Below, in pieces: positions 1-64,000 of a stretch of 64,000 bases of DNA. The notes below the pieces were generated by a model. The model worked only from the letters and a program-made list of their open reading frames with translations, ran no database searches and was not told the DNA's origin. How positions within the stretch are numbered: position 1 is the stretch's first letter; each line of letters opens with the position of its first letter. Made by a program: the position numbers and the translations under genes. The DNA comes from a virus: IMG/VR virus record IMGVR_UViG_3300036985_008365, positions 3,669-67,668 of that record; one strand, given 5' to 3'.

Positions 1-67
1 TTTATATGGCAATGGTTACACGGGATTTGACCCTAAAAACCAATACGAGCAAGAAGTTAAAAACGCT

Positions 68-613
68 TTGACTGAACTAAAGAACTATCCGAAAATGGGA
101 GTATCTAATGAATACACCAAAAGCGGAGCATTAAATGAAGTGCCTGACCAAATCTACCTCGTAACTATTATTGTTACCGTTGGGGACAACGAAGGTAGAG
201 AACACATTTTTTGGGGATTAGAGGTACGCACTCAAAGTGGAAATTATATAAGATATATTCAAAACGCCTACGACTTCCTCAACTTCCGTTCAACCATGGA
301 CTCAAAAGATATTCAGGTAATGCGTGACTATCAACAAGAAGCCGATAGAACCAAAACCAATGAGATAATTGACGGCTTGCTCATGACAGAAATTCCTCCT
401 ATTTACACTTCTTATTCAAACGTTCAACATTACGGAGGCGCTGAAGAGGGCGGTTGGTATTACCATACAAGGGAAGCCATGGAAGAGGTCACAGAAGCGC
501 AGTATCTTGAAATTGAAAGCGAACGATTAGACAGTTACGGAGAGGGTATTTCAGCGTCAGAGGGTTTCATTTTTGGAGAGGAAGAAAAATTAGGTCGAGA
601 ATACTACAGTTAA
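68..613 (+). CDS. Phage hypothetical protein with YGGxEEGGW motif
   Basis: 181-aa ORF; HYGGAEEGGWYY resembles a recurrent phage YGGPEEGGWWY motif (from memory). Confidence 0.6.
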   Translation: MTELKNYPKMGVSNEYTKSGALNEVPDQIYLVTIIVTVGDNEGREHIFWGLEVRTQSGNYIRYIQNAYDFLNFRSTMDSKDIQVMRDYQQEADRTKTNEIIDGLLMTEIPPIYTSYSNVQHYGGAEEGGWYYHTREAMEEVTEAQYLEIESERLDSYGEGISASEGFIFGEEEKLGREYYS

Positions 614-622
614 AAAAATAAA

Positions 623-3600
623 ATGACAAAATCATTAAAAACAGCAGACGGAAAGTATTGGGTTGGTGATAACATCAACCCTTCTGAATTTTTACTAATT
701 AAGGCACGTATGTATGGCTTTGGCGATGATAACGTGACCTTTGTTATTGAAAAATCTGAATTGGACAAAATTCCAAATAGTTCCACGTGGAGCACAAAAG
801 ACAAATCAGAAGCATTTGTTGAGGTCAAAAACGATATGTCCGACGAATATCAATATTCTTACGTTGCCGTTGTTACTGACCCTACGGAGGTGAAAAACTA
901 CGTCAAAGGATACAATCACAGCGTTTACTCGCTTACGGCTATTCCAAACGCGAATGAACAATATGAAGACGCTGTTGGAAAGTATGAATTTACGATAAAC
1001 TCAAAAACCTCAAATATGTTTGAAGACGGCGGTGCTGTTGGAGTTGGCGGTACAATGGATACGAGTATGGAAGACGCTCCAATGATAGGCGGTACTATGG
1101 ATTCAAGTATGTATGCTAAAGGTGGCTTAATAGTCACCTCGATTAAAGACATACCGAATTTTCAACAAAGACTTAACGAGGGTAAAATAACGTATCGTGG
1201 TTTAGGTATGGGAAAGGTCTCGAGTGATTTTTACAAATTAGCGGGTGATTCAGGAACACGTATTAAAGTTGACGGTAAAGAATATTACATTACTGACACA
1301 GAATTTGACACATTTTCAAGAGGTGCGGACGGACGTATGAGAATTAAATTTGATGCACCTCGCAGAAGTTCTTATGCCAAAGGCGGAAGTCTTGTAAGTA
1401 TGAGTTACGATAAGTACGTTGATGAAATGTATAAGCAGTACAAAAAAGCGAGTTATGACACGGCGGAAGCCTACGACACCGCTTTTCGTGATTTGGGAAT
1501 AGTGTTAAATGGTCGTTTTGATAAAAAGCAATTTGACGAAATGCTTCTTAAAAGAGGAATTTCAATGAAACGCGCTTGGAATGAATTTAAAAAATTCGCA
1601 GAAATATTTGTTGAAAATGGCGAGTACGTTAATCCCTTTCAAACTGAACTTTATGCGAAAGGCGGAAAAGCGGGTCGTTATTCAAAAATTGATTTGGTTG
1701 TAAAAAACTCATGGGGTAACGAAGAGCATGAAGTCGCTAAATTTAAGGCTACGGGTGATGCAATTATTTCAGCAAACGCCTTGGGAGCAAACGCCCCTTC
1801 AAACTATGATTATTTTGTTTCAAGCACTAATAAATATGCCAAAGGCGGTGCTGTTCACTACACCTCGGAGGGTAAACTACGTATGAAAAAAATGTACGAA
1901 AGTATTGGTGACTATTTGTCTTTCGCAAAAGCGGGCGACGCAATTTGGATTGGTAATGACCCTTCAGAATTTGAGTACGCGGGCAAAAGTCACTTGTGGA
2001 AAGTTCAAGAAGTCCGCCCTACTGAAATTATTGTCAAGGCTTTCGGTCGCACGGGAAGTTACAATATAAGCGCTAAATCTTTTAGTCAAAAAGTAATAGT
2101 GGTTGGAGACAACACGTATGCCCAAGGGGGTACTGTAAAACCCAATAAGCGCACACTTGACAAAATAGCAAATGTTTATTTTGACCTATTCGACGTTGTT
2201 GGTGCTGAAAGCGGAGGTGAACTCCGTGAAAACAAGTCCATGCTTGAGAAATTCTCAAAATTACTTGAGGTCAAGGTGAGCAAAATAATTGCTAAAAAGT
2301 CTCTATCAGAAAAGGATTTTGATTATTACGAAGATAACAATTATCACTTGTTGAATGAGTTTTTGTCTTGGAACGATTATTTTGTTACAAACGAGTTCAA
2401 GGATATGTACAAGCGCCTTGCTCAACAATACAAGCGAAGCAATTCAACTCTTGCTGACCCAAAATACATTGTTGTTAAAACCGCTAAAGCGGTAGCGCCT
2501 AAAGCACCCGTAATGGCAGAGGCGACTCCTTTGGCTACCCCAACAGAATCAACTTCAGGAAAGCCAAATTACAAGGTTAATGCTCAAATTAAATCAGTAA
2601 AGTTCACTACCAAAAGCGGTAAGACTAAAACAGTGTCGGGAGACATGGTTTTGAATGGAGCACACTACTTTAAAAAGGGTGGTTCAGTCAAGGCAGATTA
2701 TGAATACTTTCCTAAAGCAACAATTGTTGAGGTTGTTTTAACGGATGGCTCTAAAATAAAGCCTTTGAACGGGTATTGGATAAGCAAAACAGTTAAGTTC
2801 GGTACGGGTGGTGGAGTAAAGCCTTTTGAGTACACTGCAAACGGCGCTAAAATATACATAAACGGTACAAAGTCGGACGTAAAAGCAATGTACTTGGACT
2901 ACGTTAATAACTTCCTGACAATTGAAGGTTTTGCTGACTATTATAATATTTCTGACACCCAAGCAAAAAGTATTTTGAAAGCGGGTAAAGAGTACGCTGA
3001 AATGGACGGTCACTATGCACACGGGGGTCAATTTGAGGGGTCTTATGAGGTTGTCGTAGTTTCAAAAGAAGCCGAGAAAGACGGCGGACGCAAACATAAA
3101 GACCGTTTTTTAGTAGGTGCAGAAACACGTTCCGAGGCAATTGCTCAAGCAACAAAAATGTGGAAGGCTGATATGGACTCGAGCGACTTATCAATTGTTG
3201 AAGTTTTGACAGCGGATGAGTACCGAGAAAAATACCTAAAGACTAAATTTGCAGAGGGGGGTAACGTTGGAAATATAATGTCTTTTGAAGAGTTCAAGAA
3301 AACTATGCCCGTACTACACGATATGATAGTTCTTGACAATTCTGTTGAATACAAACCGATGTATGACAAATATTCAGGCACAACTAAATATTTTCGCCAC
3401 GGACGCAGAAACTTAAAAAGTTATACTCTTCGAGAAGCGTATGAACATTATGAATATTTTGCTTCAAAAGGAAAAGAGTACGCCAAAGGTGGAGAAGTCG
3501 AATTGAATGGAAAGTATGGTTCTGATAATCATAAATTGGTGTCTTTTGACCTTGACAATTTGGACGAATTTGAACTTACAAACTATGAACATTTTTCAAA

Positions 3601-4321
3601 ATCAATGCCCAAAGCAGAAGCGTTACAAGTTCTTATAAATAACGTTGAGGGAGACTACTCTCAATTGAGTGAAGAACTATCCGAAATAGCAGAAGGGCAA
3701 GAAAGCACTGAATACGCCAATGGCGGGCAATTTGAAGAGACAACTACATTTATTGTTCAAGTACATACTGAAACGGGCGACGAAGTTTTTAGCGTTGAAG
3801 CAACAGACGGAGTACAAGCGTTTCACGAAGCGAGATACTTGTTCAAAAAAGAGAACCCAAACTACAAAGGCGAGGTCTTTTTAAGTATGGTTGACAAATA
3901 CGCCAAAGGCGGTGTAGCCGACGACGTTAAAAACTTTTTTGGTGGAATTGGAAGAACGGTTAAGTCAGGATATGAAAAAACCCGTGACTTTTCGAAAAAA
4001 CAAATTCATGACCAAAAGAAAAGAATTGCTCTTGAGGTGATTGATGATACAAAAGACAAGGTAAGGTCAAACAGAGATAAGATGGACTTGAAAGGTGCAG
4101 AGGAAATTGTAGAAAACCACTACGCGGACGGCGGGATGGTTAAAAAAGCAACCAAGGCACAATATGAGAGTTATTTGAATGACTTGGGTACTCCAAGTTC
4201 AGACCACCCTGATAACGGCGGTCGAGTTTCTCTAAAAATGATTAACAAATACGGAACGTGGTTAAGAAAAAATGACCCAATTGCTTTTGAAGTTGGGTAT
4301 AATGAGTTTCGCACCCAATAA
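623..4321 (+). CDS. Modular polyvalent/polyprotein-like protein with 14 [YF]xxGG linkers
   Basis: 1232 aa; FEDGG, YAKGG x6, YAQGG, FKKGG, FGTGG, YAHGG, FAEGG, YANGG and YADGG separate unrelated short modules. Confidence 0.8.
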   Translation: MTKSLKTADGKYWVGDNINPSEFLLIKARMYGFGDDNVTFVIEKSELDKIPNSSTWSTKDKSEAFVEVKNDMSDEYQYSYVAVVTDPTEVKNYVKGYNHSVYSLTAIPNANEQYEDAVGKYEFTINSKTSNMFEDGGAVGVGGTMDTSMEDAPMIGGTMDSSMYAKGGLIVTSIKDIPNFQQRLNEGKITYRGLGMGKVSSDFYKLAGDSGTRIKVDGKEYYITDTEFDTFSRGADGRMRIKFDAPRRSSYAKGGSLVSMSYDKYVDEMYKQYKKASYDTAEAYDTAFRDLGIVLNGRFDKKQFDEMLLKRGISMKRAWNEFKKFAEIFVENGEYVNPFQTELYAKGGKAGRYSKIDLVVKNSWGNEEHEVAKFKATGDAIISANALGANAPSNYDYFVSSTNKYAKGGAVHYTSEGKLRMKKMYESIGDYLSFAKAGDAIWIGNDPSEFEYAGKSHLWKVQEVRPTEIIVKAFGRTGSYNISAKSFSQKVIVVGDNTYAQGGTVKPNKRTLDKIANVYFDLFDVVGAESGGELRENKSMLEKFSKLLEVKVSKIIAKKSLSEKDFDYYEDNNYHLLNEFLSWNDYFVTNEFKDMYKRLAQQYKRSNSTLADPKYIVVKTAKAVAPKAPVMAEATPLATPTESTSGKPNYKVNAQIKSVKFTTKSGKTKTVSGDMVLNGAHYFKKGGSVKADYEYFPKATIVEVVLTDGSKIKPLNGYWISKTVKFGTGGGVKPFEYTANGAKIYINGTKSDVKAMYLDYVNNFLTIEGFADYYNISDTQAKSILKAGKEYAEMDGHYAHGGQFEGSYEVVVVSKEAEKDGGRKHKDRFLVGAETRSEAIAQATKMWKADMDSSDLSIVEVLTADEYREKYLKTKFAEGGNVGNIMSFEEFKKTMPVLHDMIVLDNSVEYKPMYDKYSGTTKYFRHGRRNLKSYTLREAYEHYEYFASKGKEYAKGGEVELNGKYGSDNHKLVSFDLDNLDEFELTNYEHFSKSMPKAEALQVLINNVEGDYSQLSEELSEIAEGQESTEYANGGQFEETTTFIVQVHTETGDEVFSVEATDGVQAFHEARYLFKKENPNYKGEVFLSMVDKYAKGGVADDVKNFFGGIGRTVKSGYEKTRDFSKKQIHDQKKRIALEVIDDTKDKVRSNRDKMDLKGAEEIVENHYADGGMVKKATKAQYESYLNDLGTPSSDHPDNGGRVSLKMINKYGTWLRKNDPIAFEVGYNEFRTQ

Positions 4322-4342
4322 AATTTAACAAGTTAAAAAAAA

Positions 4343-6655
4343 ATGGTAAAACGCTTTGACATAAGAATCAATCACGATATGGGCGAGTGTCTGTATACCG
4401 TAGAGGCTAAAAGTTCAAAATCGGCTATTGAAACAGTCGAAAAAGAATGGCACAAAGACCACAAAGGATACACGGGAACAACCCCTAAATTTACTGTTCA
4501 AAAAACTTATACTCACGCTGAAAAAAAGTCGTTAGGCGGTTCAATCGAAGTTGGCGATGTCGTCAAAGTAAAGGAAGATACGAAAGGCGACAACTTTGGT
4601 TATGACGGTGATTATTATGTTGTTGCTGACAATGTTGGGTACGATAGAAAAAGTTTTCTAATTTCCGACGTAATGAAAAGAGAGCAAGGAGTTTGGGATA
4701 ATAAACAATTAGAAAAACTTTACGCCGACGGCGGTAGTCTTAACGAAGGTATTCCTCAACCAATTATTGATATGTTCGATGAATCTTATGTTTTCTTAAA
4801 AGCAAAATACCCACACTACGAAAATATGCCTCTTATTCAGGACACAGAAGAATTTTGGGATATGGTAGAAGACGTCCGTGAAAATTTTGACACCGACACC
4901 CCAACAAATTACGGAGAAATTGGAGAAGAACTTGTCCGAAATTACTTGTATGGTCATGAAAAAAGATTTGAAGAAACCCAATATGCAAGAGGCGGGACGT
5001 TGCAAGAAAATTTAGAAAAGGAGTTACACAAACTACAACGCGACTTGAATAGTAGCAGATTGAACACCTATTTCGAAGGAGACAGTTCTGAAGAAGAACA
5101 AGCAAGACAAAGAGAAAGAGAATCAAAACTAACGCGCTTCAACGAAGTGTTAAAATTGCTTAACCAAATGGATGGAAAATACGCCGAAGGTGGACGTACC
5201 CCAAGAGCGTGGGGATACCCTCCAAAAATGTCAAATCAGGATATTGTTAACTACTTAAAAGATTACAAATACGCTGTGATTGTGCCGTTAGACCACATTG
5301 CGGGCTTTATGGACAAAGTTTTCTTTATTTCATACGGTAGAAAAATGGGTTATTTAACCACTTGGGAAAAAACCCGTGAGGAGTGCCAATACACAATTGA
5401 AAATCTGCAAATGGGTGCAAGTGAAGGAGGTTTTAAATTACAAGCAAGAATTGTTAAATTGACGCCTGAAATTATTCACGATATTCTTGTTCAAACTAAC
5501 CACGCATATTCACAATTTGAAAACGGTGGTACAATTGATACAATTGAGTTTGCCGACGGCGGTCAAGTTCAGGGTAGTTCTTTCGATATTGAATACCGTG
5601 ACGACGAGGGTGACACATACAGCGAAAGTTTTGACACTTTAGAAGAAGCCCGTGCTGAAATGAAAAGACTACAAGGTGTTGGTTATAGAATAACTGAAAC
5701 TTGGAAGTATGTAAACAATACTTTTGTTGGGCGATTTGCAAAGGGTGGCGGAGTTGGTTTTCATAACGCTGACGACGCATTTGATTTTTGGGAAAATCAG
5801 GAAAATCAGCAACTTTCTGACGCCCAAAGAGTTTTATGGATTGAGGGATATGAATACGCAAAAGCGCACCCTGAACATAACGATTTTAATTTTTATGAAT
5901 GGGAGGAGTCTGTTTACGGAAATGAAAGCGTGCTTTCAGACGACGACAGAGTGGTTTGGCAATCAGGCTTCACTTTTTTCATTAATTACATAAATACTTT
6001 TGCTACGGGTGGCGCAGTCAGTTCAGGCATCAAAGTCGGTGATTGGGTAACACTCAAGTCCGACAAAAAGCGCTACAAGGTAAAACGAGTTTTGAGCAAC
6101 AATATGATTGAGATTACAGCGGGTGCAAAAACCTTGACTGTAAATATCAGTGACGTTGAAACAAATGTTAAGTTTTTCCGCTCAAAGTTTGTGCCCGTGC
6201 CAACAAATATCGAGGTCAAATACAAAATCGGAGACCGTCTAAAGTTCAATACTAAAAAGGGTATTACAGAGGTTGGAAAGGTGCTTTTGTACAAATACGT
6301 TCCTACGCAAAATACAATCATCTACACAATAGCAACGGACAGCGGTTGGAAGGCAAGCGTTTTACAAGAGAATTTGTCAAAAGAATATACGTCCTTTACA
6401 ATTCCCGCGAATAATACGCCAAGCCCCGCTCCCGTTAAAAATACGCCACCGCGTACTACTTTCAGTATTCCGTCTATTGAAGTAGGCGACAAAATTGAAA
6501 TAATTGGTTCTCCTAATTTGACGGGAACAGTAACAAAAGTGTTATCTTCGACAAGCGAAGCAGAGGTGCTTTTGAGTGATAGTACGGGTATGACTATAAA
6601 GAAAGGAAAATCAGTTCCGTTCACATTCAGCGGAAGTAAAATTAAAAAAGTTTAA
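4343..6655 (+). CDS. Modular [YF]xxGG protein with C-terminal SH3/KOW-like modules
   Basis: 770 aa; YADGG, YARGG, YAEGG, FENGG, FADGG, FAKGG, FATGG; repeated IKVGDxV/KIGDRL/IEVGDKI SH3-like starts. Confidence 0.75.
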   Translation: MVKRFDIRINHDMGECLYTVEAKSSKSAIETVEKEWHKDHKGYTGTTPKFTVQKTYTHAEKKSLGGSIEVGDVVKVKEDTKGDNFGYDGDYYVVADNVGYDRKSFLISDVMKREQGVWDNKQLEKLYADGGSLNEGIPQPIIDMFDESYVFLKAKYPHYENMPLIQDTEEFWDMVEDVRENFDTDTPTNYGEIGEELVRNYLYGHEKRFEETQYARGGTLQENLEKELHKLQRDLNSSRLNTYFEGDSSEEEQARQRERESKLTRFNEVLKLLNQMDGKYAEGGRTPRAWGYPPKMSNQDIVNYLKDYKYAVIVPLDHIAGFMDKVFFISYGRKMGYLTTWEKTREECQYTIENLQMGASEGGFKLQARIVKLTPEIIHDILVQTNHAYSQFENGGTIDTIEFADGGQVQGSSFDIEYRDDEGDTYSESFDTLEEARAEMKRLQGVGYRITETWKYVNNTFVGRFAKGGGVGFHNADDAFDFWENQENQQLSDAQRVLWIEGYEYAKAHPEHNDFNFYEWEESVYGNESVLSDDDRVVWQSGFTFFINYINTFATGGAVSSGIKVGDWVTLKSDKKRYKVKRVLSNNMIEITAGAKTLTVNISDVETNVKFFRSKFVPVPTNIEVKYKIGDRLKFNTKKGITEVGKVLLYKYVPTQNTIIYTIATDSGWKASVLQENLSKEYTSFTIPANNTPSPAPVKNTPPRTTFSIPSIEVGDKIEIIGSPNLTGTVTKVLSSTSEAEVLLSDSTGMTIKKGKSVPFTFSGSKIKKV

Positions 6656-6663
6656 TCAGGGTT

Positions 6664-9072
6664 ATGGAAAGAAGTCAGGCGTCTATGTACAAAAAAGGTG
6701 GTAGTTTTCACGAAGGTTGGGGTTTTAGTGATATGATTAAGTTGCTTGTGAAGGGCACTTCTATTGACCGAAACAAAATGTTCGGCGAGTTGAAAATAAC
6801 CTATCCCGACAATCAAGTTGAAAAGGAAGGCGACGATACAGTTGCAATTTATGTTCCTGACAGTCAAATCTCGAACGTTAAAAAAATGGCAAAACTTTTT
6901 AATATGAAAGTTGCCTATGCTGAAGGAGGCGAAGTTGATAGTGAAAAACACGCTTGGGGAGGTCTTTTTGGAGACAGCAAGAAACCTGAACACAACATGG
7001 CTTTTTATCTACACATTTTAACTGACCGAGGTACAACAATCCAATACGTTAGTGGAGATAGTATAACAGAAGCAAAAGAACGTGCTGTGAGTAGGCTACC
7101 CGCCGAATTAAGAAAAACAGCAAGAGTGGACTATTGGAAAAACATTACAAATGAATGGAAAAAAGGTCGCTCTAATAAAGTTTATGCTGAAGGCGGTCAA
7201 ATTGGGGACACAGTTGTTTTCCGTAGATATTCTGACGATGACAATGTTTCAGGCACAATAACAGAAGTTTTTCCTAAAGGAGCATACGAAGTAACCTCGG
7301 GATTTACAAAAAGTTTAGTGGAGCAAAACGAAATAGTCAGTATCAACAAACCAACTTCAAGTGCCCGTAAAAAGTTATTTGGAATTTTTGCCGACGGCGG
7401 TCGCACCGACACGCGAGTAGCCGAAATAATTTTGTCACAAATAGGTGGTATGGGTCGCGTCAAAATGATGACGGGCGGATACAACTTTGTGGCTCTCAAA
7501 AACGGAGTTTCTTTTAGAATCAAAAACCGTGGTGCAAACTTTATCAAAATCACCCTGAATAGCCGTGACCTTTACGACGTTGAAATTGGACGAATTTTCA
7601 ATTACAAGTACAAGATTGTAAAAACATTCGACGACGTTTACTTTGACCAACTATATGAAGTCCTATATGAAGGTACGGGTATGTATTTTAAACTATTTGC
7701 AAAAGGCGGTACAATTCAAAATGAAGAGCGAGATATGATTTTGAATCAACTCAAGCAAGTCAATCATCATGAAGAGGAGTTAAGGCAGATTATGGAAAAC
7801 AATCTTGACATTGAGCCATGGGTAATTGCAAAAATGGAAAGAGCAACAACTACCTTGAGCGACGTAACCCACTACCTTGACGGCAAAACTGAAAAGTACG
7901 CTGAAGGCGGAATGTTTCACGAAGTAGAGGAAATGAAATTTTACATTAAAGAAATTCTCGAAACACCCAACGGATTTCTAACTGTTATTGTTGCATGGGG
8001 CAAAAAGGTCAGCAACAAAATAACAATTTTTGTAAACAATAACGATTCTGACGATAGTCAAACCATAACATTCTCTGACTTGGATGAGGCAAGAGCAACA
8101 ATAGTAAGACCCGTATACGAAGAGGTTAAAAAAGTAGTACGTGAAGCGGAGGAATTTGGCTTTAAAAGCCCCATGAGTAATAGCGACAAGCAGTATGAGG
8201 CAATGAAAGCAAACCCTGAATACAGAAAAAATGCGTTACTTCTATCAGCAATGAAAGCCTTCTCGGACAAAAGCGCAACCACCGAGGAATTATTTCAGAT
8301 ATTCAAAAGAGTTGTTGGAGAAGACGTAACAAACGTCTCTAAAATGACACAAATGGCAACAGAATACAGAAACTATTTAATTAAATGGGACTTGTACGAT
8401 GACTATTTGGACTTTGTCAGTGACAACTATCCAAAAGATAGTGGTATATCTCGTTTTAAAGCGGGAGGGCGCACCAAAAAACCTTTAACAGCAAAAGAAA
8501 AAGCAATGTCAGATATTCGTAAAGAATATATCAAAATTAATGTTCCTTACTTAAACGAATGGTATTACCCTTCGGAGCAATGGAATCGACACGCCCTGAA
8601 AAACGACACGGAATTTTGGTTAGACTCTGAAGAAGAAATGCCTTACATAAGCCACGCAACAATGGGTATGTATGCTGACGGCGGAAAATTCAAAAGCACT
8701 CAAAAGTATCACCCTGACTTATTCAAAATCCCCGCTGAAACTTTGGCTAAAAAACATTGGATTGTTAAGGTTATTGTCGGTACAGAAAAGGCAAAATTCT
8801 TTTTTGAGCAAATGAGCGAAGTAGATGAATTTGTCGACAATATCAAACACCTTGCAGATGAGGTTTATGTTAGCAAAGAGAGACACTACGCTGAAGGCGG
8901 TAAAATTGATTTTACAACACTTTCCAAAAAAGTTGCTCAAAGATATGTTAATCAATTAGTGAAGCCAAAGTATCAAGCCGAATACGGTAAAAAGTACGAT
9001 GAGAAAGAGGCTGAAGAAGTTGGTCAAAAAGTAGCGGGTAAGGTTTATTGGAAGCAAAAACGTGCTAAATAA
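6664..9072 (+). CDS. Modular [YF]xxGG protein
   Basis: 802 aa; YKKGG, YAEGG x4, FADGG, FAKGG, FKAGG, YADGG; includes the phage-type module IILSQIGG..MMTG..DLYDVE..DVYFDQL. Confidence 0.75.
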   Translation: MERSQASMYKKGGSFHEGWGFSDMIKLLVKGTSIDRNKMFGELKITYPDNQVEKEGDDTVAIYVPDSQISNVKKMAKLFNMKVAYAEGGEVDSEKHAWGGLFGDSKKPEHNMAFYLHILTDRGTTIQYVSGDSITEAKERAVSRLPAELRKTARVDYWKNITNEWKKGRSNKVYAEGGQIGDTVVFRRYSDDDNVSGTITEVFPKGAYEVTSGFTKSLVEQNEIVSINKPTSSARKKLFGIFADGGRTDTRVAEIILSQIGGMGRVKMMTGGYNFVALKNGVSFRIKNRGANFIKITLNSRDLYDVEIGRIFNYKYKIVKTFDDVYFDQLYEVLYEGTGMYFKLFAKGGTIQNEERDMILNQLKQVNHHEEELRQIMENNLDIEPWVIAKMERATTTLSDVTHYLDGKTEKYAEGGMFHEVEEMKFYIKEILETPNGFLTVIVAWGKKVSNKITIFVNNNDSDDSQTITFSDLDEARATIVRPVYEEVKKVVREAEEFGFKSPMSNSDKQYEAMKANPEYRKNALLLSAMKAFSDKSATTEELFQIFKRVVGEDVTNVSKMTQMATEYRNYLIKWDLYDDYLDFVSDNYPKDSGISRFKAGGRTKKPLTAKEKAMSDIRKEYIKINVPYLNEWYYPSEQWNRHALKNDTEFWLDSEEEMPYISHATMGMYADGGKFKSTQKYHPDLFKIPAETLAKKHWIVKVIVGTEKAKFFFEQMSEVDEFVDNIKHLADEVYVSKERHYAEGGKIDFTTLSKKVAQRYVNQLVKPKYQAEYGKKYDEKEAEEVGQKVAGKVYWKQKRAK

Positions 9073-9086
9073 GCGGGGTATGTGGT

Positions 9087-9800
9087 ATGAACAAAAAAAC
9101 CGAAAATATTTTAGTATGGTCACTTGTTGGCGTAAGTATTCTTGCAGTAAGCGTCCTTGTTTATAAGGCACTTCGCAAGAAACCGACGCCACAGAAATTG
9201 AAGCATCCAAACCCTCAAAAAATATTGATAGTGGGGGATTCGCAAAGTGCAGTTCAAAGCCAAAGCGGTAGTGCTATAACATATACGTACCCTAACTTAT
9301 TAAGAAAACAGTTTCCTGACAAGTCTATTGACGTATCAGCCGTGGGCGGGAAAACGACAAAGTATATGCTCGATAATTTGCCCGCAAAATTGGCAAAGAC
9401 AAAATACGATAGGGTTTATATTTACGGCGGAGGAAACGATACGAGTTCCTCAATTATTTCTTTGAATACAACTCTCGCTAACATTCAAAAAATGGTAGAC
9501 CTATCTGCACAAAACGGCGCGGACGTATTTGTGAATTTAGGATATAAAGTAGAGGGTGATTTTGGCAACTACAAAATTATGCCTATAACCCAATACATAA
9601 CCGAGCGAACGCAGTGGATTCCTTTTGTTGAAAAAAGAAAAGAGTTACAAAGACTAATTCCTTTAACGATAAAAAATGCTAACTTCATACAACCTTATAG
9701 CCTCAATAGTTTGACCTCGGACGGTATACACCCCACAGCGGAAGGACACAAATTGGTAGCGGTAGAGTATTCAAAAACATTAAATACAAATCAAGCATAA
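9087..9800 (+). CDS. Membrane-anchored SGNH/GDSL hydrolase
   Basis: N-terminal TM; blocks IVGDSQS, YGGGND, DGIHP. Confidence 0.85.
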   Translation: MNKKTENILVWSLVGVSILAVSVLVYKALRKKPTPQKLKHPNPQKILIVGDSQSAVQSQSGSAITYTYPNLLRKQFPDKSIDVSAVGGKTTKYMLDNLPAKLAKTKYDRVYIYGGGNDTSSSIISLNTTLANIQKMVDLSAQNGADVFVNLGYKVEGDFGNYKIMPITQYITERTQWIPFVEKRKELQRLIPLTIKNANFIQPYSLNSLTSDGIHPTAEGHKLVAVEYSKTLNTNQA

Positions 9801-11237
9801 ATGGCTTTTGATTCAACATATTTAGCCCCCAACGGAAAACCAAGCAATTTGACGCCTGAACAATACCGCTTGGTACGTTCTCCCGAATTTAAGGCGTGGT
9901 TCGGTGATTGGCAAAACGACCCTGCAAATTCAAGTAAGGTAGTAGATGAAAATGGAGAACCTCTTGTAGTTTATCACGGCTCTTATGATTATGGTTTTAC
10001 TATTTTTAGTAAAAAATATAGAGGTAATACAACAGGTGCTAAATCATCTAAAAAAGGATTCTTTTTTTATGATAAAAAAGAGGATTCTGAACAATTTGCT
10101 AAAAAGAGTGCAAGTGGTGGTGTTTATGGAGTTTTTTTAAAGATTAAATATCCAAACATAAAAAACTATAATTCATATAATGTAGATGCTGATAAAGAAT
10201 TAATAAAACTTATAAATAGTTTTGAATTTGATGGGGCGATAGCATTAAATATTAAAGATGGGTTTGATATTGGTAATCAATATGTAGTTTTTGAACCCGA
10301 ACAAATCAAACTTGCCGATGGCACTAACACTACATTCGATGGTAACAATCCCGATATTCGATATGCAAAAGGTGGACGCACAATGTCTCAAACCCCTTCA
10401 CCAACAAAAGACCGAGTTTACGGAAGTCAGGTAAACCCTAAAAAAAGTTCTTCTAACCTATCAAGCGCCTTAAAAATTGAGTTCTCTGCGGAAACAACAA
10501 AAACAATTAAGGATAAGGTAGAAAAACATAATGCTGAATACCCGAATAAACAAATTACTGTCGAAAGCGCAAAAGCAGTTGTTCGAAGAGGTATGGGTGC
10601 TTATTCAAAATCACACAGACCAACGATAAGTGGCGGTAAACCCAATAGCAGAGTTGCTTGGGGCTTGGCAAGATTAAACGCTTTCATATACAAAATTCTG
10701 AAGGGCAAAAGCAAGTCAGGAAAATACAAACAAGACGACGACCTTATTTCGGAACTTGGCTACAAAGTTTCTCGTTTCGATAATGGCGGTAAAACAGATA
10801 TACCAACAAGATTTTTTGGAAGTCAAGGAGGCGGAGTTTTAATTTATTGTAAAACAACAAACCGTATACTTTTATTGTTACGCAGTCCTTTTGTTTTAGA
10901 GCCGTTTACGTGGGGCACTATCAGTGGGAAAGTAGAAGTTAATGAACAAATAGAAGATACTGTAAAACGGGAGGCTTATGAGGAAACGGGCTTTGAATTA
11001 AAGACGATTTACCCCTCCTATGTATTTGAAAGACCTAACTTCAAGTTTTTCAATTTTATCTCAATTGTCGAACAAGAGTTTGAGCCTCAACTTGATTGGG
11101 AAAATATTGATTACCTTTGGACAAGTTTAGATAATCTGCCTGAAAATTTGCACTTTGGCTTGGTGGAGTTGTTGAAGCACGGAAAAATCCAAGAGACTGT
11201 AAAACAATTGACTTCGAGGTTCAAAACGGGCGGTTAA
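9801..11237 (+). CDS. ADP-ribosyltransferase (ART-PolyVal-like) + unknown module + NUDIX hydrolase, [YF]xxGG-linked
   Basis: FKAWFGDW..SKVVDENGEPLVVYHG..QYVVFEPEQIK; NUDIX box GKVEVNEQIEDTVKREAYEETG; linkers YAKGG and FDNGG; ends FKTGG-stop. Confidence 0.8.
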   Translation: MAFDSTYLAPNGKPSNLTPEQYRLVRSPEFKAWFGDWQNDPANSSKVVDENGEPLVVYHGSYDYGFTIFSKKYRGNTTGAKSSKKGFFFYDKKEDSEQFAKKSASGGVYGVFLKIKYPNIKNYNSYNVDADKELIKLINSFEFDGAIALNIKDGFDIGNQYVVFEPEQIKLADGTNTTFDGNNPDIRYAKGGRTMSQTPSPTKDRVYGSQVNPKKSSSNLSSALKIEFSAETTKTIKDKVEKHNAEYPNKQITVESAKAVVRRGMGAYSKSHRPTISGGKPNSRVAWGLARLNAFIYKILKGKSKSGKYKQDDDLISELGYKVSRFDNGGKTDIPTRFFGSQGGGVLIYCKTTNRILLLLRSPFVLEPFTWGTISGKVEVNEQIEDTVKREAYEETGFELKTIYPSYVFERPNFKFFNFISIVEQEFEPQLDWENIDYLWTSLDNLPENLHFGLVELLKHGKIQETVKQLTSRFKTGG

Positions 11238-11273
11238 ACAAAACAGCCAAAAATTATTTAACAAGTTAAAAAA

Positions 11274-11462
11274 ATGGGTAACGACGAACAAAAACTTAAA
11301 AATATTGAGGACAGACTTTCTGTTGTGGAGCAATATCATAAAAACTTAACACCTAAAGGTGATTTGAAAACAGTTTTTAGTGTTGTACCTTTACTTGTTT
11401 TGACAACGACTTTAGGTCTTCTACTCGGTTATAATTTTTACAAAGTATTCAAAAGCAAATGA
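11274..11462 (+). CDS. Small membrane protein
   Basis: 62 aa, C-terminal hydrophobic helix followed by basic residues. Confidence 0.6.
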   Translation: MGNDEQKLKNIEDRLSVVEQYHKNLTPKGDLKTVFSVVPLLVLTTTLGLLLGYNFYKVFKSK

Positions 11463-12154
11463 AATTTTCAAAGCAAGAGAAGTTGATTATAGCGGGAGCG
11501 GTAGCAACGTCGGTTGTGCTTGGGATTGTTGTGTTTATTTCTATACGAAACAAAAAGAGAAAGTTGACAAAATTAAACCCTTATCAGAAAAAATTAAAAG
11601 ACGTCGCTGAAGCGGACTCTAAAAAATGGGCGGGTAAAAAAGAAACCGACCCTGAAGTAAGTGATTTTTTAATAGGCTATTGGAAACTACTCGGCAACAC
11701 CTTTACACCCGCTCAAATGCAGTCGCCTTCATTTCAAGATAAATGGTATTGGTCATCGGCATACGTTAGTCATTTGTTAAATTCAGCGGGCTTCAATTTT
11801 AAGCCAAGAAGTTATCACTCCACGTATACGGTGGATGCAAAAGAAAACAGAACACAAGGTACAAAAAATGCTTTTTGGGCTTTTAGACCTACTGAAAGCA
11901 AAAAGGTAGAAGTTGGTGACGTTTTAGTCAAAAATCGCGGTGGAAGTAATTACACCTACGATACGATACAGAGAAGTGTTCCCGCTCATGGTGACGTAGT
12001 GGTTGACTTTTTAGAAAAAGACGGAAAACGATATGCGGTAACTCAAGGAGGCAACGTTGGTAATAGTGTTACCAAAACAAACTATGAACTTACTCCAAAC
12101 GACCTTGTTGTTAACCCAACTAAATTTATTGCACATCTTAAATACGAAAAATAA
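11459..12154 (+). CDS. Membrane-anchored DUF2272-like (CHAP/NlpC-type) peptidoglycan hydrolase
   Basis: N-terminal TM; YWSSAYVS, HGDVVV and GGNVGNSV motifs. Confidence 0.7.
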   Translation: MKFSKQEKLIIAGAVATSVVLGIVVFISIRNKKRKLTKLNPYQKKLKDVAEADSKKWAGKKETDPEVSDFLIGYWKLLGNTFTPAQMQSPSFQDKWYWSSAYVSHLLNSAGFNFKPRSYHSTYTVDAKENRTQGTKNAFWAFRPTESKKVEVGDVLVKNRGGSNYTYDTIQRSVPAHGDVVVDFLEKDGKRYAVTQGGNVGNSVTKTNYELTPNDLVVNPTKFIAHLKYEK

Positions 12155-12480
12155 TGGACTACAAAGATGCGCTTTTAAACGCCCCTATATGGATTAGAAA
12201 GGCTTACGACGAATTTGAAAAATTACCCGAAAAACAAAAACAAAATACCCCGTTTTTATATTTTGTTTTAGGGAAAGGCAAGGGCACGCCTCCGTTTAAA
12301 ATGTCAAAAAAAGAATCTAACTACAAAGCAAAAACAAACAACCCTGATTTTGTTTGTGGCAACTGTGTTTACTACTATTGGCACGTAACTAAAAAGAGGG
12401 GAATATGCTCTCAAATAAGAGGTGAAGTTGAGTATAATGGAATTTGTCGCCTTTGGGCAAGAGACTACCCGACAAAATAG
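12154..12480 (+). CDS. HiPIP-like four-cysteine iron-sulfur protein
   Basis: Y..CGNCVYY..GICSQIRGEVEYNGICRLW matches HiPIP Cys spacing. Confidence 0.6.
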   Translation: MDYKDALLNAPIWIRKAYDEFEKLPEKQKQNTPFLYFVLGKGKGTPPFKMSKKESNYKAKTNNPDFVCGNCVYYYWHVTKKRGICSQIRGEVEYNGICRLWARDYPTK

Positions 12481-12548
12481 TTGTAGAAATAAATTCTACA
12501 AAATAACCAATAAAAAAACTTTTTTTTGAATAATATGCCTGATTTTTT

Positions 12549-12556
12549 TATATTTG
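12549..12556 (+). promoter_or_regulatory. Bacteroidota sigma-A -7 element
   Basis: TATATTTG (TAnnTTTG consensus) shortly upstream of ATG 12575. Confidence 0.6.
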
Positions 12557-12574
12557 TAAAATAAATAATATACT

Positions 12575-12805
12575 ATGGATAAGGATTTAGAAATCGGTTT
12601 GAAAATCGACAAGGAACTTGAGTCTTTGTTTCAGTCAGGAAAACATGAATATACGGTAGAAGAGTTGGAAAATTCAGCACCCGAAGCGTATGAGGTTTTA
12701 TACGACTGTTGTGAAGAAGAAGACGAGCAAAATGGGTTAGAAACGTCTAATTACAAACTTATTGAAGACCCAAAAACTTTCAAATTCAAACTTTCGAAAA
12801 AATGA
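12575..12805 (+). CDS. Small acidic hypothetical protein
   Basis: 76-aa ORF downstream of a promoter. Confidence 0.6.
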   Translation: MDKDLEIGLKIDKELESLFQSGKHEYTVEELENSAPEAYEVLYDCCEEEDEQNGLETSNYKLIEDPKTFKFKLSKK

Positions 12806-13202
12806 TTAAATCATTCAACACATCAAGCGCTCCTTCTACGGGAGGCGGAGCAACACCAAGCGGAGCAACACCAAGCGGAGGCGGAAGCATGAATAAAATA
12901 ATCATGGCTGTAGTTGTCCTCGGGGCAATTTACGTTGGATACCGTTTCGTTGTTAAACCAATGATGGACGCTAAAAAAGCAAATCAAGACGCAGAATAAT
13001 GAATAAAGTAGTTCATTTAAACAGAAACACAATTTACCTTTTAGGAGGAATCGGAGCGCTATTGGGTGGTATCGTGGCAGTAATGTCATATATCAATTCC
13101 CGTGAGCATAGAGATTATCAGGCTCGCAATGCGAAACTTGAAAATGAAATTAAACTTATTGAGTTGGCTATGAAAAAAAGTCAAATCGACGGTATGTCTT
13201 AA
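12802..13202 (+). CDS. Two small single-TM proteins (12802-12999, 12999-13202)
   Basis: Overlapping start/stop codons; one hydrophobic helix each. Confidence 0.6.
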
Positions 13203-13483
13203 TTTTTCTCCAAAGAAAGGATTGTAGCGGTAGTGTACCAATGATTGTGCTTAAAGTTGCTTGAAAGATAGAACTTTACGGTAATCGTTTGTCCAACCTC
13301 GCAACCCTTGACTTGCTCTTCAAAGTATTCTGTTTTCGCGACAAAGTTTATTTTACGAAGTTTGTTGTGCCCAACCGCTACTGTTAAGTTAGAGAAGTTC
13401 TCCTCAAAGTTTATTTCAATCAATTCTCCTTTGACCTGATTGAAATACAACTGTAAACTGTTTTTGCTAAATTCTGAACTCAT
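13199..13483 (-). CDS. DUF3127-like OB-fold ssDNA-binding protein
   Basis: VKGEL..INFVA..EVGQTITVKFYLSS..WYT pattern; probable start MSSEF at 13483. Confidence 0.55.
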   Translation of the reverse strand: MSSEFSKNSLQLYFNQVKGELIEINFEENFSNLTVAVGHNKLRKINFVAKTEYFEEQVKGCEVGQTITVKFYLSSNFKHNHWYTTATILSLEKN

Positions 13484-13596
13484 ATTTTGCTGTATCCTTA
13501 AATTTTGTTTAACCAAAATTAACTTTTTTGACGGAAAGAGTGTAAAATCTGCCTGAAAAAAAATCAAACGTTGGTTACGTTGTAATAAAAATAAGT

Positions 13597-13604
13597 TATA
13601 TTTG
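13597..13604 (+). promoter_or_regulatory. Bacteroidota -7 promoter element (near-leaderless)
   Basis: TATATTTG 4 nt before ATG 13609. Confidence 0.55.
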
Positions 13605-13608
13605 TACA

Positions 13609-14082
13609 ATGAATAAAGTCATAACAGATAATGTCGTTAATACTGAAATCCAACAAGAGGTCAAGAAATTGTTGCGTAACATCAGCAACGGCGTGTCAAA
13701 ACTGTCAATTTCCAAGTTCAATAGAATTTTAAGCCAAGTCATAACCAAGTACACAAGTAATAGCGACGACATTGACGCAATTATGAAAATCATTTGCTCA
13801 CACTTTAATATAACAGAAGAAACGTTATATAATAGTAAAAGTAAAGGCGACGTGTACACGGCAAAACTTATCGCTTTTAAAATTATGAACACAACTCTTG
13901 GAGTCTCCGCGAGTGATATTGGAAAAAAATTTAACAGATACCAAAACTCTGTTTCGTATGCAATCAAAAAGTTTCATGGGTTAGAACCAAAAAAGCGTGC
14001 TGACGACAGAAAAATAATGGACGACTATACAGCAATAATGTTAGACGTCAAAAAGTATACAAATTCAAAAATCATCGAATAA
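13609..14082 (+). CDS. DnaA C-terminal-like HTH DNA-binding protein
   Basis: IICSHFNIT..L..SK..AKLIA..DIGKKFNR..SVSYAIKK. Confidence 0.7.
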   Translation: MNKVITDNVVNTEIQQEVKKLLRNISNGVSKLSISKFNRILSQVITKYTSNSDDIDAIMKIICSHFNITEETLYNSKSKGDVYTAKLIAFKIMNTTLGVSASDIGKKFNRYQNSVSYAIKKFHGLEPKKRADDRKIMDDYTAIMLDVKKYTNSKIIE

Positions 14083-14093
14083 AATAAACAGCA

Positions 14094-15227
14094 ATGTCGA
14101 CTAAAGTTTATACAAAGCGCGGTAATACTTCAATGAAGGAGAAAAAAATGGTTGAACAACTTCAGGAAAAAATTGCTGAAATGGTTAATCAAGACCCTAA
14201 CTTTACGTTTGAGCCCGCGAACACCCCAATTGAACTTCAGCGTTTGTATGAAACGTATTGTGTTGAAGACGCAGAACTTGTAGACACAGCCAATGAAACG
14301 GTGAGTAGAAAGTCCGCTTCCGATGAATTTAAACAAGAGGTAGACGTTGAGGAGCGCGACCCCAATCAACGTATGATTGACCCTTTCAATAGAGAAGAGC
14401 CAATTGTTCGTGATTATGTTTTAAGCAGTGAGTTCCCTGACGAAAACCCCGAAACGCCAAAAGAAGGTGGTGGTACTTACGATGAGCCAAGGTCTTTTGC
14501 GGAGTCTTTTGAAATTCCCGTAGCGGGAGAAGAGCCCGAGCCACCAAGTAATACGGGTGGTCGATTTAACAAAGTCCCACGTCAGGAAGAGGCATCAGAG
14601 CCAATGAATCCGTCTTTTGACACAATGGACAGTGCCAAACAACGTAAAAAAACTAAACGTTTTGCAAAAAGTATTGTAAATTTAACTTGCGATTTGCTTG
14701 AGAAGGGTTTTGAGTGGTATGTTTTAAAAGATATAAGCGAGGCAAAACTGACTGAATATGAGTTGAACGGCGAAATGGACTTGACTATTTTGTTAGACGT
14801 CAGTGAAAACCAACAAATGACTGTTAAGGAGTTTTTCCTTTCACAACACCAAGTTGTTAAAAGCGAGTCTCAAATTGACGCTGAAGATAGAGAAGATTTA
14901 ATTGAGGCTCTAACGGAGGTCTTTTTGGAAAAAGGAATCGCTCCAACACCAACGCAAGATTTACTTTTAGTTGGTGCAAGAGTGGTCGGTTTACAAGTGA
15001 TAAAAGCCGTAGGAATAACAAATTCAAACAATTCAGTTTTGAGTCAGTTGCGAAGCATGAAAAAAGAAGAAGTGCCTTATCAAGAGTTTAGAGAGCCGAC
15101 ACCTCCACCGAGACAGCCCGAGCCCTTTTATCAACAAGAGCCGTCGCCACAACAGCCACAACAGCCACAACAGCGACAAATAAGTGACTACGATATTATG
15201 TTTCCTCAAGAGGAAGTAAAAGAATAG
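14094..15227 (+). CDS. Acidic protein upstream of the packaging ATPase
   Basis: 377 aa, E/P/Q-rich, weak hydrophobic segment near the C-terminus. Confidence 0.6.
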   Translation: MSTKVYTKRGNTSMKEKKMVEQLQEKIAEMVNQDPNFTFEPANTPIELQRLYETYCVEDAELVDTANETVSRKSASDEFKQEVDVEERDPNQRMIDPFNREEPIVRDYVLSSEFPDENPETPKEGGGTYDEPRSFAESFEIPVAGEEPEPPSNTGGRFNKVPRQEEASEPMNPSFDTMDSAKQRKKTKRFAKSIVNLTCDLLEKGFEWYVLKDISEAKLTEYELNGEMDLTILLDVSENQQMTVKEFFLSQHQVVKSESQIDAEDREDLIEALTEVFLEKGIAPTPTQDLLLVGARVVGLQVIKAVGITNSNNSVLSQLRSMKKEEVPYQEFREPTPPPRQPEPFYQQEPSPQQPQQPQQRQISDYDIMFPQEEVKE

Positions 15228-15231
15228 AATT

Positions 15232-16056
15232 ATGGGAGAAAGAGAAGCGGGAATGATGGCTACCACGGGTATTCAGGGGGTTGGAAAAACCTACCAAAAT
15301 ATGTACGTGATAAAAGACTATGTAAAAGATAAGTTCTACAACAAAGTCCGAGGTCGTAAATGCCTTATTTTTGACACCAACGGCGAGTATACGGTAAGTC
15401 AATTTGCCAATAATGATATTCATAATTTTGACCCAAAACGGATTGCCCTCTCCGACGTGGGTAAATGGAGTAGAGAAGACCTAAAAGAGTGCCGAAGAGT
15501 TGACGCTAAAAATCTTTCAATTAGAGAAAAGAAGGAAGCAATTGAGCACATAATAAAGGACTTTAGAAACGGTATGTTAGTTTTGGAGGATATTAACACC
15601 TATATTCTAAACATGACCCACATGGAGGATATTGTTAGTGGACTTGTAAACTTACGCCACAGAGCCGTTGATGTATTGATTTCTTATCAGTCGCTCCGTC
15701 CCGTTGAGCCAAGAATTTGGCAAAATGCGCGTTGGGTACGGATGCACTATCAGGCGGACAACGTCAATGATATAAAGGGCAAGGTTACAAACCCAATAAT
15801 GTTTAAAATCGCTCAAAACATTGTTAACAACAGATATTTGGACGGAGACAAACGTTTTTTCCTTTATATTCATAACTTTGGGCAAAAAATAGAAGGAAAG
15901 TTCACAAAAAAAGAATTTGAGCAAGCGTGCCGAGACTATATGTTGAATAACAAAAAAATAATCAAGGAGTTCCGAGACGTGTCGGGTTGTTCACAAGAGG
16001 AGGCTATTAAAGGTCAAACTCAAATTTATATGAAGCAGTATTACGGAAATATTTGA
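15232..16056 (+). CDS. FtsK/HerA-superfamily (A32/P9-like) genome packaging ATPase
   Basis: Walker A GIQGVGKT; Walker B MLVLED; LRH Arg-finger followed by VDVLISYQ sensor; 274 aa with no nuclease domain. Confidence 0.8.
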   Translation: MGEREAGMMATTGIQGVGKTYQNMYVIKDYVKDKFYNKVRGRKCLIFDTNGEYTVSQFANNDIHNFDPKRIALSDVGKWSREDLKECRRVDAKNLSIREKKEAIEHIIKDFRNGMLVLEDINTYILNMTHMEDIVSGLVNLRHRAVDVLISYQSLRPVEPRIWQNARWVRMHYQADNVNDIKGKVTNPIMFKIAQNIVNNRYLDGDKRFFLYIHNFGQKIEGKFTKKEFEQACRDYMLNNKKIIKEFRDVSGCSQEEAIKGQTQIYMKQYYGNI

Positions 16057-16277
16057 ATATGACTTTAGGATTGATAATTTATGTAATTTTGGTGCTTTTG
16101 GCAGTGACATTAGGTCAGTACCGAAGCGATATAGCGCAAATCAAAAGCGATATAAAATTCATTTACGATAAGGGAAATCCCTCGCACAAAATGTTCATGA
16201 GCATACTAATACCGCTAACGCTCCCTTTCACTATTCCCTATACAATTCGAAATATTCGTAGTAGAAGAAAAAAGTAG
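16053..16277 (+). CDS. Small two-TM membrane protein
   Basis: Two hydrophobic segments, basic tail. Confidence 0.55.
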   Translation: MNMTLGLIIYVILVLLAVTLGQYRSDIAQIKSDIKFIYDKGNPSHKMFMSILIPLTLPFTIPYTIRNIRSRRKK

Positions 16278-16334
16278 TCAGGTTTAAAATTTATTCAAAC
16301 ATAAAAACACAAATAACAAATAAAAATCAAGAAT

Positions 16335-16805
16335 ATGAGTATGTCCGTAATGTCGTTTGACTTGGAAAAATTTCCACACCTTATCAGCGTAAAAAATGCA
16401 ATTGAGTCGCAGAAGCGCTATATTGAATGTATGAACAAGCGTAAAGTTTTAGTCAAAGAAAACAACGCTGAAAAGAGTGAGTATCAAAAGAACGAAGACG
16501 AGATAGTTCTTTTACGAACAGATTGGGAGTTGGCGAAAGCCCACAAAAATCTTCGAGAAAAAGAGGACTATTTTAGGGATTTTTCTCAAAACGTAGCAAG
16601 TTACGTTGATGAGGTTAACGAAAAATATGACCAAGTTTTTTCTAAAGCAAAGTCGTTTAAGCCTGAAAAAAATAAGGTAATTTACGAACAATTGCAAGCG
16701 GAGTTCGACACGGTAAAAGACGTAGATATGGATATGGATTGGCAGATGCGTATTAAGCACTACATTACCTTGAAAACAATTTTGAACCCGAAAAAGCAAA
16801 AGTAA
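16335..16805 (+). CDS. Coiled-coil hypothetical protein
   Basis: 156 aa, helical and charged. Confidence 0.6.
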   Translation: MSMSVMSFDLEKFPHLISVKNAIESQKRYIECMNKRKVLVKENNAEKSEYQKNEDEIVLLRTDWELAKAHKNLREKEDYFRDFSQNVASYVDEVNEKYDQVFSKAKSFKPEKNKVIYEQLQAEFDTVKDVDMDMDWQMRIKHYITLKTILNPKKQK

Positions 16806-16806
16806 G

Positions 16807-17751
16807 GTGTCCGTAAGTATATCGTTGATACTATGTGTTAGCGGTGACTTTTGGAATAACAATGTGGTGGTTAAAAATACGCTCGAAAAATCGGGCGTAG
16901 GCTTTCAACTTTTAGTCGTAAACAAAACGCCGAGTGACCCTCGAGTGGAGACTTTGTTCAAATCAATTGCAGACTGTTATGTTAACGCGAGCGATTTTAC
17001 GAATGAAGTTTCCGCTCTGAACCACCTTTTATCAAAAGCCACGGGCGAGTTCATAGCAGTAGTGCCTGAAGAATTATTGTTGAGCGACAATTGGTTAATC
17101 AACACTTATTTTGACTTTCTGAATTTTGACCAAGTTGGCTGTTTGACAGTTCCACTGAATAATTATTGCGCGAATTTAACGCCCACTGAAACTCTAACAA
17201 AGAGTTTTGACTTGACGACGGTTCTTTGCTCCGATGACTTTGAGCATTACGGCGTTCAATTTTACTCAAAGCGCTCATTAAATTTGGTGGGTGCATACGA
17301 CGAAAGCCTTCCTTTAAAGTTATCAATACAACAATATTGCTACAGAATATGTATGACGGGAATTAAAGCCGTGTACTCTACGGGCTGTAGTTGCATAGCG
17401 CTCAACTCCGAGCCACAAATACCTGAAGACGAAACCTCTTTTTACAAAAAAGGTCTTCAAGCATTTAACAAGTTAAAAAACCCGTTCATTCAACTTTACG
17501 AATTGTCACCGCTTGAAGAGATTGCCTACCATGCGTTAGATACGTTGGCAACTGAACTTTCACCCGACTGTCAAAAGTTTTTAATTAAGCATACGGGTAA
17601 ATTTGGAATAGTTTTGAAAACACTTGTGCCCGATTCAATCAAAAAGATTGAAAAATACAGTAAAAAATACGGGTTCATTTATTCAATATCCTCCCACCCC
17701 GAGCCGAATAAACACTATCAATCGTCTTCTTTGACCGTAATTTTTAATTAG
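16807..17751 (+). CDS. Degenerate GT2-family glycosyltransferase-like protein
   Basis: ISLIL..LLVVN..ALNHLLSKATGEFIAVV..WL..VGAYDE; lacks a canonical DxD. Confidence 0.5.
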   Translation: MSVSISLILCVSGDFWNNNVVVKNTLEKSGVGFQLLVVNKTPSDPRVETLFKSIADCYVNASDFTNEVSALNHLLSKATGEFIAVVPEELLLSDNWLINTYFDFLNFDQVGCLTVPLNNYCANLTPTETLTKSFDLTTVLCSDDFEHYGVQFYSKRSLNLVGAYDESLPLKLSIQQYCYRICMTGIKAVYSTGCSCIALNSEPQIPEDETSFYKKGLQAFNKLKNPFIQLYELSPLEEIAYHALDTLATELSPDCQKFLIKHTGKFGIVLKTLVPDSIKKIEKYSKKYGFIYSISSHPEPNKHYQSSSLTVIFN

Positions 17752-17876
17752 ATACACTTTGTTGTTGTATTTAATTTATTGAGTTAGTCGATATAAACCC
17801 GCACTTTGCGATATTTTACAACCGTTTTTAACAACTTAAAAATTAAATGCCTTATTTAAGTTGTTTATAAAATAAG

Positions 17877-17884
17877 TAAATTTG
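17877..17884 (+). promoter_or_regulatory. Promoter of the capsid operon
   Basis: TAAATTTG, preceded by the inverted repeat AACAACTTAAA..TTTAAGTTGTT (about 17830-17865). Confidence 0.5.
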
Positions 17885-17912
17885 GTTCACAAACTAATTA
17901 AAATACACCAAG

Positions 17913-18020
17913 ATGATTTCAAAATCGGATTTGAAAATGATGGGGCTTACTTTAGTAACTGTGATGGTGGCGTTGGCTGTACATCAAAAGTTCGTAGCGC
18001 CTCGCATTGTAAAAAAGTAA
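17913..18020 (+). CDS. 35-aa membrane peptide (not in ORF track)
   Basis: MISKSDLKMMGLTLVTVMVALAVHQKFVAPRIVKK, read directly from the DNA. Confidence 0.7.
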   Translation: MISKSDLKMMGLTLVTVMVALAVHQKFVAPRIVKK

Positions 18021-18194
18021 ATTTCCCCACGGTTTTATTTCCGTGATGAAAGAGGAAACGTAAAAGTTATTTTTTGGATTTTTTCACTTTTCACTCTTGC
18101 TACCTACTCAAATGTAGGATTTTGCAATAGAGAGATAGAAGAAAAATAGCCACAGAACAAATTTTTTTAACAACGTCAAAAAAAAACTGAAACA

Positions 18195-18947
18195 ATGAAC
18201 TCAATTGAAAGAGAATTGTTTGGATTTATTGGGCAAGCCGAAGCAATGAGCGGGTTTGATTCCTATGACTCAATGGACGGAGATTCATTCGATTATTTCG
18301 ATGACTACGATTCATTTGATGATGGGTATGATACTGCATTTGATTATGCTTCAGGTAACACTCAAAACAGTCCGAATGTAAGTGACCCTTACGTTATTCA
18401 GTATGAAAACACCACGCTTGGTACTCTTACCGCTGTTATGTTTGGATACAACGACTTCTTCGGTCTTCCGCCTTTGTTCGGAAATCCCGTAGGTGTTACA
18501 GTAACCAACTTACAAGGTGGTACTTACTCACGTTTGCTTGCACAGTCGAACAACAAGTTCTTCAAGATAGGCAAATGGCGTTTTCAATCTGCTAACGCAA
18601 GTCAATTATCTCAAACTCTTACGTTGATACATTATGACGCGAATGGTAAACAATATTCAACTCCGTTGAATTTGTCAATCATGCGTGACGCTTATCAGTT
18701 CCAAAATGATATTTTGGACGTTACTAAACCCGTGACTGTGGACGGAAATACGCAGATTACGTTCCCATTGTTGGCAACAACAATCTTCGTAATCTCTATC
18801 TTCCCAATCCAAGTTATCAGTGGTAAGGCAGTTCTTAACGGTGGTACATCGTTGAACTCTGCTAAAGCACCGAGATTGTCAGGTAAAAACGTAGCGCCCG
18901 TTATCATTCAAACAACTCAAGGAGTTGCGGGAATTAGCAAGTCATAA
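18195..18947 (+). CDS. Candidate major capsid protein (single jelly-roll-like) with acidic N-terminal propeptide
   Basis: D/Y/F-rich leader, then about 150 aa of beta-strand-like sequence; long leader region and strong terminator; close to the packaging ATPase; two paralogues in the window. Confidence 0.6.
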   Translation: MNSIERELFGFIGQAEAMSGFDSYDSMDGDSFDYFDDYDSFDDGYDTAFDYASGNTQNSPNVSDPYVIQYENTTLGTLTAVMFGYNDFFGLPPLFGNPVGVTVTNLQGGTYSRLLAQSNNKFFKIGKWRFQSANASQLSQTLTLIHYDANGKQYSTPLNLSIMRDAYQFQNDILDVTKPVTVDGNTQITFPLLATTIFVISIFPIQVISGKAVLNGGTSLNSAKAPRLSGKNVAPVIIQTTQGVAGISKS

Positions 18948-18971
18948 TAGACCAACTATGTAAAGATATAC

Positions 18972-19004
18972 AAAAGGCAGAGGCAGTGTGCCTTTGCCTT
19001 TTTT
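18972..19004 (+). terminator. Intrinsic terminator
   Basis: AAAAGGCAGAGGCA-GTG-TGCCTTTGCC-TTTTTT. Confidence 0.85.
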
Positions 19005-19021
19005 AATTTAATTTTGAGACG

Positions 19022-19546
19022 ATGACCAAACAAACGAACAAACTAAAAAAGAAGATTACAATTTTAGGCTGTTTGGCTAATGAGTCAACGGGAAAAAGCC
19101 GAAAGTTGTTAAAGAAATACGGTAAAGCCGACGCCACAAATCATGGCGACTTGGAAATGAAACTTTCCGAACTTTACAAAGAGACCGACGACAAAAAAGC
19201 GTTGGAAAAAGAATTTGCGGAAATACACCCGCACAGAGATTTTATTTTAAAAAATTATACACCAAAACCTGAAGTGGTTGCGGTTCAGTCAAAGGAAGTT
19301 GAAGTTGTTGTTTCAGAGCCAATAAAAGAGGTTGCTCAAACCCCAACTGTTATTTCAACAATGCCTGAACTAAAAAGTAATTGTTCGGGAGGTGGTTGTA
19401 GTTGTGGTTGCTCGGGATTTGACGGTGCAACTAATTCTGTTTCTAACGGTCAACAAGGCTCGGGAACGAATGACAAACTAATTATTTTGGGTATGTTCGG
19501 ATTTGTTAGTATTTTAGCATTGGTACTAATTACAAAAAACAAATAA
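19022..19546 (+). CDS. Tail-anchored putative virion protein
   Basis: IHPH and CSCGCSGFDG motifs, C-terminal TM plus KNK. Confidence 0.65.
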   Translation: MTKQTNKLKKKITILGCLANESTGKSRKLLKKYGKADATNHGDLEMKLSELYKETDDKKALEKEFAEIHPHRDFILKNYTPKPEVVAVQSKEVEVVVSEPIKEVAQTPTVISTMPELKSNCSGGGCSCGCSGFDGATNSVSNGQQGSGTNDKLIILGMFGFVSILALVLITKNK

Positions 19547-19552
19547 GAATTT

Positions 19553-20023
19553 ATGCAAACAAAAACAATTTTACAAGACGCACCAATTTTAAAGCCCAAC
19601 GTTGAACACAAAAATTTTACCGAAACGGGCGAAATATATAAAAAAGGAGCGGAAGTAATAGGTGATTGGAAAGATATTAACGGGTTACGTAGAGGTAAGC
19701 CCTTCACATATAAAGTTTTTATTACTAATGAAAATGAAATTATTTACTCTAAATTCGTAGAACCAATGACAGAAGTTACAATGGGCGCTGATTCACAAGT
19801 GTCCGCCACAAAAGTCGAAATGATACCCGCAGAAAGAAAAACCACAACTATTCGAGTAGTATCGTCTGTTGCGGGTGCTCTAATCGGATATACGTTTGGA
19901 CGAAAGAAAAATTATGACCGTAATAAATCTCTAATGCTTGCGGGCGTTGGTGCTTTGGCGGGGTATTTAGTATCAAGACAGTTTACCAAGAACGACGGTA
20001 TAACTGTTCAAAAAGCAAAATAA
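19553..20023 (+). CDS. Putative virion membrane protein with C-terminal Gly-rich TM hairpin
   Basis: VAGALIGY..LAGVGALAGYL. Confidence 0.65.
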   Translation: MQTKTILQDAPILKPNVEHKNFTETGEIYKKGAEVIGDWKDINGLRRGKPFTYKVFITNENEIIYSKFVEPMTEVTMGADSQVSATKVEMIPAERKTTTIRVVSSVAGALIGYTFGRKKNYDRNKSLMLAGVGALAGYLVSRQFTKNDGITVQKAK

Positions 20024-20024
20024 A

Positions 20025-21410
20025 ATGGAGACAACAATAATTACTTTAGCACCTACGTCTTCAAACCAACCAATGACGGTTAGAACAACCGCCTCATTTG
20101 AAGAAGCGTTTGGAGAATTTTCAGAAGCCCGAGGAAAGGGACGTGCTCGACGCAAGGCTCGAAAATTGTCAAAAATCAGTGACAAACAAGAGGTAAAGCA
20201 AGCCCGTAAAGGCGGTCGTCAAGAGGCAAGAATTGCTCGACGAACAACAAGAAAAACCTCAAGACAAGCCCTACGAGATAGTCAACAAGCCTCAAGAAGT
20301 CAAAGAAGAGGTAATATTCGTGCGGAACGTCAAGAGGCGAGAGAGGCGAAACAAGCCCGAAAGGACACAAATGCAAGAGGCGAGCAAGAAAGAGAAAACT
20401 ACGCTCAAGAGCAAGAACAATATAGAGAAAGTCTTCAGCCACAAGATAACGGCGGTTCTGAAAGCCCTGAAAGCGAGGGAAATGAAATGACTGATAATGG
20501 CGGTTATGCTCCTCAAAGTTCTTCTTATCCTGAAGACGGTGCTTCAGGCACTTATTCAGAGGATGAAGATTGGAATACGCCACCTCAAGGTTACGACGAT
20601 GAGGGCTATTCAGAAGACGATTCAGAAGGCGGATACAGTGAAGAGGACTACGGAAATGAAGAGGAAGGTGATTACAACAACGCTGACGGCGATGCAACAG
20701 TAAGCCCTCGCCTTGTTCAGCACATGGCAGATATTGATGAAGAGAAACGTCAAGTATCGGATTTAATGAAACGTCGCGCTATGATGCAAAAAATTGGTAG
20801 CCCAATAACGGGAATTGATATGCAGATTGAGCGACGAATGAAAAAAGTTCAAGCGATGTATGCTAAAATTGCGGATTATTCAAACGCCGACGGTGACGCT
20901 AAAAAAGCAAAAGCCCGACGTTCGGAAATTCGAAGAGCCCAAAATAAAGCACGTGGTAGAGGCAAAGGATATAAAGCGGGTAAACCAAGAAATCCTAACG
21001 CTATGCAACAAATGCGTAACCGAAAAAGAAATTTAAATTGCGTTGACGGTGGTTCTGAAACTCCCGTTGAAGCAGAACTTAACCCACAGTTTTCGCCGAA
21101 CAGAATTGTAGTTCCCGCAAAAATGAAGTCTTCTTTTGAAGGTGAAACGGGCTACGATGATATTATGGATTCTTTGGATGATTTTGACTACGATACAATG
21201 ACAGAAAACGGAAGACCCGTAGTTTTTGACAACAACGCCGTAGTAAGTCAACCGAGTTATATGGGAGACGATTATCCTACGCCACGCGTGTACGAATTAA
21301 AGTCTAACGCTTCAGGAGAGAACAAGGTAGTTTGGAAATCAATTGCTATTGGAGTCGGTATTGGAGTATTGGCTTTGTATCTTGCAAAAAGGTATAAAAT
21401 TATAAAATAA
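20025..21410 (+). CDS. Low-complexity basic/acidic core-like protein with C-terminal TM
   Basis: Alternating R/K-rich and D/E-rich blocks bounded by SEARG, NNADG, SNADG, SSFEG and SNASG. Confidence 0.65.
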   Translation: METTIITLAPTSSNQPMTVRTTASFEEAFGEFSEARGKGRARRKARKLSKISDKQEVKQARKGGRQEARIARRTTRKTSRQALRDSQQASRSQRRGNIRAERQEAREAKQARKDTNARGEQERENYAQEQEQYRESLQPQDNGGSESPESEGNEMTDNGGYAPQSSSYPEDGASGTYSEDEDWNTPPQGYDDEGYSEDDSEGGYSEEDYGNEEEGDYNNADGDATVSPRLVQHMADIDEEKRQVSDLMKRRAMMQKIGSPITGIDMQIERRMKKVQAMYAKIADYSNADGDAKKAKARRSEIRRAQNKARGRGKGYKAGKPRNPNAMQQMRNRKRNLNCVDGGSETPVEAELNPQFSPNRIVVPAKMKSSFEGETGYDDIMDSLDDFDYDTMTENGRPVVFDNNAVVSQPSYMGDDYPTPRVYELKSNASGENKVVWKSIAIGVGIGVLALYLAKRYKIIK

Positions 21411-21421
21411 AGGTTCAACTG

Positions 21422-21455
21422 AAAACTCGCGGAAGGACTTCTTTTGCGAGTTTTT
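21422..21455 (+). terminator. Intrinsic terminator
   Basis: AAAACTCGCGGAAG..CTTTTGCGAGTTTTT hairpin plus T tract. Confidence 0.75.
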
Positions 21456-21470
21456 GTTTATTTGAAATAA

Positions 21471-22130
21471 ATGCGAGACTTATATTTAACAGCGACAAAT
21501 TTCAATGGGCACGTTATGCAACGTGTGGGTCAAACTATTGTAGAAGATAGACAAGCGATTATAGACCTTTTGGAAAGCGCTGAAATAGATATGAACCCAA
21601 ACGCGTCTGACCTTGAAATTTCGGACGCATATTTATATTATCTGCCTGAAAACGATAGTTTAAAATATGGCACGGCTTATCTGATTGAACTTAAAGACAA
21701 AAGTAGTTTTGACGGCTCTGTCAGCAACGAGTCAATCTATAAAACCTACGACAAACTTTATGATTATTGGGACGTCGAAGACCCCGATGACTATGAAGAT
21801 TACGCCGACGAAGAAGAGGACAAAAGTAATGTGCTCGGTCTTGTAGGGGGTATTGTATCGGGAGGCTTGGGTGTTGCCAACAAAGTCATTGAAGGTAAGC
21901 AAAAGCAAAAATACGGTGCTTTGGACTACGCTCAAAAACAAGCGGAGGCTCAACAAGCGCTTCTTTCAGGCATCATGGCTCAAAAACAAGCGCAACTTCA
22001 AGCGCAACAAAAAGCCGATGAGTTGAAAGCAAAGAAAAGAAAAACCACTATTATAGTGACGGCTTCAGTAATTGGAGTTCTTGCAATAATCACAGCGGTA
22101 GTTTATTTACGTTCAAAAGCAAAAACATGA
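21471..22130 (+). CDS. Tail-anchored putative virion protein
   Basis: Acidic N-terminal half, SSFDG, Q-rich coil, C-terminal TM. Confidence 0.65.
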   Translation: MRDLYLTATNFNGHVMQRVGQTIVEDRQAIIDLLESAEIDMNPNASDLEISDAYLYYLPENDSLKYGTAYLIELKDKSSFDGSVSNESIYKTYDKLYDYWDVEDPDDYEDYADEEEDKSNVLGLVGGIVSGGLGVANKVIEGKQKQKYGALDYAQKQAEAQQALLSGIMAQKQAQLQAQQKADELKAKKRKTTIIVTASVIGVLAIITAVVYLRSKAKT

Positions 22131-22231
22131 GCAAGTTTTTAGGATATTTAGCCATTGCGAGCGTTGTATGGTTGACATATAAGCAGTTCCAAAAGGCAAA
22201 GAATGAAGACACGCCCAAAATAAAGAAATAG
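22127..22231 (+). CDS. 34-aa membrane peptide (not in ORF track)
   Basis: ATGA overlap; MSKFLGYLAIASVVWLTYKQFQKAKNEDTPKIKK. Confidence 0.65.
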   Translation: MSKFLGYLAIASVVWLTYKQFQKAKNEDTPKIKK

Positions 22232-22236
22232 TCTGT

Positions 22237-22761
22237 ATGAAAAAGACGTATATCATATCAACCACGGTAAAAGTTCCTTTTGTCGTTAATAGTGGGCAAG
22301 CGCATAGACCACCTCAAATCAAGTTTCGAACTTTCAAAAAGGGAGAAATGGTTCAAGGAGAGTTAAAGCACTCAAATAACAAACCCTCATTTGTTTTAGT
22401 GGGCAAAATGGGTGTTATTCCAATTGAATGTGTTCAAGAGGTAAATAGCACTCCAATTGGAGTGCCAACGACGTCTAATGCAAGTGGAGAGACAGCCGTA
22501 GAAATAGCGGACGAAAAAAACAAAGAGGTGATTGTTCAAAACCCTAAAATTCGTTATGCAGATGCTTTTTTAATTGGAGCGTTAGTAGGCTTTTTGGGGG
22601 TTCATTTTGCACAGAAAAAGGGATATATTCCTGACGAAGACAAAAAGTACAAATTATATGGCGCGTTAGGCGTTGGATTATTGGGTGCATATCTTGTATA
22701 TCGCAGTCAGTCTTCAAAAAAAACAGTTAAACCCGTTGTTAAAATAGCAAAAAAAGAATAA
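22237..22761 (+). CDS. Putative virion membrane protein, architecture like 19553-20023
   Basis: SH3-like N-terminus, SNASG, C-terminal TM hairpin. Confidence 0.6.
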   Translation: MKKTYIISTTVKVPFVVNSGQAHRPPQIKFRTFKKGEMVQGELKHSNNKPSFVLVGKMGVIPIECVQEVNSTPIGVPTTSNASGETAVEIADEKNKEVIVQNPKIRYADAFLIGALVGFLGVHFAQKKGYIPDEDKKYKLYGALGVGLLGAYLVYRSQSSKKTVKPVVKIAKKE

Positions 22762-22762
22762 T

Positions 22763-23155
22763 ATGTTAGTAATGACTAAAGCACCAATTATCGAGGAAGT
22801 TTCCTCGGCAAATGGTAGAAAAGGAAAAAGAGCAAAATCAGGAAAAGTTTCAGATTCTTTGAAAAAAGGATATGCTCGTCTGAAAGAAGCGGGAGGAGTT
22901 CCCGTAATTGAAAATCTTCTTGGAATAGGTGCGGTTGGTGCGAATATGCCACCCGTTGACGGAAACTTGCTTATAACTGACCCAAATGCCGACAAAAAAC
23001 CTGACGCCGACGCGGACAAAAAACCTGAAGGTATGAGCAAAACGACTAAAATCGTCTTAATATCTGTAGGTGTTTTGGCTGTAGCGGGGATTGCTTACTA
23101 TTTGTATGCACGTAGTAAAGGCGGAAAAGTTTCTTCAGCAACAATTAAGGCGTAA
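22763..23155 (+). CDS. Tail-anchored protein with MxVxT.xPII leader
   Basis: MLVMTKAPIIEEVSSANG then RKGKRAK; GMSKTTKIVLISVG TM. Confidence 0.65.
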   Translation: MLVMTKAPIIEEVSSANGRKGKRAKSGKVSDSLKKGYARLKEAGGVPVIENLLGIGAVGANMPPVDGNLLITDPNADKKPDADADKKPEGMSKTTKIVLISVGVLAVAGIAYYLYARSKGGKVSSATIKA

Positions 23156-23161
23156 GAACCT

Positions 23162-23947
23162 ATGGAACAAAATTGGGAGACAGAGAATCGAGCGATTTCT
23201 TTAGTTGTAGAAATTAAGTGCGAAGGTAAATGCCAATTTAGGGTTGTTGCCTCTGACTCAAAGCCCCGTTCAAAATATGCGGATAGGACTATTGAAGTTG
23301 ACGGCTTCAGAAGTATCTTTTTGTCATTTCCCGTAACGCCAAAAGCCTTAAAAATTAGAGTAGAACCCGTAAAGGGCACGCCGACAAATAATTACATTGT
23401 CAATATTAAAGAAAAGGAACTTACGGCGTATGAAATACACGTTGACGAAGCGACTCAAAAATTCTTAAATTTGGCGGTCTTCTTTTCACAAGTTGCGGGC
23501 TTCGAGCAAGCCAATAAAGACGGACGTATTTTCAAAACGGTTGACAATAGTTATAGAATAAAATACTTTCCCGTTATAGTTGATTTTGCGTCTAACACGG
23601 TACTTAACACTCCCGCTCGAATTGGACACCAAACGGGTACAATAGAGGTTAGCAAGCGGTCATTTGACGGATACACAGTAGCGATGAGAATGATGATATT
23701 GCTTCATGAATATTCGCACGTGTTCAAAAACCCAAAAATGGGATTGGACATTAGCAACGAAATAGGCGCGGACATCAACGCTTTATACGTATATTTGGGA
23801 TTAGGATTTTCAAAAGTTGACGCCGTCTATGTTTACGCCAACGTATTTTTAAAAGCGCAGTCAAAAAGCAATTTGAAGCGTATGCGAAAAATAATGGAAT
23901 ACATTAAGCGTTTTGAGAATCAGGAATTTGCTAAAAAATTAAAATAA
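23162..23947 (+). CDS. Zincin metallopeptidase (HExxH), candidate maturation protease
   Basis: ILLHEYSH (HEYSH at 23705-23719) and downstream NEIGADINA third-ligand motif. Confidence 0.7.
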   Translation: MEQNWETENRAISLVVEIKCEGKCQFRVVASDSKPRSKYADRTIEVDGFRSIFLSFPVTPKALKIRVEPVKGTPTNNYIVNIKEKELTAYEIHVDEATQKFLNLAVFFSQVAGFEQANKDGRIFKTVDNSYRIKYFPVIVDFASNTVLNTPARIGHQTGTIEVSKRSFDGYTVAMRMMILLHEYSHVFKNPKMGLDISNEIGADINALYVYLGLGFSKVDAVYVYANVFLKAQSKSNLKRMRKIMEYIKRFENQEFAKKLK

Positions 23948-25179
23948 TGAGTTGGGAAGATTTAGACTTAATGGGCGATGACTCTCAAGACGGAATGTTC
24001 GGCTCTGAAATTTACAATTCTGAACCTTTGGCAGAAGGTACACAATACGACGTTGATGACTATGAAGACAACAACGAATATTATGAGGCTGACGGTGAAG
24101 ATTATGACGAGGACGGATACGGAGATTACTATGACGACGAGGATATTTTAGATATTTCTGACATTGACTTTTCAGGATTGGACGGAAAGAATTTGAAGTC
24201 AGACTTAAAAAAGGTCAACCGTGCGGTTAGCAACAAAAAAGTTGTCAGCCGAACGAAGTCACGCGCCTTAACATCAGGTCAGCCAATTAAAAAAGTTGTT
24301 AAAAGACCGACTCGCCAAATGGTTAAAAAGCCAACGGCTAAACCTATTTCAGTTCAAAAGCCCTTAATCAAGCCTAAACAAAAGCCCTTGGCTCAAAAGC
24401 CCTTGGCTCAAAAGCCGACGGCTAAACCGACGGTTTCAAAAGGCGGTACGCCAAGACCTCCTAACCAAAGTCAAAAGCGGGTAGATATTCCCGTTAAAAG
24501 ACGAGCGGTTATTCAAGGAAAAAGAGGTCGAAAAACCACCGAAAGAATTTTAGTGCCTGAAGACCGCACCGTGATAGTTGAAGGTGTCGATAGATTTATG
24601 CTTGCCAACAATAAAAACAGTGAGGCTATAAGAAATATTGGGTATTATAAAGGTGAAAAGTTGAAGGAAATGGTTCTTATCATTAACAATGCTACCCCAA
24701 ACGATATTGACTTGGAGTTATTTAACCCCTCTCAACCCCTTGATTATTTATACTCAACTTCTCAAAACTTAAACAACGTCGTTTCAGTTGCGGGAAATAA
24801 TTTAGTGGAGTATAGTGATTTATTGTTCAATTTATTAGCCAATCCCGCCTTTTTACCAAACGCCAAGTTTACAGTAACGGGTCTACAAGTGCAACAACAG
24901 TTCAGTCAGCCACTTATTTTTAAGAACAAGAGCGTAGCGGGTCATGAAAAAATTCACCCTATTCAAAACAATTTGAATATCGACATAGACCAAAATCAAC
25001 AGCGAATTGTCTATTGGAACATTTTAGAGACTTTAGGACGTGCTTTTATTCCTGACGGAATGGACGTTATTCAGTACAAAGTTTTAGCGGGTAACTCGGT
25101 AGTATTTGGCTTTTACTATAAACAAGTTTCTTTGAAAAAGTTCTTCTATACTGAAGCAAGAGATAAAAGGATTCTATGA
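23947..25179 (+). CDS. Capsid-protein paralogue with acidic and basic N-terminal extensions
   Basis: C-terminal about 170 aa aligns by eye with 18195 (YSDLL, QFSQPL, DIDQNQQRI, PDG). Confidence 0.6.
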   Translation: MSWEDLDLMGDDSQDGMFGSEIYNSEPLAEGTQYDVDDYEDNNEYYEADGEDYDEDGYGDYYDDEDILDISDIDFSGLDGKNLKSDLKKVNRAVSNKKVVSRTKSRALTSGQPIKKVVKRPTRQMVKKPTAKPISVQKPLIKPKQKPLAQKPLAQKPTAKPTVSKGGTPRPPNQSQKRVDIPVKRRAVIQGKRGRKTTERILVPEDRTVIVEGVDRFMLANNKNSEAIRNIGYYKGEKLKEMVLIINNATPNDIDLELFNPSQPLDYLYSTSQNLNNVVSVAGNNLVEYSDLLFNLLANPAFLPNAKFTVTGLQVQQQFSQPLIFKNKSVAGHEKIHPIQNNLNIDIDQNQQRIVYWNILETLGRAFIPDGMDVIQYKVLAGNSVVFGFYYKQVSLKKFFYTEARDKRIL

Positions 25180-27860
25180 CACTTTCGGCACAAAAATATG
25201 CAAACACGTTCCGTACTGTAGGCGGTTTAATAAACACTGTTTTTGATAGCGACGTTATTTTACTTTGTGATACAAGTTTGGGTGCTGTAAACATTGATTT
25301 AGCAGAAATCCCCGCGAACTTTTGGAATACCGTATATAAATTATATGTTGTCGATAAAAGCAACAATGCGGGTGTTAACAACATAACGATAAAAGCCCCT
25401 TTAGGATACACTGTAAACAACGCGAGTACGTTTGTTGTAAATGTTAACGGAGGGTCTGCAATAGTTCGAATTATTTCTAACACGTCTTACGTTGCTGAAA
25501 CAAATTACGGATTTGGTTCAGGACTTGCAGTTCAAAACGAAGGCGTGCCCATAACTCCGTCGGCAACCACAATGAATTTTGTCGGAGCGGGAGTTAATGC
25601 AACCGCTGTTGGTGGATTTGTTACAATTGATATTGCGGGAACGGCTGTAGTGCCTCTTACAAGTGCTCAATTATTAACTTTAATTGCAACAAACGCTGTA
25701 GTGCCAAACACTTGGTATTTAGTCAGCAATGCAATTTTCACTTTAACATTAAGCGACACAGTACCAATTCTTGTTCAGGGCGTGACCACTAATTCGGTTT
25801 CTCTTTCAGGGAGCGGAATATTTTTGAACGCGGATTACCAATTAGTCGGAAATTATTCAGGCGTTTTGGGGTTTGTTTCAAACCTCGGTGTTTGGCAGTC
25901 AACACTTATCACCGTTATTGGGAGCGTCGTTATTTGGAACAATCTTCAGTATGTAAATACCACGGGTGTAAATGGAATAAGCAATCCTTCTTTGGACGCG
26001 GTGAATTGGACTGTTTTAGCAAAAAACTCAACCAACGGTTATATTCAAGCGGTGGATGATATAACCTACCAAGCCTCTTCTAACAATATTTTAAGCCGTT
26101 CGGACGTAAGGAATAATTTTGTTGAAAACAATAGAATTTCATACGCTACAGTTACCGAGGCTTTTTATCAATTTCAGTGGGGCAATAATCAGGTACAATC
26201 AAATTCTGTTTCGAGCGACTCTGTGTTCATTTGCTTGAACAACTACGTAATAGGAAGTCCCGCTATTGCAATCTTACCCGCTATTTTTGGAAATCAAGTT
26301 TCGGAAAGAAGTCAATGTAATTTGCAGATAAACACCCGCATTTTTCAAAACAACTCAATCAAACAATCCGTTGACTTGAGGATTATAAGTAATTCAGGCA
26401 TCATTGCTAAAAATGATTTTTCACAAAACGGGACGTTTATTTTAGAAAACGGAATAGGTTCAAATTTTGGAGACAATACCATTTGCAAACTGTTTCAATG
26501 CGATATTCATAACTTGAGCAACAACGCCAATTTTGTCGCAAATCATATTGAGTCAAGCACTGTCAACATAGTTACGAATACGGAGGATTTTAGCCTCAAC
26601 CGAATATTAAATTCTACCGTTAATATAAACGTTTCAAACAACAATATTACTGATAATGTTTTCGAGACCGCTAATTTCGATGTATTGACGATAAACACGG
26701 GAAGCATTATTGGAAACAGAGTCACGACGAGGGGCGGGCTTTCTGTCAATCAAAACGACGGGCAGATTGTAAACAACGTTATCAGCGGGAACAGTACACT
26801 GTCGATTATTAACATCAATCAAAACGAGGTTATAGGCAACATAGTTAGAGGGTTTAGTTTATTAAATATTACGACAAACAACGGCTTCATTAACAATAAT
26901 GAATTTACTACACAAACAACCGTTTCAATTGTTACAAATGGCGGAATAATTAACCTTAATATAGCCTCTAATAACTGTATATTCAGTGTAGAAGAGAACA
27001 CCTCAAGAGGCGATATTTCAGAAAACATAATTTCAACGTCAACCTTTCAGGTACAAGTAATAAATAAGAATCTAATCAAGACCAACATAGTTCGTCAAAA
27101 CTCTATTTTAAGAGTGGATACAAACGACGCTGATGGTGAGATATTACAAAACACAGTGTTGCAAGAGAGCAAAATCATTATTGGTAGCAACGATGGTTTT
27201 GTAGGTCAATCAGGCAGATACGACGGAAATTATTTAACACAACAATCCACTTTAACTTTAGGAACTGTTTTAAATGCTAATTATGTTGGCAGTATTACTT
27301 CAGGTCAAGGAAGCCGACTCACTGTTACAACTGTAAATGATGAATTTGGGCGTCTCGTTACAAACTTTACTGTTATCACAATTGGTACGCTAAATTCTCG
27401 ATTTTCAAGTTTGAACATTACAAAAGGAGGGTATGTCGTTCCGATTCATAACCAAATATTTGAATTGGGAACTTTTGATTATGGGCTGTCTACAATAAAG
27501 TGTGAAGTTGATATGTCAGACCCAACAGTTTACAACCCCGCAACGTTTACCCTTACATTAACTATTTCTACGGGTTTAGTGCTTTGTGGTGAGATAACTT
27601 TAATTAACGGTGGGGGCTCAACAATAAAAAAAATAACTAATATGAATTTTTACGCTCCGACTACTTTTTACAGCGGGAGCGGTACAGTTACTTTTGATTC
27701 TGTGGCGGTAGCGGGTGCTTTACCAACTGAAATAGTGTCAACTTTAGGAGCAACTTCTTTTGCAATTGCTTATAATGTAAACGCGCAGAACTTTATTACT
27801 TTCCGTCCCTCAATTTTTTCAAGCATACGACAAATTGACCAAGTAAATATTTATTTATAA
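25176..27860 (+). CDS. Spike/receptor-binding protein 1 (Asn-rich beta-helix)
   Basis: N-terminal CDTSLGAVNIDL domain; NxI/GNx solenoid repeats. Confidence 0.7.
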   Translation: MTLSAQKYANTFRTVGGLINTVFDSDVILLCDTSLGAVNIDLAEIPANFWNTVYKLYVVDKSNNAGVNNITIKAPLGYTVNNASTFVVNVNGGSAIVRIISNTSYVAETNYGFGSGLAVQNEGVPITPSATTMNFVGAGVNATAVGGFVTIDIAGTAVVPLTSAQLLTLIATNAVVPNTWYLVSNAIFTLTLSDTVPILVQGVTTNSVSLSGSGIFLNADYQLVGNYSGVLGFVSNLGVWQSTLITVIGSVVIWNNLQYVNTTGVNGISNPSLDAVNWTVLAKNSTNGYIQAVDDITYQASSNNILSRSDVRNNFVENNRISYATVTEAFYQFQWGNNQVQSNSVSSDSVFICLNNYVIGSPAIAILPAIFGNQVSERSQCNLQINTRIFQNNSIKQSVDLRIISNSGIIAKNDFSQNGTFILENGIGSNFGDNTICKLFQCDIHNLSNNANFVANHIESSTVNIVTNTEDFSLNRILNSTVNINVSNNNITDNVFETANFDVLTINTGSIIGNRVTTRGGLSVNQNDGQIVNNVISGNSTLSIININQNEVIGNIVRGFSLLNITTNNGFINNNEFTTQTTVSIVTNGGIINLNIASNNCIFSVEENTSRGDISENIISTSTFQVQVINKNLIKTNIVRQNSILRVDTNDADGEILQNTVLQESKIIIGSNDGFVGQSGRYDGNYLTQQSTLTLGTVLNANYVGSITSGQGSRLTVTTVNDEFGRLVTNFTVITIGTLNSRFSSLNITKGGYVVPIHNQIFELGTFDYGLSTIKCEVDMSDPTVYNPATFTLTLTISTGLVLCGEITLINGGGSTIKKITNMNFYAPTTFYSGSGTVTFDSVAVAGALPTEIVSTLGATSFAIAYNVNAQNFITFRPSIFSSIRQIDQVNIYL

Positions 27861-30232
27861 TGACGTTACCCGCTCAAAAATTTGCAAATACTTTTCGGAC
27901 TATAAACGGTTTAATAAACATCGTTTATGATAGCGACGTTATTTTGCTTTGTGATACAAGTTTGGGCGCTGTTTCAGTCGATTTAGCAGAAATACCCGCT
28001 GACTTATGGAACACAGTATACAAATTATACGTTATTGATAAAAGCAACAATGCGAGCGTTAACAACATAACGATAAAAGCCCCTATAGGCTATACGGTTA
28101 ACAACGCGAGTACATTTGTTGTAAATGTTAATGGAGGTTCAGCAATTGTTAGAATTGTTTCTAACACGGCTTATGTAGCCGAGACCAATTACGGTTTTCC
28201 TTCAGGAATAATTGTAAAAGATGAGGGCGTTGTTATTGCTACTTCTACTACAAGCATGAACTTTGTTGGCGCGGGAGTAACGGCAACAGCGGTAGGAAGT
28301 GCCGTAACGGTTAACATAGCGGGCGCTTCGATAACTCCTACAACCTTTGCTAATTTAACAACTTTAATTTCAGGGAACACAGTAATTGCGGGTCAGTTTT
28401 ATTTAGTCACAGACGCAATTTTTACCAATACGGTACTTGAAAACGTCCCAATAGTAGTTCAAGGCATTACAACAAATTCTGTATCTCTTTCAGGTAGCGG
28501 AATATTTCTAAACGCTGATTATCAATTGGTCGGAAACTATTCGGGTGTTTCAGGTTTTGTTTCAAACCTCGGTGTTTGGCAGTCAACTCTTGTCCCCGTT
28601 ATTGGGAGCGTCGTTATGTGGGATAACTTACAATACGTAAATACAACGGGTTTAAATGGAATAAGCAACCCTTCTTTAGACGCGGTAAATTGGACAGTTT
28701 TAACAAAGTCAACCACAAACGGATATATACAAGAAATTGATGAGGTAACGTACAACGTTAGTAACAATCAAATATTGACCCGTGCGGATAAAAGGCACAA
28801 TTTTATTGAAAACAACTTAAACAATTTAGCACCCTTAAATGAAGCATTTTTACTTTTTCAATGGGGGAACAATCAAGTGGCAGACAACAAGGTGGAGGCT
28901 AACTCAATTTTTGAGTGTTGGAACAATTACGTAATAGGAAACCCCGTCGGCATACCTTCTATTGAGGGTAACTATTTACATGAGTCGAAACTTTCCCTAC
29001 TGAAAAATTTTGGTAAAATTCAGAAAAATTTGTTATCAGCAAATACTTCGGTGCTTATTATTGAAAGTCAGGTTGACGTTCTTTTTGCATCAAATATTTT
29101 TGAGCAAGACGTTAACTCTAATTTTACTTTGAAAGACCAAAGTGTATTCAGGAATAATAAAATTTCACAAAAAGTTGCATTGACAGTAATAGGAGGTTCA
29201 ACAGCGTCGTTTTTATTAAACGATTTACGACATTCAACTGTTACTGTCAACAATCAGGGCGGGACTTTTGACTCTAATTTAATTACACACGGCGGACTTT
29301 CAATTTCAAATTTAACGAATGATTGTTCGTCTAACGTTATAAACAAAGGACTCATTATTATAACAAATTTATCAGGGATTTTTTATTCTAATTACCTTTC
29401 TAACTGTTCGGTAACGCTTGGTACTATCATCGGGGAAATTTCAACTAACAGAGTAGAACAAAATTCGACTCTTACAATAACAAACTGCGGTGCTGAAGGC
29501 TCTTTTCGTGAGAATATTTTGGACACGAAATCAAATGTTTCAATTACCAATCTTGACGGACTTTTTGGATTATCCGCAAAAGGTTTTGGAAATAAAATAT
29601 CTGCCTCAATAATTGAAATTGGCACTATCGTAATAATTTGCGAGTTTTCAACCAATGTAATTGAGCAAGACTCATTTGTGGTATTTACTTCTTTGAGTGC
29701 ACCTTCGGGTCAGGTCGTAAATAATACCTTGAAAAACGCTGTTATAAACGTTGGCATAAATTCATTAGAAATTTCGGGCTGTGAGTTTTTTAATACCACA
29801 TGGCAAGGCGGTCTACCCAACTCTCAAGTTTTATTTGGAGGGAGCACGACCTCATATATAAACACGATACGCTACTCAATAGACATGAGCGACCCTACCG
29901 TATACGACCTACCCACTCAAACATTGATTATTCCTTTAAATTTACGGACTTGGGTCGGAACTTTTAGGTTATTAAATTCAGCGGGGCTAACTGTTAGTAA
30001 AATCATTGGGCTTAATGTTGCCCACGCAACTTGTTTATTTCCTGATTCGGGAACATTGACTTTTGTTAGCGTTGCTGTAGCGGGTGCTTTAGGAACTGAA
30101 ATTGTGTCGAGCGGAGGAGCAACAAGTTATGCCTTGGTAAATCACACTGTCAATCTTGCGGATAAAATTTACATAACTAAAGACGAGGGTGATATTTTAA
30201 ACCGAGTGTTTTTAATAAACATAATAACGTAG
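27860..30232 (+). CDS. Spike/receptor-binding protein 2, paralogue of the previous gene
   Basis: Near-identical N-terminal about 360 aa and DMSDPTVY C-terminal domain; divergent middle. Confidence 0.7.
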   Translation: MTLPAQKFANTFRTINGLINIVYDSDVILLCDTSLGAVSVDLAEIPADLWNTVYKLYVIDKSNNASVNNITIKAPIGYTVNNASTFVVNVNGGSAIVRIVSNTAYVAETNYGFPSGIIVKDEGVVIATSTTSMNFVGAGVTATAVGSAVTVNIAGASITPTTFANLTTLISGNTVIAGQFYLVTDAIFTNTVLENVPIVVQGITTNSVSLSGSGIFLNADYQLVGNYSGVSGFVSNLGVWQSTLVPVIGSVVMWDNLQYVNTTGLNGISNPSLDAVNWTVLTKSTTNGYIQEIDEVTYNVSNNQILTRADKRHNFIENNLNNLAPLNEAFLLFQWGNNQVADNKVEANSIFECWNNYVIGNPVGIPSIEGNYLHESKLSLLKNFGKIQKNLLSANTSVLIIESQVDVLFASNIFEQDVNSNFTLKDQSVFRNNKISQKVALTVIGGSTASFLLNDLRHSTVTVNNQGGTFDSNLITHGGLSISNLTNDCSSNVINKGLIIITNLSGIFYSNYLSNCSVTLGTIIGEISTNRVEQNSTLTITNCGAEGSFRENILDTKSNVSITNLDGLFGLSAKGFGNKISASIIEIGTIVIICEFSTNVIEQDSFVVFTSLSAPSGQVVNNTLKNAVINVGINSLEISGCEFFNTTWQGGLPNSQVLFGGSTTSYINTIRYSIDMSDPTVYDLPTQTLIIPLNLRTWVGTFRLLNSAGLTVSKIIGLNVAHATCLFPDSGTLTFVSVAVAGALGTEIVSSGGATSYALVNHTVNLADKIYITKDEGDILNRVFLINIIT

Positions 30233-30274
30233 CATTTTTGAATTATAAAAATAAAAAGTTAAATTTACAGTAAT

Positions 30275-30715
30275 ATGAAAGAATTTTTACTTAAAAACAA
30301 AAAAGCAATAGTCTACGGTGCGGTAGTCGTAGGCGGTATTTGGCTGATTAGCAAAATTATTAGAAACCGCAAAGAAGAAAGGGAATTGGCTGAATATATG
30401 AAAAAGCCTCACACCCCGACTTCTGAAAAAAAGCAACTTTCGGATGAGTCTTTAGTAGCAATTGCTAAAAACTTGTTAGACGCAATGAGTGGCTATGGCA
30501 CTTATGAAGACGTCATCTATAGCAATTTCCGTAAACTGAATAACGAAGCGGACTATCAAGCCCTTTTGAAAATATTTGGTATAAAAAAATTAGGCAATTT
30601 TCCTTATTACGCTGAAGGCAATCTGCCTTATTTGTTAAGAACTGAACTGTCTGTTGATGAGGTTGGTTATGTTAACGGTATTTTATCAAGCAAAGGTATT
30701 AAAAGTAGAATTTAA
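30275..30715 (+). CDS. Membrane-anchored annexin-like protein
   Basis: N-terminal TM; IAKNLLDAMSGYGTYEDVI..LRTELS. Confidence 0.65.
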   Translation: MKEFLLKNKKAIVYGAVVVGGIWLISKIIRNRKEERELAEYMKKPHTPTSEKKQLSDESLVAIAKNLLDAMSGYGTYEDVIYSNFRKLNNEADYQALLKIFGIKKLGNFPYYAEGNLPYLLRTELSVDEVGYVNGILSSKGIKSRI

Positions 30716-30728
30716 CAAGTTAAAAAAA

Positions 30729-31253
30729 ATGGTAAGGAAAATAATAGCAAGTAAAATGGCATCAGCGGGTTCAGGAACTATGGGATATATGCAATCAGAT
30801 AACGGTAAAAAAGTAATGCGTTTGGGACTACTTATTGTAGCGGGCGTAGTTGTTTACTATCTTGTAAAAGGGGTTGTAAAAAGGATACCTTCTCGAGAAG
30901 AGGTACAAGCGGGCTCAAATGAGTTGGACGTTCTAAACCAAAACAGCGAAACAAAACAAAAAATAACCAAGCAACAAGCGGAGTCTTTTGCAAACGTTTT
31001 GCACGTTTCTATGGACGGATACGGTACGGACGAAAACGCAATAGTAAATGTTTTTTCCAAGTTAAAAAATAACGCGGACTATCTTGCGGTAAGCAACGCC
31101 TATGACATTCGTGAGGTTAGTAGCGGAAAACTCAATCCCGAGCCTAATTACAAGGGCACAATGGCGGGCGCTTTACATAGTGAATTGAGCAGTTACTACA
31201 CAGCCAAAATAAACTCGATGTTGAGAAGTAAAAAAATCACATATTCAATTTAA
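30729..31253 (+). CDS. Membrane-anchored annexin-like protein
   Basis: Probable start at 30729; FANVLHVSMDGYGTDENAI..LHSELS. Confidence 0.7.
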   Translation: MVRKIIASKMASAGSGTMGYMQSDNGKKVMRLGLLIVAGVVVYYLVKGVVKRIPSREEVQAGSNELDVLNQNSETKQKITKQQAESFANVLHVSMDGYGTDENAIVNVFSKLKNNADYLAVSNAYDIREVSSGKLNPEPNYKGTMAGALHSELSSYYTAKINSMLRSKKITYSI

Positions 31254-31257
31254 AATT

Positions 31258-31383
31258 ATGAAAAAAGGAAATTTAAGTAATTTGGGCGCGTGGCGTGCTC
31301 ATCTTGACAAATGCAGAAAAGCAAACCCAAGTAAGTCACTGAAAGAGTGCATGGTCATCGCTAAAAAAACTTACAAAAAATAA
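31258..31383 (+). CDS. 41-aa basic peptide, putative DNA-condensing core protein (not in ORF track)
   Basis: MKKGNLSNLGAWRAHLDKCRKANPSKSLKECMVIAKKTYKK fills the intergenic gap. Confidence 0.7.
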   Translation: MKKGNLSNLGAWRAHLDKCRKANPSKSLKECMVIAKKTYKK

Positions 31384-31395
31384 CCAAAGACGAAA

Positions 31396-32223
31396 ATGAT
31401 TTCAGGAACATACAATTTACTGTCTACGGACGTATCCCAAAATCCTATTCAGGAACTTTGGTTGGAGTGCGACACGACGCTCGCACCCGTGACTATTAAC
31501 CTATTTGAAATTGCAGAATTGCAACGTCAGTGGTCTATCAAAATTCATATTTCAGACGCTTCTAACAATGCCTCTGCAAATGCAATTACAATAAACGCTT
31601 CGCCGTTGAATTTCTTTGACAACGGTAGCACTTCACAAATTAGCATAAATGGTAACGGCTCTTCGATTATTCTGCAAGTAGCGTCAGAAACGCAGTGGTT
31701 TGCTATTGAAAGTGTTACTACTTTAGAAAGCAAATTTACACTCATAGCGGGCGACCCCTTGTCAGGTGGAGATTCACGTGTTTTCAGTGATTTTCAACCA
31801 ACGTCGGGATTAGTAGAAATACCACCCTTACTAACCCCCTTAAAAGCCTTCGAATATGTTGCTCGCGTTGATTTTGATGGTTCGTCAAATGGATACGCTC
31901 AATACTTGGGTGTTGTTACAGTTGATTTAGGAAGTTTTTTCGGTATAGGCGGAGACGTTAGTACAATTACTTGCAAAGATTCGGCAATTACGGGAGAGAT
32001 AACAAGCCCTTTAACGAATGGCGGTTGGGTTACAAATTCATTAACGGGTCTTATTGAACCATTAACAAACGCCTTAATAAATTATGACAACACTATTGGA
32101 AATCCAAATGAATATTACTTCTTTTTGTTAACGGGTAATCTAAATCCCTTCGAGTGTGTTGTAAATCTTAATTTTACGACGTATACAAATTCAAGTACAG
32201 TTAATTTCAATAGAAACGTGTAA
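31396..32223 (+). CDS. Putative vertex/spike-associated protein
   Basis: LECDTTLAPVTINL domain shared with the spikes. Confidence 0.6.
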   Translation: MISGTYNLLSTDVSQNPIQELWLECDTTLAPVTINLFEIAELQRQWSIKIHISDASNNASANAITINASPLNFFDNGSTSQISINGNGSSIILQVASETQWFAIESVTTLESKFTLIAGDPLSGGDSRVFSDFQPTSGLVEIPPLLTPLKAFEYVARVDFDGSSNGYAQYLGVVTVDLGSFFGIGGDVSTITCKDSAITGEITSPLTNGGWVTNSLTGLIEPLTNALINYDNTIGNPNEYYFFLLTGNLNPFECVVNLNFTTYTNSSTVNFNRNV

Positions 32224-32244
32224 TACACAATAAAATAAAAAATT

Positions 32245-32553
32245 ATGGAAAATTTATTCACGACAGTAGACAAAGAGGGTGAAATACTTCGAACAACGGG
32301 CACTTATGTTATTGGACGCTCAACTAACAAAGAAGTTGTGTCCATATATTCTAATTCTTATAAAGATGGCGTAGCGGAAAACACGGGTGTATTTCAGCAA
32401 AACGACATAATTTATATATACCCAAATGGTTACGTAGGTGGTCAAACGAAAGAGATAGGTAAAGTTTTATTAAATGACAAAGCGATTGCCGACGCTCTTC
32501 AAGCAAAAGAAAATGCGATTAGTTCAAGACTAACCCCACCAAAACCCCAATAA
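32245..32553 (+). CDS. Hypothetical protein
   Basis: 102-aa ORF within the operon. Confidence 0.55.
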   Translation: MENLFTTVDKEGEILRTTGTYVIGRSTNKEVVSIYSNSYKDGVAENTGVFQQNDIIYIYPNGYVGGQTKEIGKVLLNDKAIADALQAKENAISSRLTPPKPQ

Positions 32554-32697
32554 TAAATGATTTCAGGGGTTACTTTTGTGCAAGAGAAGTTAATATAGGA
32601 CATTGCAAAATTTGAAGTAGCAAAAGCAACAGAGTAAAAATCAAGGCACATAATTTTTAACTTGTTAAAAAAAGTGCGTTTTATTGTTTTTTTTTCA

Positions 32698-32705
32698 TAG
32701 ATTTG
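32698..32705 (+). promoter_or_regulatory. Bacteroidota -7 promoter element
   Basis: TAGATTTG upstream of 32786; 14-bp palindrome at 32656-32669. Confidence 0.5.
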
Positions 32706-32785
32706 TTATCACATTCAAGAATTTAGATTCGCTATGAAGCGGGTAAAAAAAAGTAATCAATTTAATAATTTAAAATAAATAAACA

Positions 32786-33406
32786 ATGGCAACAATTTCA
32801 AACACAACTTACAAACTTTGCGCGGTAACGTTCCCCGCACTTTCAGCAACATTTGACCTTTCCCCTCTTGACTTGAATGGAAATGTTTTTGAAAAAATCT
32901 ATCTTGATGTAGACGCTACGGGTGGAGACATTACAATCAATTTACCTGATATTTCGGTATTTGGTAGAATTTTTAACTTCGAATTGGTAGTTAACCGAAT
33001 TGACACATCGCTTAATGCGGTAAAAATTGTATCCTACACGGATTTGGTAATTATACCGAATGTTGTTCAATTTATTGGTTCGGCTGAATTGATTCAAATT
33101 GGCACAGCGTATGAAACTGTAACATTGAGCCCAACAACGGAATTTGGTTGGTCAGCGTCACAAACATCGGGTGCAACCTCTTCACTTCCCGCGCTTGTTG
33201 GTGGATTAGCCCAAGTAACTCTTGCTCTTGCTCAATACGTTGATTCAGCAGTTGGAACAACTTACATTGTTCAGAATTACGACGCTACAACAGACGCTTG
33301 TACAATCGTTAAATTATCTCTTGCAAACGGCGATTATCAAGATTGGTTTGTATTGGCTACTGACAACGCTCTTTCTTCAGGCGCAATTGGTCAAAACCCT
33401 ATCTAA
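32786..33406 (+). CDS. Beta-sandwich structural protein (DxTxGxIxIxLP family)
   Basis: PLDLNGNVF..LDVDATGGDITINLP. Confidence 0.6.
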   Translation: MATISNTTYKLCAVTFPALSATFDLSPLDLNGNVFEKIYLDVDATGGDITINLPDISVFGRIFNFELVVNRIDTSLNAVKIVSYTDLVIIPNVVQFIGSAELIQIGTAYETVTLSPTTEFGWSASQTSGATSSLPALVGGLAQVTLALAQYVDSAVGTTYIVQNYDATTDACTIVKLSLANGDYQDWFVLATDNALSSGAIGQNPI

Positions 33407-33411
33407 TAAAG

Positions 33412-33522
33412 ATGGCAAAACTCGACAATCAAACTAAATTAATGCTGATAGGATATGCGGGCATAGCACTCGCATACACTATTCTTTTTATTGTTAAGTA
33501 TAAGAGTGTCACAAAGTCATAA
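33412..33522 (+). CDS. 36-aa membrane peptide (not in ORF track)
   Basis: MAKLDNQTKLMLIGYAGIALAYTILFIVKYKSVTKS. Confidence 0.65.
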   Translation: MAKLDNQTKLMLIGYAGIALAYTILFIVKYKSVTKS

Positions 33523-33551
33523 AGAATTGAACAATCTAAAAACAAAACAAA

Positions 33552-33659
33552 ATGTTAGATATTAAAGACCCAAACAAATTTTTAGGTGGACAGAATGTTC
33601 ACAATTTAATCATTATTGGTATGTTAGGTTTCCTGATTTACAAAGCGGTAAAGAAGTAA
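33552..33659 (+). CDS. 35-aa membrane peptide, copy 1
   Basis: MLDIKDPNKFLGGQNVHNLIIIGMLGFLIYKAVKK. Confidence 0.85.
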   Translation: MLDIKDPNKFLGGQNVHNLIIIGMLGFLIYKAVKK

Positions 33660-33691
33660 GCAATTAACAACCAAAAAAAAAGCAAATTAAA

Positions 33692-34048
33692 ATGGCAATT
33701 ATCGCAATTCAAGGGGTATCTTACAAGGCACTTGCTCCACTTGCTCCACAAGACTACGCCCTATTTCCTTTTGACCTAAACGGAAACATTTTTGGATTGG
33801 TTACAATCAACGTAGATACTACGGGTGGTAAGGTGAAAATCGCTTTACCTCAAATTTCAACTCTGAAAGATAATTACAATTGTAAAATTGTAATAGTGCG
33901 CACAGCGGGGACAAACGCAGTTACCGTATCAACGAGTGGTACAGATATAATTGGTACTGCGTCTGCGGTTCAATTAAACTTTAACAACCAATCAATTGAA
34001 GTTACGCCCGTAGAGGCAATCAATTGGTACGGAGTAATTACACCGTAA
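33692..34048 (+). CDS. Beta-sandwich structural protein, paralogue of 32786
   Basis: PFDLNGNIF..INVDTTGGKVKIALP. Confidence 0.6.
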   Translation: MAIIAIQGVSYKALAPLAPQDYALFPFDLNGNIFGLVTINVDTTGGKVKIALPQISTLKDNYNCKIVIVRTAGTNAVTVSTSGTDIIGTASAVQLNFNNQSIEVTPVEAINWYGVITP

Positions 34049-34059
34049 AACAAAACAAA

Positions 34060-34167
34060 ATGTTAGACATTAAAGACCCAAACAAATTTCTTGGAGGACA
34101 AAACGTCCACAACCTAATCATTATTGGAATGTTAGGATTTCTAATTTACAAATCAGTTAAAAAATAA
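34060..34167 (+). CDS. 35-aa membrane peptide, copy 2
   Basis: MLDIKDPNKFLGGQNVHNLIIIGMLGFLIYKSVKK. Confidence 0.85.
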   Translation: MLDIKDPNKFLGGQNVHNLIIIGMLGFLIYKSVKK

Positions 34168-34171
34168 AATC

Positions 34172-34390
34172 ATGGCGGGAATTATCAAAAATTCAGTAAC
34201 AAAAGTGACAAACAACCCACTTTTTGCAGTTGCGGGAGCAGTTGCGGGGTTTTACGGTGCTAAAAAAATGAACGTAACCAATGTATACTACAAAATAGGA
34301 TTGGTAGTATTGGGCGGTGTAGTAGGAGCGTTTGCTTCTTCATACGTTAAATCAAGTATGTCAGAGCCGAAAAAAACCTCTGTAAAGTAA
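34172..34390 (+). CDS. Small Gly-rich TM hairpin protein
   Basis: AVAGAVAGFYG..VLGGVVGAF. Confidence 0.65.
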   Translation: MAGIIKNSVTKVTNNPLFAVAGAVAGFYGAKKMNVTNVYYKIGLVVLGGVVGAFASSYVKSSMSEPKKTSVK

Positions 34391-34396
34391 TTTCTT

Positions 34397-35332
34397 ATGA
34401 ACGATAGAACAAAGAAAGTCCTTATTTGGGGCTCGGTAATTACGTTGTTAGGCGTTAGCGGATATTTGGGCTATCGTTTTTTCAAGAATCGTAAAACAGC
34501 GAGAGCCGAAGAGGAAGCGAAGAAACTTGCTGAAGCACAAGCACTTATTGCTCAACAAAACCAAAACCAAAACCAAGGTGGTGGAGGCAACCAAGGTGGC
34601 GGTGGCGGAGCGGTTGTTGACCGTCCTTCTGAAATTGACACTACTGACAAATTAAAGGCATTTCAAAAATGGGTAATAAACACCAAAGGCGACAAAACAA
34701 TACTTGGTAAAGGTGGTGACAGTGGTTTCGGTGACGATGGAATTTGGGGTGCTAACAAGGGTGGCAAGTCTAAAGTGGCGTGGGATAAATACGGTGAGGA
34801 GTTTAAAAAGACTTTGAAGCCCGTCGACACACCAACAAAACCCGTTATAAGCGAAAGTTTGCAAAAAGACATTGACACTGTAGTTGCAATGGGAGTAGGA
34901 GAGAAGGCAAAGCGTGCTTATCTTGAGGGTGGAATAGACGCTCAATCGAAAAAAGATTGGGTATCCTCTTGGGCAAGAGCCTTGAGAGCAAATAAAGCCG
35001 ACCCCGCAAAAGGCACAACATTCGTTTGGAATACGGGCGGTCAAGATTGGGGTCTTTATGAGGCTTACAGCGGTACGAAAGTTTTAGGATTCAACCCTAC
35101 GGACAGAAAACCAAAACCACTTTCGGAGGCTTACTTTTATGAAAAACCTGAAGTTAGTAGTTTTAGTTATGTTCAGGCTACGGGTAACAACGCGGGCACT
35201 GTTAAAGGTTATCAATACAACAACAAAACGAAAAAACTTTGGTTGTACATACCGATTCCTTTGGACAGTAAATTAAGTGACGCTTGGGTTATGGGTACAA
35301 AATGGATACTCGCAAACGAAGTTAAATTTTAG
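34397..35332 (+). CDS. Membrane-anchored protein with peptidoglycan-binding-like motif
   Basis: N-terminal TM; LKAFQKWV..DDGIWGA. Confidence 0.6.
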   Translation: MNDRTKKVLIWGSVITLLGVSGYLGYRFFKNRKTARAEEEAKKLAEAQALIAQQNQNQNQGGGGNQGGGGGAVVDRPSEIDTTDKLKAFQKWVINTKGDKTILGKGGDSGFGDDGIWGANKGGKSKVAWDKYGEEFKKTLKPVDTPTKPVISESLQKDIDTVVAMGVGEKAKRAYLEGGIDAQSKKDWVSSWARALRANKADPAKGTTFVWNTGGQDWGLYEAYSGTKVLGFNPTDRKPKPLSEAYFYEKPEVSSFSYVQATGNNAGTVKGYQYNNKTKKLWLYIPIPLDSKLSDAWVMGTKWILANEVKF

Positions 35333-35335
35333 TGT

Positions 35336-35599
35336 ATGATTTACAAAATATTCTCGCTCTCATATAAGCCCGAATTTGAATATTACAACAAAAACGGTGT
35401 TTGGTATAAGCGCTTAAAAGCGAACCCAACATCGGGTTGGAAAAGAGGTGATGATAACGCACAAAAAGTGCTCAATGAACACTTCAAAAAACAACGACGT
35501 TTCCTTGGTTGGAATTACAACATTGGAGTAAAATTAGTTGCTTTATCAGCGGTAGTTGTAGGCGGGTATTTTGCTTACAAATTTGTGACTAAAAAATAA
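35336..35599 (+). CDS. Tail-anchored small protein
   Basis: C-terminal TM plus KK. Confidence 0.6.
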   Translation: MIYKIFSLSYKPEFEYYNKNGVWYKRLKANPTSGWKRGDDNAQKVLNEHFKKQRRFLGWNYNIGVKLVALSAVVVGGYFAYKFVTKK

Positions 35600-35603
35600 G
35601 GCA

Positions 35604-36341
35604 TTGGGTTTAAAAATCGACATAGTAAAAGCGGTCGCTTTGAGTGGGTATGAGGGCAAGTTCCGAGACTCACTTAAAAGCGTGCTGAAATACATGGAGA
35701 AAGACCCTAAAATTAACAGCATACAGCGAGGGGCTTATTTATTGGCAACAGCCAAAATAGAAGCGGACTACTCTTTACAGCGTTGGGAGGCGGATTACAC
35801 TTGTAAATTACAAGGTTTACCCTATCAAGACAAGCCATGTGAAACGGCTCTTAACTATTACCGCTCTACAGACGGTAAAAAAAATTATTATACCCTTGGC
35901 TTGGACAGTCGAGGGCTACCTTATTTTGGGAGAGGATTGATTCAACTCACGGGTAAGGCAAATTATGAAACTTATGGCAAACTCATAGGGGTTGATTTGG
36001 TAAAAAATCCCGAAGTTGCTTTAGAGCCTGAAACGTCGTACAAAATAGCGTCAACGTATATGGCAAACCGAAAATACCAAGGTAAGACAACTTTTGAATG
36101 GGCTGATTTAGGGAATTTGACATACGCTCGTAAAACAATTAACGCCTCGTCAAAAGGACTTGATGACATACAGCGGACTTTTAATATGTGGGTCAATATT
36201 TTAGGACAAACAGCAAAAGTGGTAACGTCAACAGACGAAGCCCAAAAAAAAAAAATTAGTATAGGCGCTGTAATATCATCATTAATGGTAACAGTCAGTG
36301 TTTATGTTTTAATAACAAACTTCAAAGCGTTCAAGAAATGA
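35604..36341 (+). CDS. GH19 lysozyme-like muramidase with C-terminal TM
   Basis: LLATAKIE; YFGRGLIQLTGKANY; DLVKNPE; ARKTIN. Confidence 0.85.
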   Translation: MGLKIDIVKAVALSGYEGKFRDSLKSVLKYMEKDPKINSIQRGAYLLATAKIEADYSLQRWEADYTCKLQGLPYQDKPCETALNYYRSTDGKKNYYTLGLDSRGLPYFGRGLIQLTGKANYETYGKLIGVDLVKNPEVALEPETSYKIASTYMANRKYQGKTTFEWADLGNLTYARKTINASSKGLDDIQRTFNMWVNILGQTAKVVTSTDEAQKKKISIGAVISSLMVTVSVYVLITNFKAFKK

Positions 36342-36979
36342 GACGAGATACAGAAATGGGAAGAACAGAGAATTTTATCGTTGCTAACGGTATGAGCCAA
36401 CTGTATACGGGTGGTCAAGACGTCAGCCCATACTCGGCTTTTGACGACGTTCTTGGAAATGGTGACAATGACATTGAGTTCAGCGATTTGGCTACGGGCG
36501 CAATGCGTCGCTCACGCCGTAAATTTAAACAAGGTAGTGGTGACGGTGGCGCTGTTTCCTCTCGAAATAGAAAGAAACTAAAAAAAGTTGCGGGTTATTA
36601 CCCTCCCGTTGCGGTGGCAAGGGCTGTAAAGAAAAATCAGCAAAACCGCCAATCAGGACAAAGCGGTGAAAAAGGTAAATCGGGTGGATTTGTGGATAGA
36701 GCAAAAGACAGTATCAAGGGCTACCGAACAAGAAAAACAGAAGAGAACCAAAAAAACGCCGAACAGCAACAGAAAATAATTGACCAAGTTACTAAAAGCA
36801 GTCCGACAGTCGAACAGTTAAATGCCTTAATGGCGAATCCAACAGCGGGCGTTAATACAACCCCTCAAAAAACCCCAATGAGCAAAGGACTTAAAATTGG
36901 TCTTATTGTCGGGGGAATAGTTGTAGCGGGAATAATTGGGTTTGTAGTGTATAAAAAAATTAAAAACAAAGCAAAATGA
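36338..36979 (+). CDS. Tail-anchored basic core-like protein
   Basis: Acidic leader, then RRSRRKFK; PMSKGLKIGLIVGG TM. Confidence 0.65.
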   Translation: MRRDTEMGRTENFIVANGMSQLYTGGQDVSPYSAFDDVLGNGDNDIEFSDLATGAMRRSRRKFKQGSGDGGAVSSRNRKKLKKVAGYYPPVAVARAVKKNQQNRQSGQSGEKGKSGGFVDRAKDSIKGYRTRKTEENQKNAEQQQKIIDQVTKSSPTVEQLNALMANPTAGVNTTPQKTPMSKGLKIGLIVGGIVVAGIIGFVVYKKIKNKAK

Positions 36980-37932
36980 AAATATTTACAAGTCGACCTA
37001 TAATCGAGGATAAAAGCAATTGCTGTGGTATGTCAAACGCTTCGGGTGAAGGGTTAAATCTTAAAGCATTACTACCTAATGTGACTACTTTTACAGATAA
37101 TACGGAAGGAACGCCTATTGCACCACCCGCACCAAAAGGTCAATCAAACAGAGAAATGTTTGGGGACTATTTGTCAACTCAAAAAGACGCCCGAAAAGAC
37201 AGCCGTGGAAAAGCAGTTAGTGATATTTTATCGGGTTCAGAAAGCCGTAGAGACACACGCAGAGGTGGTAGAGAGGTTTCTCGGGCTTCTCGTTTAGAAA
37301 GCAAAGACAAACGTGTTTCAGAACGAATTGCTAATCGTCAAGCGCGGGCTAAAAGACGCACTGACCGTAAGGCAAAACGTAATGCTAAAAAATTGATTTT
37401 AGTTAAAACTCCAAGAACCGCCGACCCAAAATTCTTTTTTCCTTTACAAAAATTACGTTTGTCAAAAAGAAAGAAAGGTAAGTACGAAAAAACGTATGCT
37501 GATGGAACAATTGGCGAAGTAGACCAAAAAAACACTGTTACAGATTCAACGGGCGCGGTCTATGACAAGAAGGAAGTAAGCAACGCTACGGGAATACCAA
37601 CTCCCGCAATTACGCCGACAACTCTTACTCAAGTCGAAACGGTTACAGTTCAAGACCCAACAACGGGAGGAAACACAACCGCTGTAGAAGTTAAAGATGA
37701 AAATGTTTCAGGCGCAAGTGACGGTAACGCTTATCTTGAATCTGATGTTCAAGGCTCTCAAGAGAAAGTTGAAAACGTAGCAGACGACGACAAGAAAAAA
37801 GAAGAAGAGGTCAAAGAAGGGTGGAGCACTACTACAAAAGTTATTGTGGGGGTAAGCGCACTTGCTGTTGTAGGTCTTATTATTTACGCTGTAGTGAAAG
37901 GTAAAAGCGGTTCTATAGCACCTAAAATATAA
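36976..37932 (+). CDS. Tail-anchored Arg-rich protein with MKIFTSRPII leader
   Basis: SNASG; R/K-rich block; GWSTTTKVIVG TM. Confidence 0.65.
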   Translation: MKIFTSRPIIEDKSNCCGMSNASGEGLNLKALLPNVTTFTDNTEGTPIAPPAPKGQSNREMFGDYLSTQKDARKDSRGKAVSDILSGSESRRDTRRGGREVSRASRLESKDKRVSERIANRQARAKRRTDRKAKRNAKKLILVKTPRTADPKFFFPLQKLRLSKRKKGKYEKTYADGTIGEVDQKNTVTDSTGAVYDKKEVSNATGIPTPAITPTTLTQVETVTVQDPTTGGNTTAVEVKDENVSGASDGNAYLESDVQGSQEKVENVADDDKKKEEEVKEGWSTTTKVIVGVSALAVVGLIIYAVVKGKSGSIAPKI

Positions 37933-37939
37933 ACCAAAA

Positions 37940-38410
37940 ATGAAAGTAATTACTCGAAATAAAATATTGGTTAACCCTGATATGAACTATTCGCGACTTG
38001 ACGGAAAATCTCCAACAGCCGAAATTTTGGCAATGCAAAAACTAATAAACTCTAAAGGGGAAAAATTAGTAGATGAGACGGGAGTATTTGACGCAAAAAC
38101 AAGTGAAGTATACAACAAGTACAAAACGCGTCTTGACAGAGAATTTCTTGAAATGGGCTATGAGCCTATAAAGTTACAAACCAAACCTTTAAATGTAATT
38201 GAAATTCCTAAAACTCCCGCTCAAATTGTTCCAACTTTTTTTAAGGCAGATTTTAAAACCTCAAACGAGAAAACAAGTTGGTGGTCAAAGAGAACAAAAA
38301 CCCAAAAAGGTTTGATTATTGGCGGTGCGGTAGCGGTTACGGGATTGACGGTTTGGCTTATAGTAAGAAGTGTAAAGCGCTCTTCTGCGACAACAATTAA
38401 AACAGCATAA
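37940..38410 (+). CDS. Tail-anchored protein with PG-binding-like motif
   Basis: MKVIT leader, YSRLDG, MQKLIN..TGVFDAKT, WWSKRTKTQK TM. Confidence 0.6.
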   Translation: MKVITRNKILVNPDMNYSRLDGKSPTAEILAMQKLINSKGEKLVDETGVFDAKTSEVYNKYKTRLDREFLEMGYEPIKLQTKPLNVIEIPKTPAQIVPTFFKADFKTSNEKTSWWSKRTKTQKGLIIGGAVAVTGLTVWLIVRSVKRSSATTIKTA

Positions 38411-38413
38411 GCC

Positions 38414-38905
38414 ATGAAGGTCATCACTACAAATCCAATTATAGTAAATCCTGAAAAAAGTTACTCATACTTGGACGGGTATTCGGCTTCGGATGAAATC
38501 AAGGCGTTTCAAAAATGGGTATGGTACACTAAAGGGGACAAGTCCCTAAAAACTTCGAAAGCCCCCGACGGGGTTGACGGTATTTGGGGAGCAAAGACGG
38601 GTAGCGCTTGGTCAAAGTATTCAGCAGAATTTCAGAAAACACTACCAATTTTAGGAGTTCAAAACATAACAGCGGAAGCAGAAAAATTAAAAGCCGAGGC
38701 TGAAGCCGAAGCGTTGAGATTAAAAGCAATCGCGGACGCGGACGCTTTAAAAGTAAAAGACGGAGAATACGGTTCAGGGAAACCTTCTTGGTGGAAAAAC
38801 CGAACTAAAACTCAAAAACGATTAATAATCGGCGGAGCGGTAGTAGTTACGGGACTGACTATTTACCTCATTGTTAGAAGTGCAAAAAACTCTAAAGCAA
38901 AATAA
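38414..38905 (+). CDS. Tail-anchored paralogue with PG-binding-like motif
   Basis: MKVIT leader, YSYLDG, IKAFQKWV..VDGIWGAKT, WWKNRTKTQK TM. Confidence 0.6.
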   Translation: MKVITTNPIIVNPEKSYSYLDGYSASDEIKAFQKWVWYTKGDKSLKTSKAPDGVDGIWGAKTGSAWSKYSAEFQKTLPILGVQNITAEAEKLKAEAEAEALRLKAIADADALKVKDGEYGSGKPSWWKNRTKTQKRLIIGGAVVVTGLTIYLIVRSAKNSKAK

Positions 38906-38906
38906 A

Positions 38907-39035
38907 ATGCCAAACGACAAAAAAAATCAATCAGAAGTCTCTGCGACAGAGGGTATTATCCGATTAAGCGTCCCACTTGTTTTTGTGGTAGCAATATTAT
39001 CATTTGTGATATTCGGAGTACGACAATCCGAGTGA
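38907..39035 (+). CDS. 42-aa membrane peptide (not in ORF track)
   Basis: MPNDKKNQSEVSATEGIIRLSVPLVFVVAILSFVIFGVRQSE. Confidence 0.55.
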   Translation: MPNDKKNQSEVSATEGIIRLSVPLVFVVAILSFVIFGVRQSE

Positions 39036-39121
39036 GTAGCAAATAATTGTTTTTTAATTTAAAAAAAACGATATTTGTTAGATAAAAGAATAAGAATTTA
39101 TACACCCGATAAATAAAAGAT

Positions 39122-39619
39122 ATGAAGGCTGTAACTAACATAAAAAACACAACAAACGACGTTATGACTAATGTTATGAACATTTTAAAGGAAAATATTA
39201 TTCACTTTTTTCTATTTATTGCGACTTTTTTTGCGCCCGTTGTCCCTATGATTGTAGCGACAATTCTTTTTATTTTACTCGATACCATTATGGGCTTATG
39301 GAAATGTAAGGCTCTTGGAGAGGTAAGAAGAAGTAACGGATTCAAGCGCGGGTTTATTCCAAAAATGCTAATTTATACGTTATTGATTGGAACTGTTTTT
39401 GTGGCGGACAATTATATCACGAACCAAGCGGTAAAACACTATACCCAATTTGACTTTGTAATCACAAAAATAATCGCCCTGATTTTAATATTTATAGAGG
39501 CGTGGAGTATAGACGAGAATTTCAAGTCTATTTATGGCTTTTCGGTTATCGGTCTGTTCAAAAAATTTATTACTTACTTGAAGTCACTCTTCAGAAAATT
39601 TTTAGATAATGAAAATTAA
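39122..39619 (+). CDS. Holin (phage holin family 4-like)
   Basis: ILLDTIMG..S.GFKRG..K..Y..IEAWSIDEN; three TM segments. Confidence 0.8.
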   Translation: MKAVTNIKNTTNDVMTNVMNILKENIIHFFLFIATFFAPVVPMIVATILFILLDTIMGLWKCKALGEVRRSNGFKRGFIPKMLIYTLLIGTVFVADNYITNQAVKHYTQFDFVITKIIALILIFIEAWSIDENFKSIYGFSVIGLFKKFITYLKSLFRKFLDNEN

Positions 39620-40121
39620 TAAATGGGCTCTTTGGAGCGTTATCGGGGTTGCCGTAGCGGGAACTGCAATCTACGTTACCAAACAAGTTAAAAAAATGAT
39701 GGACTACACGCTTATATTCAAGAGTGTGAAGGTCAACAAGTTTTCACTTGAAATATTAGATTTTAACGCGTATTTTGACTATAAAAATAATAGTGACATT
39801 GATATTCGTTTGGCTGAACAAGAGTATGACATTTATGTAAATAACGTGTTTATTACAACCTTAAAAAACTATAAGGAAAATGTACTGAAGGCAAACTCTG
39901 TTAGTGAGTTAGGGTTTAATGTTAATCTAAATCTGCCTGAATTAGATAAAAAACTGAAAGTGAATTATTTCAAGATGATTGCCGAGCCAAAGTCTGTTTT
40001 AATCCGTATCGAAATGAAATGGAAAGTTCGTTTTGGTTTGTTCAAAATTCCGATTAAATATTCATGGAATACTAACTTAAAAGAAATTTTAGGGTGGTAT
40101 CTTCCAATGTATAGAAAATAA
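39609..40121 (+). CDS. LEA_2/WHy-like membrane-anchored protein
   Basis: N-terminal TM; NNSDIDIRL..YDIYVNNVFI..LKANSVS. Confidence 0.6.
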   Translation: MKINKWALWSVIGVAVAGTAIYVTKQVKKMMDYTLIFKSVKVNKFSLEILDFNAYFDYKNNSDIDIRLAEQEYDIYVNNVFITTLKNYKENVLKANSVSELGFNVNLNLPELDKKLKVNYFKMIAEPKSVLIRIEMKWKVRFGLFKIPIKYSWNTNLKEILGWYLPMYRK

Positions 40122-40154
40122 TCGTATTTTTGTTACAACTAAAAACAAATAAGT

Positions 40155-40385
40155 ATGTTCGGAGATTTATTAGGGGGCTTGATTGATAAAGAAAAAGCGA
40201 CCCGCGAAACAATTACAAATACGCTCGAAGACCTTTCAGAAGAACTTGGCGCGGAATACAACGATTTTTTTGTTACAATACAACCAACAGATGAAAAATT
40301 TGTGTTTAAATTGTACCTATATCAAGTTGTTGATGGACGCCCAAAATACGTCAGAGAAGTACCATTAAAAGAAGTTACGGGATAA
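40155..40385 (+). CDS. Hypothetical protein
   Basis: 76 aa; TATTTTTG promoter-like element at about 40125. Confidence 0.55.
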   Translation: MFGDLLGGLIDKEKATRETITNTLEDLSEELGAEYNDFFVTIQPTDEKFVFKLYLYQVVDGRPKYVREVPLKEVTG

Positions 40386-41075
40386 TGGAAATTGATTACC
40401 AAAAAACTACCTACGGGATATTAGCGTTATTTATTGTAGCGCTAATTCTCCTTTTGGTTAAGTCGGGTAATCAAACAGACAACTCCGAGACGTACAAGTT
40501 TCTTGATGATGAGGTCAATCGTTTGAAGTCCAAGAACGAAATTTTACTCAACGACATTGAAAATATTAAGCGCTCCAATGCTCACATTGACAGCCTTATT
40601 TCCAAAATCAATTCAAAAAAACAAGACGTCAGGTATGTGTACATTGAAAAAACTAAAGAAATTGACGACGGTTCTGTTGCTTATCTTATGGATGAGTTCA
40701 CCATCGTTTTCGCAAAAGGTAATATTAGACGATAAGGATACTCTTATCGCCTTTTCTGTACCCCAATCAAAGTATTTATTGAAAGAAGTTTATCGAGCAA
40801 TCATGCTTGATAGTTTGCTTAAATTGTCAGACGAACAATTGACACTTTCTCGCTCAATAATTTTAGCGGATAAGTTGGCTATGGATAAGTACGAAGAGGT
40901 GATAGAAAACAATGCTTTCTCGCTTCGAATCAGAGACGCTCAAATCAGAGAAAAAGATAAAACCATTGTTGGTCAAAAAAGAGAAATAGTTCGTCAGAAG
41001 CGCCAAAAAATAATTGGTATAATTTGCGGGTCTGTAACTACTGTTTTCATGGGCTATCTATGGATTTCTAAATAA
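40385..41075 (+). CDS. Overlapping spanin-like pair (40385-40735 and about 40635-41075)
   Basis: First gene has an N-terminal TM and coiled coil; second has a signal peptide (..SFSQ), coiled coil and C-terminal TM. Confidence 0.5.
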
Positions 41076-41092
41076 TTAACAACAAGTATTTT

Positions 41093-41260
41093 ATGAAAAG
41101 AATCTTGATTTTAATATCTTTACTCTGTTTGTTCGCAAAATGTGCCTCAAAAAAGAGTTCAAAATGCGATGCTTACGGAAAAATCAATAACTATGATAAA
41201 CGGGATAACACAAAACATATTTACGTATCAGTTGAACGCGAGTTCAATTACGATAGATGA
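41093..41260 (+). CDS. Small lipoprotein-like ORF (not in ORF track)
   Basis: MKRILILISLLCLFAKCASKKSSKCDAY... Confidence 0.45.
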   Translation: MKRILILISLLCLFAKCASKKSSKCDAYGKINNYDKRDNTKHIYVSVEREFNYDR

Positions 41261-41468
41261 GACATACGGCTTAACCGCGGTTTCAATGGTTTTAACCGCG
41301 GGAACGGGGTCTTTCGCGGGCACTGCGTTTTTAGCCAACGGAGTTGCTTCAACCCCAATTGACCTTGTAATAAATCAACCAATAAGCATACCGTCTCAAA
41401 GCGGTGCTCCATTAACAAACTTAACGATAACTACAACGGGTATCGTTTCAATACTTGGCTACCAATGA
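41193..41468 (+). CDS. Small beta-rich structural protein
   Basis: Probable start MINGIT at 41193; T/G/S-rich. Confidence 0.55.
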   Translation: MINGITQNIFTYQLNASSITIDETYGLTAVSMVLTAGTGSFAGTAFLANGVASTPIDLVINQPISIPSQSGAPLTNLTITTTGIVSILGYQ

Positions 41469-42364
41469 TTTTCGGGAACTTTGGATTTCAGGGAAGCGGT
41501 CAGACGACAATCGGTGGCTTAACCTATTTGGGTACTTGGGATGCCTTAACAAATAACCCAACTTTAACAAGTGGAGTGGGGCTTTGTGGCGGTTACTATA
41601 TTGTTTCAGTTGCGGGCACTACTAACCTTGACGGAGTTACGGATTGGCAAATCGGTGATTGGGCTATTTTTGAGTGTAACTCAAATCAGTGGCAGAAAAT
41701 TGATAACCACGATATTGTATCTTACAATACAATTCAGGAGGAGGGAGTTTCTTTACCGCCTCAAAACACTATTGACTTTCAGGGTGCGGGAGTAACAGCA
41801 ACAAACGGAGTCGGAAAAACGATTGTTACCATTAACGGAAGCATACCTACGACCAACTTTGGTCTTTATGCGCAAACAGCAGATAGCACACCCGTAACTG
41901 CAACAATCACCGAGGGTTCTATAATTGGTTTAGGTCAAGGCGCTTTAACCGTCCCCGCAAATGGGTTTCAGGTAGGCGACAGTTTTGTGGCAAAATTATA
42001 TGGTCATATTACTTGCGTAGGCACTGCAACAATTGAAATAAGGGTAAAATCAGGTTCAGTTATATTGGCAGACACGGGTATTATTCCACTTGACGTCACA
42101 ACAAATAAACATTGGTCAATTGAAGTAAATTTTACTATTCGTTCATTAGGAATCGCGACTGTTGGCTCGATAGTTTCGAGTGGATTGTTCAATTACATTA
42201 AAAATTCAGGATTAAATTTTGAAGGCGCAAATTTTGCAAACCTGAATAATACCACATTTGATACCACTATTTTGAATATACTTGATGTTACTGCACAATG
42301 GAACACGAATAATGCGTCAAACTCCATTTACTCGGACTTTTTTGTCCTCAACAAAATATACTAA
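41465..42364 (+). CDS. Fibre/spike-like protein
   Basis: YLGTWDA..YYIVSVAG..DWQIGDW..WQKIDN, plus a QEEG..DFQGAGVTAT motif shared with the spikes. Confidence 0.65.
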   Translation: MIFGNFGFQGSGQTTIGGLTYLGTWDALTNNPTLTSGVGLCGGYYIVSVAGTTNLDGVTDWQIGDWAIFECNSNQWQKIDNHDIVSYNTIQEEGVSLPPQNTIDFQGAGVTATNGVGKTIVTINGSIPTTNFGLYAQTADSTPVTATITEGSIIGLGQGALTVPANGFQVGDSFVAKLYGHITCVGTATIEIRVKSGSVILADTGIIPLDVTTNKHWSIEVNFTIRSLGIATVGSIVSSGLFNYIKNSGLNFEGANFANLNNTTFDTTILNILDVTAQWNTNNASNSIYSDFFVLNKIY

Positions 42365-42948
42365 TGACAGAGCGCACTCGAAATATCATTATTTTTTCGT
42401 CACTTGGCGCTGTTGTATTGATTCTTTTGGCAATTAATTTAAGAAAGAAAAAATTGAAACCGCTTACAGTTTCGGGGGAATATAAAGGTTCAAACTGCGA
42501 CGAGTTGCACGCTTTTGAAAATACCAACGGCAGAGTAATAGGTGGTATGAACACAAAAGTTCAGGCAGAATTAGAGAGGCTATACAAAGAGGGTTATAAT
42601 CCCGAAGTCACCGAGGTCAATGTTGATATGAACTCAAAAGCAATGACTGTAAAATGGTCAGTTAAAATAGAGGAAAGTAAAGACGGCAATGCGTGGGTAG
42701 GAATAACAAGTAGGGGCTCAAGCGGAAATGATGCGTTTACAAGGGCTATTTCGGCAAAAGTGGGTCAAGACTCCGCAAGTATAAAGAAGAAGACAGAGAC
42801 GAAGTACGGCGAGCCCAATATTGAAATGAAACAAGTCAAAGACTTGCTATATAATTTGGATAAAAATGGAAAGCCTTTAGGCGGTTGTCCAACGAGACAA
42901 GTTTTCTACGTATTCACAAAGCCTAACAAGTTTCCTAAACACAAATAA
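42364..42948 (+). CDS. Membrane-anchored hypothetical protein
   Basis: N-terminal TM; CDELHAF..SRG. Confidence 0.6.
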   Translation: MTERTRNIIIFSSLGAVVLILLAINLRKKKLKPLTVSGEYKGSNCDELHAFENTNGRVIGGMNTKVQAELERLYKEGYNPEVTEVNVDMNSKAMTVKWSVKIEESKDGNAWVGITSRGSSGNDAFTRAISAKVGQDSASIKKKTETKYGEPNIEMKQVKDLLYNLDKNGKPLGGCPTRQVFYVFTKPNKFPKHK

Positions 42949-42953
42949 TATTT

Positions 42954-43268
42954 ATGTACAAAATTGGAACTATAAAACTAACTTGGATTGACCCGAATAA
43001 CTACCGTGTATTATCGTCGGCTATGTACTCTACGGTTGAGCAAGCGCTTTCTAACATAGCGGGCAAAAAAAATTGGCTAATTTTCAAGTTGAGGTCGGTT
43101 TCAGGAGATAACTACTTTTGGGAGTTACTTCCTTATGGAGTAAGCGACAAGTATGTGACGGGTATGAAGGTAAATGACACACCAATATTAAAATACGGAA
43201 GTTACGCCTTAATGATAATGGGGGCATATTACATAGGCTCTTTACTTATTCAAAAAATAAACAAATAA
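42954..43268 (+). CDS. Tail-anchored hypothetical protein
   Basis: C-terminal TM. Confidence 0.6.
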   Translation: MYKIGTIKLTWIDPNNYRVLSSAMYSTVEQALSNIAGKKNWLIFKLRSVSGDNYFWELLPYGVSDKYVTGMKVNDTPILKYGSYALMIMGAYYIGSLLIQKINK

Positions 43269-43269
43269 A

Positions 43270-44193
43270 ATGGCAACAATTACTTTCACAGTACCGAGCA
43301 AGGTTTACACAAGATTGATGTACGAGCAGTACAGAAAAGTAAAACAAGGTCTTAAAAACATTGATACCTACAAGAGCACTATGAACAAGGTCGCTACGTA
43401 TACTAATTTGACACCTACGCTAATTGCGTGTATAGCCACAGTTCCGTCAGACGGTATCAATATTGTTCCGACCATACGGACTATAAAAAACGTAAAAAAA
43501 CAAACCTCTAAAACCGCTTTAATCGGGGGTATTTGCTCATTAGACTATGCGGTTGTTAAAAAGTCTTTATTACAAGAAATACAGCAAGGAAGATTAAGTC
43601 AGGCAGAAGAGGAGTTTTTGTCTCAAGACTCAAAAATAAAAGTGCTCATTCAGACTCTACGCACAACCAAAAATGCAACAGTTTCGGCTACGGAGTTAAA
43701 AGCCCCTCTGTTCGACCTTTCAAATATTCAAACATCGTTAATGTTGGGTGCTATTTTGCTTGGTCAACAAATAGACTTGAAAGCCAATGGCGAAAACGGG
43801 CTGTTTTCCTACTACGAGACGAACGATAGTACCACCGCCGATAGAAATACTCGTTTGTGCGTAGGGGAGTACGGTGTAATTGATATTTTAGAAAACAACA
43901 ACAAGACAACGATAGATATTGAAAGTCAGTTAAAGGGTATGAAGGCTATTTGGCTCAACGCTGATAACCAATATATTTTGGCACTAAACAGTCAGGGTCA
44001 GTTAATCAACCCAATGTCGAAATATGTTTACAGTCCCGCTCTTGTCGAAGGAGTACAAAAATCTATTCAAAGCACGTTCAAATTGTTGGAATTAGTGTTA
44101 ACGGAAGTTGAAGACCCGAATCTTAAAAACAAGTATATCGCCGAGATAAACAATCTGAAAACTCAAGCCCGCGCACTCAAACTAATTGCATAA
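43270..44193 (+). CDS. Possible degenerate lytic transglycosylase-like protein
   Basis: YKSTMNKVA..LTPTLIACIATVPSDG resembles SLT motif I with P in place of E. Confidence 0.35.
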   Translation: MATITFTVPSKVYTRLMYEQYRKVKQGLKNIDTYKSTMNKVATYTNLTPTLIACIATVPSDGINIVPTIRTIKNVKKQTSKTALIGGICSLDYAVVKKSLLQEIQQGRLSQAEEEFLSQDSKIKVLIQTLRTTKNATVSATELKAPLFDLSNIQTSLMLGAILLGQQIDLKANGENGLFSYYETNDSTTADRNTRLCVGEYGVIDILENNNKTTIDIESQLKGMKAIWLNADNQYILALNSQGQLINPMSKYVYSPALVEGVQKSIQSTFKLLELVLTEVEDPNLKNKYIAEINNLKTQARALKLIA

Positions 44194-44225
44194 ATTTATA
44201 TTTAACAAGTTAAAAAATAATCAAA

Positions 44226-44360
44226 ATGGGACAAAGTAACACTTACGTAAGAGTTCATAAGAACAAAACCGCTTTTGACAAGCACATGATTGGTTTAAAA
44301 AAGCGCAATGCAACAATTGTATCTGTCGAGGGCATGACAATCACTTATTACTTCAATTAA
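44226..44360 (+). CDS. 44-aa hypothetical peptide (not in ORF track)
   Basis: MGQSNTYVRVHKNKTAFDKHMIGLKKRNATIVSVEGMTITYYFN. Confidence 0.55.
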   Translation: MGQSNTYVRVHKNKTAFDKHMIGLKKRNATIVSVEGMTITYYFN

Positions 44361-44361
44361 G

Positions 44362-45138
44362 ATGAGTTTTCCTACATTAAAAAAGGGTAGCAATTCAGAA
44401 TCGGTTGGAGATTGGCAAGCGTTTTTGCGTGGTCAAAATTTGTATTTTGGAGCGGTAGATAATGATTTTGGAGCGGGTACAGAAAAAGCAACTATTGCCT
44501 TTCAAACAAAATACGCCTTAACTCCCGACGGAGAGGTCGGCAAAAAAACTTGTGAAAAGGCGGTACTTTTAGGGTTTCACATTGAGGTTTCAGCAAGCCC
44601 AAGTTTAACGGCAAAACCAAAATTTCCACCCTTGACGGGTAATGCTTCAAGAGAGAGGCTATTCGGTAAATTTGAATACCACGCAAGCCCTACAGCAGAT
44701 AACCCTGAACGTATTGTAATAACCGATGATTGGGCTAAAAAAAACATTGTTAAGGTTTCACTCCCCGCTTTAAGCAAAGCCACGGGTGGAAAATATACTT
44801 CAATGTATTGGCATAAGTCGGCAGATGAGCAACTTGTCAAATTTTTCGAAGAGTTGGAGAAGCAAAATCTACACACTAAAATTTTATCTTTTGCGGGGTC
44901 TTACGTACCGCGCTTTATAAGAGGTAGCAGAAGCCAATTAAGCAACCACTCATGGGGCACTGCATTTGATATAAATGTGCCTTACAACGGATTGAATAAA
45001 ACCCCCGCTCAAATCGGTCAAAAAGGCTGTGTGAGAGAGTTAGTTCCAATAGCCCATGAATTTGGATTTTATTGGGGCGGAAATTTTAGTAGACCCGACG
45101 GTATGCACTTCGAAATCGCCGTAGTTCAAAATTGGTAA
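44362..45138 (+). CDS. Endolysin: PG-binding domain plus M15 peptidase
   Basis: LKKGS..DNDFGAGT..FQ..PDGEVG; R..SNHSWGTAFDIN; WGGNF..DGMHFE. Confidence 0.9.
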   Translation: MSFPTLKKGSNSESVGDWQAFLRGQNLYFGAVDNDFGAGTEKATIAFQTKYALTPDGEVGKKTCEKAVLLGFHIEVSASPSLTAKPKFPPLTGNASRERLFGKFEYHASPTADNPERIVITDDWAKKNIVKVSLPALSKATGGKYTSMYWHKSADEQLVKFFEELEKQNLHTKILSFAGSYVPRFIRGSRSQLSNHSWGTAFDINVPYNGLNKTPAQIGQKGCVRELVPIAHEFGFYWGGNFSRPDGMHFEIAVVQNW

Positions 45139-45677
45139 ATACATTTATAGAATAAATCAGACCACCCAAAATAAACGCAACTTGCTAAACTATTGAGTTT
45201 GTACTGCAAGCACGGTGAGAGACAGTCAATTTAAAAGTTGGCTGTTTTTTATTTTAATAGTCTTCAGTTTGTCACGGCGCTCGCCCCCTTTTCCATCCCT
45301 GATAATAAAGTCTTTCTTGTCAAAGTCAATAATACAGTAATAACAAAAAGCATTGTCCAACTCTTTGAGCATAACCCAACCAAGGCATTTGTTTTGAAAA
45401 CTCTGAATACCCGTCTCATGGGTAGAATAATAAAAAGTTATCTCGTTTGCGCTAATGTCACAGCGCGTAGTTTCAAATTCCTCCTCGCCAAAAAGTGAGT
45501 CAAGGTCATTCATAAGGTCAGGAAAAAACGTAAACCCGTCTTCAGCCTGATTGTCAAAAACCTCCTTAACAGTTTCTTCAGTTATACCGCCAATGAAGTC
45601 GTCTCCTGAATAGAAGTGCTCTGCTATTTTGTGGTTGAAAGTGATGAGTAGGTCGTATCGGTATTTAAACTCCATAA

Positions 45678-46193
45678 TTAAGGCAAAACGTTTCCATTTA
45701 AAATCTCAATGCACAATTCAGCCGAGGATTCAGTAAGACCCTCTTTTGAGTCAGTATTAATAAAATATTTCCCTTGGTGCAAAAGCATATCTGTATCGTC
45801 GTCTAATATACAATAAGTATAGTCAACGCCAACTTTTTTTCTATCCCAATTTTTTCCATTATCTGAATGGACGTGGGTATCAATCCATTGCTTTATTTCC
45901 ACCCCTCGAGGTATTGATAAGTGAATTTTATTTAAGGGGTCAAGATAATGATAAGCCCTAATAGTCACCCCAACGATGAGGTCGCTGAACAAAAAACCTT
46001 CAGAAGTCATGTATTTACGTGTGCCCTCAACAGTGTGTTCTCTCCAAGAGGATGAAAGAACTATTTCAGCACCCGTTTCAGCAAGAATTTTTCCTAAAAG
46101 TTTTTGACGCTCTTTGTTCAAAACCCATTCTTTTATGTTGTCATCAGGGACGGCAATAACACCGTCTATGTCGAGGAAGAGATATTTTTTCAT
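45678..46193 (-). CDS. HAD-family phosphatase (Swiss-Army-knife RNA-repair type)
   Basis: FLDIDGV, IVLSSSWR, RGVEIKQW, ILDDD. Confidence 0.85.
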   Translation of the reverse strand: MKKYLFLDIDGVIAVPDDNIKEWVLNKERQKLLGKILAETGAEIVLSSSWREHTVEGTRKYMTSEGFLFSDLIVGVTIRAYHYLDPLNKIHLSIPRGVEIKQWIDTHVHSDNGKNWDRKKVGVDYTYCILDDDTDMLLHQGKYFINTDSKEGLTESSAELCIEILNGNVLP

Positions 46194-46753
46194 TTTTCAA
46201 CAGCCTCTTCGTAAAACACTGTAACCCTGATTCGAGTTTCAGGCATTAAATACTCCAATTCTAAAGTCAATTGATTGGTCAAACTAATTGGTTGTTCGAA
46301 AGTAATATCTGTAATGTTTTGATGATATTGCTCCAAGTCAATGTGTTCAGAACGTCTGAAAGTACGAGTGTAAACGATTCCGCATAGCCCACTGTGAATA
46401 GTTTTTAGGTCGCTCTTAACTTGACGGTTAGCAAAAGTAATGTAATCGCAATTTGCCATAATATGTATTCTTGTAGCCATTAAGCCGTCAGATTTTCGTA
46501 ATGAAGCCAATTGGCGAAGTATAAAATCATACTCGTTAAGCAAGCCCTTATATTCAATTTTTGTTTGTTCTTTGTGATTAAAATTGATGAGGTTAACGTT
46601 ATACAATTTATCGTCGGACTTATTTATTAACTCGATTACAAAACATTTTTCCATTTTATCGGGCATAGTAATCGAGTTGACGTCTATAACTGCGTCAGGC
46701 TTTTTTCTGTTCTTTGCCTCCAATTTCTTTTTATCTGTGGGTCTTTTTGTCAT
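46190..46753 (-). CDS. Divergent paralogue of the candidate capsid protein
   Basis: FVIELIN, YDFILRQ, IHSG..Y, DLEQYHQNITD, L.PETRI.VTVF align with 18195. Confidence 0.55.
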   Translation of the reverse strand: MTKRPTDKKKLEAKNRKKPDAVIDVNSITMPDKMEKCFVIELINKSDDKLYNVNLINFNHKEQTKIEYKGLLNEYDFILRQLASLRKSDGLMATRIHIMANCDYITFANRQVKSDLKTIHSGLCGIVYTRTFRRSEHIDLEQYHQNITDITFEQPISLTNQLTLELEYLMPETRIRVTVFYEEAVEK

Positions 46754-47073
46754 ATCTGTATAGTTTTATTTGTTTGATGAATAATGTCGATACCTACGGA
46801 AACAGCCGTGTTAACTTCAATTGTAGCACCAATCGAATGTCTCCAATTTGTCAAGGCATATAAGCACTGACACTGCATTACTTCCGCAATATCTACCCTC
46901 ATATACTCTTCCCAAGTTTTACCGTGGTTATGTGGTAAATCGAGTGGTGAAACGGGCTCAAAACCCATTAGTAAAACCTCCGCTTTTGCGACCTCAAATC
47001 GCTCTGTATAATCAGCCACTTCCAAGCCACCAATTTTACCCGCTATGTAGCACTTATTTGCTCCCTTTGCCAT
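46750..47073 (-). CDS. DUF4406 (nucleoside deoxyribosyltransferase-like)
   Basis: YIAGKI..F..PVSP..WEEYM..W..S.GA.IE. Confidence 0.8.
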   Translation of the reverse strand: MAKGANKCYIAGKIGGLEVADYTERFEVAKAEVLLMGFEPVSPLDLPHNHGKTWEEYMRVDIAEVMQCQCLYALTNWRHSIGATIEVNTAVSVGIDIIHQTNKTIQI

Positions 47074-47812
47074 ACTTATTTTTGTATTTGTTTTCTTCTA
47101 ATAATGCTTTTGTCACGTTATAAACAACGTAGGCTAAAGCAAAAAGGTATATTAGTCCGCTTGCGATAATTAGTATCCAAGCCAAAACCAATGGTAAATA
47201 TTCCATTTTAGTCTGCATTTTTAATCTAAATAGACGCGCACAATTCCAACTACAGCGAACAATAGCGATACAACCCCTCCTACAACAAAAAGGGTTGACA
47301 TAGCACCAACGGTCTCTGTAGAAGCCGAAAAAGTCATCAAAGAAATAACTCCCCAAAAAAAGGACGGTATAAATCGTTCCATGTTTGAATTTTTTATTAC
47401 ATTTACATCGTCTGCCAAGACAAACGAAAAGCGACACACTTTTAGCCCCTTTTGAGAAATCTGAAGGGGTTTTTTTGTATCTAACATTTGACGTTAAATT
47501 CTTGTAAGACTAATCGTTCATTAGAGACTTCAGTGGTGTATAGCAATTCAATTACATATTCCACCGCCAAGTCTATTACTGAAGCCACCGAACTCCATAA
47601 GTCAATACTTAATCGGTCTCCTTTAATGAATCTAAAATCTTTAGTCCCATTTATCGGTGTTATGTTGTACGTTTTTTCTGAAAAATTAACCTCAAGTTTT
47701 ACGCTTGCAATAAACTCTTCACCAAGATAGTTTTTACAAACTTTGCTTATTACATAAGTTGAAACAAGGGGCGTGACACGACCTCCCATTGCGATTATCT
47801 GTGTATTCATAC

Positions 47813-48238
47813 TCATTTTGTCAAATCATTTAAGTTAATTACTAACCCAACGCAGAAAACTCCTCCGCCCTCACTATGCCCGTAATTTAAGTTGAATGTT
47901 GAATGTTGAATGTTGGTATCAAATGTCCAAGGTATAATCTTGCCATTAACTTCACTTTTCATCCAATTGGCTTTAATTGTTAAGGCATTTTTCAATTCAA
48001 TTTCCTCGAAACTGTCTTCAATATCCATGAAACTTTCGAGTTCTTTGTCATAATAAAAAGTCCCACCGTCCCAAGCGCCCAACTCATCAATGATTGCCCC
48101 TTCAAATTCTACCAAGTCGTCCGAGCAACCGTAGACAATAACCAAGTTGTATAAATTAGCGTCCAATTGGTCATCACCTGATAGCACGGAGTCGTAAACT
48201 CTGCCGTCAAGCATTTCAGCAAATTCTTCTTTTGTCAT
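47813..48238 (-). CDS. Conserved phage protein
   Basis: LVIVYGCSDDLVEFEGAIIDE..HSTF..FC.G. Confidence 0.6.
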   Translation of the reverse strand: MTKEEFAEMLDGRVYDSVLSGDDQLDANLYNLVIVYGCSDDLVEFEGAIIDELGAWDGGTFYYDKELESFMDIEDSFEEIELKNALTIKANWMKSEVNGKIIPWTFDTNIQHSTFNLNYGHSEGGGVFCVGLVINLNDLTK

Positions 48239-48801
48239 TATTTGGTGGATGCTAAATAACGTCCTACAACAATTCCTTTGTCGTCGGTGTTTTCTTGAAT
48301 GATAGCATCAGGAACAAACGTAACAGAATCAGTTAGAGCGTATGAGCCGTCAGGGTTTCTTTGTTGAGTTGTAACTTGAACAACACAGCCTCCTCCAACT
48401 ATTTCCATTGCTTTTGTTGACTTCATCCAACCCTCTTCTGCTGAAGACGCTTTTGATATTAATATGAATGTATCACCGTCACCCCAAAATACAATATCTT
48501 TTACGTTCTTTTTAGCACCATTTGAGTCGGTATTTCCAAGAGACTTTTCGGGTTTTTCTGCAACGTCATAAGTTTGGGCAAAAATATCAGGTTTACAAGG
48601 ATAGAACTCTCCCTGAATCTCCTTAATTATGTAGTCACCTTTTGTAGCAAACATTTTACCCTCCAACGTATAAATGAACATGGTTTCATCATTAGCAACA
48701 AATCCGTGCCCACTTCCACCCATAAAATTGTCTATTTCCTGAAGGTTACTACCCATCCACCGAATTGCTTCAATGGTTATTCTTTTCTTCGTATATTTCA
48801 T
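48238..48801 (-). CDS. Two-domain phage protein
   Basis: TLEG..GDYIIK..GEFYPCKPDIF fused to KASS..EGWMKSTKAME. Confidence 0.6.
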   Translation of the reverse strand: MKYTKKRITIEAIRWMGSNLQEIDNFMGGSGHGFVANDETMFIYTLEGKMFATKGDYIIKEIQGEFYPCKPDIFAQTYDVAEKPEKSLGNTDSNGAKKNVKDIVFWGDGDTFILISKASSAEEGWMKSTKAMEIVGGGCVVQVTTQQRNPDGSYALTDSVTFVPDAIIQENTDDKGIVVGRYLASTK

Positions 48802-48919
48802 AATTAGTTGTTTTTATTTGTAGCAAATATAATGAAAAAACAACCAACAACCAAACGACAAATTAAAAAAAGAATGGGTTTTAGGATATTTTTTGTTGTC
48901 TTATTCGTATTTATTGTAC

Positions 48920-49588
48920 TCAAAGCATTAGGTAAAATTGCCCATTTTTTTCATTGAAATTTAATTTTTTAGTTTCTTTGAGTTTTTGCCCAAAACAAAC
49001 CAATTGATTTTTCAAATCATCTAAACTTTCAACGTCGTACAAATCACTATTCAAAATTTCGAAGTTGTCACCAATTATTACAAATGACGTCCCATCAAAT
49101 CTTTTTCTTTCAGTGCCCTTCGGATAATACTTTCGTTTTTCATTAAAACTTTTTTTATCAATCCAACCACAAATTGTAAGTTCCTTTTTTGTCTTATGGT
49201 AACTACAGAAAATGTAAGCGTCACAATCAAAATAGTCTTGTAATCTCAAAAAGTTGTTTACATAATCTCTCTTTACGTCAGTATTTCTACCCATTGTCTT
49301 TACGTCAATTTTTACCTCACAAAACTCAATATCAACTCCGTTATCAAAACCGCTGTTACCGTCTACAAATGGCAAATCAAACAGAGACATAATAACGCTT
49401 TGACCAATTATACCGACTAATTGTTGGTCTTTAGTCCCGTTACTTGAAACTCTCATGCCAAAATTATATTTATCTACTTGACCTTTACAATGATTTATTA
49501 TATTCTCGGAAACAGATATTTTTAGCATAAGGCACTTGTTATTCTCTTCATTATATTCTAAAATGGAAAAAAGAAAACTTGCATCCAT
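48920..49588 (-). CDS. PD-(D/E)xK restriction-endonuclease-like nuclease
   Basis: DNGVDI..IDVKT..YIFC..GW. Confidence 0.6.
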   Translation of the reverse strand: MDASFLFSILEYNEENNKCLMLKISVSENIINHCKGQVDKYNFGMRVSSNGTKDQQLVGIIGQSVIMSLFDLPFVDGNSGFDNGVDIEFCEVKIDVKTMGRNTDVKRDYVNNFLRLQDYFDCDAYIFCSYHKTKKELTICGWIDKKSFNEKRKYYPKGTERKRFDGTSFVIIGDNFEILNSDLYDVESLDDLKNQLVCFGQKLKETKKLNFNEKNGQFYLML

Positions 49589-49807
49589 TTTGTTTATCGG
49601 TAATATTATTTGAAATTGACTGTTGTAATCTTGGCAAAAGTTAAACCGTCAGAAACTTCGCCTTGTTTTTGAATTGAATTGTAAAATGTTTTATTCAGGC
49701 GCTTAAACTTACCCCGTTTTGTGTAGCCCACTATTACGGGTAAGAAATCGTCCATATTTTTTCGGCAACTATCAAATTTGCCCTCGATTGTTACTTGTTG
49801 GTAAAAC

Positions 49808-50218
49808 TCAAGCAGTCTCTCTTTTGTCATCTTCTAAAAGTGTTAGTTCCTTCCCTGAAAGGACATGAAAATAGTAAGCATTTTGCAAGGTATGTACGTG
49901 CTCGATAATATTACCGCTTGGGCTTTCGTATTTTGTTTCTCCCGAGCCGTTCAACTCCATAAGTTCAAAAATATTTGAGTAGTATTCGTCAAATCGCCAA
50001 AAGACAAAATCGTCCCACCCGATAGTTTTTAGTCCGCCTAAACTACTTAACCAAGAGTCGTTTAACACTATCGCCTCAAACAAACCAATGGGGTAATAAA
50101 AACTATCTTGTTTATGCCCAACATAGAGTCCCTCACAAGCAACAGCGGTTACTATTACGGGTTTTTGCCATACGGGGTGTAAAACTAAATTGCTTACCCT
50201 AAAATCTTTTACGTCCAT
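49808..50218 (-). CDS. YopX-like Bacteroidota phage protein
   Basis: DFRVSNLV..HVHTLQNAYYF..G.EL. Confidence 0.55.
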   Translation of the reverse strand: MDVKDFRVSNLVLHPVWQKPVIVTAVACEGLYVGHKQDSFYYPIGLFEAIVLNDSWLSSLGGLKTIGWDDFVFWRFDEYYSNIFELMELNGSGETKYESPSGNIIEHVHTLQNAYYFHVLSGKELTLLEDDKRETA

Positions 50219-53200
50219 TTAACAAGTTAAATAAAAGTCCATTTATGTTTTTCCTTGGTATTCTTGTTGCTGTAGTTCACTTCAAAAGTGTAATAGCCAC
50301 CTTTGCCGTCAGGGACATTCCGCTGAATTGAATCAATCCGATATTGCTTGAATATCAAGGTTGCAATTTTGCGGTCACTTCTTCCTTCAAGGCATTTAAA
50401 AAGTTCATTTTTCAAATCTTGGAAAGTAGTCTTCTCTCCTACAATTTCAGCGTTGGTTTGTTTTTGCTTTTGTTCCATTTGTTGTATTGGTTGGTTTGTC
50501 ATTTTTTCCGAGGGATTTTTTGATTGTTAAGTTTTGGTTTTAAGAATTTTATTTCTGACGGCGAAACGTTATCATGTAGAACTCCGTCTTGCCCCTCAAG
50601 TGTATATTTTACACGGGTTAGCCCAATTGCTTTGTTGGTGTGCTCAAAAGCGCTTAAAACGGTACATTTGACAGTTTCATTTCGAAAGTTCATTTCGCAA
50701 TTTTGACCTTCAAGGGTCATATCTAAAGAATAGGTCATAAGTCTAATTTTTATAACTTCAAAAACTTTTTGAAATCGTCTGTATGTTTTTGAACTTTTTT
50801 CGGATACGCTTTAATGCTCGAGAATTGAAAGGTAATCAGGTAACGTGGTATAAAGTAAAAACTCATTAAAAACATCATTAACGTCATGAAAAAGTATATT
50901 GCATATTTACTGAACACACTTGAATTTTGAAAAATATTACGGCTGTAACCGACAAAGAGGGTATCCCAAATGCTACCTTCAATTAAACCCTCGTCTATAT
51001 CGTCCATTGTACTTTCTTTTATTTCGGAAACAGTGGGTGTTTCAGGTAAAACTATTTTTCCATACGTTTGCTCGATATAATCAGCCCCACTAATCGAGAC
51101 ATTGGATTCTTTGCCACGTTCAAATGTACGTGCAATATCTATCGCCTCTGATTCAATTAGTTGTTCACAAACCTTACGTATTTCTAAAACCCCTTCGACA
51201 AATCCTTTGTGATGAGGTGATACAATATATTTATTTGAGTTCAAGCAATCGTCTATGTTTTTAACAAGAACTTGTATTGGTGTCTTTTCCTTTTCCATAA
51301 TCAATATAGCCATTTCCAAAATTTAACAATACCACTTTTCAAGCCCTCAAAACTTCTTCTAATCATCCCCTTTTGTTCTAACGAGGAATTTATTATAATT
51401 GGCTCGGTTTCAACTATTTTAGCGTCTTCTATAATTGTAAAAGTTACGTCCTCGGTTTGAGGCTGTTCTTCTGTTTTTTTCGGATTATTTTTCAAGGCAT
51501 TTAATACCTCTCTTGTTTCTTTGGGTGCAACAGAAGCCATTATTGCTCCACCGACTAAAACAAGCGCTAATCCAACTAAAGCGTTTTCGGGGGTTCTTTT
51601 CATATACTTGTTTGTTGGGCGTAAAATTCCGCCATTATTTCATTTCTTGCTTCCTCTGAAACTACTTCGAGTAAGTAAAGAGCCAATTTGGTAGCAACGT
51701 CGTTACTTGACTCCTTAACCTCTCTTGTAAGTAACTGCATTGAAGGAGTATCTAAAAGGTGTTTATAATATAGTACGTTGATTAAGTCTATAGCGTCTCC
51801 TTTAATCAGGGAGTTGACTTGGTATTCATGAACGTATTTTCCAATTACCTTTCTCTCGGCGCTGTTAAAGTCTGAAGCACGCATTACTTGAGAAACGAGT
51901 TAAGTTTATCTTTCTCTAACTCGGCAATAGTTTTCGCCGAAAATTGTCCCGCAACCACGACGTCATTGAAACCCGCAAAAACGAGTTTTGAGCAGTTTTC
52001 TAAATTGTTATGAACGTTTTCCATTAACTGTCTTCGAAATGTAAAATCAGTGGCATACATAAACACAGTGGGCTCGCCGTATTTATTGTTAACAACGAGT
52101 ACGTAATGCTTAAAAGCCGTTTTGGAAACCTTTCCAAGCGGACATACCACAGATTCAGAAATTTCTTGAAAAAACATGATAACGTCAGTCTTGCTAAAAT
52201 TAGCACAGATTAATTCCGCGTCTTGGGCTTTGTTGTTGTCAATGTGGTGAATCTTATACATTTGGTGTTGGTTGAAAATAGTTTTCAAAATAAGCCTCTG
52301 CGTCCTCTAATTTTCCGCCTTTTTTGTTCATACCGTATAAACAAGCGTCAACTATTTGCTTTTGCTCCAAGGGCAATAGTTCAGTCAATATTGTTTGCAT
52401 TTCAAAAAGGGCGTCTTGCCAACCGTCGCTATAAGGCGTAGTAATTCTCTCCTCTTTCCTTTTGTTAGGAAGCCTATCTTGAGCCTCAACGCATTTTATC
52501 AAGGCGCTTGTAACGGCTGTTGGTATATTGTTACGCATATTCACGAATTTAAGAATTTTATTTTTGTGTCAATAAGCGACAATTCGCCCATATCATCTAC
52601 TTCATTTATCAACTTTTGTAGGGTCTTATCAGAAGCCAATTGAACCCTCATTTCTACTGTCTCTAACTGCATACGAAGGGACTTTATTTCCTCGCTTACT
52701 TTACCGTTATGTTGGGCAACTAAATCTCGTTCCTTTTTATAATCTTCAGGAATAACAATAAGGTCTTCAATTTGAAGTCTTATCGTTGTCATTTTTTCCC
52801 AACCTATACTTTCGTCTGAAAGCCAATTAGCGCCCTCCTTTGCTTTTAGTGCCCGCTCCTTCAAAATGCTCATAGTATGTTCGTCAGGCTGTAGTTCTAA
52901 TTTTCCGCTTAAAATTGATTTGAAAAGGTAGTTTGGTACATTTGGATAACCCAACTTGGTTTTTTCTAATTCGTTAATTCGGGCTTTCGTCTTCATTTGA
53001 ATACGTTCAATCAAAAACTTTCTTTGTTGTGCGTTCATTGCTTCTTTAAAATTTATAAATACTTGCTTGTTGTTTCTAACTTGCTGAAATTATTTGTTTT
53101 AAGTGATTTTTTAACACTTTGCTTACGTTTATTATTCCTAAAAAATGGAAGGTACAATAGGTTTGCTAATACAATAAGCGGAACGTGAAAAACGAAAGTC

Positions 53201-53620
53201 AACCTACGAGTTATTTTAAACGTCCGAGGGCGAACTGTATCCACTAATTTCGAGTAATTAACAAACCAAGTGCTCATAAAAAAAGGTTAATCGGCGTAAT
53301 CGTAAATAGACATACCCGAATAATAAAACTCCTCACCCGAATTTAATCTGTATCCGTCAACGTAACCTTCCTTTGAATAGATAGGCTCGGGGTCTTGTTC
53401 CTGACCGTATTTAACAAGGTTTGTAATTTTGAACTCGAGGTCGTTCCAATGGTCGCCGTTAGGAAAGTTTGACTCTGATTCGACTATTTGCTCCGCAATT
53501 AGGTTGTCGATTATCTTTTTTACGATAGGGTCTTGAATGTAATTCATATAGCGTATTTTTTTTATGTTGTACAAATATAAAAATAAAATGTTACAACTAA
53601 AACCAAAAAGATAGTTTTAT

Positions 53621-53869
53621 TTACAGCAAGTTGTCAACACACCAAATTGGAGTTTTTTCACCTACCCAAGCCCCTGAAACATTAAAATCAAAATGCTCAA
53701 TTGCATCTTCCATTGACATTTCGTCATTTGTTACTAAAATTTCAAGGCATTTAGTTACAGAGTAGATTAGCCTCCCGCTACTTTCCTCATAGCCAATAAC
53801 GGCTTCATCAAACCCGTCCGCTTTTAAAAAAGTCATTTCAGGGTAACATTCAATAATTGATTCTAACAT
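53621..53869 (-). CDS. Conserved phage protein
   Basis: ADGFDEAVIG..EHFDFNV.GAWVGEKTP. Confidence 0.65.
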   Translation of the reverse strand: MLESIIECYPEMTFLKADGFDEAVIGYEESSGRLIYSVTKCLEILVTNDEMSMEDAIEHFDFNVSGAWVGEKTPIWCVDNLL

Positions 53870-55484
53870 AATATAGATTTTAATTTAACTTGTTTAATTG
53901 TTTAAAAGTTTGTCTAACCCTCGCTATTATTAAAAGGGCTTTCAACAATTAGGTCGTCTGTTGCTAAAATTGACTCCCTCGAATTTGCAAAATAACTACC
54001 TTCAAAAAGAAAGTAAATAACGCTCTTGTCCCCGCTTATGTAAAATTGATTTTGTGGGTTATATCGCTCAATAAGTTTGCGACGAATAGTGTCCGTTTCT
54101 CTGTCCATTATGCGCCCCTCGGTGCTATATTTAGTTGTAAAGTAGTTGAATAGCGCTCGTCTATGGAATGGGCTCATTTCGTAAAAATGTTCGTCAATAG
54201 CCCTTTGAAGGACAGAAAAGTCTAAAATTGTAAACCCACTCCAACAAGCCTCTATTAACTTTTGAAGCATATAAAAATCAATCGTGTACATAGTCTTTTG
54301 AATTAGTTAGCGTCCAATAAAGCCCTGACCTATCTGAATCGGCTATTGTTGATAAACGTTGGGTATTGTTAACAAACCCTTTTTGACCCAATTGATAAAG
54401 GCGTTTTGAAATCTCCGCAATTGTAAGCGCCCCGTCCAAATAGGCAAAAATCATTTTTGAGGTACAATGCGTGTACCCATAACCATAAAGGTCAACTACG
54501 GCTTCTTTTACCAACTGTGTTTTACTTTTAGATAGGTCTACAGTCAATGATTTAGGCGGAGTTTCTGAAACAGCGCCAAGTCGTTTTGAAAAGCGACTTT
54601 TTTTGGGGAATAGTTTAGTAAACAGTCTTGTTAAGGGCATAGGGCTATTTTTAAGGATTGATATTTTTGTCACGGCGGGCTACTGCAATGGATTGTCTCC
54701 CCAAAGCATCGTCTATTTGACTACAAACTATGTAATTTTCGGAGACGCTGTGTTCTAAACAACTTGAGCACTTACGACAGTGAGCACTTCCAATGTGCGT
54801 TCGGTCATTCAATACCCTACATTTGTTCAGGCACGCGCTACCCCTGATGAGGTAAAAATATTTATCTCCCTCAAATAAATTCATATCACTTTCCCCCCTC
54901 GATTGCATATTTAATGTGTTTTTGATACTTAAATTGACTATTTGTAATTCTAATCCTCGAGTCGGTTAACTCCAAGTTTTTATTGAGAAGACCAAATATA
55001 AACACGATAACAATTTCACTCGGTAAAATACGGCTGTTATTTAGGTCAATAGCCATATCTATAACTTCAAGCGAGTCTTCACCGCCATCCCAACGTATGA
55101 CTATCAAGTCCCCTTTGTTTATCATTGAGGTAAAATTACTTGGATACTGCGCGGTATCGCTAATTATTTTTTCAGTAAAACTCATAAAATTCCGTATTTA
55201 TCAGTAAAGTCAGAGTGATTCAAAACTTCTATTTCACCCTTGTTATTCTCGCAAACCCAATCTGAAGGTTGAGCAACCATTTCCTCATCGTCAAAAAAGA
55301 TATGTAAAGTTTCATTGCTGAACGAATAAGCACATTCGAACGAATCTAAAACCTCTGAAATGTACATTCTATTTTCTCCCGTCCACTGAATTAATGTCAA
55401 TTTTCCCATACTCAAAAATAGTAAAACTGTTAATAAGTGCTTGACGTTGTTAACAAAGATATTCACAATACAGTGTGTATAGAG

Positions 55485-55861
55485 TTAATCCCCACAGATT
55501 TGACGTGTAATAATTATCGAGTCCTCTTCTGCCCTTGAATCCGTGTTCAATGAATCCGACCGTCCGTAACAGTGCGCTTTTACCCTTTCCTCTCCCCACT
55601 CGTTTTTGTAAGGCACAAACCGAACAAAACCCGCCCCGTCACATTTTTTCATATATCCTACCATTTCCGAGTGCGCTATGCCCTCAAAAAAGACAATTGC
55701 AGACCCGTCAATAAATCCAACCTAATCCCAAATTTTGTTCTATTATATTCAATTAATTCTTTTTTTTCTATTTCCGCTAATCGCGATTTTTTACCCCGTT
55801 CTTTTTCAGCATTAATAACTGAAACCTCAATTTTTTGAGTCGATGATAATTTTGTTTCCAT
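55485..55861 (-). pseudogene. Possibly frameshifted phage gene
   Basis: A coding-like frame VGFIDGSAIVFF..AGFV..CYGRSDSL begins out of frame at about 55721 inside ORF 55676-55861. Confidence 0.35.
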
Positions 55862-56532
55862 TTTGATTGATTTTTAAATTCAAATTTTTTTTGTTTCAAG
55901 TTCCGCCATTCCAAGGTGCGTAATTTTTATTTTAAAGTGAAGTTGGCGGATGAATCTTTTGTCTTTCAGTTCCGCTATCAAATCCTTGTCAACTCCCTTC
56001 TCGCCCTTGAAATTAGAAATTATTTTATGTCGAGTTATATAGTCGCTGTAACCATCCCCATAAGGACTACTGTTTTTCGAAATGAAAGTCAAAACTTTTT
56101 TTTGCAGTTCTTTTTTATTAAGACACTTGACGATTATGTCAGCAATCCGTTTCGAATAATATTCCGATACCCATTTATTCGAGCACTCTTTTTTGGGGCT
56201 TGCAACCTGAACCTCTAACTTATTGACTATGGCGCTTGCAACCTCAACCTCCAACTTATCGACTACGGGGCTCTCATGCTCAACTTCTAAAACGTCGGTT
56301 TGTTCAGGCGTTTTTCCCTGACCCACGTAAAAAAACTCAACCGCTCCTTCAGGGTCGCAAGCGTCGCCTCTTTGTCCTTCCAAATAGGCTTTGTTGTACA
56401 TCATACGCATAGCGCTGTTTTGCATTGAAAGCAATTGGTCAAAGTATTTTTGCTTCAAGTGAGCGGGTAAATTTGCAAAGTCCATTTCAGTAACGAACTC
56501 ATACATTAATTCTATTGGGCTTGTCATGTTGT

Positions 56533-57684
56533 TCAAAATAAAGTAAATTGATTTTTGTGTTCTTGTTTATATCTCATTTCATCTATGGGCAATAATAGTT
56601 CCTCATAACCGCCTATGCTTTCTCCTACATATTCATAACAATAAGAGGGTCGTCTTTTTCTACCTTTAGCACTTTCATCATCCCTACCAATTTTCCCGTT
56701 CATTGAGGTAGGTTGCCACTTATTTGATTTAGACAGATATTTACCAAGTGCGGGGTGTATCGTTTTAATGTAAGTAGCACAAGCACCGCTATTTTTGAAA
56801 AAAGCACAAACTAATTCGCAAATATGAATACCAATACCCAATCCTTGATAATCGGGTAATATAACAATACGACTTATAGCAACGGCACTTTCTCTGCCCT
56901 TACCACCTTGATTAATTACTGCAACTATTCCAATAGGCTTTTCGTTCCATTCAAACAACAAGAACTTACAAGATTTATTTACGTCTTCAGTTAAATAATG
57001 ATGCGCTTTAAAGAAGTCCCAAGTTTTAGGTTCGACCCTACTAACTTGAAGGTTGATTTTTGGTCTTCCGTGCCTTCGATAATCGCACCTTTCAAGTGCG
57101 CCCCCTTTTTGTGGTGTACAAGTCCAATCAGGCATTAGCCATTCTAAAATATCATAATGACAAGAAGCAATTATAATTTTTTTATTCTCTTTTCGGATAT
57201 ATTTTTGTAAGGCAAAACTCATAGCCTTTGCAACGTCTCTGTCAACAACCGAAGTGTATTCGTCAATTAAAATAGTTTCGCCGTCTTTAGCCGACGAAAC
57301 TAAATAACCTAATGTAGCCCTATATTTTTCCCCATTGCTTAATTTATTAAAGGGTCTTAACCAAGTTGGTACAGAACTTAACCCCATTGAAGTCAAAACT
57401 AATGTAGCGTCTTTTGGCTCTAACCAATTAAAATTACTAATTAAAGGTTTTTCAGGGTCAAAAACCACTTTCTTTAACTCGCCTATTTCATTTAATATAG
57501 TAGTTTTACCGCTACCGCTGTTGCCTAAAATTACTCCAATATGCCAATCAAAATTTTTGATTTCGGTTAAGTTCATAGGAATAATTACAGACGTTTCCTC
57601 TTTGTTTTGAATGTCAAATGCTTCATAAACATACTCTGTATATTTATCATTCAATATCTTGGTTTTTAATTCAATTTTTTTCAT
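56533..57684 (-). CDS. ABC-type ATPase fused to GNAT acetyltransferase
   Basis: GNSGSGKT, LSNGE, IDEYTSVVDR, SCH; HHYL, SRIVILPDYQGLGIG. Confidence 0.85.
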   Translation of the reverse strand: MKKIELKTKILNDKYTEYVYEAFDIQNKEETSVIIPMNLTEIKNFDWHIGVILGNSGSGKTTILNEIGELKKVVFDPEKPLISNFNWLEPKDATLVLTSMGLSSVPTWLRPFNKLSNGEKYRATLGYLVSSAKDGETILIDEYTSVVDRDVAKAMSFALQKYIRKENKKIIIASCHYDILEWLMPDWTCTPQKGGALERCDYRRHGRPKINLQVSRVEPKTWDFFKAHHYLTEDVNKSCKFLLFEWNEKPIGIVAVINQGGKGRESAVAISRIVILPDYQGLGIGIHICELVCAFFKNSGACATYIKTIHPALGKYLSKSNKWQPTSMNGKIGRDDESAKGRKRRPSYCYEYVGESIGGYEELLLPIDEMRYKQEHKNQFTLF

Positions 57685-57959
57685 TTTTCTTCATTTTTTT
57701 TAGCATACGCAAAACTTCATCGTTGTGGCGTTTAATTTCCAAATACTTTCTCGCTTGTTCTGAAAAAAAATTATGCTCCCACTCATAAAAACATATTAAG
57801 GTACAAATACCTTTCATTGTTGTACAATCAGGGTGGTGGTTTCGAATATCTATCGCAATGGAGTAAAAATTAAGAATACCATATTTTTCTTTGTAAAAAA
57901 TGCTGTCGGGACGGTGCTTTGTTTTTGCTATCATTACGTTTGTGTCAGTGATAAAATAT

Positions 57960-57985
57960 GCACCCCAACTCTTCAGTCGGGGTGC
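57960..57985 (-). terminator. Hairpin downstream of the ParB-like gene
   Basis: On the - strand GCACCCCGACU-GAAG-AGUUGGGGUGC, followed by AUAUUUU. Confidence 0.55.
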
Positions 57986-58002
57986 TTCTTTTCGTGAATA
58001 TT

Positions 58003-58902
58003 TTATTGGTCTTCATTTTCGTCCTCGTCGTCTTCGTCAGATTCGGGGTCTAACTCTATATTCCAAACCGTACCACTCGCGCCACCTTCAAACAAGAACA
58101 AAAGGTCACTAACTCCCGCCTCCTTATCCTTTGCCATAGTCACTAATTCAACAAGCAAGTCCACCTTTGAATTTTGAATGTTGTCCTTGTCCAACTCCTC
58201 AATTAAGGCATCAAGTTTTTGAATTGGGGTCAACCTTTTTTCTTTGCTCACATTCTTTGCCGTGGCTTTTTTTATTTGACCCTCTTCAGCGCCCTTTTGT
58301 GCGTTTTCAATGGCTTCTTGAACCAAGTCGAACTGTTCTTGCTCGTCGTCGGTAATCTTAACAATCTCCATTACAGCCCCACCCGAAATATAGCCCTCTA
58401 CGATGAGGTTTTTTATTCGCTTGGACAACTGTGACAAATTGTACAAATAGTAGCCGTAGGGAAGCGACCTACCCATTTTTTTAGCCACCTCTTCAACCTT
58501 GTACCCAAATCCAACTAAACGGCTTACAGCGTCCGACTGCTCAACATCATTAAGGGGCTTTTGACCCGTGCCCGTAACCAACATTGAAAAGATTCTGTCC
58601 TCTTCGTTTCCTGAAAACAAAATAACGTCGACATAACGAATATCGTGTCCGTGGTCAATAGCAATCATTATTGCTTGAAGTCGGCGGTGTCCGTCGATTA
58701 TTTCATACTTATCCTGACCCGTAATTTTCTTTGCTTTCAGTGGAACTTGCAAGCCTACTGATACAATTGATTCTGATAGGGCGAGTAAGTCGCCCATATC
58801 AATACGTACATTAAACCCGTCCTTAACAACAAGGTTTCGGGGGTCAACCTTTAAAATAGCGGTTGAGTTTTTTGTCTTTAAAATTTGATTTTCTGTATTC
58901 AT
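58003..58902 (-). CDS. ParB/Srx-domain protein with HTH
   Basis: GFNVR..LSESI..GLQVPL..IIDGHRRLQA; EVAKKMGRS. Confidence 0.85.
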   Translation of the reverse strand: MNTENQILKTKNSTAILKVDPRNLVVKDGFNVRIDMGDLLALSESIVSVGLQVPLKAKKITGQDKYEIIDGHRRLQAIMIAIDHGHDIRYVDVILFSGNEEDRIFSMLVTGTGQKPLNDVEQSDAVSRLVGFGYKVEEVAKKMGRSLPYGYYLYNLSQLSKRIKNLIVEGYISGGAVMEIVKITDDEQEQFDLVQEAIENAQKGAEEGQIKKATAKNVSKEKRLTPIQKLDALIEELDKDNIQNSKVDLLVELVTMAKDKEAGVSDLLFLFEGGASGTVWNIELDPESDEDDEDENEDQ

Positions 58903-58925
58903 AACTTTTGATTTTTAGCGTATTT

Positions 58926-60578
58926 TTATTTATTAAACCAACCCTTCTTTTTGTTGTCTTGTAGCATAACAGTAACCGATTGTATTGCGCTAACAAGCAT
59001 CTCTATTCGGTTTTCAAGTGATTCTATTTTTGTTGCAAGAAAGTGAATTTTGCCTTCGTTGTGCTCAATTTTTCTTTCAAGCGTCAATTCACTATTCGAA
59101 CAAAGGTGAGCAAGTTTTTCTATTGAGTCTTCGTTTTTATTTATTACGTGACCTAATTGATTAACAGTGTCGTCGCTACGACCTATCATACCAACCACCT
59201 TATCCAATTGTGCTTTAATCTGAAAGATATGGTCATTTGATAATTTTAGTCTGTCCTTCACGTCTACAAAATGGTCAAACACGTAAGACTTTAAGTTAAA
59301 CCCATCGTCGTCATTCAACTCTTTGAGTATTTGCTTCATTTGAGTCTTTTGTTCAGTGCTCGGAAAGAAACCTCTATCTACGAGCAAGTCCTTTGCTAAA
59401 AACTCTTCGAGAGCACTCCATTTATCAAGTCTAACTTTCATTGCATAGTGGTTGCACACATCAACTAATTCACGATAAGTATAAGGAGTAAGTTTAGATA
59501 TTTTAACCACTAAATCACTATAATCTTCATGACTATTTTCCCATAGTTTTTGAAGAACTTTTGTAAGCATTGAGGCATAAGCCTCGACTTCTGATTGAAG
59601 TGCTTTTTTCTCCCATTTTTCCACTTTTATTTTTTCGGAAAGTGAGATTGGCTCTTTATGTAAAGGCTTAAATGATTCAAGTAATTTCTCGGTCGAGGTA
59701 GGTTCGCTCGGTGCAGAACTCCATTTTTTGCCCAAAACTACGTCAGCCTCAATATTAGTCTTCAGGTCTTTAATACTATCAGACAAAACAGATTGAAAGC
59801 GTTTAACAAAGTCTTGATTTTCCTCCGATATTAACAAGTCTTGGTATTTAGGGTCAATCGAAATAAGTGTATCGAATACTTCAGTAAAAAAATTGTCAAC
59901 CGTGAGTTGCCCATGTTTTGCTTTTAACAAAACGCTCGCTATTGCTTTATCAAGAACTTCATTAGATAGTTCCGACATTGACTTTTCAGTTTGTTCATTC
60001 CAAGCGTCAGTTATACCTTTTGCAAAGCCTTCTCGCTCAAGTCTATCAGATAAATATTCCACCGCTTGTGAACTTGCATCCTCCACTCGTCCCTTCATTA
60101 ATGAATCAGAGAGAGCGCTAACGGTTCTGTCCATTTCAGACTTTAAGTGTTCAGCATCCTCTTTAGCCTTCAACTTGTTCGCTTTAAGGCGCTCTTGATA
60201 CTTGTCATTATATTTTTTTGAAGATTTTGCTCCTCGGGCTTTACGGCACTCATCCGAGCAAACTTTTGTTACTTGAACAATACTATCGTCAACAAAACTT
60301 TTACCACATTCTACACACTCTTTTTGTACATTCTTTTTCATCGGTTTGATTTTTTTTTGGTAGACCTCTCCGTTTTCTCTTTTAACCGTTACAGCCTCAA
60401 GTGCGGATTTTTTTCTGTTTAAAATAATTTGATTGATTTGGTGCTCTGACTCTTCCATGGTTGAAAGATTCTCGCGAAGGCATTTCGCTCCTTCCCAAAC
60501 GAAGTAAAGATTTGCCCTTGACTTTTGGATACTAAAATCCTTTTTACCGCCGTTGCGGTACTTTTTGACAGTAATCAT
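58926..60578 (-). CDS. Large coiled-coil protein with Zn-ribbon
   Basis: CVECGKSF..CSDEC; C-terminal KKKGWF. Confidence 0.6.
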   Translation of the reverse strand: MITVKKYRNGGKKDFSIQKSRANLYFVWEGAKCLRENLSTMEESEHQINQIILNRKKSALEAVTVKRENGEVYQKKIKPMKKNVQKECVECGKSFVDDSIVQVTKVCSDECRKARGAKSSKKYNDKYQERLKANKLKAKEDAEHLKSEMDRTVSALSDSLMKGRVEDASSQAVEYLSDRLEREGFAKGITDAWNEQTEKSMSELSNEVLDKAIASVLLKAKHGQLTVDNFFTEVFDTLISIDPKYQDLLISEENQDFVKRFQSVLSDSIKDLKTNIEADVVLGKKWSSAPSEPTSTEKLLESFKPLHKEPISLSEKIKVEKWEKKALQSEVEAYASMLTKVLQKLWENSHEDYSDLVVKISKLTPYTYRELVDVCNHYAMKVRLDKWSALEEFLAKDLLVDRGFFPSTEQKTQMKQILKELNDDDGFNLKSYVFDHFVDVKDRLKLSNDHIFQIKAQLDKVVGMIGRSDDTVNQLGHVINKNEDSIEKLAHLCSNSELTLERKIEHNEGKIHFLATKIESLENRIEMLVSAIQSVTVMLQDNKKKGWFNK

Positions 60579-60846
60579 TTTTTGTTAGATTTTGGTTTTT
60601 GTTTAACTGTTTTTAACGTCTTTGCTTCTTCAACACAATACGCAAATAAGACGATTTCCAAGGTGACGTCTGTATCGCATTTGTCACAGCGGAAATTAGC
60701 CCTCGATTTTCTATGCCAAGTTGACTCACAGCACATAGTTTTAACCGTTAAATAATCCATTGTTAGCGTATTTTTTGAATTAACTACGGGACAAATATAC
60801 AACAAAAAAGATAAGTTGTTGTATTTTGTTGTAATTTTTTAAGAAG

Positions 60847-61245
60847 TTAAATATTTATTCCTTTTTTAAGACTATTCCTCTTCAGGTTTTCCGCCCTTGA
60901 AATGGCTTCAAGATTAGAGGGGTCGTCATTGTACTTATCTCCGTCTGTGTGAATAACCACATAACCTTTTGGTATTTCGCCAAAGTGCTCTTCATAGACT
61001 TTTCGGGGTCTACGAACTCTTTTGTTCACTCCAACATATTCATAAGCACAGTCATTTTGAGGCATTTGAACACCACCTTTCCAAGACGGGTGACTTTCAG
61101 CAACTAACCCCCCAACTTTGAACTCTGTTTCGGGTGAGGGTCGGAAATCACTCCGACCCTTATTCCACGTTTCATGTCCTGAAACAAATTGCCCTTTATT
61201 ATTCCTCATTTTGGGGTAAATTAAGCCTATCTTTAACCTCTTCAA
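60847..61245 (-). CDS. HNH homing endonuclease-like protein
   Basis: GEIPKGYVVIHTDGDKYNDDPSNLEAISRAEN; HETWNKG and HPSWKGG repeats. Confidence 0.8.
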   Translation of the reverse strand: MKRLKIGLIYPKMRNNKGQFVSGHETWNKGRSDFRPSPETEFKVGGLVAESHPSWKGGVQMPQNDCAYEYVGVNKRVRRPRKVYEEHFGEIPKGYVVIHTDGDKYNDDPSNLEAISRAENLKRNSLKKGINI

Positions 61246-61742
61246 TAGTTATCACTCCGCAATCTTCTTGGGGTATTGAATACAAAAATACCTCTGACCC
61301 ACGCAGACCGAGAAACGCGGTTTGTAAATCAAAATCAATCATGACCTTCAATATGCCCGTCAATTGCTCATCAGTGTATTTATCGAGGCTTTCTTTTGCA
61401 TATTCCGCTATGACTTCTACAGCGGTTTCGGGTTGCTCGGCGGTAGTCACCTCTTCGTAGAAGTCTAATTCGTCCTCATCAACTTGCACAAGTGCTTTAG
61501 CCACCTCGTCCATAGGAAGCCTATTGATTGTTACGTTACCCGCTTCCAATTCATTTGCTTTTTCAGCATTTTGTTGTTCAATTGTTTTGCTTAATGGAGC
61601 GGTCGCTTCAGCAATTGGCTCATTGGCAACAACAGCATCGGTTGTAATTTCCTCACTGACCGTAGGTGTGTTTTCAGTGCTCATTGGGTTGAAAACTAAT
61701 TCAGGCATTTGTTCAACAGCCCCTTGTTTTTTAGGGGTGCTT

Positions 61743-62123
61743 TTACTCGACTGTTTTTTCGATTGGTTCTTCTTTACTCTCATTTGTTTTTTGATTTTTG
61801 CTATTTGAATTTAACTTTAATTGCTTTGTAATTTCCTCGTCAGACGGAGGTGTTGGCATAGGCATCCAATGTGTGACAATTTTATTTGAATCTTCACTCG
61901 GAATCAGGTCTCCTAAATCACCCTCGAGCCACTCGCCGTCTTCGTCAAAGTGTCCATAATCTACATAGCCCTTTCCATTCTTTCGGGTGTGTACATAAAT
62001 CAACACTTGGTCTGACTCTAATAGGTATCTTGTCGGGTCTTCATCCTCATCAAAGAGAATATCGGTTTTGTTTTTACATTCAGGAAGCGCTTCGCCCACT
62101 GCAATCCATTTTCCAATCTCCAT
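61743..62123 (-). CDS. DUF551-like phage protein
   Basis: WIAVGEALP..VTHWMPMPTPP. Confidence 0.8.
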   Translation of the reverse strand: MEIGKWIAVGEALPECKNKTDILFDEDEDPTRYLLESDQVLIYVHTRKNGKGYVDYGHFDEDGEWLEGDLGDLIPSEDSNKIVTHWMPMPTPPSDEEITKQLKLNSNSKNQKTNESKEEPIEKTVE

Positions 62124-62946
62124 TTTTATTGGTTTTAATTTTTGTTAATTTTAATTACTTTCAGGCAGATAGCCCCAATATGCTACATCGTCAGCAAAAA
62201 GAAAATCCCCGCTGTCTTCAAATCCAATGAAAAACATTTTTTCTGAATCTATCCACAAACCTTCGTGAATATTTCTACAGTGAGCGCAAGTAAACCAAAG
62301 TCTCTTGCCTTCTGAATCAATGTTTGGCTTGGCTACTTTAGCATTAAAGCCGTCAATTTTAGGGTTAATTTTTGTTGTCATTTTAGATTGATTTATTGTG
62401 AATATAAAGAGGTATAAAGCCGTATTTTTTTTGGAACTGTATCAAAGCGCTCCCCATACTAACTGCATGAATGTTTACACATTTTGTCAAAGGTACTTTC
62501 GCCTCGGGGTAGTAAATAATATGAAAAATTTGTTTTGCTGTCTTCTCCATGGTTTTAGTTTTGAATGGTTTTTCGGTATTTTAAATAAAGGTCAAGGTTG
62601 AACTGACCGCGTATGACTTTGTTATCTTTTGGTGTGTCGGGCTCGCAATTCATCCAAAAATTGAGCATCCGTTTCTCTTGCCAAGTTAATGGAATAAAAT
62701 GATTTTCCATTTGTTCAGGCACTCGGCGATTGGGCTGTCTCCAACGCATTGATTTGTTTTTTTGGGGCAAGCACGGGCTCTTGCGCAATATAAATTTCAT
62801 CCACTTCATCCTTCACTTTATCAAAAAATGATTCTGCATTTTCTTGCGAAGAAAACCCAAAAATCTCTCTTTGCTCATCAATGACAACAGCGACAAGCCA
62901 TACCTTTTCTTTTGCTTCTTTTTTCATAGCGTATTTATAAAAAATT

Positions 62947-62972
62947 GCGCGGTGACGGAGACGCGCCCCTCC
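62947..62972 (-). promoter_or_regulatory. 5'-UTR H-type pseudoknot, copy 1
   Basis: GGAG-GG-GCGCG-U-CUCC-GUCAC-CGCGC, about 20 nt before ATG 62927. Confidence 0.55.
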
Positions 62973-62977
62973 ATTAA

Positions 62978-63316
62978 CTATAATTTTAAACTTTGAGTGT
63001 GGCGCTTTAAAAACTGTGCGCGAGTCAGGGTGCTCGAGTTGGTGTGAAGCCCAATCATCCGCTTTATGTCCTCTTCAGTAATGTACGCGGGCTGTTTGTC
63101 ACGGTAGAAAAAAGCCCCGTGGATTCTTTCAAGCAAACGGACGCGACCATAGAAGCGCTCCCAATTCTTTTCAGTAATCTCTCGCATACCGACCGCCATA
63201 GTCAGTGTAATAATTGTTTCAGGCACGTGAAGCATTTTCTGATAGCCCTCTTTGTCTGTCGGTGAGAAAAGTTCTCCCCAATCTTTGACCTCTGTTAAAT
63301 CCCAATTTAATGGCAT
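62978..63316 (-). CDS. Conserved phage protein (MPLNWDL start)
   Basis: Probable start at 63316; TMAVGMREITEKNW.RFY.R. Confidence 0.65.
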   Translation of the reverse strand: MPLNWDLTEVKDWGELFSPTDKEGYQKMLHVPETIITLTMAVGMREITEKNWERFYGRVRLLERIHGAFFYRDKQPAYITEEDIKRMIGLHTNSSTLTRAQFLKRHTQSLKL

Positions 63317-63333
63317 AGCGTATTTATTAACTT

Positions 63334-63359
63334 GCGCGGTAACGGAGTCGCGCCCCTCC
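63334..63359 (-). promoter_or_regulatory. 5'-UTR H-type pseudoknot, copy 2
   Basis: GGAG-GG-GCGCG-A-CUCC-GUUAC-CGCGC, about 18 nt before ATG 63316. Confidence 0.55.
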
Positions 63360-64000
63360 TTGTTTTCCCGAACCGTATGTTGTATCGGATAGGGCAAAGA
63401 TAATTGATAAAATGACAATTGCAAATTTTTCTGAAAAAAAGTTACAACTAATTCCAACTCGCTTGCATTTTAAGGATAGCGTATGCGTATTCAAAGTGGC
63501 TGTACTGACTCAAGTCGAGTTTAAATTGTCGCTCGATGATTCTCAAGCACGGGAGCAATTCGCGCATATCAGTCGAGTTAACTGACTCATTTGCAAAATT
63601 AGTGAACGCCACATTTGCTAACACAGTGGGAGTGGCAATTTTAGAGGTTTTCTTGTTGTCCATATCAAATAATTTTCATTGTTTACTTGTACAAATATAC
63701 AACTTTTTTAATACAACATGACCAACAAGCAAAAAAGTTATTAACATTTGTTTATTTCTATTTGAGCGAAATGAACACGAAATGAACAACCATAAACAAC
63801 CGAAAGAAAACTAAAAAATTTCTCGGGCACGCAACAATTAAGGCAGATAAAATTGATTAAAGCAATTACAACAAAATATGCCTTGAATAAAGAAAATTGA
63901 AGAAAATGAGAAAACTGATTTAATTGAATAAAATAAGAAAGATAAAGAAGTAAAAAGAGAAATCAAGAAATCAAGGCAGATAAAATTAAAGAAAAGAGGG

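Follow-up and report, generated by a model that had tools for sequence, protein, structure and literature searches.

A conserved Gly-Gly linker peptide separates dozens of mostly unrelated modules in a six-gene array of phage polyvalent proteins

Polyvalent proteins are thought to be a main vehicle of phage and plasmid counter-defense. Cleaved polyproteins typically have a short conserved linker that recurs between their independent units, and cleavage at or after Gly-Gly is known for several papain-like or clan CE proteases of viruses. The pp220 and pp62 proteins of ASFV, cleaved by pS273R, and the adenovirus substrates are structural or core polyproteins that have few cleavage sites and whose protease, of clan CE, is known. 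In T4/phiKZ-type head maturation, a prohead protease trims internal proteins that have been packaged, among them the T4 Alt ADP-ribosyltransferase, and removes one targeting propeptide per protein at short consensus sites ending in Glu. For the polyvalent proteins described by Iyer et al. 2017 (PMC5512222), a processing peptidase (zincin-like MPTase or assemblin-like) is a common, non-obligatory theme, and known members include uncleaved ones such as the N4 virion RNA polymerase.

We analyzed a window of 64,000 nt of viral DNA (positions 3,669 to 67,668 of IMG/VR record IMGVR_UViG_3300036985_008365), in which an earlier note had described four ORFs cut into modules by [YF]xxGG linkers and proposed that they encode packaged polyproteins. 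The full array, encoded by an uncultivated phage, covers ~15 kb and comprises six adjacent ORFs encoding at least 4,690 aa, with 46 [YFM]xxGG motifs and 48 modules. Positions 1-11237 of the window hold the larger part of it, and the remainder, which the earlier note had missed, lies 5' of the window. ORF U0 (genome 2-2032, outside the window) is open at its 5' end and encodes at least 676 aa with 8 motifs. ORF U1 (genome 2074-4281; 735 aa) reaches into the window with its last 203 codons (2..613), and its 4 motifs, FAKGG, YADGG, and two copies of MAEGG, are all upstream of the window. We confirmed the four ORFs of the earlier note, which have ATG starts and, like U1 and all window features given below, are on the + strand. 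ORF A (P0001; 623..4321) encodes 1232 aa with 14 [YF]xxGG motifs and 15 modules of 31-184 aa, and a Pfam scan of it matched no family. ORF B (P0002; 4343..6655) encodes 770 aa with 7 motifs, its C-terminal 213 aa being motif-free. ORF C (P0003; 6664..9072) encodes 802 aa with 9 [YF]xxGG motifs plus MMTGG, and ORF D (P0004; 9801..11237) encodes 478 aa with 3 motifs, consisting of an ADP-ribosyltransferase (ART) domain, a helical module, and a NUDIX domain. Between ORFs C and D lies a gene without the linker motif (9087..9800), encoding a GDSL/SGNH hydrolase that has a transmembrane helix at its N terminus. The first gene past the array (11459..12154) encodes a DUF2272 protein, also with an N-terminal transmembrane helix.

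We rejected the possibility that the array is a single giant gene split by sequencing errors, as the ATG start of each ORF lies 9-42 nt past the preceding stop and a 98%-identical relative carries the same 802-aa ORF. The array shares its strand with lysis and tail-like genes, lying upstream of them, and its placement directly 5' of a conserved core is common to related records. No portal, MuF, or capsid genes were recognized, and PHROGs and Pfam scans of the related records identified little besides lysins, glycosyltransferases, and tail fibers.

The motif counts of the earlier note are exact, and ORF D ends as it described, on RFKTGG followed immediately by the stop codon (FKTGG, D474-478; 11220..11234). 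It had overlooked Met as a third residue allowed at the aromatic position. After residue shuffling (2000 per ORF), [YF]xxGG occurred with a mean of 0.38-0.97 and a maximum of 6, and the stricter [YFM]AxGG, observed 11, 6, 7, and 1 times in ORFs A to D, had shuffle means of 0.02-0.09. Among the 92 window ORFs of at least 70 aa, the four array ORFs contain 25 copies of [YF]AxGG and the remaining 88 contain none; 7 of these 88 have a single copy of the looser [YF]xxGG. The DNA pattern TAYGCNNNNGGNGGN has 24 forward-strand matches in the 67,668-bp record, with none on the reverse strand and none in a reversed control. Chance or low complexity was rejected based on the shuffles and on the rest of the window, which has no comparable motif density. 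Of the 33 motifs, about 2 could be due to chance, and those that look weak are FEDGG (133) and FGTGG (726) in ORF A and FENGG (392) in ORF B. Across 1454 GG sites from 117 relatives, the linker has the eight-residue consensus K-[YFM]-A-[KD]-G-G-x-[VI], with Y, F, or M at position -3 in 73% of sites and K, E, and M as the commonest residues following GG.

To place the motif relative to folded domains, we used Pfam matches and AlphaFold models. No motif falls inside a Pfam envelope, compared to 26.2 expected under uniform placement (29 domain matches, 2811 aa). In a model of C165-425, the linker FAKGG (C345-349; 7696..7710) is part of a loop with no helix or strand (residues 339-352), which separates an alpha/beta domain with a pLDDT of ~90 (C247-344; 7402..7695) from a two-helix hairpin with a pLDDT of ~80 (C350-411; 7711..7896). 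Residues 347-351 have pLDDT values of <50, as do the FADGG and YAEGG segments, though low pLDDT is partly due to shallow alignments and confidence is also low for residues 1-81 of this model and for the NUDIX part of the ORF D model. In the latter, low-confidence loops flank the ART domain and the helical module, and YAKGG and FDNGG lie in or at these loops. A homologue of C247-344 that stands alone on an E. coli plasmid ends at the residue preceding the start of FAKGG. Based on the Pfam envelopes, the two models, and the end of the plasmid homologue, we rejected the motif as a component of folded domains. All 46 [YFM]xxGG motifs are at module boundaries wherever boundaries can be judged, in agreement with the earlier note.

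The modules are typically 56-138 aa long and, as far as BLAST can show, mostly unrelated to each other, as had been claimed. A BLASTP comparison of the 48 modules, each at least 25 aa (E <= 1e-3), gave one clear pair (86% identity) and one marginal pair; unlike polyubiquitin-like head-to-tail repeats, which are released after Gly-Gly, the array units are not copies of one fold. In ORF D, the ART-PolyVal domain (D49-179; 9945..10337) matched Pfam with an E of 3.3e-20, above the curated cut-off, and its predicted fold matches PARP and diphtheria-toxin-type ADP-ribosyltransferases. The following linker, YAKGG (D188-192; 10362..10376), contributes its Tyr as the final residue of the ART tail NPDIR[YF], a tail also conserved in motif-free relatives. 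The middle module (D193-325; 10377..10775) is predicted to be helical, with pLDDT values of 71-97 for residues 222-320, and recurs at the N terminus of a 2053-aa array protein in the related record G003 and at many other positions elsewhere. The NUDIX domain (D350-454; 10848..11162) matched with an E of 9.3e-11. The hairpin module of ORF C, with the conserved pattern HH..WV.AK..RA..DLSDVTHYLDG, occurs as one copy per record in six of six related viral records. A Foldseek search of the C165-425 model against the PDB found nothing at E <= 0.001.

Local alignments to mosaic relatives tend to stop at the motif, where 54-68% of their ends fall compared to ~20% expected. For ORF C, 210 of 310 internal BLASTP ends were within 8 aa of a motif (21% at random), as were 170 of 293 on the subject side (19%); for ORF A, the counts were 49 of 90 (20%) and 45 of 89 (19%). 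P0149, with 90% identity to P0001 in the aligned columns, has a 68-aa insertion of one module plus one motif, bracketed as NYAKGG...NYAKGG, and P0150 has a comparable 72-aa insertion. These insertions show that modules are gained and lost with breakpoints at the motif. The modules are independent, separately folding units that act as cassettes, with homologues in phages, plasmids, and G003 that occur alone, in different orders, and in other proteins. C247-344, a member of family phrog_9437, has 34-42% identity to free-standing proteins of ~100 aa from Sinorhizobium, Ralstonia, and Vibrio phages and also matches proteins from 809 plasmid records, of which 705 are predicted to be conjugative. 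The module resembles these free-standing genes from phages and conjugative plasmids, but the free forms have no linker motif. Against cultured phages, a megablast of the whole array region gave no matches and a tblastn of ORF C found only the stand-alone module, while tblastn of ORF A, ORF B, and a conserved ATPase gave no matches in 50,697 phage records. A related-locus search seeded with ORF C alone found no relatives.

Selection keeps the linker as a peptide and not as DNA. Synonymous sites vary within the motif (Tyr is encoded by TAC 11 times and TAT 13 times, and all four Ala codons are present), and at Tyr, Ala, and the second Gly the choice among synonymous codons matches the background, while the residues themselves do not change. 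Because synonymous motif sites vary freely, the constraint is on the peptide. Y, F, and M replace one another at orthologous junctions despite codons at least 2 bases apart, suggesting selection on residue type, and G348 of FAKGG is the sole invariant column in an alignment of 40 diverged homologues.

Judged by their domains, the array proteins belong with the polyvalent proteins as described by Iyer et al. 2017 (PMC5512222), the class to which the earlier note had pointed. Unrelated domains share a polypeptide (48 modules in six ORFs, with 2-3 folded domains per modelled stretch), and signature domains are present: ART-PolyVal and NUDIX in ORF D and, in motif-rich relatives, the anti-restriction, toxin-like, and other domains ArdA, LPD1, LPD11, RadC, RelA_SpoT, Zeta toxin, and DUF2958. 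As described in that paper, polyvalent proteins likewise combine ART-PolyVal, NUDIX, ArdA, RadC, RelA/SpoT, Zeta, and LPD domains with small uncharacterized domains, are extensively mosaic, and are proposed to be co-delivered with DNA. The array proteins differ from those described there in their single conserved linker at every junction, mostly very small modules, and split over six genes. The words "linker" and "glycine" do not occur in the main text of that paper, and we found nothing on this linker in the literature. With K-[YFM]-A-[KDE]-G-G-x-[VI] at every junction, the array proteins form an apparently undescribed subclass of polyvalent proteins. Their nearest ART-PolyVal relatives in IMG/VR are giant, motif-free proteins of 1443-5613 aa, so concatenation is possible without this linker.

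The array resembles the ASFV and adenovirus polyproteins in its short, repeated junction consensus ending in Gly-Gly with a hydrophobic residue ahead. It differs from them in having ~46 sites, in placing the hydrophobic residue at P5 rather than P4, in its bacterial host, and in that cleavage here is putative. As in T4/phiKZ-type systems, whose injected effectors carry short consensus sites cut inside the head, there is an ART among the proposed cargo and the sites have a short consensus, but the array linkers separate dozens of modules.

Conservation at the level of the peptide implies that the linker must have a reader. The likeliest reader would be a site-specific protease cutting at or just past Gly-Gly, with a cut point following the aromatic or Met residue as the alternative. 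That the array genes encode a cleavable polyprotein is the best single reading of the sequence, with a probability that we place only just short of even. Cleavage would turn the array genes into true polyproteins that free dozens of small effectors, here including an ADP-ribosyltransferase, a NUDIX hydrolase, and a domain that occurs alone in conjugative plasmids, and in relatives ArdA, RelA/SpoT, Zeta, and RadC. We infer cleavage, a protease, packaging, and the timing of release, which would be either in the maturing head or once the proteins have been injected along with the DNA; packaging into virions is suggested by class membership and by the conserved position on the late-gene strand. 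Tentatively, no true polyprotein system may have been described before this array in a dsDNA phage lineage (tailed or other); in it, a universal K-[YFM]-A-x-G-G-x-[VI], cut by a putative Gly-Gly-directed protease, would turn a few genes into about fifty separate small anti-host effectors, each a portable cassette; we rate this below an even chance.

A search for the protease with Pfam and PHROGs in the 92 window ORFs gave as peptidase candidates only an M15 endolysin-type protein and the membrane-anchored DUF2272 protein. Six-frame searches found RadC/JAB in none of six records and Peptidase_C48, Peptidase_S78, and MPTase-PolyVal in none of five; these negatives are weak, as the records are 37-86% complete and most genes have no family match. 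Within the same five records, no counterpart was detected to the C48/CE-like protease of ASFV and adenovirus or to the zincin-like MPTase, the proposed processing enzyme of the polyvalent proteins described in PMC5512222. Pfam scans found no processing peptidase domain in or beside the array proteins, and HExxH is absent from all 48 modules. The DUF2272 protein has a papain-like fold of the NlpC/P60-CHAP group in which Ser replaces Cys, and a phmmer search of it against the PDB gave chance-level matches only. Based on its transmembrane anchor and amidase group, it is unlikely as the linker protease and more likely an envelope or cell-wall enzyme. The GDSL hydrolase does not belong to a peptidase family, and RadC/JAB, considered as a Gly-Gly peptidase, occurs in at least 1 of 39 relatives scanned but in none of the six records. 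Self-cleavage is unlikely because the residue after GG, K, E, or M and not S, T, or C, is no nucleophile.

The main rival to cleavage is that the proteins remain uncleaved, like beads on a string, with the linker acting as a hinge for a non-proteolytic partner (a packaging or scaffold adaptor, an ejection channel, or a chaperone) or for domain-by-domain unfolding and refolding during threading into the host. We regard this as rather unlikely, though it would account for the lack of a protease in the six incomplete records and for small modules joined by linkers that are predicted to be flexible. The conserved basic C-terminal modules of relatives resemble a single targeting signal per whole protein, and a conserved FtsK/HerA/TrwB-like ATPase is encoded just downstream of the array in six of six records. 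The polyvalent N4 virion RNA polymerase, ArdC, and TraC1 are described as transferred full-length (PMC5512222). However, a simple hinge leaves unexplained why eight positions are conserved over dozens of unrelated junctions in very diverged phages, and why motifs occur where no linking is needed: one ORF ends in GG-stop and another 5 aa past GG, and leaders of 5-13 aa precede the first motif in several relatives and in ORF C (8 residues, MERSQASM-YKKGG). The array is also divided into different numbers of ORFs, six here and proteins of 1634 and 2053 aa in G003, so covalent linkage of particular modules seems unimportant.

There are two further explanations. The linker could be kept mainly as a recombination junction, with exchange between phages limited to modules that have it and the module pool so enriched for it without any peptide-reading protein, which we consider improbable. 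The earlier note had proposed the linker DNA as a shuffling junction, and this stands in that the insertions of one module plus one motif, bracketed by motif repeats in 90%-identical relatives, look like recombination in or beside the linker. The homology breakpoints at the motif and the bias of the first Gly codon toward GGC (21 of 35, compared to 19% in the background) also fit. The proposal is weakened by the free synonymous variation at Tyr, Ala, and the second Gly while the residues are fixed, by shared linker DNA that spans at most ~12-14 nt, and by the exchange of Y, F, and M across dissimilar codons. It is very improbable that the motif is left over from, or serves, the splitting and fusing of genes with internal translation starts, in which each module would be translated on its own from an internal Met (K-M-A-K, AAA-AUG-GCN-AAA) and the Y/F forms would have arisen by fusion. 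Met does occupy position -3 at 22% of the GG sites, some relatives begin with MADGG, MENGG, or MGGAV, and array ORF boundaries fall at or adjoining motifs, but at 51% of sites the residue is Tyr or Phe, neither of which can start translation, Met is found in only 2 of the 35 [YFM]AxGG motifs of this phage, and the invariant Gly-Gly is left unexplained.

A linker at every junction predicts where effectors start and end, giving dozens of testable domains of 60-140 aa in the window alone, and a linker selected as a peptide predicts a specific reader, whether a protease or another protein. Linker-bounded cassettes also account for the reshuffling of arsenals from phage to phage. Polyprotein processing, if the proteins are cleaved, would extend from eukaryotic viruses to phages, and the array would be a compact natural system for delivering multiple effectors. 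The polyprotein reading, if true, would reveal a widespread, unrecognized organization of phage counter-defense arsenals and supply a ready catalogue of domain boundaries for hundreds of effector families of no known function. Motif-rich relatives are abundant in metagenomes.

Translation of the four array ORFs in the window (ORF A, 623-4321; ORF B, 4343-6655; ORF C, 6664-9072; ORF D, 9801-11237; all on the + strand) confirmed these ORFs and the motif counts of the earlier note, with exactly 14, 7, 9 and 3 copies of [YF]xxGG. The C terminus of ORF D likewise reads ...RFKTGG-stop, as had been claimed. In residue-shuffled versions of the same ORFs (2000 shuffles per ORF), [YF]xxGG averaged 0.38-0.97 copies and never exceeded 6, while [YFM]AxGG, present 11, 6, 7 and 1 times in ORFs A-D, had shuffle means of 0.02-0.09. 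Among the 92 window ORFs of at least 70 aa, [YF]AxGG occurs 25 times in the four array ORFs and 0 times in the remaining 88. At the DNA level, the pattern TAYGCNNNNGGNGGN has 24 forward matches in the whole record, 0 reverse matches, and 0 matches in a reversed control. The motif density in the array ORFs is far above chance.

The source record, of which the window covers bases 3669-67668, is 67,668 bp long, with a completeness of 37% by CheckV estimate, and the array extends 5' beyond the window. The window ORF at 2-613 is the tail of U1, an upstream ORF of 735 aa with the motifs FAKGG, YADGG, and two copies of MAEGG. Upstream of U1 lies U0, which is open at its 5' end, spans at least 676 aa, and carries 8 motifs. 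The whole array comprises six ORFs over ~15 kb, with 46 [YFM]xxGG motifs that delimit 48 modules of at least 25 aa, most of them 56-138 aa long. The earlier description of the modules as mostly unrelated to each other held at BLAST level among these 48, with the exception of one clear homologous pair, shared by U0 and U1, and one marginal pair. The clear pair is a 59-aa module duplicated with 86% identity (genome 1424-1600 and 2479-2655; ...TYIPNE.IESIKTRFGQTF.GKDVLDGAYVK...FEEEEYEYA.GG), and a short acidic segment, FEEEE[YF]EYAKGG, is found repeatedly ahead of linkers in unrelated relatives. The array is interrupted at window 9087-9800 (+ strand) by a gene for a GDSL hydrolase that has a transmembrane helix, and a domain search identified a membrane-anchored DUF2272 protein directly after the array.

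Four lines of evidence agree that the linker motif is placed between domains. Pfam gave 29 domain matches (2811 aa) to ORF D and 19 relatives; their envelopes contain 0 motifs, compared to 26.2 expected under uniform placement, and many of the domains start or stop 3-10 aa from a motif; the motif thus lies at domain boundaries, as the earlier note had proposed. An AlphaFold model of ORF C residues 165-425, built on a 40-sequence alignment, predicts residues 251-338 to be an alpha/beta domain (pLDDT ~90) and residues 353-406 a helical hairpin (pLDDT ~80). The FAKGG at residues 345-349 lies in the loop between them, without secondary structure and with pLDDT below 50 at 347-351, and the FADGG and YAEGG of this model lie in flanking segments with pLDDT below 50. 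In the ORF D model, the ADP-ribosyltransferase (ART) domain (residues 10-176, pLDDT ~90) and a helical module (222-320, pLDDT 71-97) are separated by segment 177-221, mostly below pLDDT 50, which contains YAKGG; FDNGG opens a further low-confidence segment. The first 81 residues of the ORF C model and the NUDIX part of the ORF D model are also of low confidence because the alignments are shallow, so for both models only boundaries adjoining confident domains were counted as evidence. Finally, a stand-alone Escherichia coli homologue of the ORF C module at residues 247-344 ends in ...TGLATRL-stop, aligned to the ...TGMYFKL just before FAKGG.

Comparisons among relatives indicate that the modules are cassettes exchanged at the linker. 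In BLASTP searches of ORF C against 117 mosaic relatives (169 local alignments), 210 of 310 internal alignment ends on the query side (68%) fall within 8 aa of a motif, compared to 21% under random placement, as do 170 of 293 (58%) on the subject side, compared to 19%. An independent repeat with ORF A and 33 relatives gave 49 of 90 ends (54%, versus 20%) and 45 of 89 on the subject side (51%, versus 19%); the near-identical relative P0149 had been left out beforehand, as it is uninformative on breakpoints. Since the motif is itself conserved, alignments tend to extend up to it, but it still marks where homology stops. The module at ORF C residues 345-416 starts anywhere from 1% to 92% along the subject protein (27 subjects). 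The earlier note had said to look for module swaps with breakpoints at the motif, and single-module insertions with such breakpoints occur in relatives. P0149, which matches ORF A at 90% of aligned columns, carries an insertion of 68 aa comprising precisely one module and one motif, flanked as ...NYAKGG[...]NYAKGG..., and another relative, P0150, shows a comparable insertion of 72 aa. In the related record G003, the N terminus of a 2053-aa array protein corresponds to the middle module of ORF D (48% identity).

The ORF C module at residues 247-344 (window 7402-7695) belongs to phrog_9437 and has no PDB match at E <= 0.001 by Foldseek. Its homologues are free-standing proteins of ~100 aa in Sinorhizobium, Ralstonia, Vibrio, and Morganella phages, and as a stand-alone gene of about 107 aa it is present in 809 plasmid records, of which 705 are predicted to be conjugative and most come from Escherichia or Salmonella. 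One stand-alone example is a 107-aa gene on an E. coli MOBP plasmid (L067 4980-5303), the first of a run of small hypothetical genes. The ORF C module at residues 350-411 (window 7711-7896) is a highly conserved two-helix module, HH..EL...WV.AK..RA..DLSDVTHYLDG. It is found in 90 of the 117 relatives of ORF C but in only 5 of 34 for ORF A and 1 of 149 for ORF D. Exactly one copy is present in each of six records, which were themselves found through this module. Among species-representative prokaryote genomes, only two contain its DNA pattern. In the first, the match is on an 11.7-kb metagenome-assembled contig (L051, RFNS01000279.1) that is binned as Alphaproteobacteria, has three motif-rich ORFs, and probably derives from a phage; in the second, it is on a Pseudoalteromonas peptidolytica contig (L050), without a covering ORF of at least 100 aa.

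Among 117 relatives, 1454 GG sites yield the linker consensus K-[YFM]-A-[KD]-G-G-x-[VI], with Y, F, or M in 73% at position -3, where the Met was missing from the earlier pattern, and Ala in 46% at position -2. The earlier note had suggested that the linker DNA itself may serve as a module-shuffling junction. We counted codons at all 35 [YFM]AxGG sites of the phage (genome 290-14043). Tyr is encoded by TAC (11) and TAT (13), Ala by GCT (13), GCC (12), GCA (8), and GCG (2), and the second Gly by all four codons, while the amino acids are fixed. Only the first Gly is biased, with GGC in 21 of 35 sites versus 19% for Gly elsewhere in the array ORFs, which may reflect avoidance of GGAGG or G-runs; the other synonymous sites track background codon usage. 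In the 40-sequence alignment of diverged ORF C homologues, the first Gly of FAKGG is alone in showing no variation, and the near-invariant columns include its second Gly and one Gly of the next linker. At orthologous junctions, Y, F, and M interchange at the aromatic/Met position. The variable synonymous sites, fixed amino acids, invariant Gly, and Y/F/M interchange together indicate that the constraint acts on the peptide. This implies a reader at the protein level and argues against a purely DNA-level junction.

The linker would then be a recognition site, and the reader that we favor, at slightly less than even confidence, is a protease. Short conserved linkers that recur between unrelated, independent units are a hallmark of cleaved polyproteins. 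In addition, the motif is found at places where no linking is required: ORF D ends in GG-stop, U0 ends in GG plus 5 aa, and in ORF C and several relatives the first motif follows a leader of only 5-13 aa. The array is also partitioned differently among related phages, with six ORFs here and two proteins of 1634 and 2053 aa in G003, so covalent linkage of particular modules seems unimportant. There is a substantial, though less than even, chance that the linker-joined genes constitute a genuine phage polyprotein system. Cleavage might follow Gly-Gly, which is the pattern of clan CE and ubiquitin-type proteases. Alternatively, the cut could fall between the two glycines, as with some viral papain-like proteases, or after the Y/F/M residue, giving an Ala N terminus.

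Against cleavage, family scans found no peptidase other than an M15 endolysin-type enzyme and the DUF2272 protein adjoining the array. RadC/JAB was absent from 6 of 6 records, and Peptidase C48, S78, and MPTase-PolyVal from the 5 of 5 searched. These negatives are weak: completeness of the records ranges from 37% to 86% (the latter in G001), and most of their genes match no family. DUF2272 has been described as a papain-like fold of the NlpC/P60-CHAP amidase group with Ser in place of Cys (PMC10318531), and the protein here has a transmembrane anchor. No cultured relative is present in the phage collection.

The five related IMG/VR records found through the conserved helical module (G001-G005) all carry motif-rich ORFs. 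Immediately downstream of the arrays is a shared three-gene core (window 13609-16056, + strand; also L052, L055, L047, L058, and L062), consisting of a DnaA_C-like helix-turn-helix protein (4 of 6 records), a 377-aa acidic Pro-rich protein, and a 274-aa P-loop ATPase, the latter two in 6 of 6. This FtsK/HerA/TrwB-like ATPase has a GVGKT Walker A and weak DUF87/HerA and TrwB matches, and is 65-72% identical in three of the records. Terminase_6N and HK97-type protease had no match in 5 records, which raises the question of how DNA is packaged in this lineage. Lysis and tail-like genes follow the array on the same strand in the window, including a GH19-type endolysin (35604-36341), a holin (Phage_holin_4_1; 39122-39619), and a second lysin with PG_binding_1 and Peptidase_M15_4 (44362-45138); in G003, a collagen-like tail fibre lies farther downstream of the core. 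The position of the array is consistent with late or virion-associated genes, whose products may be packaged. Gene strand switches to minus at ~45.2 kb, the peak of cumulative GC skew, and the minus-strand genes at 45678-47073 and 56533-58902 encode HAD_SAK_2, DUF4406, a 383-aa phrog_11143 protein with a GNAT domain, ParB-like, HNH endonuclease, and DUF551 proteins.

Pfam domains in ORFs A-D are restricted to ORF D: ART-PolyVal (residues 49-179, E 3.3e-20) and NUDIX (350-454, E 9.3e-11). Its AlphaFold model resembles PARP and diphtheria-toxin-type ADP-ribosyltransferases as well as Dcp2/MutT NUDIX folds. A search with ORF C returned 148 proteins, and all but three close relatives share single modules only (query coverage 6-55%). 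Pfam domains in 39 ORF C relatives are ArdA, ART-PolyVal, LPD11, RadC, RelA_SpoT, Zeta toxin, NUDIX, DUF2958, DUF6496, DUF6926, and DUF5661, a set that matches the repertoire of polyvalent proteins, multidomain proteins of phages and conjugative elements (Iyer et al. 2017, PMC5512222). The motif-linked type is common in metagenomes, where 12,554 representative proteins match the three modules of ORF D at E <= 0.001; among the best 149 of these, a density of at least 5 motifs per 1000 aa is reached by 99, and only 3 show fewer than 2.

The closest IMG/VR relatives by ART-PolyVal differ. They are giant ORFs, of 1443-5613 aa in the five examined, and among 33 ART-PolyVal loci in IMG/VR no ORF is motif-rich, the one exception being an ORF with 2 motifs in 2866 aa. 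In the giant relatives, the ART domain ends in ...NPDIR[FY], its last residue being the Tyr of the YAKGG in ORF D. These comparisons set the motif-linked proteins apart as a distinct subclass of polyvalent proteins. The words "linker" and "glycine" are absent from the main text of PMC5512222, whose supplementary lists may include such proteins, and a full-text literature search on motif strings and on phage polyproteins with Gly-Gly returned nothing relevant. The polyvalent class is already known; what we rate as new is its organization into linker-delimited cassette strings.

The C termini of many relatives (P0036-P0125) belong to a small set of conserved basic modules, which could be targeting signals. 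Among them are ...KVAGKVYQQQVAKKKIVRKLQRKTN, the type in which ORF C ends, ...AKRIVGSMRKKGK, and ...SGWKHKxKC, a tail of 11 residues that follows the final GG.

Follow-up and report, generated by a model that had tools for sequence, protein, structure and literature searches.

Do the late proteins of an uncultured phage share a maturation site, and which enzyme would act on it? The question arises from a pentapeptide, S-x-[AFL]-[DSNE]-G, that an initial annotation had noticed in at least ten structural open reading frames (ORFs) and had read as a virion-wide protease site. The window analysed here is a stretch of 64,000 nucleotides (positions 3,669 to 67,668 of IMG/VR record IMGVR_UViG_3300036985_008365); ORFs are named by their first position in it. 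It belongs to a phage genome of at least 67.7 kb, the host of which is probably a member of the Bacteroidota. No protein of the genome matched a known phage structural family; in Pfam and PHROG searches most proteins had no recognisable family, and HK97-fold capsid, portal, terminase and prohead-protease families gave no match. That the late ORFs (18-39 kb) encode virion proteins is suggested by where the genes lie, by a jelly-roll model and by membrane anchors at the C-termini. At least 11 late proteins are tail-anchored, two paralogous jelly-roll proteins are encoded in the genome, and the virion probably has an internal membrane. A P-loop ATPase upstream has a weak HerA/DUF87 match (E = 0.0044, below cut-off). 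Coordinates are collected in Table 1.

Table 1. Motif-bearing ORFs, motif sites and candidate peptidase in the window.
Feature	Position	Strand	Remarks
Jelly-roll capsid-protein candidate, 250 aa	18195..18947	+	core preceded by acidic disordered N-terminal extension (residues 1-63)
DYASG in ORF 18195	18342..18356	+	8 residues ahead of conserved core start S-D-P-Y-V-I
Tail-anchored protein, 174 aa	19022..19546	+	two sites in Cys-rich linker ahead of C-terminal membrane segment
SNCSG in ORF 19022	19376-19390	+	from translation
SGFDG in ORF 19022	19412-19426	+	from translation
Polyprotein-like tail-anchored protein, 461 aa	20025..21410	+	basic and acidic blocks alternate
SEARG in ORF 20025	20121-20135	+	S-x-Phi-x-G in 10/10 orthologues
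NNADG in ORF 20025	20676-20690	+	S-x-Phi-x-G in 4/10 orthologues
SNADG in ORF 20025	20880-20894	+	S-x-Phi-x-G in 4/10 orthologues
SSFEG in ORF 20025	21129-21143	+	S-x-Phi-x-G in 3/10 orthologues
SNASG in ORF 20025	21303-21317	+	S-x-Phi-x-G in 7/10 orthologues
SSFDG	21702..21716	+	ORF 21471-22130, 219 aa, tail-anchored
SNASG	22474..22488	+	ORF 22237-22761, 174 aa; follows soluble N-terminal domain, precedes two membrane segments
SSANG	22802..22816	+	after N-terminal leader of ORF 22763-23155 (130 aa, tail-anchored); then basic block
Candidate maturation peptidase, 261 aa	23162..23947	+	N-terminal beta-sandwich and zincin-like domain
HEYSH in ORF 23162	23705-23719	+	HExxH signature
Second jelly-roll protein, 410 aa	23947..25179	+	acidic block, SGLDG, Lys-rich block, C-terminal domain paralogous to 18195
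SGLDG in ORF 23947	24172-24186	+	D-[IVL]-D-[FY]-S-x-Phi-x-G in 12/12 orthologues
Tail-anchored protein, 318 aa	36976..37932	+	leader M-K-I-F-T-S-R-P-I-I, then SNCCG and SNASG (37033-37047)
Tail-anchored protein, 156 aa	37940..38410	+	leader, then SRLDG (37991-38005)
Paralogue of 37940, 163 aa	38414..38905	+	leader M-K-V-I-T-T-N-P-I-I, then SYLDG (38465-38479)

Recurrence of the motif in late proteins

All 13 pentapeptides listed initially were found in their ORFs, with coordinates verified by translation. NNADG (ORF 20025) and DYASG (ORF 18195) fall outside the strict pattern because position 1 is not Ser, and one strict match, SLANG in ORF 32786, was absent from that list. The pattern does occur in at least ten ORFs, with 12 matches in 10 of the 25 plus-strand late proteins (18-39 kb). 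Its significance was evaluated with 2000 within-protein shuffles, which gave a mean of 1.91 and a maximum of 8 matches, so that none attained 12. Shuffling confined to blocks of 10-30 residues, which holds local composition, gave means of 1.8-2.0, and again 0 of 2000 attained 12. Strict matches were lacking in the 16 plus-strand proteins at 1-18 kb (1.08 expected) and the 10 at 39-45 kb (0.39 expected), and the 48 minus-strand proteins held two, in two proteins (1.00 expected, P = 0.27). The anticipated enrichment over shuffled and other-arm proteins is thus present, at 12 matches versus about 2 expected and 0 in the other 26 plus-arm proteins. In addition, the hexapeptide SNASGE is common to three different proteins (20025, 22237 and 36976); in 300 shuffles no hexamer occurred in as many as three.

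The pattern was defined post hoc, and motif discovery within the genome recovered it only under masking. With a crude Gibbs sampler transmembrane-like motifs emerged first; once hydrophobic segments (14% of residues) had been masked, the best width-6 motif was, by a narrow margin, [K/Y]-S-[N/S]-x-[S/D]-G. Exact-residue scans for pairs and triples, however, did not single the motif out. An unbiased three-residue scan of this genome placed no pattern of the motif in the top 25, and the enrichment of the bare S-x3-G pair was only modest (two large beta-helix proteins dropped: z = 2.8, rank 33 of 2185; kept: z = 1.6, rank 207 of 2259). The loose form S-x-Phi-x-G occurred 29 times versus 17-18 expected (1.6-1.7 times enriched, P about 0.005).

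Conservation in related loci

Conservation in homologues was borne out, the motif being kept in orthologues at 25-70% identity. Across 14 related IMG/VR loci, which include two near-duplicate pairs, the capsid candidate and the genes downstream of it gave 86 strict matches versus 11.9 expected, and the upstream genes of the same loci 9 versus 5.3. Among family-weighted sites, 81% retained S, 95% retained G, 82% had A or F at position 3 and 63% had F, M, Y or K at position -1. Position 4 is not limited to D, S, N or E, since orthologues often have R, K, T, G, A or Q there, and alignment suggests the refined consensus [F/M/Y/K]-S-x-[A/F]-x-G with position 4 free. Four sites were kept in 10-12 of 10-12 orthologues, within poorly conserved linkers; at three of these, S and G identity was 0.92-1.0 versus flank means of 0.17-0.50. 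Several other sites were kept in part, in 3-7 of 10-11 orthologues.

SNASG of ORF 22237 was retained as S-x-Phi-x-G in 11 of 12 orthologues (identity S 1.00, G 0.92, flank mean 0.17). At SSFDG of ORF 21471 the full form occurred in 4 of 11, around a core [N/G/S]-[F/A]-[D/S]-G (identity G 0.91, Phi 0.73, flank mean 0.32). For ORF 19022 an aligned S-x-Phi-x-G was seen in 5 of 11 orthologues per site, and many orthologues carry 2-4 tandem copies. SSANG of ORF 22763 had no motif in the aligned columns of its three recognised orthologues; one of the three (L006) has SNATG at residue 12. Several proteins share an N-terminal leader, M-[K/E]-[I/V]-[I/T]-T-x-x-P-[I/V]-[I/L]; in 11 of the 17 leader-bearing proteins from the window and its relatives the motif comes after it, in the first 60 residues. 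Cys-rich runs stand beside two motif sites.

Settings of the motif sites

Motif sites were found where a disordered acidic extension gives way to a jelly-roll core, where the conserved leader ends, where a soluble domain adjoins membrane anchors and, in some cases, at an acidic-to-basic switch. That several sites mark a charge switch had been proposed initially. Net charge over the 25 residues before versus after the motif confirmed this at, for example, ORF 23947 (-13 to +8), ORF 22763 (-1 to +8) and SNADG of ORF 20025 (+2 to +9), but 9 of the 16 sites examined showed no switch. The values were -2 to +10 at SEARG of ORF 20025, -12 to +3 at SNVLG of ORF 21471 and -10 to -2 in ORF 18195.

The AlphaFold2 (AF2) model of the 18195 product has a beta core at residues 64-208, with pLDDT <50 at residues 1-63 and 209-250. 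The top Foldseek rows in the PDB were picorna-like capsid proteins (weak jelly-roll matches, E = 6e-4 to 5e-3), and the VIA-wide comparison gave weak Z scores of 5-6.5, including capsid chains of PR772, phiCjT23 and FLiP. Metagenomic homologues number 670, and the 120 listed carry either no name or the label 'hypothetical protein'. Among these 120, S-x-Phi-x-G occurs in the extension of 116, at 6-8 residues before the core in 111 of those, and three of the four exceptions have D-Y-A-[ST]-G like the protein in the window. The aligned columns read S-[YFN]-A-x-G in 12 of 12 orthologues, all 12 having S where the window has D. A 33%-identical relative (L025) has a protein of 196 residues that starts 15 residues before the core and has neither extension nor motif; because this protein lacks it, the extension is, as far as sequence comparison indicates, dispensable for the fold. 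The second jelly-roll protein was related to the first by hhalign (18195 residues 109-204 versus 23947 residues 289-393; probability 90.5%, E = 1.4e-6), and its Atlas feature matches to CRESS capsid clusters (0.85-0.88) are a lead only.

It had also been suggested that one protease may serve this motif and YADGG-type motifs. The [Y/F]-A-x-G-G and S-x-[A/F]-x-G sets have the A-x-G core alone in common and occupy separate genome regions; the capsid-candidate site has the form [S/D]-[Y/F]-A-x-G, and one relative carries hybrid motifs such as S-Y-A-K-G-G. Large multi-module proteins contain 37 [Y/F]-A-x-G-G separators, and an ART-PolyVal domain is encoded in the genome.

A candidate peptidase in the late module

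The product of ORF 23162 is the only recognisable peptidase (Pfam, PHROGs, NCBIfam). No cysteine or serine protease family was detected among the 99 proteins of the window and 2 others of the genome, and searches of Pfam and PHROGs found no cysteine proteases of the adenovirus or poxvirus families. Residues H182, E183, H186, E200 and D204 do not vary across 13 close and 30 diverse sequences, and HExxH is present in all 131 full-length family representatives among the best 150 of 612. A homologue occurs in 14 of 14 related loci extending far enough, and the protein is better conserved (49-63% identity) than most putative substrates. In its AF2 model (pLDDT 92.6) the C-terminal domain aligned with the M48 peptidase BepA (6sar_A; Z = 7.8, rmsd 4.3, 119 aligned, 16% identity) and the putative Zn peptidase 3c37_B (Z = 6.7), so that the predicted fold appears weakly M48-like. 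Foldseek returned no match at E = 0.001 or below, and no Pfam, PHROG or NCBIfam family attained threshold; one relative had a sub-threshold Peptidase_M56 match (E = 0.21).

Interpretation

Our leading reading, tentative at a probability of about 0.45, is that the motif is a maturation cleavage site of late proteins, with the zincin-like 23162 product as the most likely enzyme. The two jelly-roll precursors would carry acidic N-terminal extensions and the small tail-anchored precursors short conserved leaders, and the 20025 product would be made as a multi-block polyprotein. The peptidase, encoded in the same module directly upstream of one putative substrate (23947), would cut at or beside the motif during or after assembly; the cuts would remove extensions and leaders and would detach from their membrane anchors both soluble domains and basic blocks that probably bind DNA. 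The motif, its late-arm enrichment, its conservation, its place at junctions and a zincin-like protein within the module partly support the protease-site proposal; the cut, its position, the enzyme and the virion location are what we infer. Against cleavage count the post hoc pattern with its unremarkable exact-residue scans, the partial conservation of several sites, the middling fold matches of the 23162 product (Z <8) and the fact that, to our knowledge, zinc peptidases are not usual capsid-maturation enzymes in phages. Moreover, a conserved junction motif is equally expected for a binding site. Capsid and tail-anchored proteins may dock through it onto a common assembly partner, nothing being cut; candidates for that partner would include the beta-sandwich of the 23162 product, a scaffold, a chaperone and the jelly-roll shell. 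This reading we regard as doubtful but worth serious consideration. Free positions 2 and 4, disordered linkers and copy-number turnover among orthologues are typical of binding motifs, and the bearers appear, from their C-terminal anchors, to share a destination. Cutting, however, better suits the tandem copies exactly at charge-block boundaries of polyprotein-like 20025 and the motif at the end of removable-looking extensions, missing in a distant relative, and the module encodes a conserved catalytic metal site.

The sites may also be cut by a host protease or an unrecognised viral one, such as the DUF2272 protein at 11459-12154 (match E = 3e-14), a family that we presume may be papain-like, or a domain concealed within the large [Y/F]-A-x-G-G proteins. 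Most genome proteins lack a recognisable family, and in other jelly-roll viruses Gly-containing virion-wide sites are cut by cysteine proteases; we nevertheless think this unlikely, given the failure to find cysteine or serine protease families among the proteins searched and a zincin candidate within the module that is more conserved than most putative substrates. Modification of the conserved Ser (glycosylation, phosphorylation or acylation), with neither cutting nor docking, would agree with its rank as second most conserved position (0.81), with exposed linkers and with the neighbouring Cys-rich runs. It is improbable in view of the more conserved Gly (0.95), the replacement of Ser by Asp with [Y/F]-A-x-G kept in the window's capsid candidate and 3 of 120 listed homologues, and the absence of any transferase or kinase from the late module in a family search. 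The Bacteroidota O-glycosylation sequon is D-[S/T]-[A/I/L/V/M/T], and the motif lies outside it because the residue before Ser is rarely Asp. Finally, linkers rich in S, N, G, D and A, combined with a post hoc pattern, could produce a compositional artefact, as the non-significant exact-residue scans and modest enrichment of the loose form would allow. This is already disfavoured and highly improbable: local-composition shuffles gave about 2 matches versus 12, orthologues retain the aligned motif positions well beyond the level of the flanks, SNASGE recurs in three proteins, and the motif keeps a fixed distance from the core in listed capsid-candidate homologues.

Comparison with known systems

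Returning to cleavage by the zincin-like product, a precedent is the proposal that polyvalent proteins, carried by phages and conjugative elements, have zincin-like domains that process proteins packaged in phage heads (Iyer et al. 2017, PMC5512222); the part of that article considered here names no consensus cleavage site for them. The present genome resembles that system in its ART-PolyVal domain and in its large multi-module proteins with 37 separators. It differs in that its peptidase stands alone, as a 261-residue protein that begins with a beta-sandwich and scores below Pfam thresholds, and in that capsid and membrane proteins would be the substrates. HExxH and a downstream Glu are shared with M48/M56 peptidases (BepA/YfgC, HtpX, BlaR1), but the Z range allows a claim of common arrangement only, and the 23162 product has no sequence-family membership, no membrane segments and another domain architecture.

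Helvetiavirae, such as P23-77 and HCIV-1, have an internal membrane and build their capsid from two vertical single jelly-roll proteins (compare the abstract of PMC6414509). Two paralogous jelly-roll proteins, many late-module membrane proteins and an upstream P-loop ATPase are reminiscent of them, but this genome, at 67.7 kb or more, exceeds theirs several-fold, and the capsid role and vertical orientation are putative. No sequence similarity to Helvetiavirae was detected, and we know of no protease processing in that group.

In T4, gp21 is a serine prohead protease with an L/I-x-E site in an HK97-fold head, and internal proteins have capsid-targeting leaders. Here too unrelated putative virion proteins share a short N-terminal leader ending in a consensus site (11 of 17 leader proteins), but the putative substrates are mostly membrane-anchored and no HK97-fold match was found. 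Poxvirus I7L cuts A-G|x, African swine fever virus pS273R cuts G-G|x, and the poxvirus G1 metalloprotease takes part in core maturation. Polyprotein-like core precursors cut at Gly-containing sites in membrane-containing virions would be a likeness by analogy, but these are eukaryotic viruses with other protease families and consensus sites, and no homology to them was found here. Adenain acts at (M/I/L)-x-G-G|x and (M/I/L)-x-G-x|G in pVI, pVII, pVIII, pX, pIIIa and pTP. It is a cysteine protease, whereas the candidate here is a zincin and the host bacterial, and the present consensus opens with Ser (position 1, Gly being position 5) and lacks a second Gly. By analogy, the two systems would nonetheless share a short, virion-wide, Gly-containing consensus with a hydrophobic residue two to three positions ahead of Gly, a jelly-roll capsid, the removal of propeptides and the release of small basic core proteins.

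A serine-glycine motif recurs in late proteins

The initial annotation had proposed the pentapeptide pattern S-x-[AFL]-[DSNE]-G (hereafter the strict pattern) as a maturation motif of structural proteins. Within a set of 99 non-overlapping, ATG-initiated ORFs of at least 50 residues, named here by their start positions, translation placed every listed pentapeptide in the ORF assigned to it. Eleven of the 13 listed sites fit the pattern, the other two, NNADG and DYASG, lacking the Ser, and one strict match had been missed (SLANG in 32786). Among the 25 plus-strand proteins encoded between 18 and 39 kb (the late proteins), 10 contained a total of 12 strict matches, compared with a mean of 1.9 and a maximum of 8 in 2000 within-protein shuffles, an enrichment in the late arm. 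No match was found in the 16 plus-strand proteins before 18 kb or in the 10 after 39 kb, and the 48 minus-strand proteins had two (1.0 expected). Linker composition does not explain the enrichment, since shuffles confined to blocks of 10-30 residues still gave a mean of about 2, with 0 of 2000 reaching 12. The hexamer SNASGE was shared by three otherwise dissimilar proteins, which no hexamer achieved in 300 shuffles.

The pattern was chosen post hoc, after inspection of the proteins. A pair scan found mild enrichment of the bare S-x3-G pair, and an unbiased scan of exact three-residue patterns had no pattern of this motif in its top 25. A first Gibbs run without masking returned membrane-helix motifs first and did not recover the pentapeptide motif; with hydrophobic segments masked, the best width-6 motif was [K/Y]-S-[N/S]-x-[S/D]-G, by a small margin. 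By the counts against shuffles, here and in related loci, the consensus recurs in several late proteins of putative virion role and is uncommon among the remaining proteins. We regard the case for the motif from this genome alone as moderate.

The motif is conserved in homologues

Using the capsid candidate (the 18195 product, 250 residues, putative jelly-roll) as query, 15 IMG/VR loci with conserved gene order were found (55-69% identity), on contigs of 48-84 kb and one of 146 kb. Most putative substrates are 23-54% identical in related loci. The 14 loci holding the capsid candidate, two near-duplicate pairs included, were counted for enrichment: the capsid candidate and the downstream plus-strand genes had 86 strict matches vs 11.9 expected, and the upstream genes 9 vs 5.3 expected. 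In orthologue alignments, from which the duplicate loci L003 and L009 were left out, the predicted conservation was found at four sites (Table), which keep the loose form S-x-Phi-x-G in 10-12 of 10-12 orthologues. At three of these (20025, 22237 and 23947) the identity of the Ser and Gly columns to the window residue was 0.92-1.0, compared with averages of 0.17-0.50 for the 30 flanking residues; at the fourth (18195), the window has Asp where 12 of 12 orthologues have Ser. Eight further sites were kept in 2-7 of 10-11 orthologues, and SSANG of 22763 in none of three. Extra or shifted copies of the motif were common in the orthologues.

A wider search with the capsid candidate returned 670 homologues, all metagenomic, and none of the 120 listed carried a name beyond 'hypothetical protein'. 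Among the best 120, the N-terminal extension contained S-x-Phi-x-G in 116, with the consensus M-S-[Y/F]-A-[S/T/G/A]-G, and the motif lay 6-8 residues ahead of the start of the conserved core in 111. Three of the four exceptions had Asp for Ser, as in the window, and one had Ala for Gly.

A consensus over eight site families of equal weight had F, M, Y or K (0.63 together) at position -1, S (0.81) at position 1, mostly N, G, S or E at position 2, A (0.46) or F (0.36) at position 3, any residue at position 4 and G (0.95) at position 5. Judged by this family-weighted consensus, the motif first described is real, its restriction at position 4 is wrong and its residue set at position 3 is too narrow; we therefore use the refined form [F/M/Y/K]-S-x-[A/F]-x-G. 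The motif observation is thereby confirmed and sharpened. The consensus is kept in homologues at domain boundaries, fully at four sites and in part at the others.

Coordinates of the features discussed in the text (window positions; single numbers are ORF starts)
Feature	Position	Description	Source
Candidate peptidase	23162-23947	261 residues; stop overlaps the start of 23947	
Best-kept motif site	18195, residue 50		Orthologue alignments
Best-kept motif site	20025, residue 33		Orthologue alignments
Best-kept motif site	22237, residue 80		Orthologue alignments
Best-kept motif site	23947, residue 76		Orthologue alignments
P-loop ATPase	15232-16056	53-74% identity in relatives, highly conserved	
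Holin	39122	Lysis gene	Pfam/PHROGs
M15 peptidase with peptidoglycan-binding domain	44362	Lysis gene	Pfam/PHROGs
GH19 domain	35694-36341	Lysis gene, lysozyme-like, C-terminal hydrophobic segment	Pfam/PHROGs
ART-PolyVal and NUDIX	9801		Pfam/PHROGs
ParB, HNH and other early genes	Minus arm		Pfam/PHROGs
[Y/F]-A-x-G-G copies	623-11237	ORF 623, 11; ORF 4343, 6; ORF 6664, 8; ORF 9801, 1	
[Y/F]-A-x-G-G copies	Two ORFs left of the window	11	

The motif lies at junctions in capsid candidates and membrane proteins

In the 18195 product the motif ends a disordered acidic extension (pLDDT below 50 for residues 1-63 of the structure model), whose net charge has a median of -13 in 120 homologues. The beta core that follows matched jelly-roll capsid proteins weakly. 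A 33%-identical relative of 196 residues (locus L025, 9968-10558), encoded directly after the ATPase gene on a contig that ends just downstream, begins 15 residues before the core and has neither extension nor motif; by this comparison the acidic extension is an add-on, apparently dispensable for the fold. The second putative jelly-roll protein, 23947 (410 residues), is ordered as an acidic block, the sequence D-I-D-F-S-x-Phi-x-G and a Lys-rich block, the charge changing from -13 to +8. Its C-terminal domain is paralogous to the 18195 core (hhalign probability 90.5%, E = 1.4e-6) and had Atlas features of 0.85-0.88, which we treat as a lead only; a PDB sequence-profile search with the 23947 family gave nothing meaningful. 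An acidic extension ending in the motif precedes the paralogous beta domain in both 18195-18947 and 23947-25179. These data suggest two candidate capsid proteins and a capsid of the two-single-jelly-roll type, which would be an unusual design at a genome size of at least 67.7 kb.

Other late proteins carry the motif between different kinds of segment. In 20025, basic and acidic blocks alternate with five or six copies of the motif between them and a membrane anchor at the end, and in 22237 the motif lies between a conserved soluble domain and two membrane segments. A leader, M-[K/E]-[I/V]-[I/T]-T-x-x-P-[I/V]-[I/L], opens 22763, 36976, 37940 (deviating at the Pro) and 38414 as well as 14 proteins of relatives; of 17 proteins with the leader pattern, 11 had the motif in their first 60 residues and 15 a C-terminal membrane-like segment. 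A sortase- or exosortase-type C-terminal sorting signal, composed of motif, membrane helix and basic tail, would fit 20025 and 19022 and was rejected because in 22763, 36976, 37940 and 38414 the motif is N-terminal and far from the anchor. Single C-terminal hydrophobic segments occur in at least 11 late proteins (19022-22761, 22763-23155, 35336-38905 and 40578-41075), the GH19 protein among them, a hint that the virion may have an internal membrane. Cys-rich runs were seen immediately next to the motif in two proteins, C-S-G-G-G-C-S-C-G-C before SGFDG (window 19376-19426) and SNCCG before SNASG (window 37015-37047), and also in orthologues; they might serve metal binding, disulfides or acylation.

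A candidate metallopeptidase is encoded among the late genes

HExxH was found in two window proteins only, 23162 and 23947. The second of these, HEKIH at residue 333 of 23947, lies outside the invariant columns of its family and was rejected as a candidate. The 23162 product is 49-63% identical in related loci and is present in all 14 that reach far enough. H182, E183, H186, E200 and D204 did not vary among 13 close sequences or among 30 diverse ones (26-55% identity). A profile search gathered 612 representative clusters of the family, and HExxH was present in 131 of 131 members of at least 235 residues among the best 150 of these. With peptidase alignment A1 as query the same contigs were retrieved as before, plus one; the diverse alignment A4 contained no stretch of sufficient conservation for such a scan, and the distant members P0257 and P0135 as single queries returned no IMG/VR locus.

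The structure model of the 23162 product (pLDDT 92.6) opens with a beta-sandwich at residues 1-87, GOLD/CBM-like with Z 8.0, which is followed by a helical-rich domain. In this domain HExxH lies on helix 173-188, and E200 and D204, either of which might be the third metal ligand, lie in the next helix (200-213). This domain matched the M48 peptidase BepA (Z 7.8, 119 aligned residues, rmsd 4.3; VIA-wide) and the putative zinc peptidase 3c37_B (Z 6.7, 123 aligned residues, rmsd 4.9; VIA-wide), and because of these Z values we call the modelled protein zincin-like at most. Foldseek against the PDB produced weak M60 rows (probability 0.33-0.51) and none with an E of 0.001 or less, and a PDB sequence-profile search gave nothing relevant. 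The window protein had no Pfam, PHROG or NCBIfam family match; 20 relatives had sub-threshold matches only, to PhageMetallopep (E = 0.024 and 0.041) and Peptidase_M56 (E = 0.21). A complex prediction with residues 25-70 of the capsid candidate, run without controls, gave ipSAE values of 0.00 and 0.04 and a mark of 0.32 and counts neither way.

A second motif set shares A-x-G with the late motif

The motif [Y/F]-A-x-G-G occurs in 37 copies in six large proteins of the same genome, two of them left of the window (positions 47-4281 of the source record, G000; locus L041). V, I, F or L usually follows two residues later, one copy falls between ART and NUDIX, and in the unbiased scan of triples A-x-G-G reached a z of 15. 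The motif appears to separate modules of polyprotein-like proteins that are probably packaged. The two sets occupy different parts of the genome and have A-x-G in common; the late motif lacks the second Gly, and in [Y/F]-A-x-G-G the aromatic residue is seldom preceded by Ser. The capsid-candidate site reads [S/D]-[Y/F]-A-x-G. In the late module of a relative (locus L044; G001:C1:1-20000), hybrids of both sets were observed, namely repeated K-G-S-[T/N]-[V/I]-x-G-G and one S-S-Y-A-K-G-G. As had been suggested, it is possible that one enzyme would serve both motifs.

Genome context and host

The window covers positions 3669-67668 of one 67,668-base virus record. The first ORF lies open at the record's 5' edge and no terminal repeats, direct or inverted, were found at the record ends (contig ends of G000, window 63800-64000 included); the genome is therefore probably incomplete or permuted. 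The plus strand is coding as far as about 45 kb, the minus strand from there on. Pfam and PHROGs recognised no capsid, portal, terminase, tail or prohead-protease family in the window ORFs, most ORFs at 18195-35332 had no match whatever in either, and neither DNA nor protein searches of a phage collection returned a match to region 18000-30000, to the capsid candidate or to the ATPase. The loop G-x-x-G-x-G-K-T of the ATPase is invariant; the protein matched DUF87 (HerA) at E = 0.0044 with 17.6 bits, below the cut-off of 23.2, and had no match in a PDB sequence-profile search. From its sequence it is possibly a packaging ATPase of FtsK/HerA type. Two large beta-helix-like paralogues (25176-30232; 894 and 790 residues) have an N-terminal domain of about 85 residues in common with the smaller proteins 31396-32223, 32786-33406 and 33692-34048; 31396 matched 25176 at E = 2e-10 (BLASTP), and the likeness of 32786 and 33692 was judged by eye. 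A role in receptor binding, with a shared anchor in the virion, is possible for all of these.

Prokaryotic genome bins contained 10 related loci, six in Bacteroidota bins (two of these Saprospiraceae) and the remainder in unrelated bins, which we take as binning noise. Together with the peptidoglycan-directed lysis genes, the Bacteroidota bins suggest a phage of Bacteroidota, the bins pointing to Saprospiraceae or Flavobacteriia as hosts. A literature search at the level of titles and abstracts found no description of this phage group, and the lineage appears to be undescribed.

Discussion

The best available reading of the motif is the one first proposed, a proteolytic maturation site, to which we add the 23162 product as the enzyme that would cut it; we give this a probability of roughly 0.45. 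It is pointed to by the position of the motif at junctions of unrelated late proteins, by acidic extensions and leaders that look removable, by the polyprotein-like chain, by a conserved candidate metallopeptidase in the same module and by the absence of the extension from a distant relative. The scissile bond might, as speculation, lie after the Gly or before the A/F, a cut before such a residue being common among zinc peptidases.

A docking signal would be conserved equally well; the removable-looking segments argue for cleavage, and we consider docking unlikely while giving it serious weight. Cleavage by an enzyme other than 23162 we hold to be improbable. Apart from the M15 lysis protein, neither the window nor the two large ORFs to its left showed a further peptidase family, and no adenain/ULP-like C5/C57/C63 cysteine protease was recognisable among the 99 window and two further genome proteins, though divergent members may have escaped detection. 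Modification of the motif Ser would agree with the high Ser frequency at position 1 and fits poorly with the Asp substitutions, which makes it more improbable still. Chance, for which the post hoc choice of the pattern speaks, is by now very unlikely.

Joined to the other observations, proteolytic maturation by 23162 leads to a broader picture that we offer tentatively and think rather unlikely to hold in every part. It would describe an environmentally widespread, undescribed lineage of Bacteroidota phages with large genomes (about 60-85 kb), in which two paralogous capsid proteins of single jelly-roll fold surround an internal membrane and an adenovirus- or asfarvirus-like maturation evolved independently. 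A zinc metallopeptidase dedicated to this maturation and belonging to a new family would recognise [F/M/Y/K]-S-x-[A/F]-x-G, strip acidic propeptides off both capsid proteins, take targeting leaders off tail-anchored membrane proteins and divide a polyprotein into small basic peptides that condense the genome; the 37 [Y/F]-A-x-G-G separators may be cut by it as well.

If cleavage is real, a simple sequence rule would predict mature virion components across a large, wholly uncultured phage group (670 capsid-candidate clusters and 612 peptidase representatives, all metagenomic), and the enzyme would found a new peptidase family with testable specificity. Even without any cut, the motif would be a conserved assembly signal linking otherwise unannotatable proteins.

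Tailed phages are well known to mature by proteolysis at a consensus shared across the virion, using serine proteases, and so are eukaryotic jelly-roll or membrane-containing DNA viruses, using cysteine proteases. To our knowledge such maturation has been described neither for jelly-roll phages that contain a membrane nor with a zincin as the enzyme, and a search of titles and abstracts found no phage zincin acting as a maturation protease. For packaged proteins, autoprocessing by zincins is proposed in the polyvalent-protein paper (PMC5512222), in passages that name no cleavage site. Maturation by 23162 would give bacterial viruses an independent counterpart of adenovirus core processing. The architecture may resemble that of Helvetiavirae-like viruses, which have two single jelly-roll proteins, an internal membrane and a packaging ATPase of FtsK/HerA type; here there are two paralogous candidates, with the jelly-roll fold of 18195 weakly matched, and an ATPase with an invariant P-loop and a DUF87 match below cut-off.
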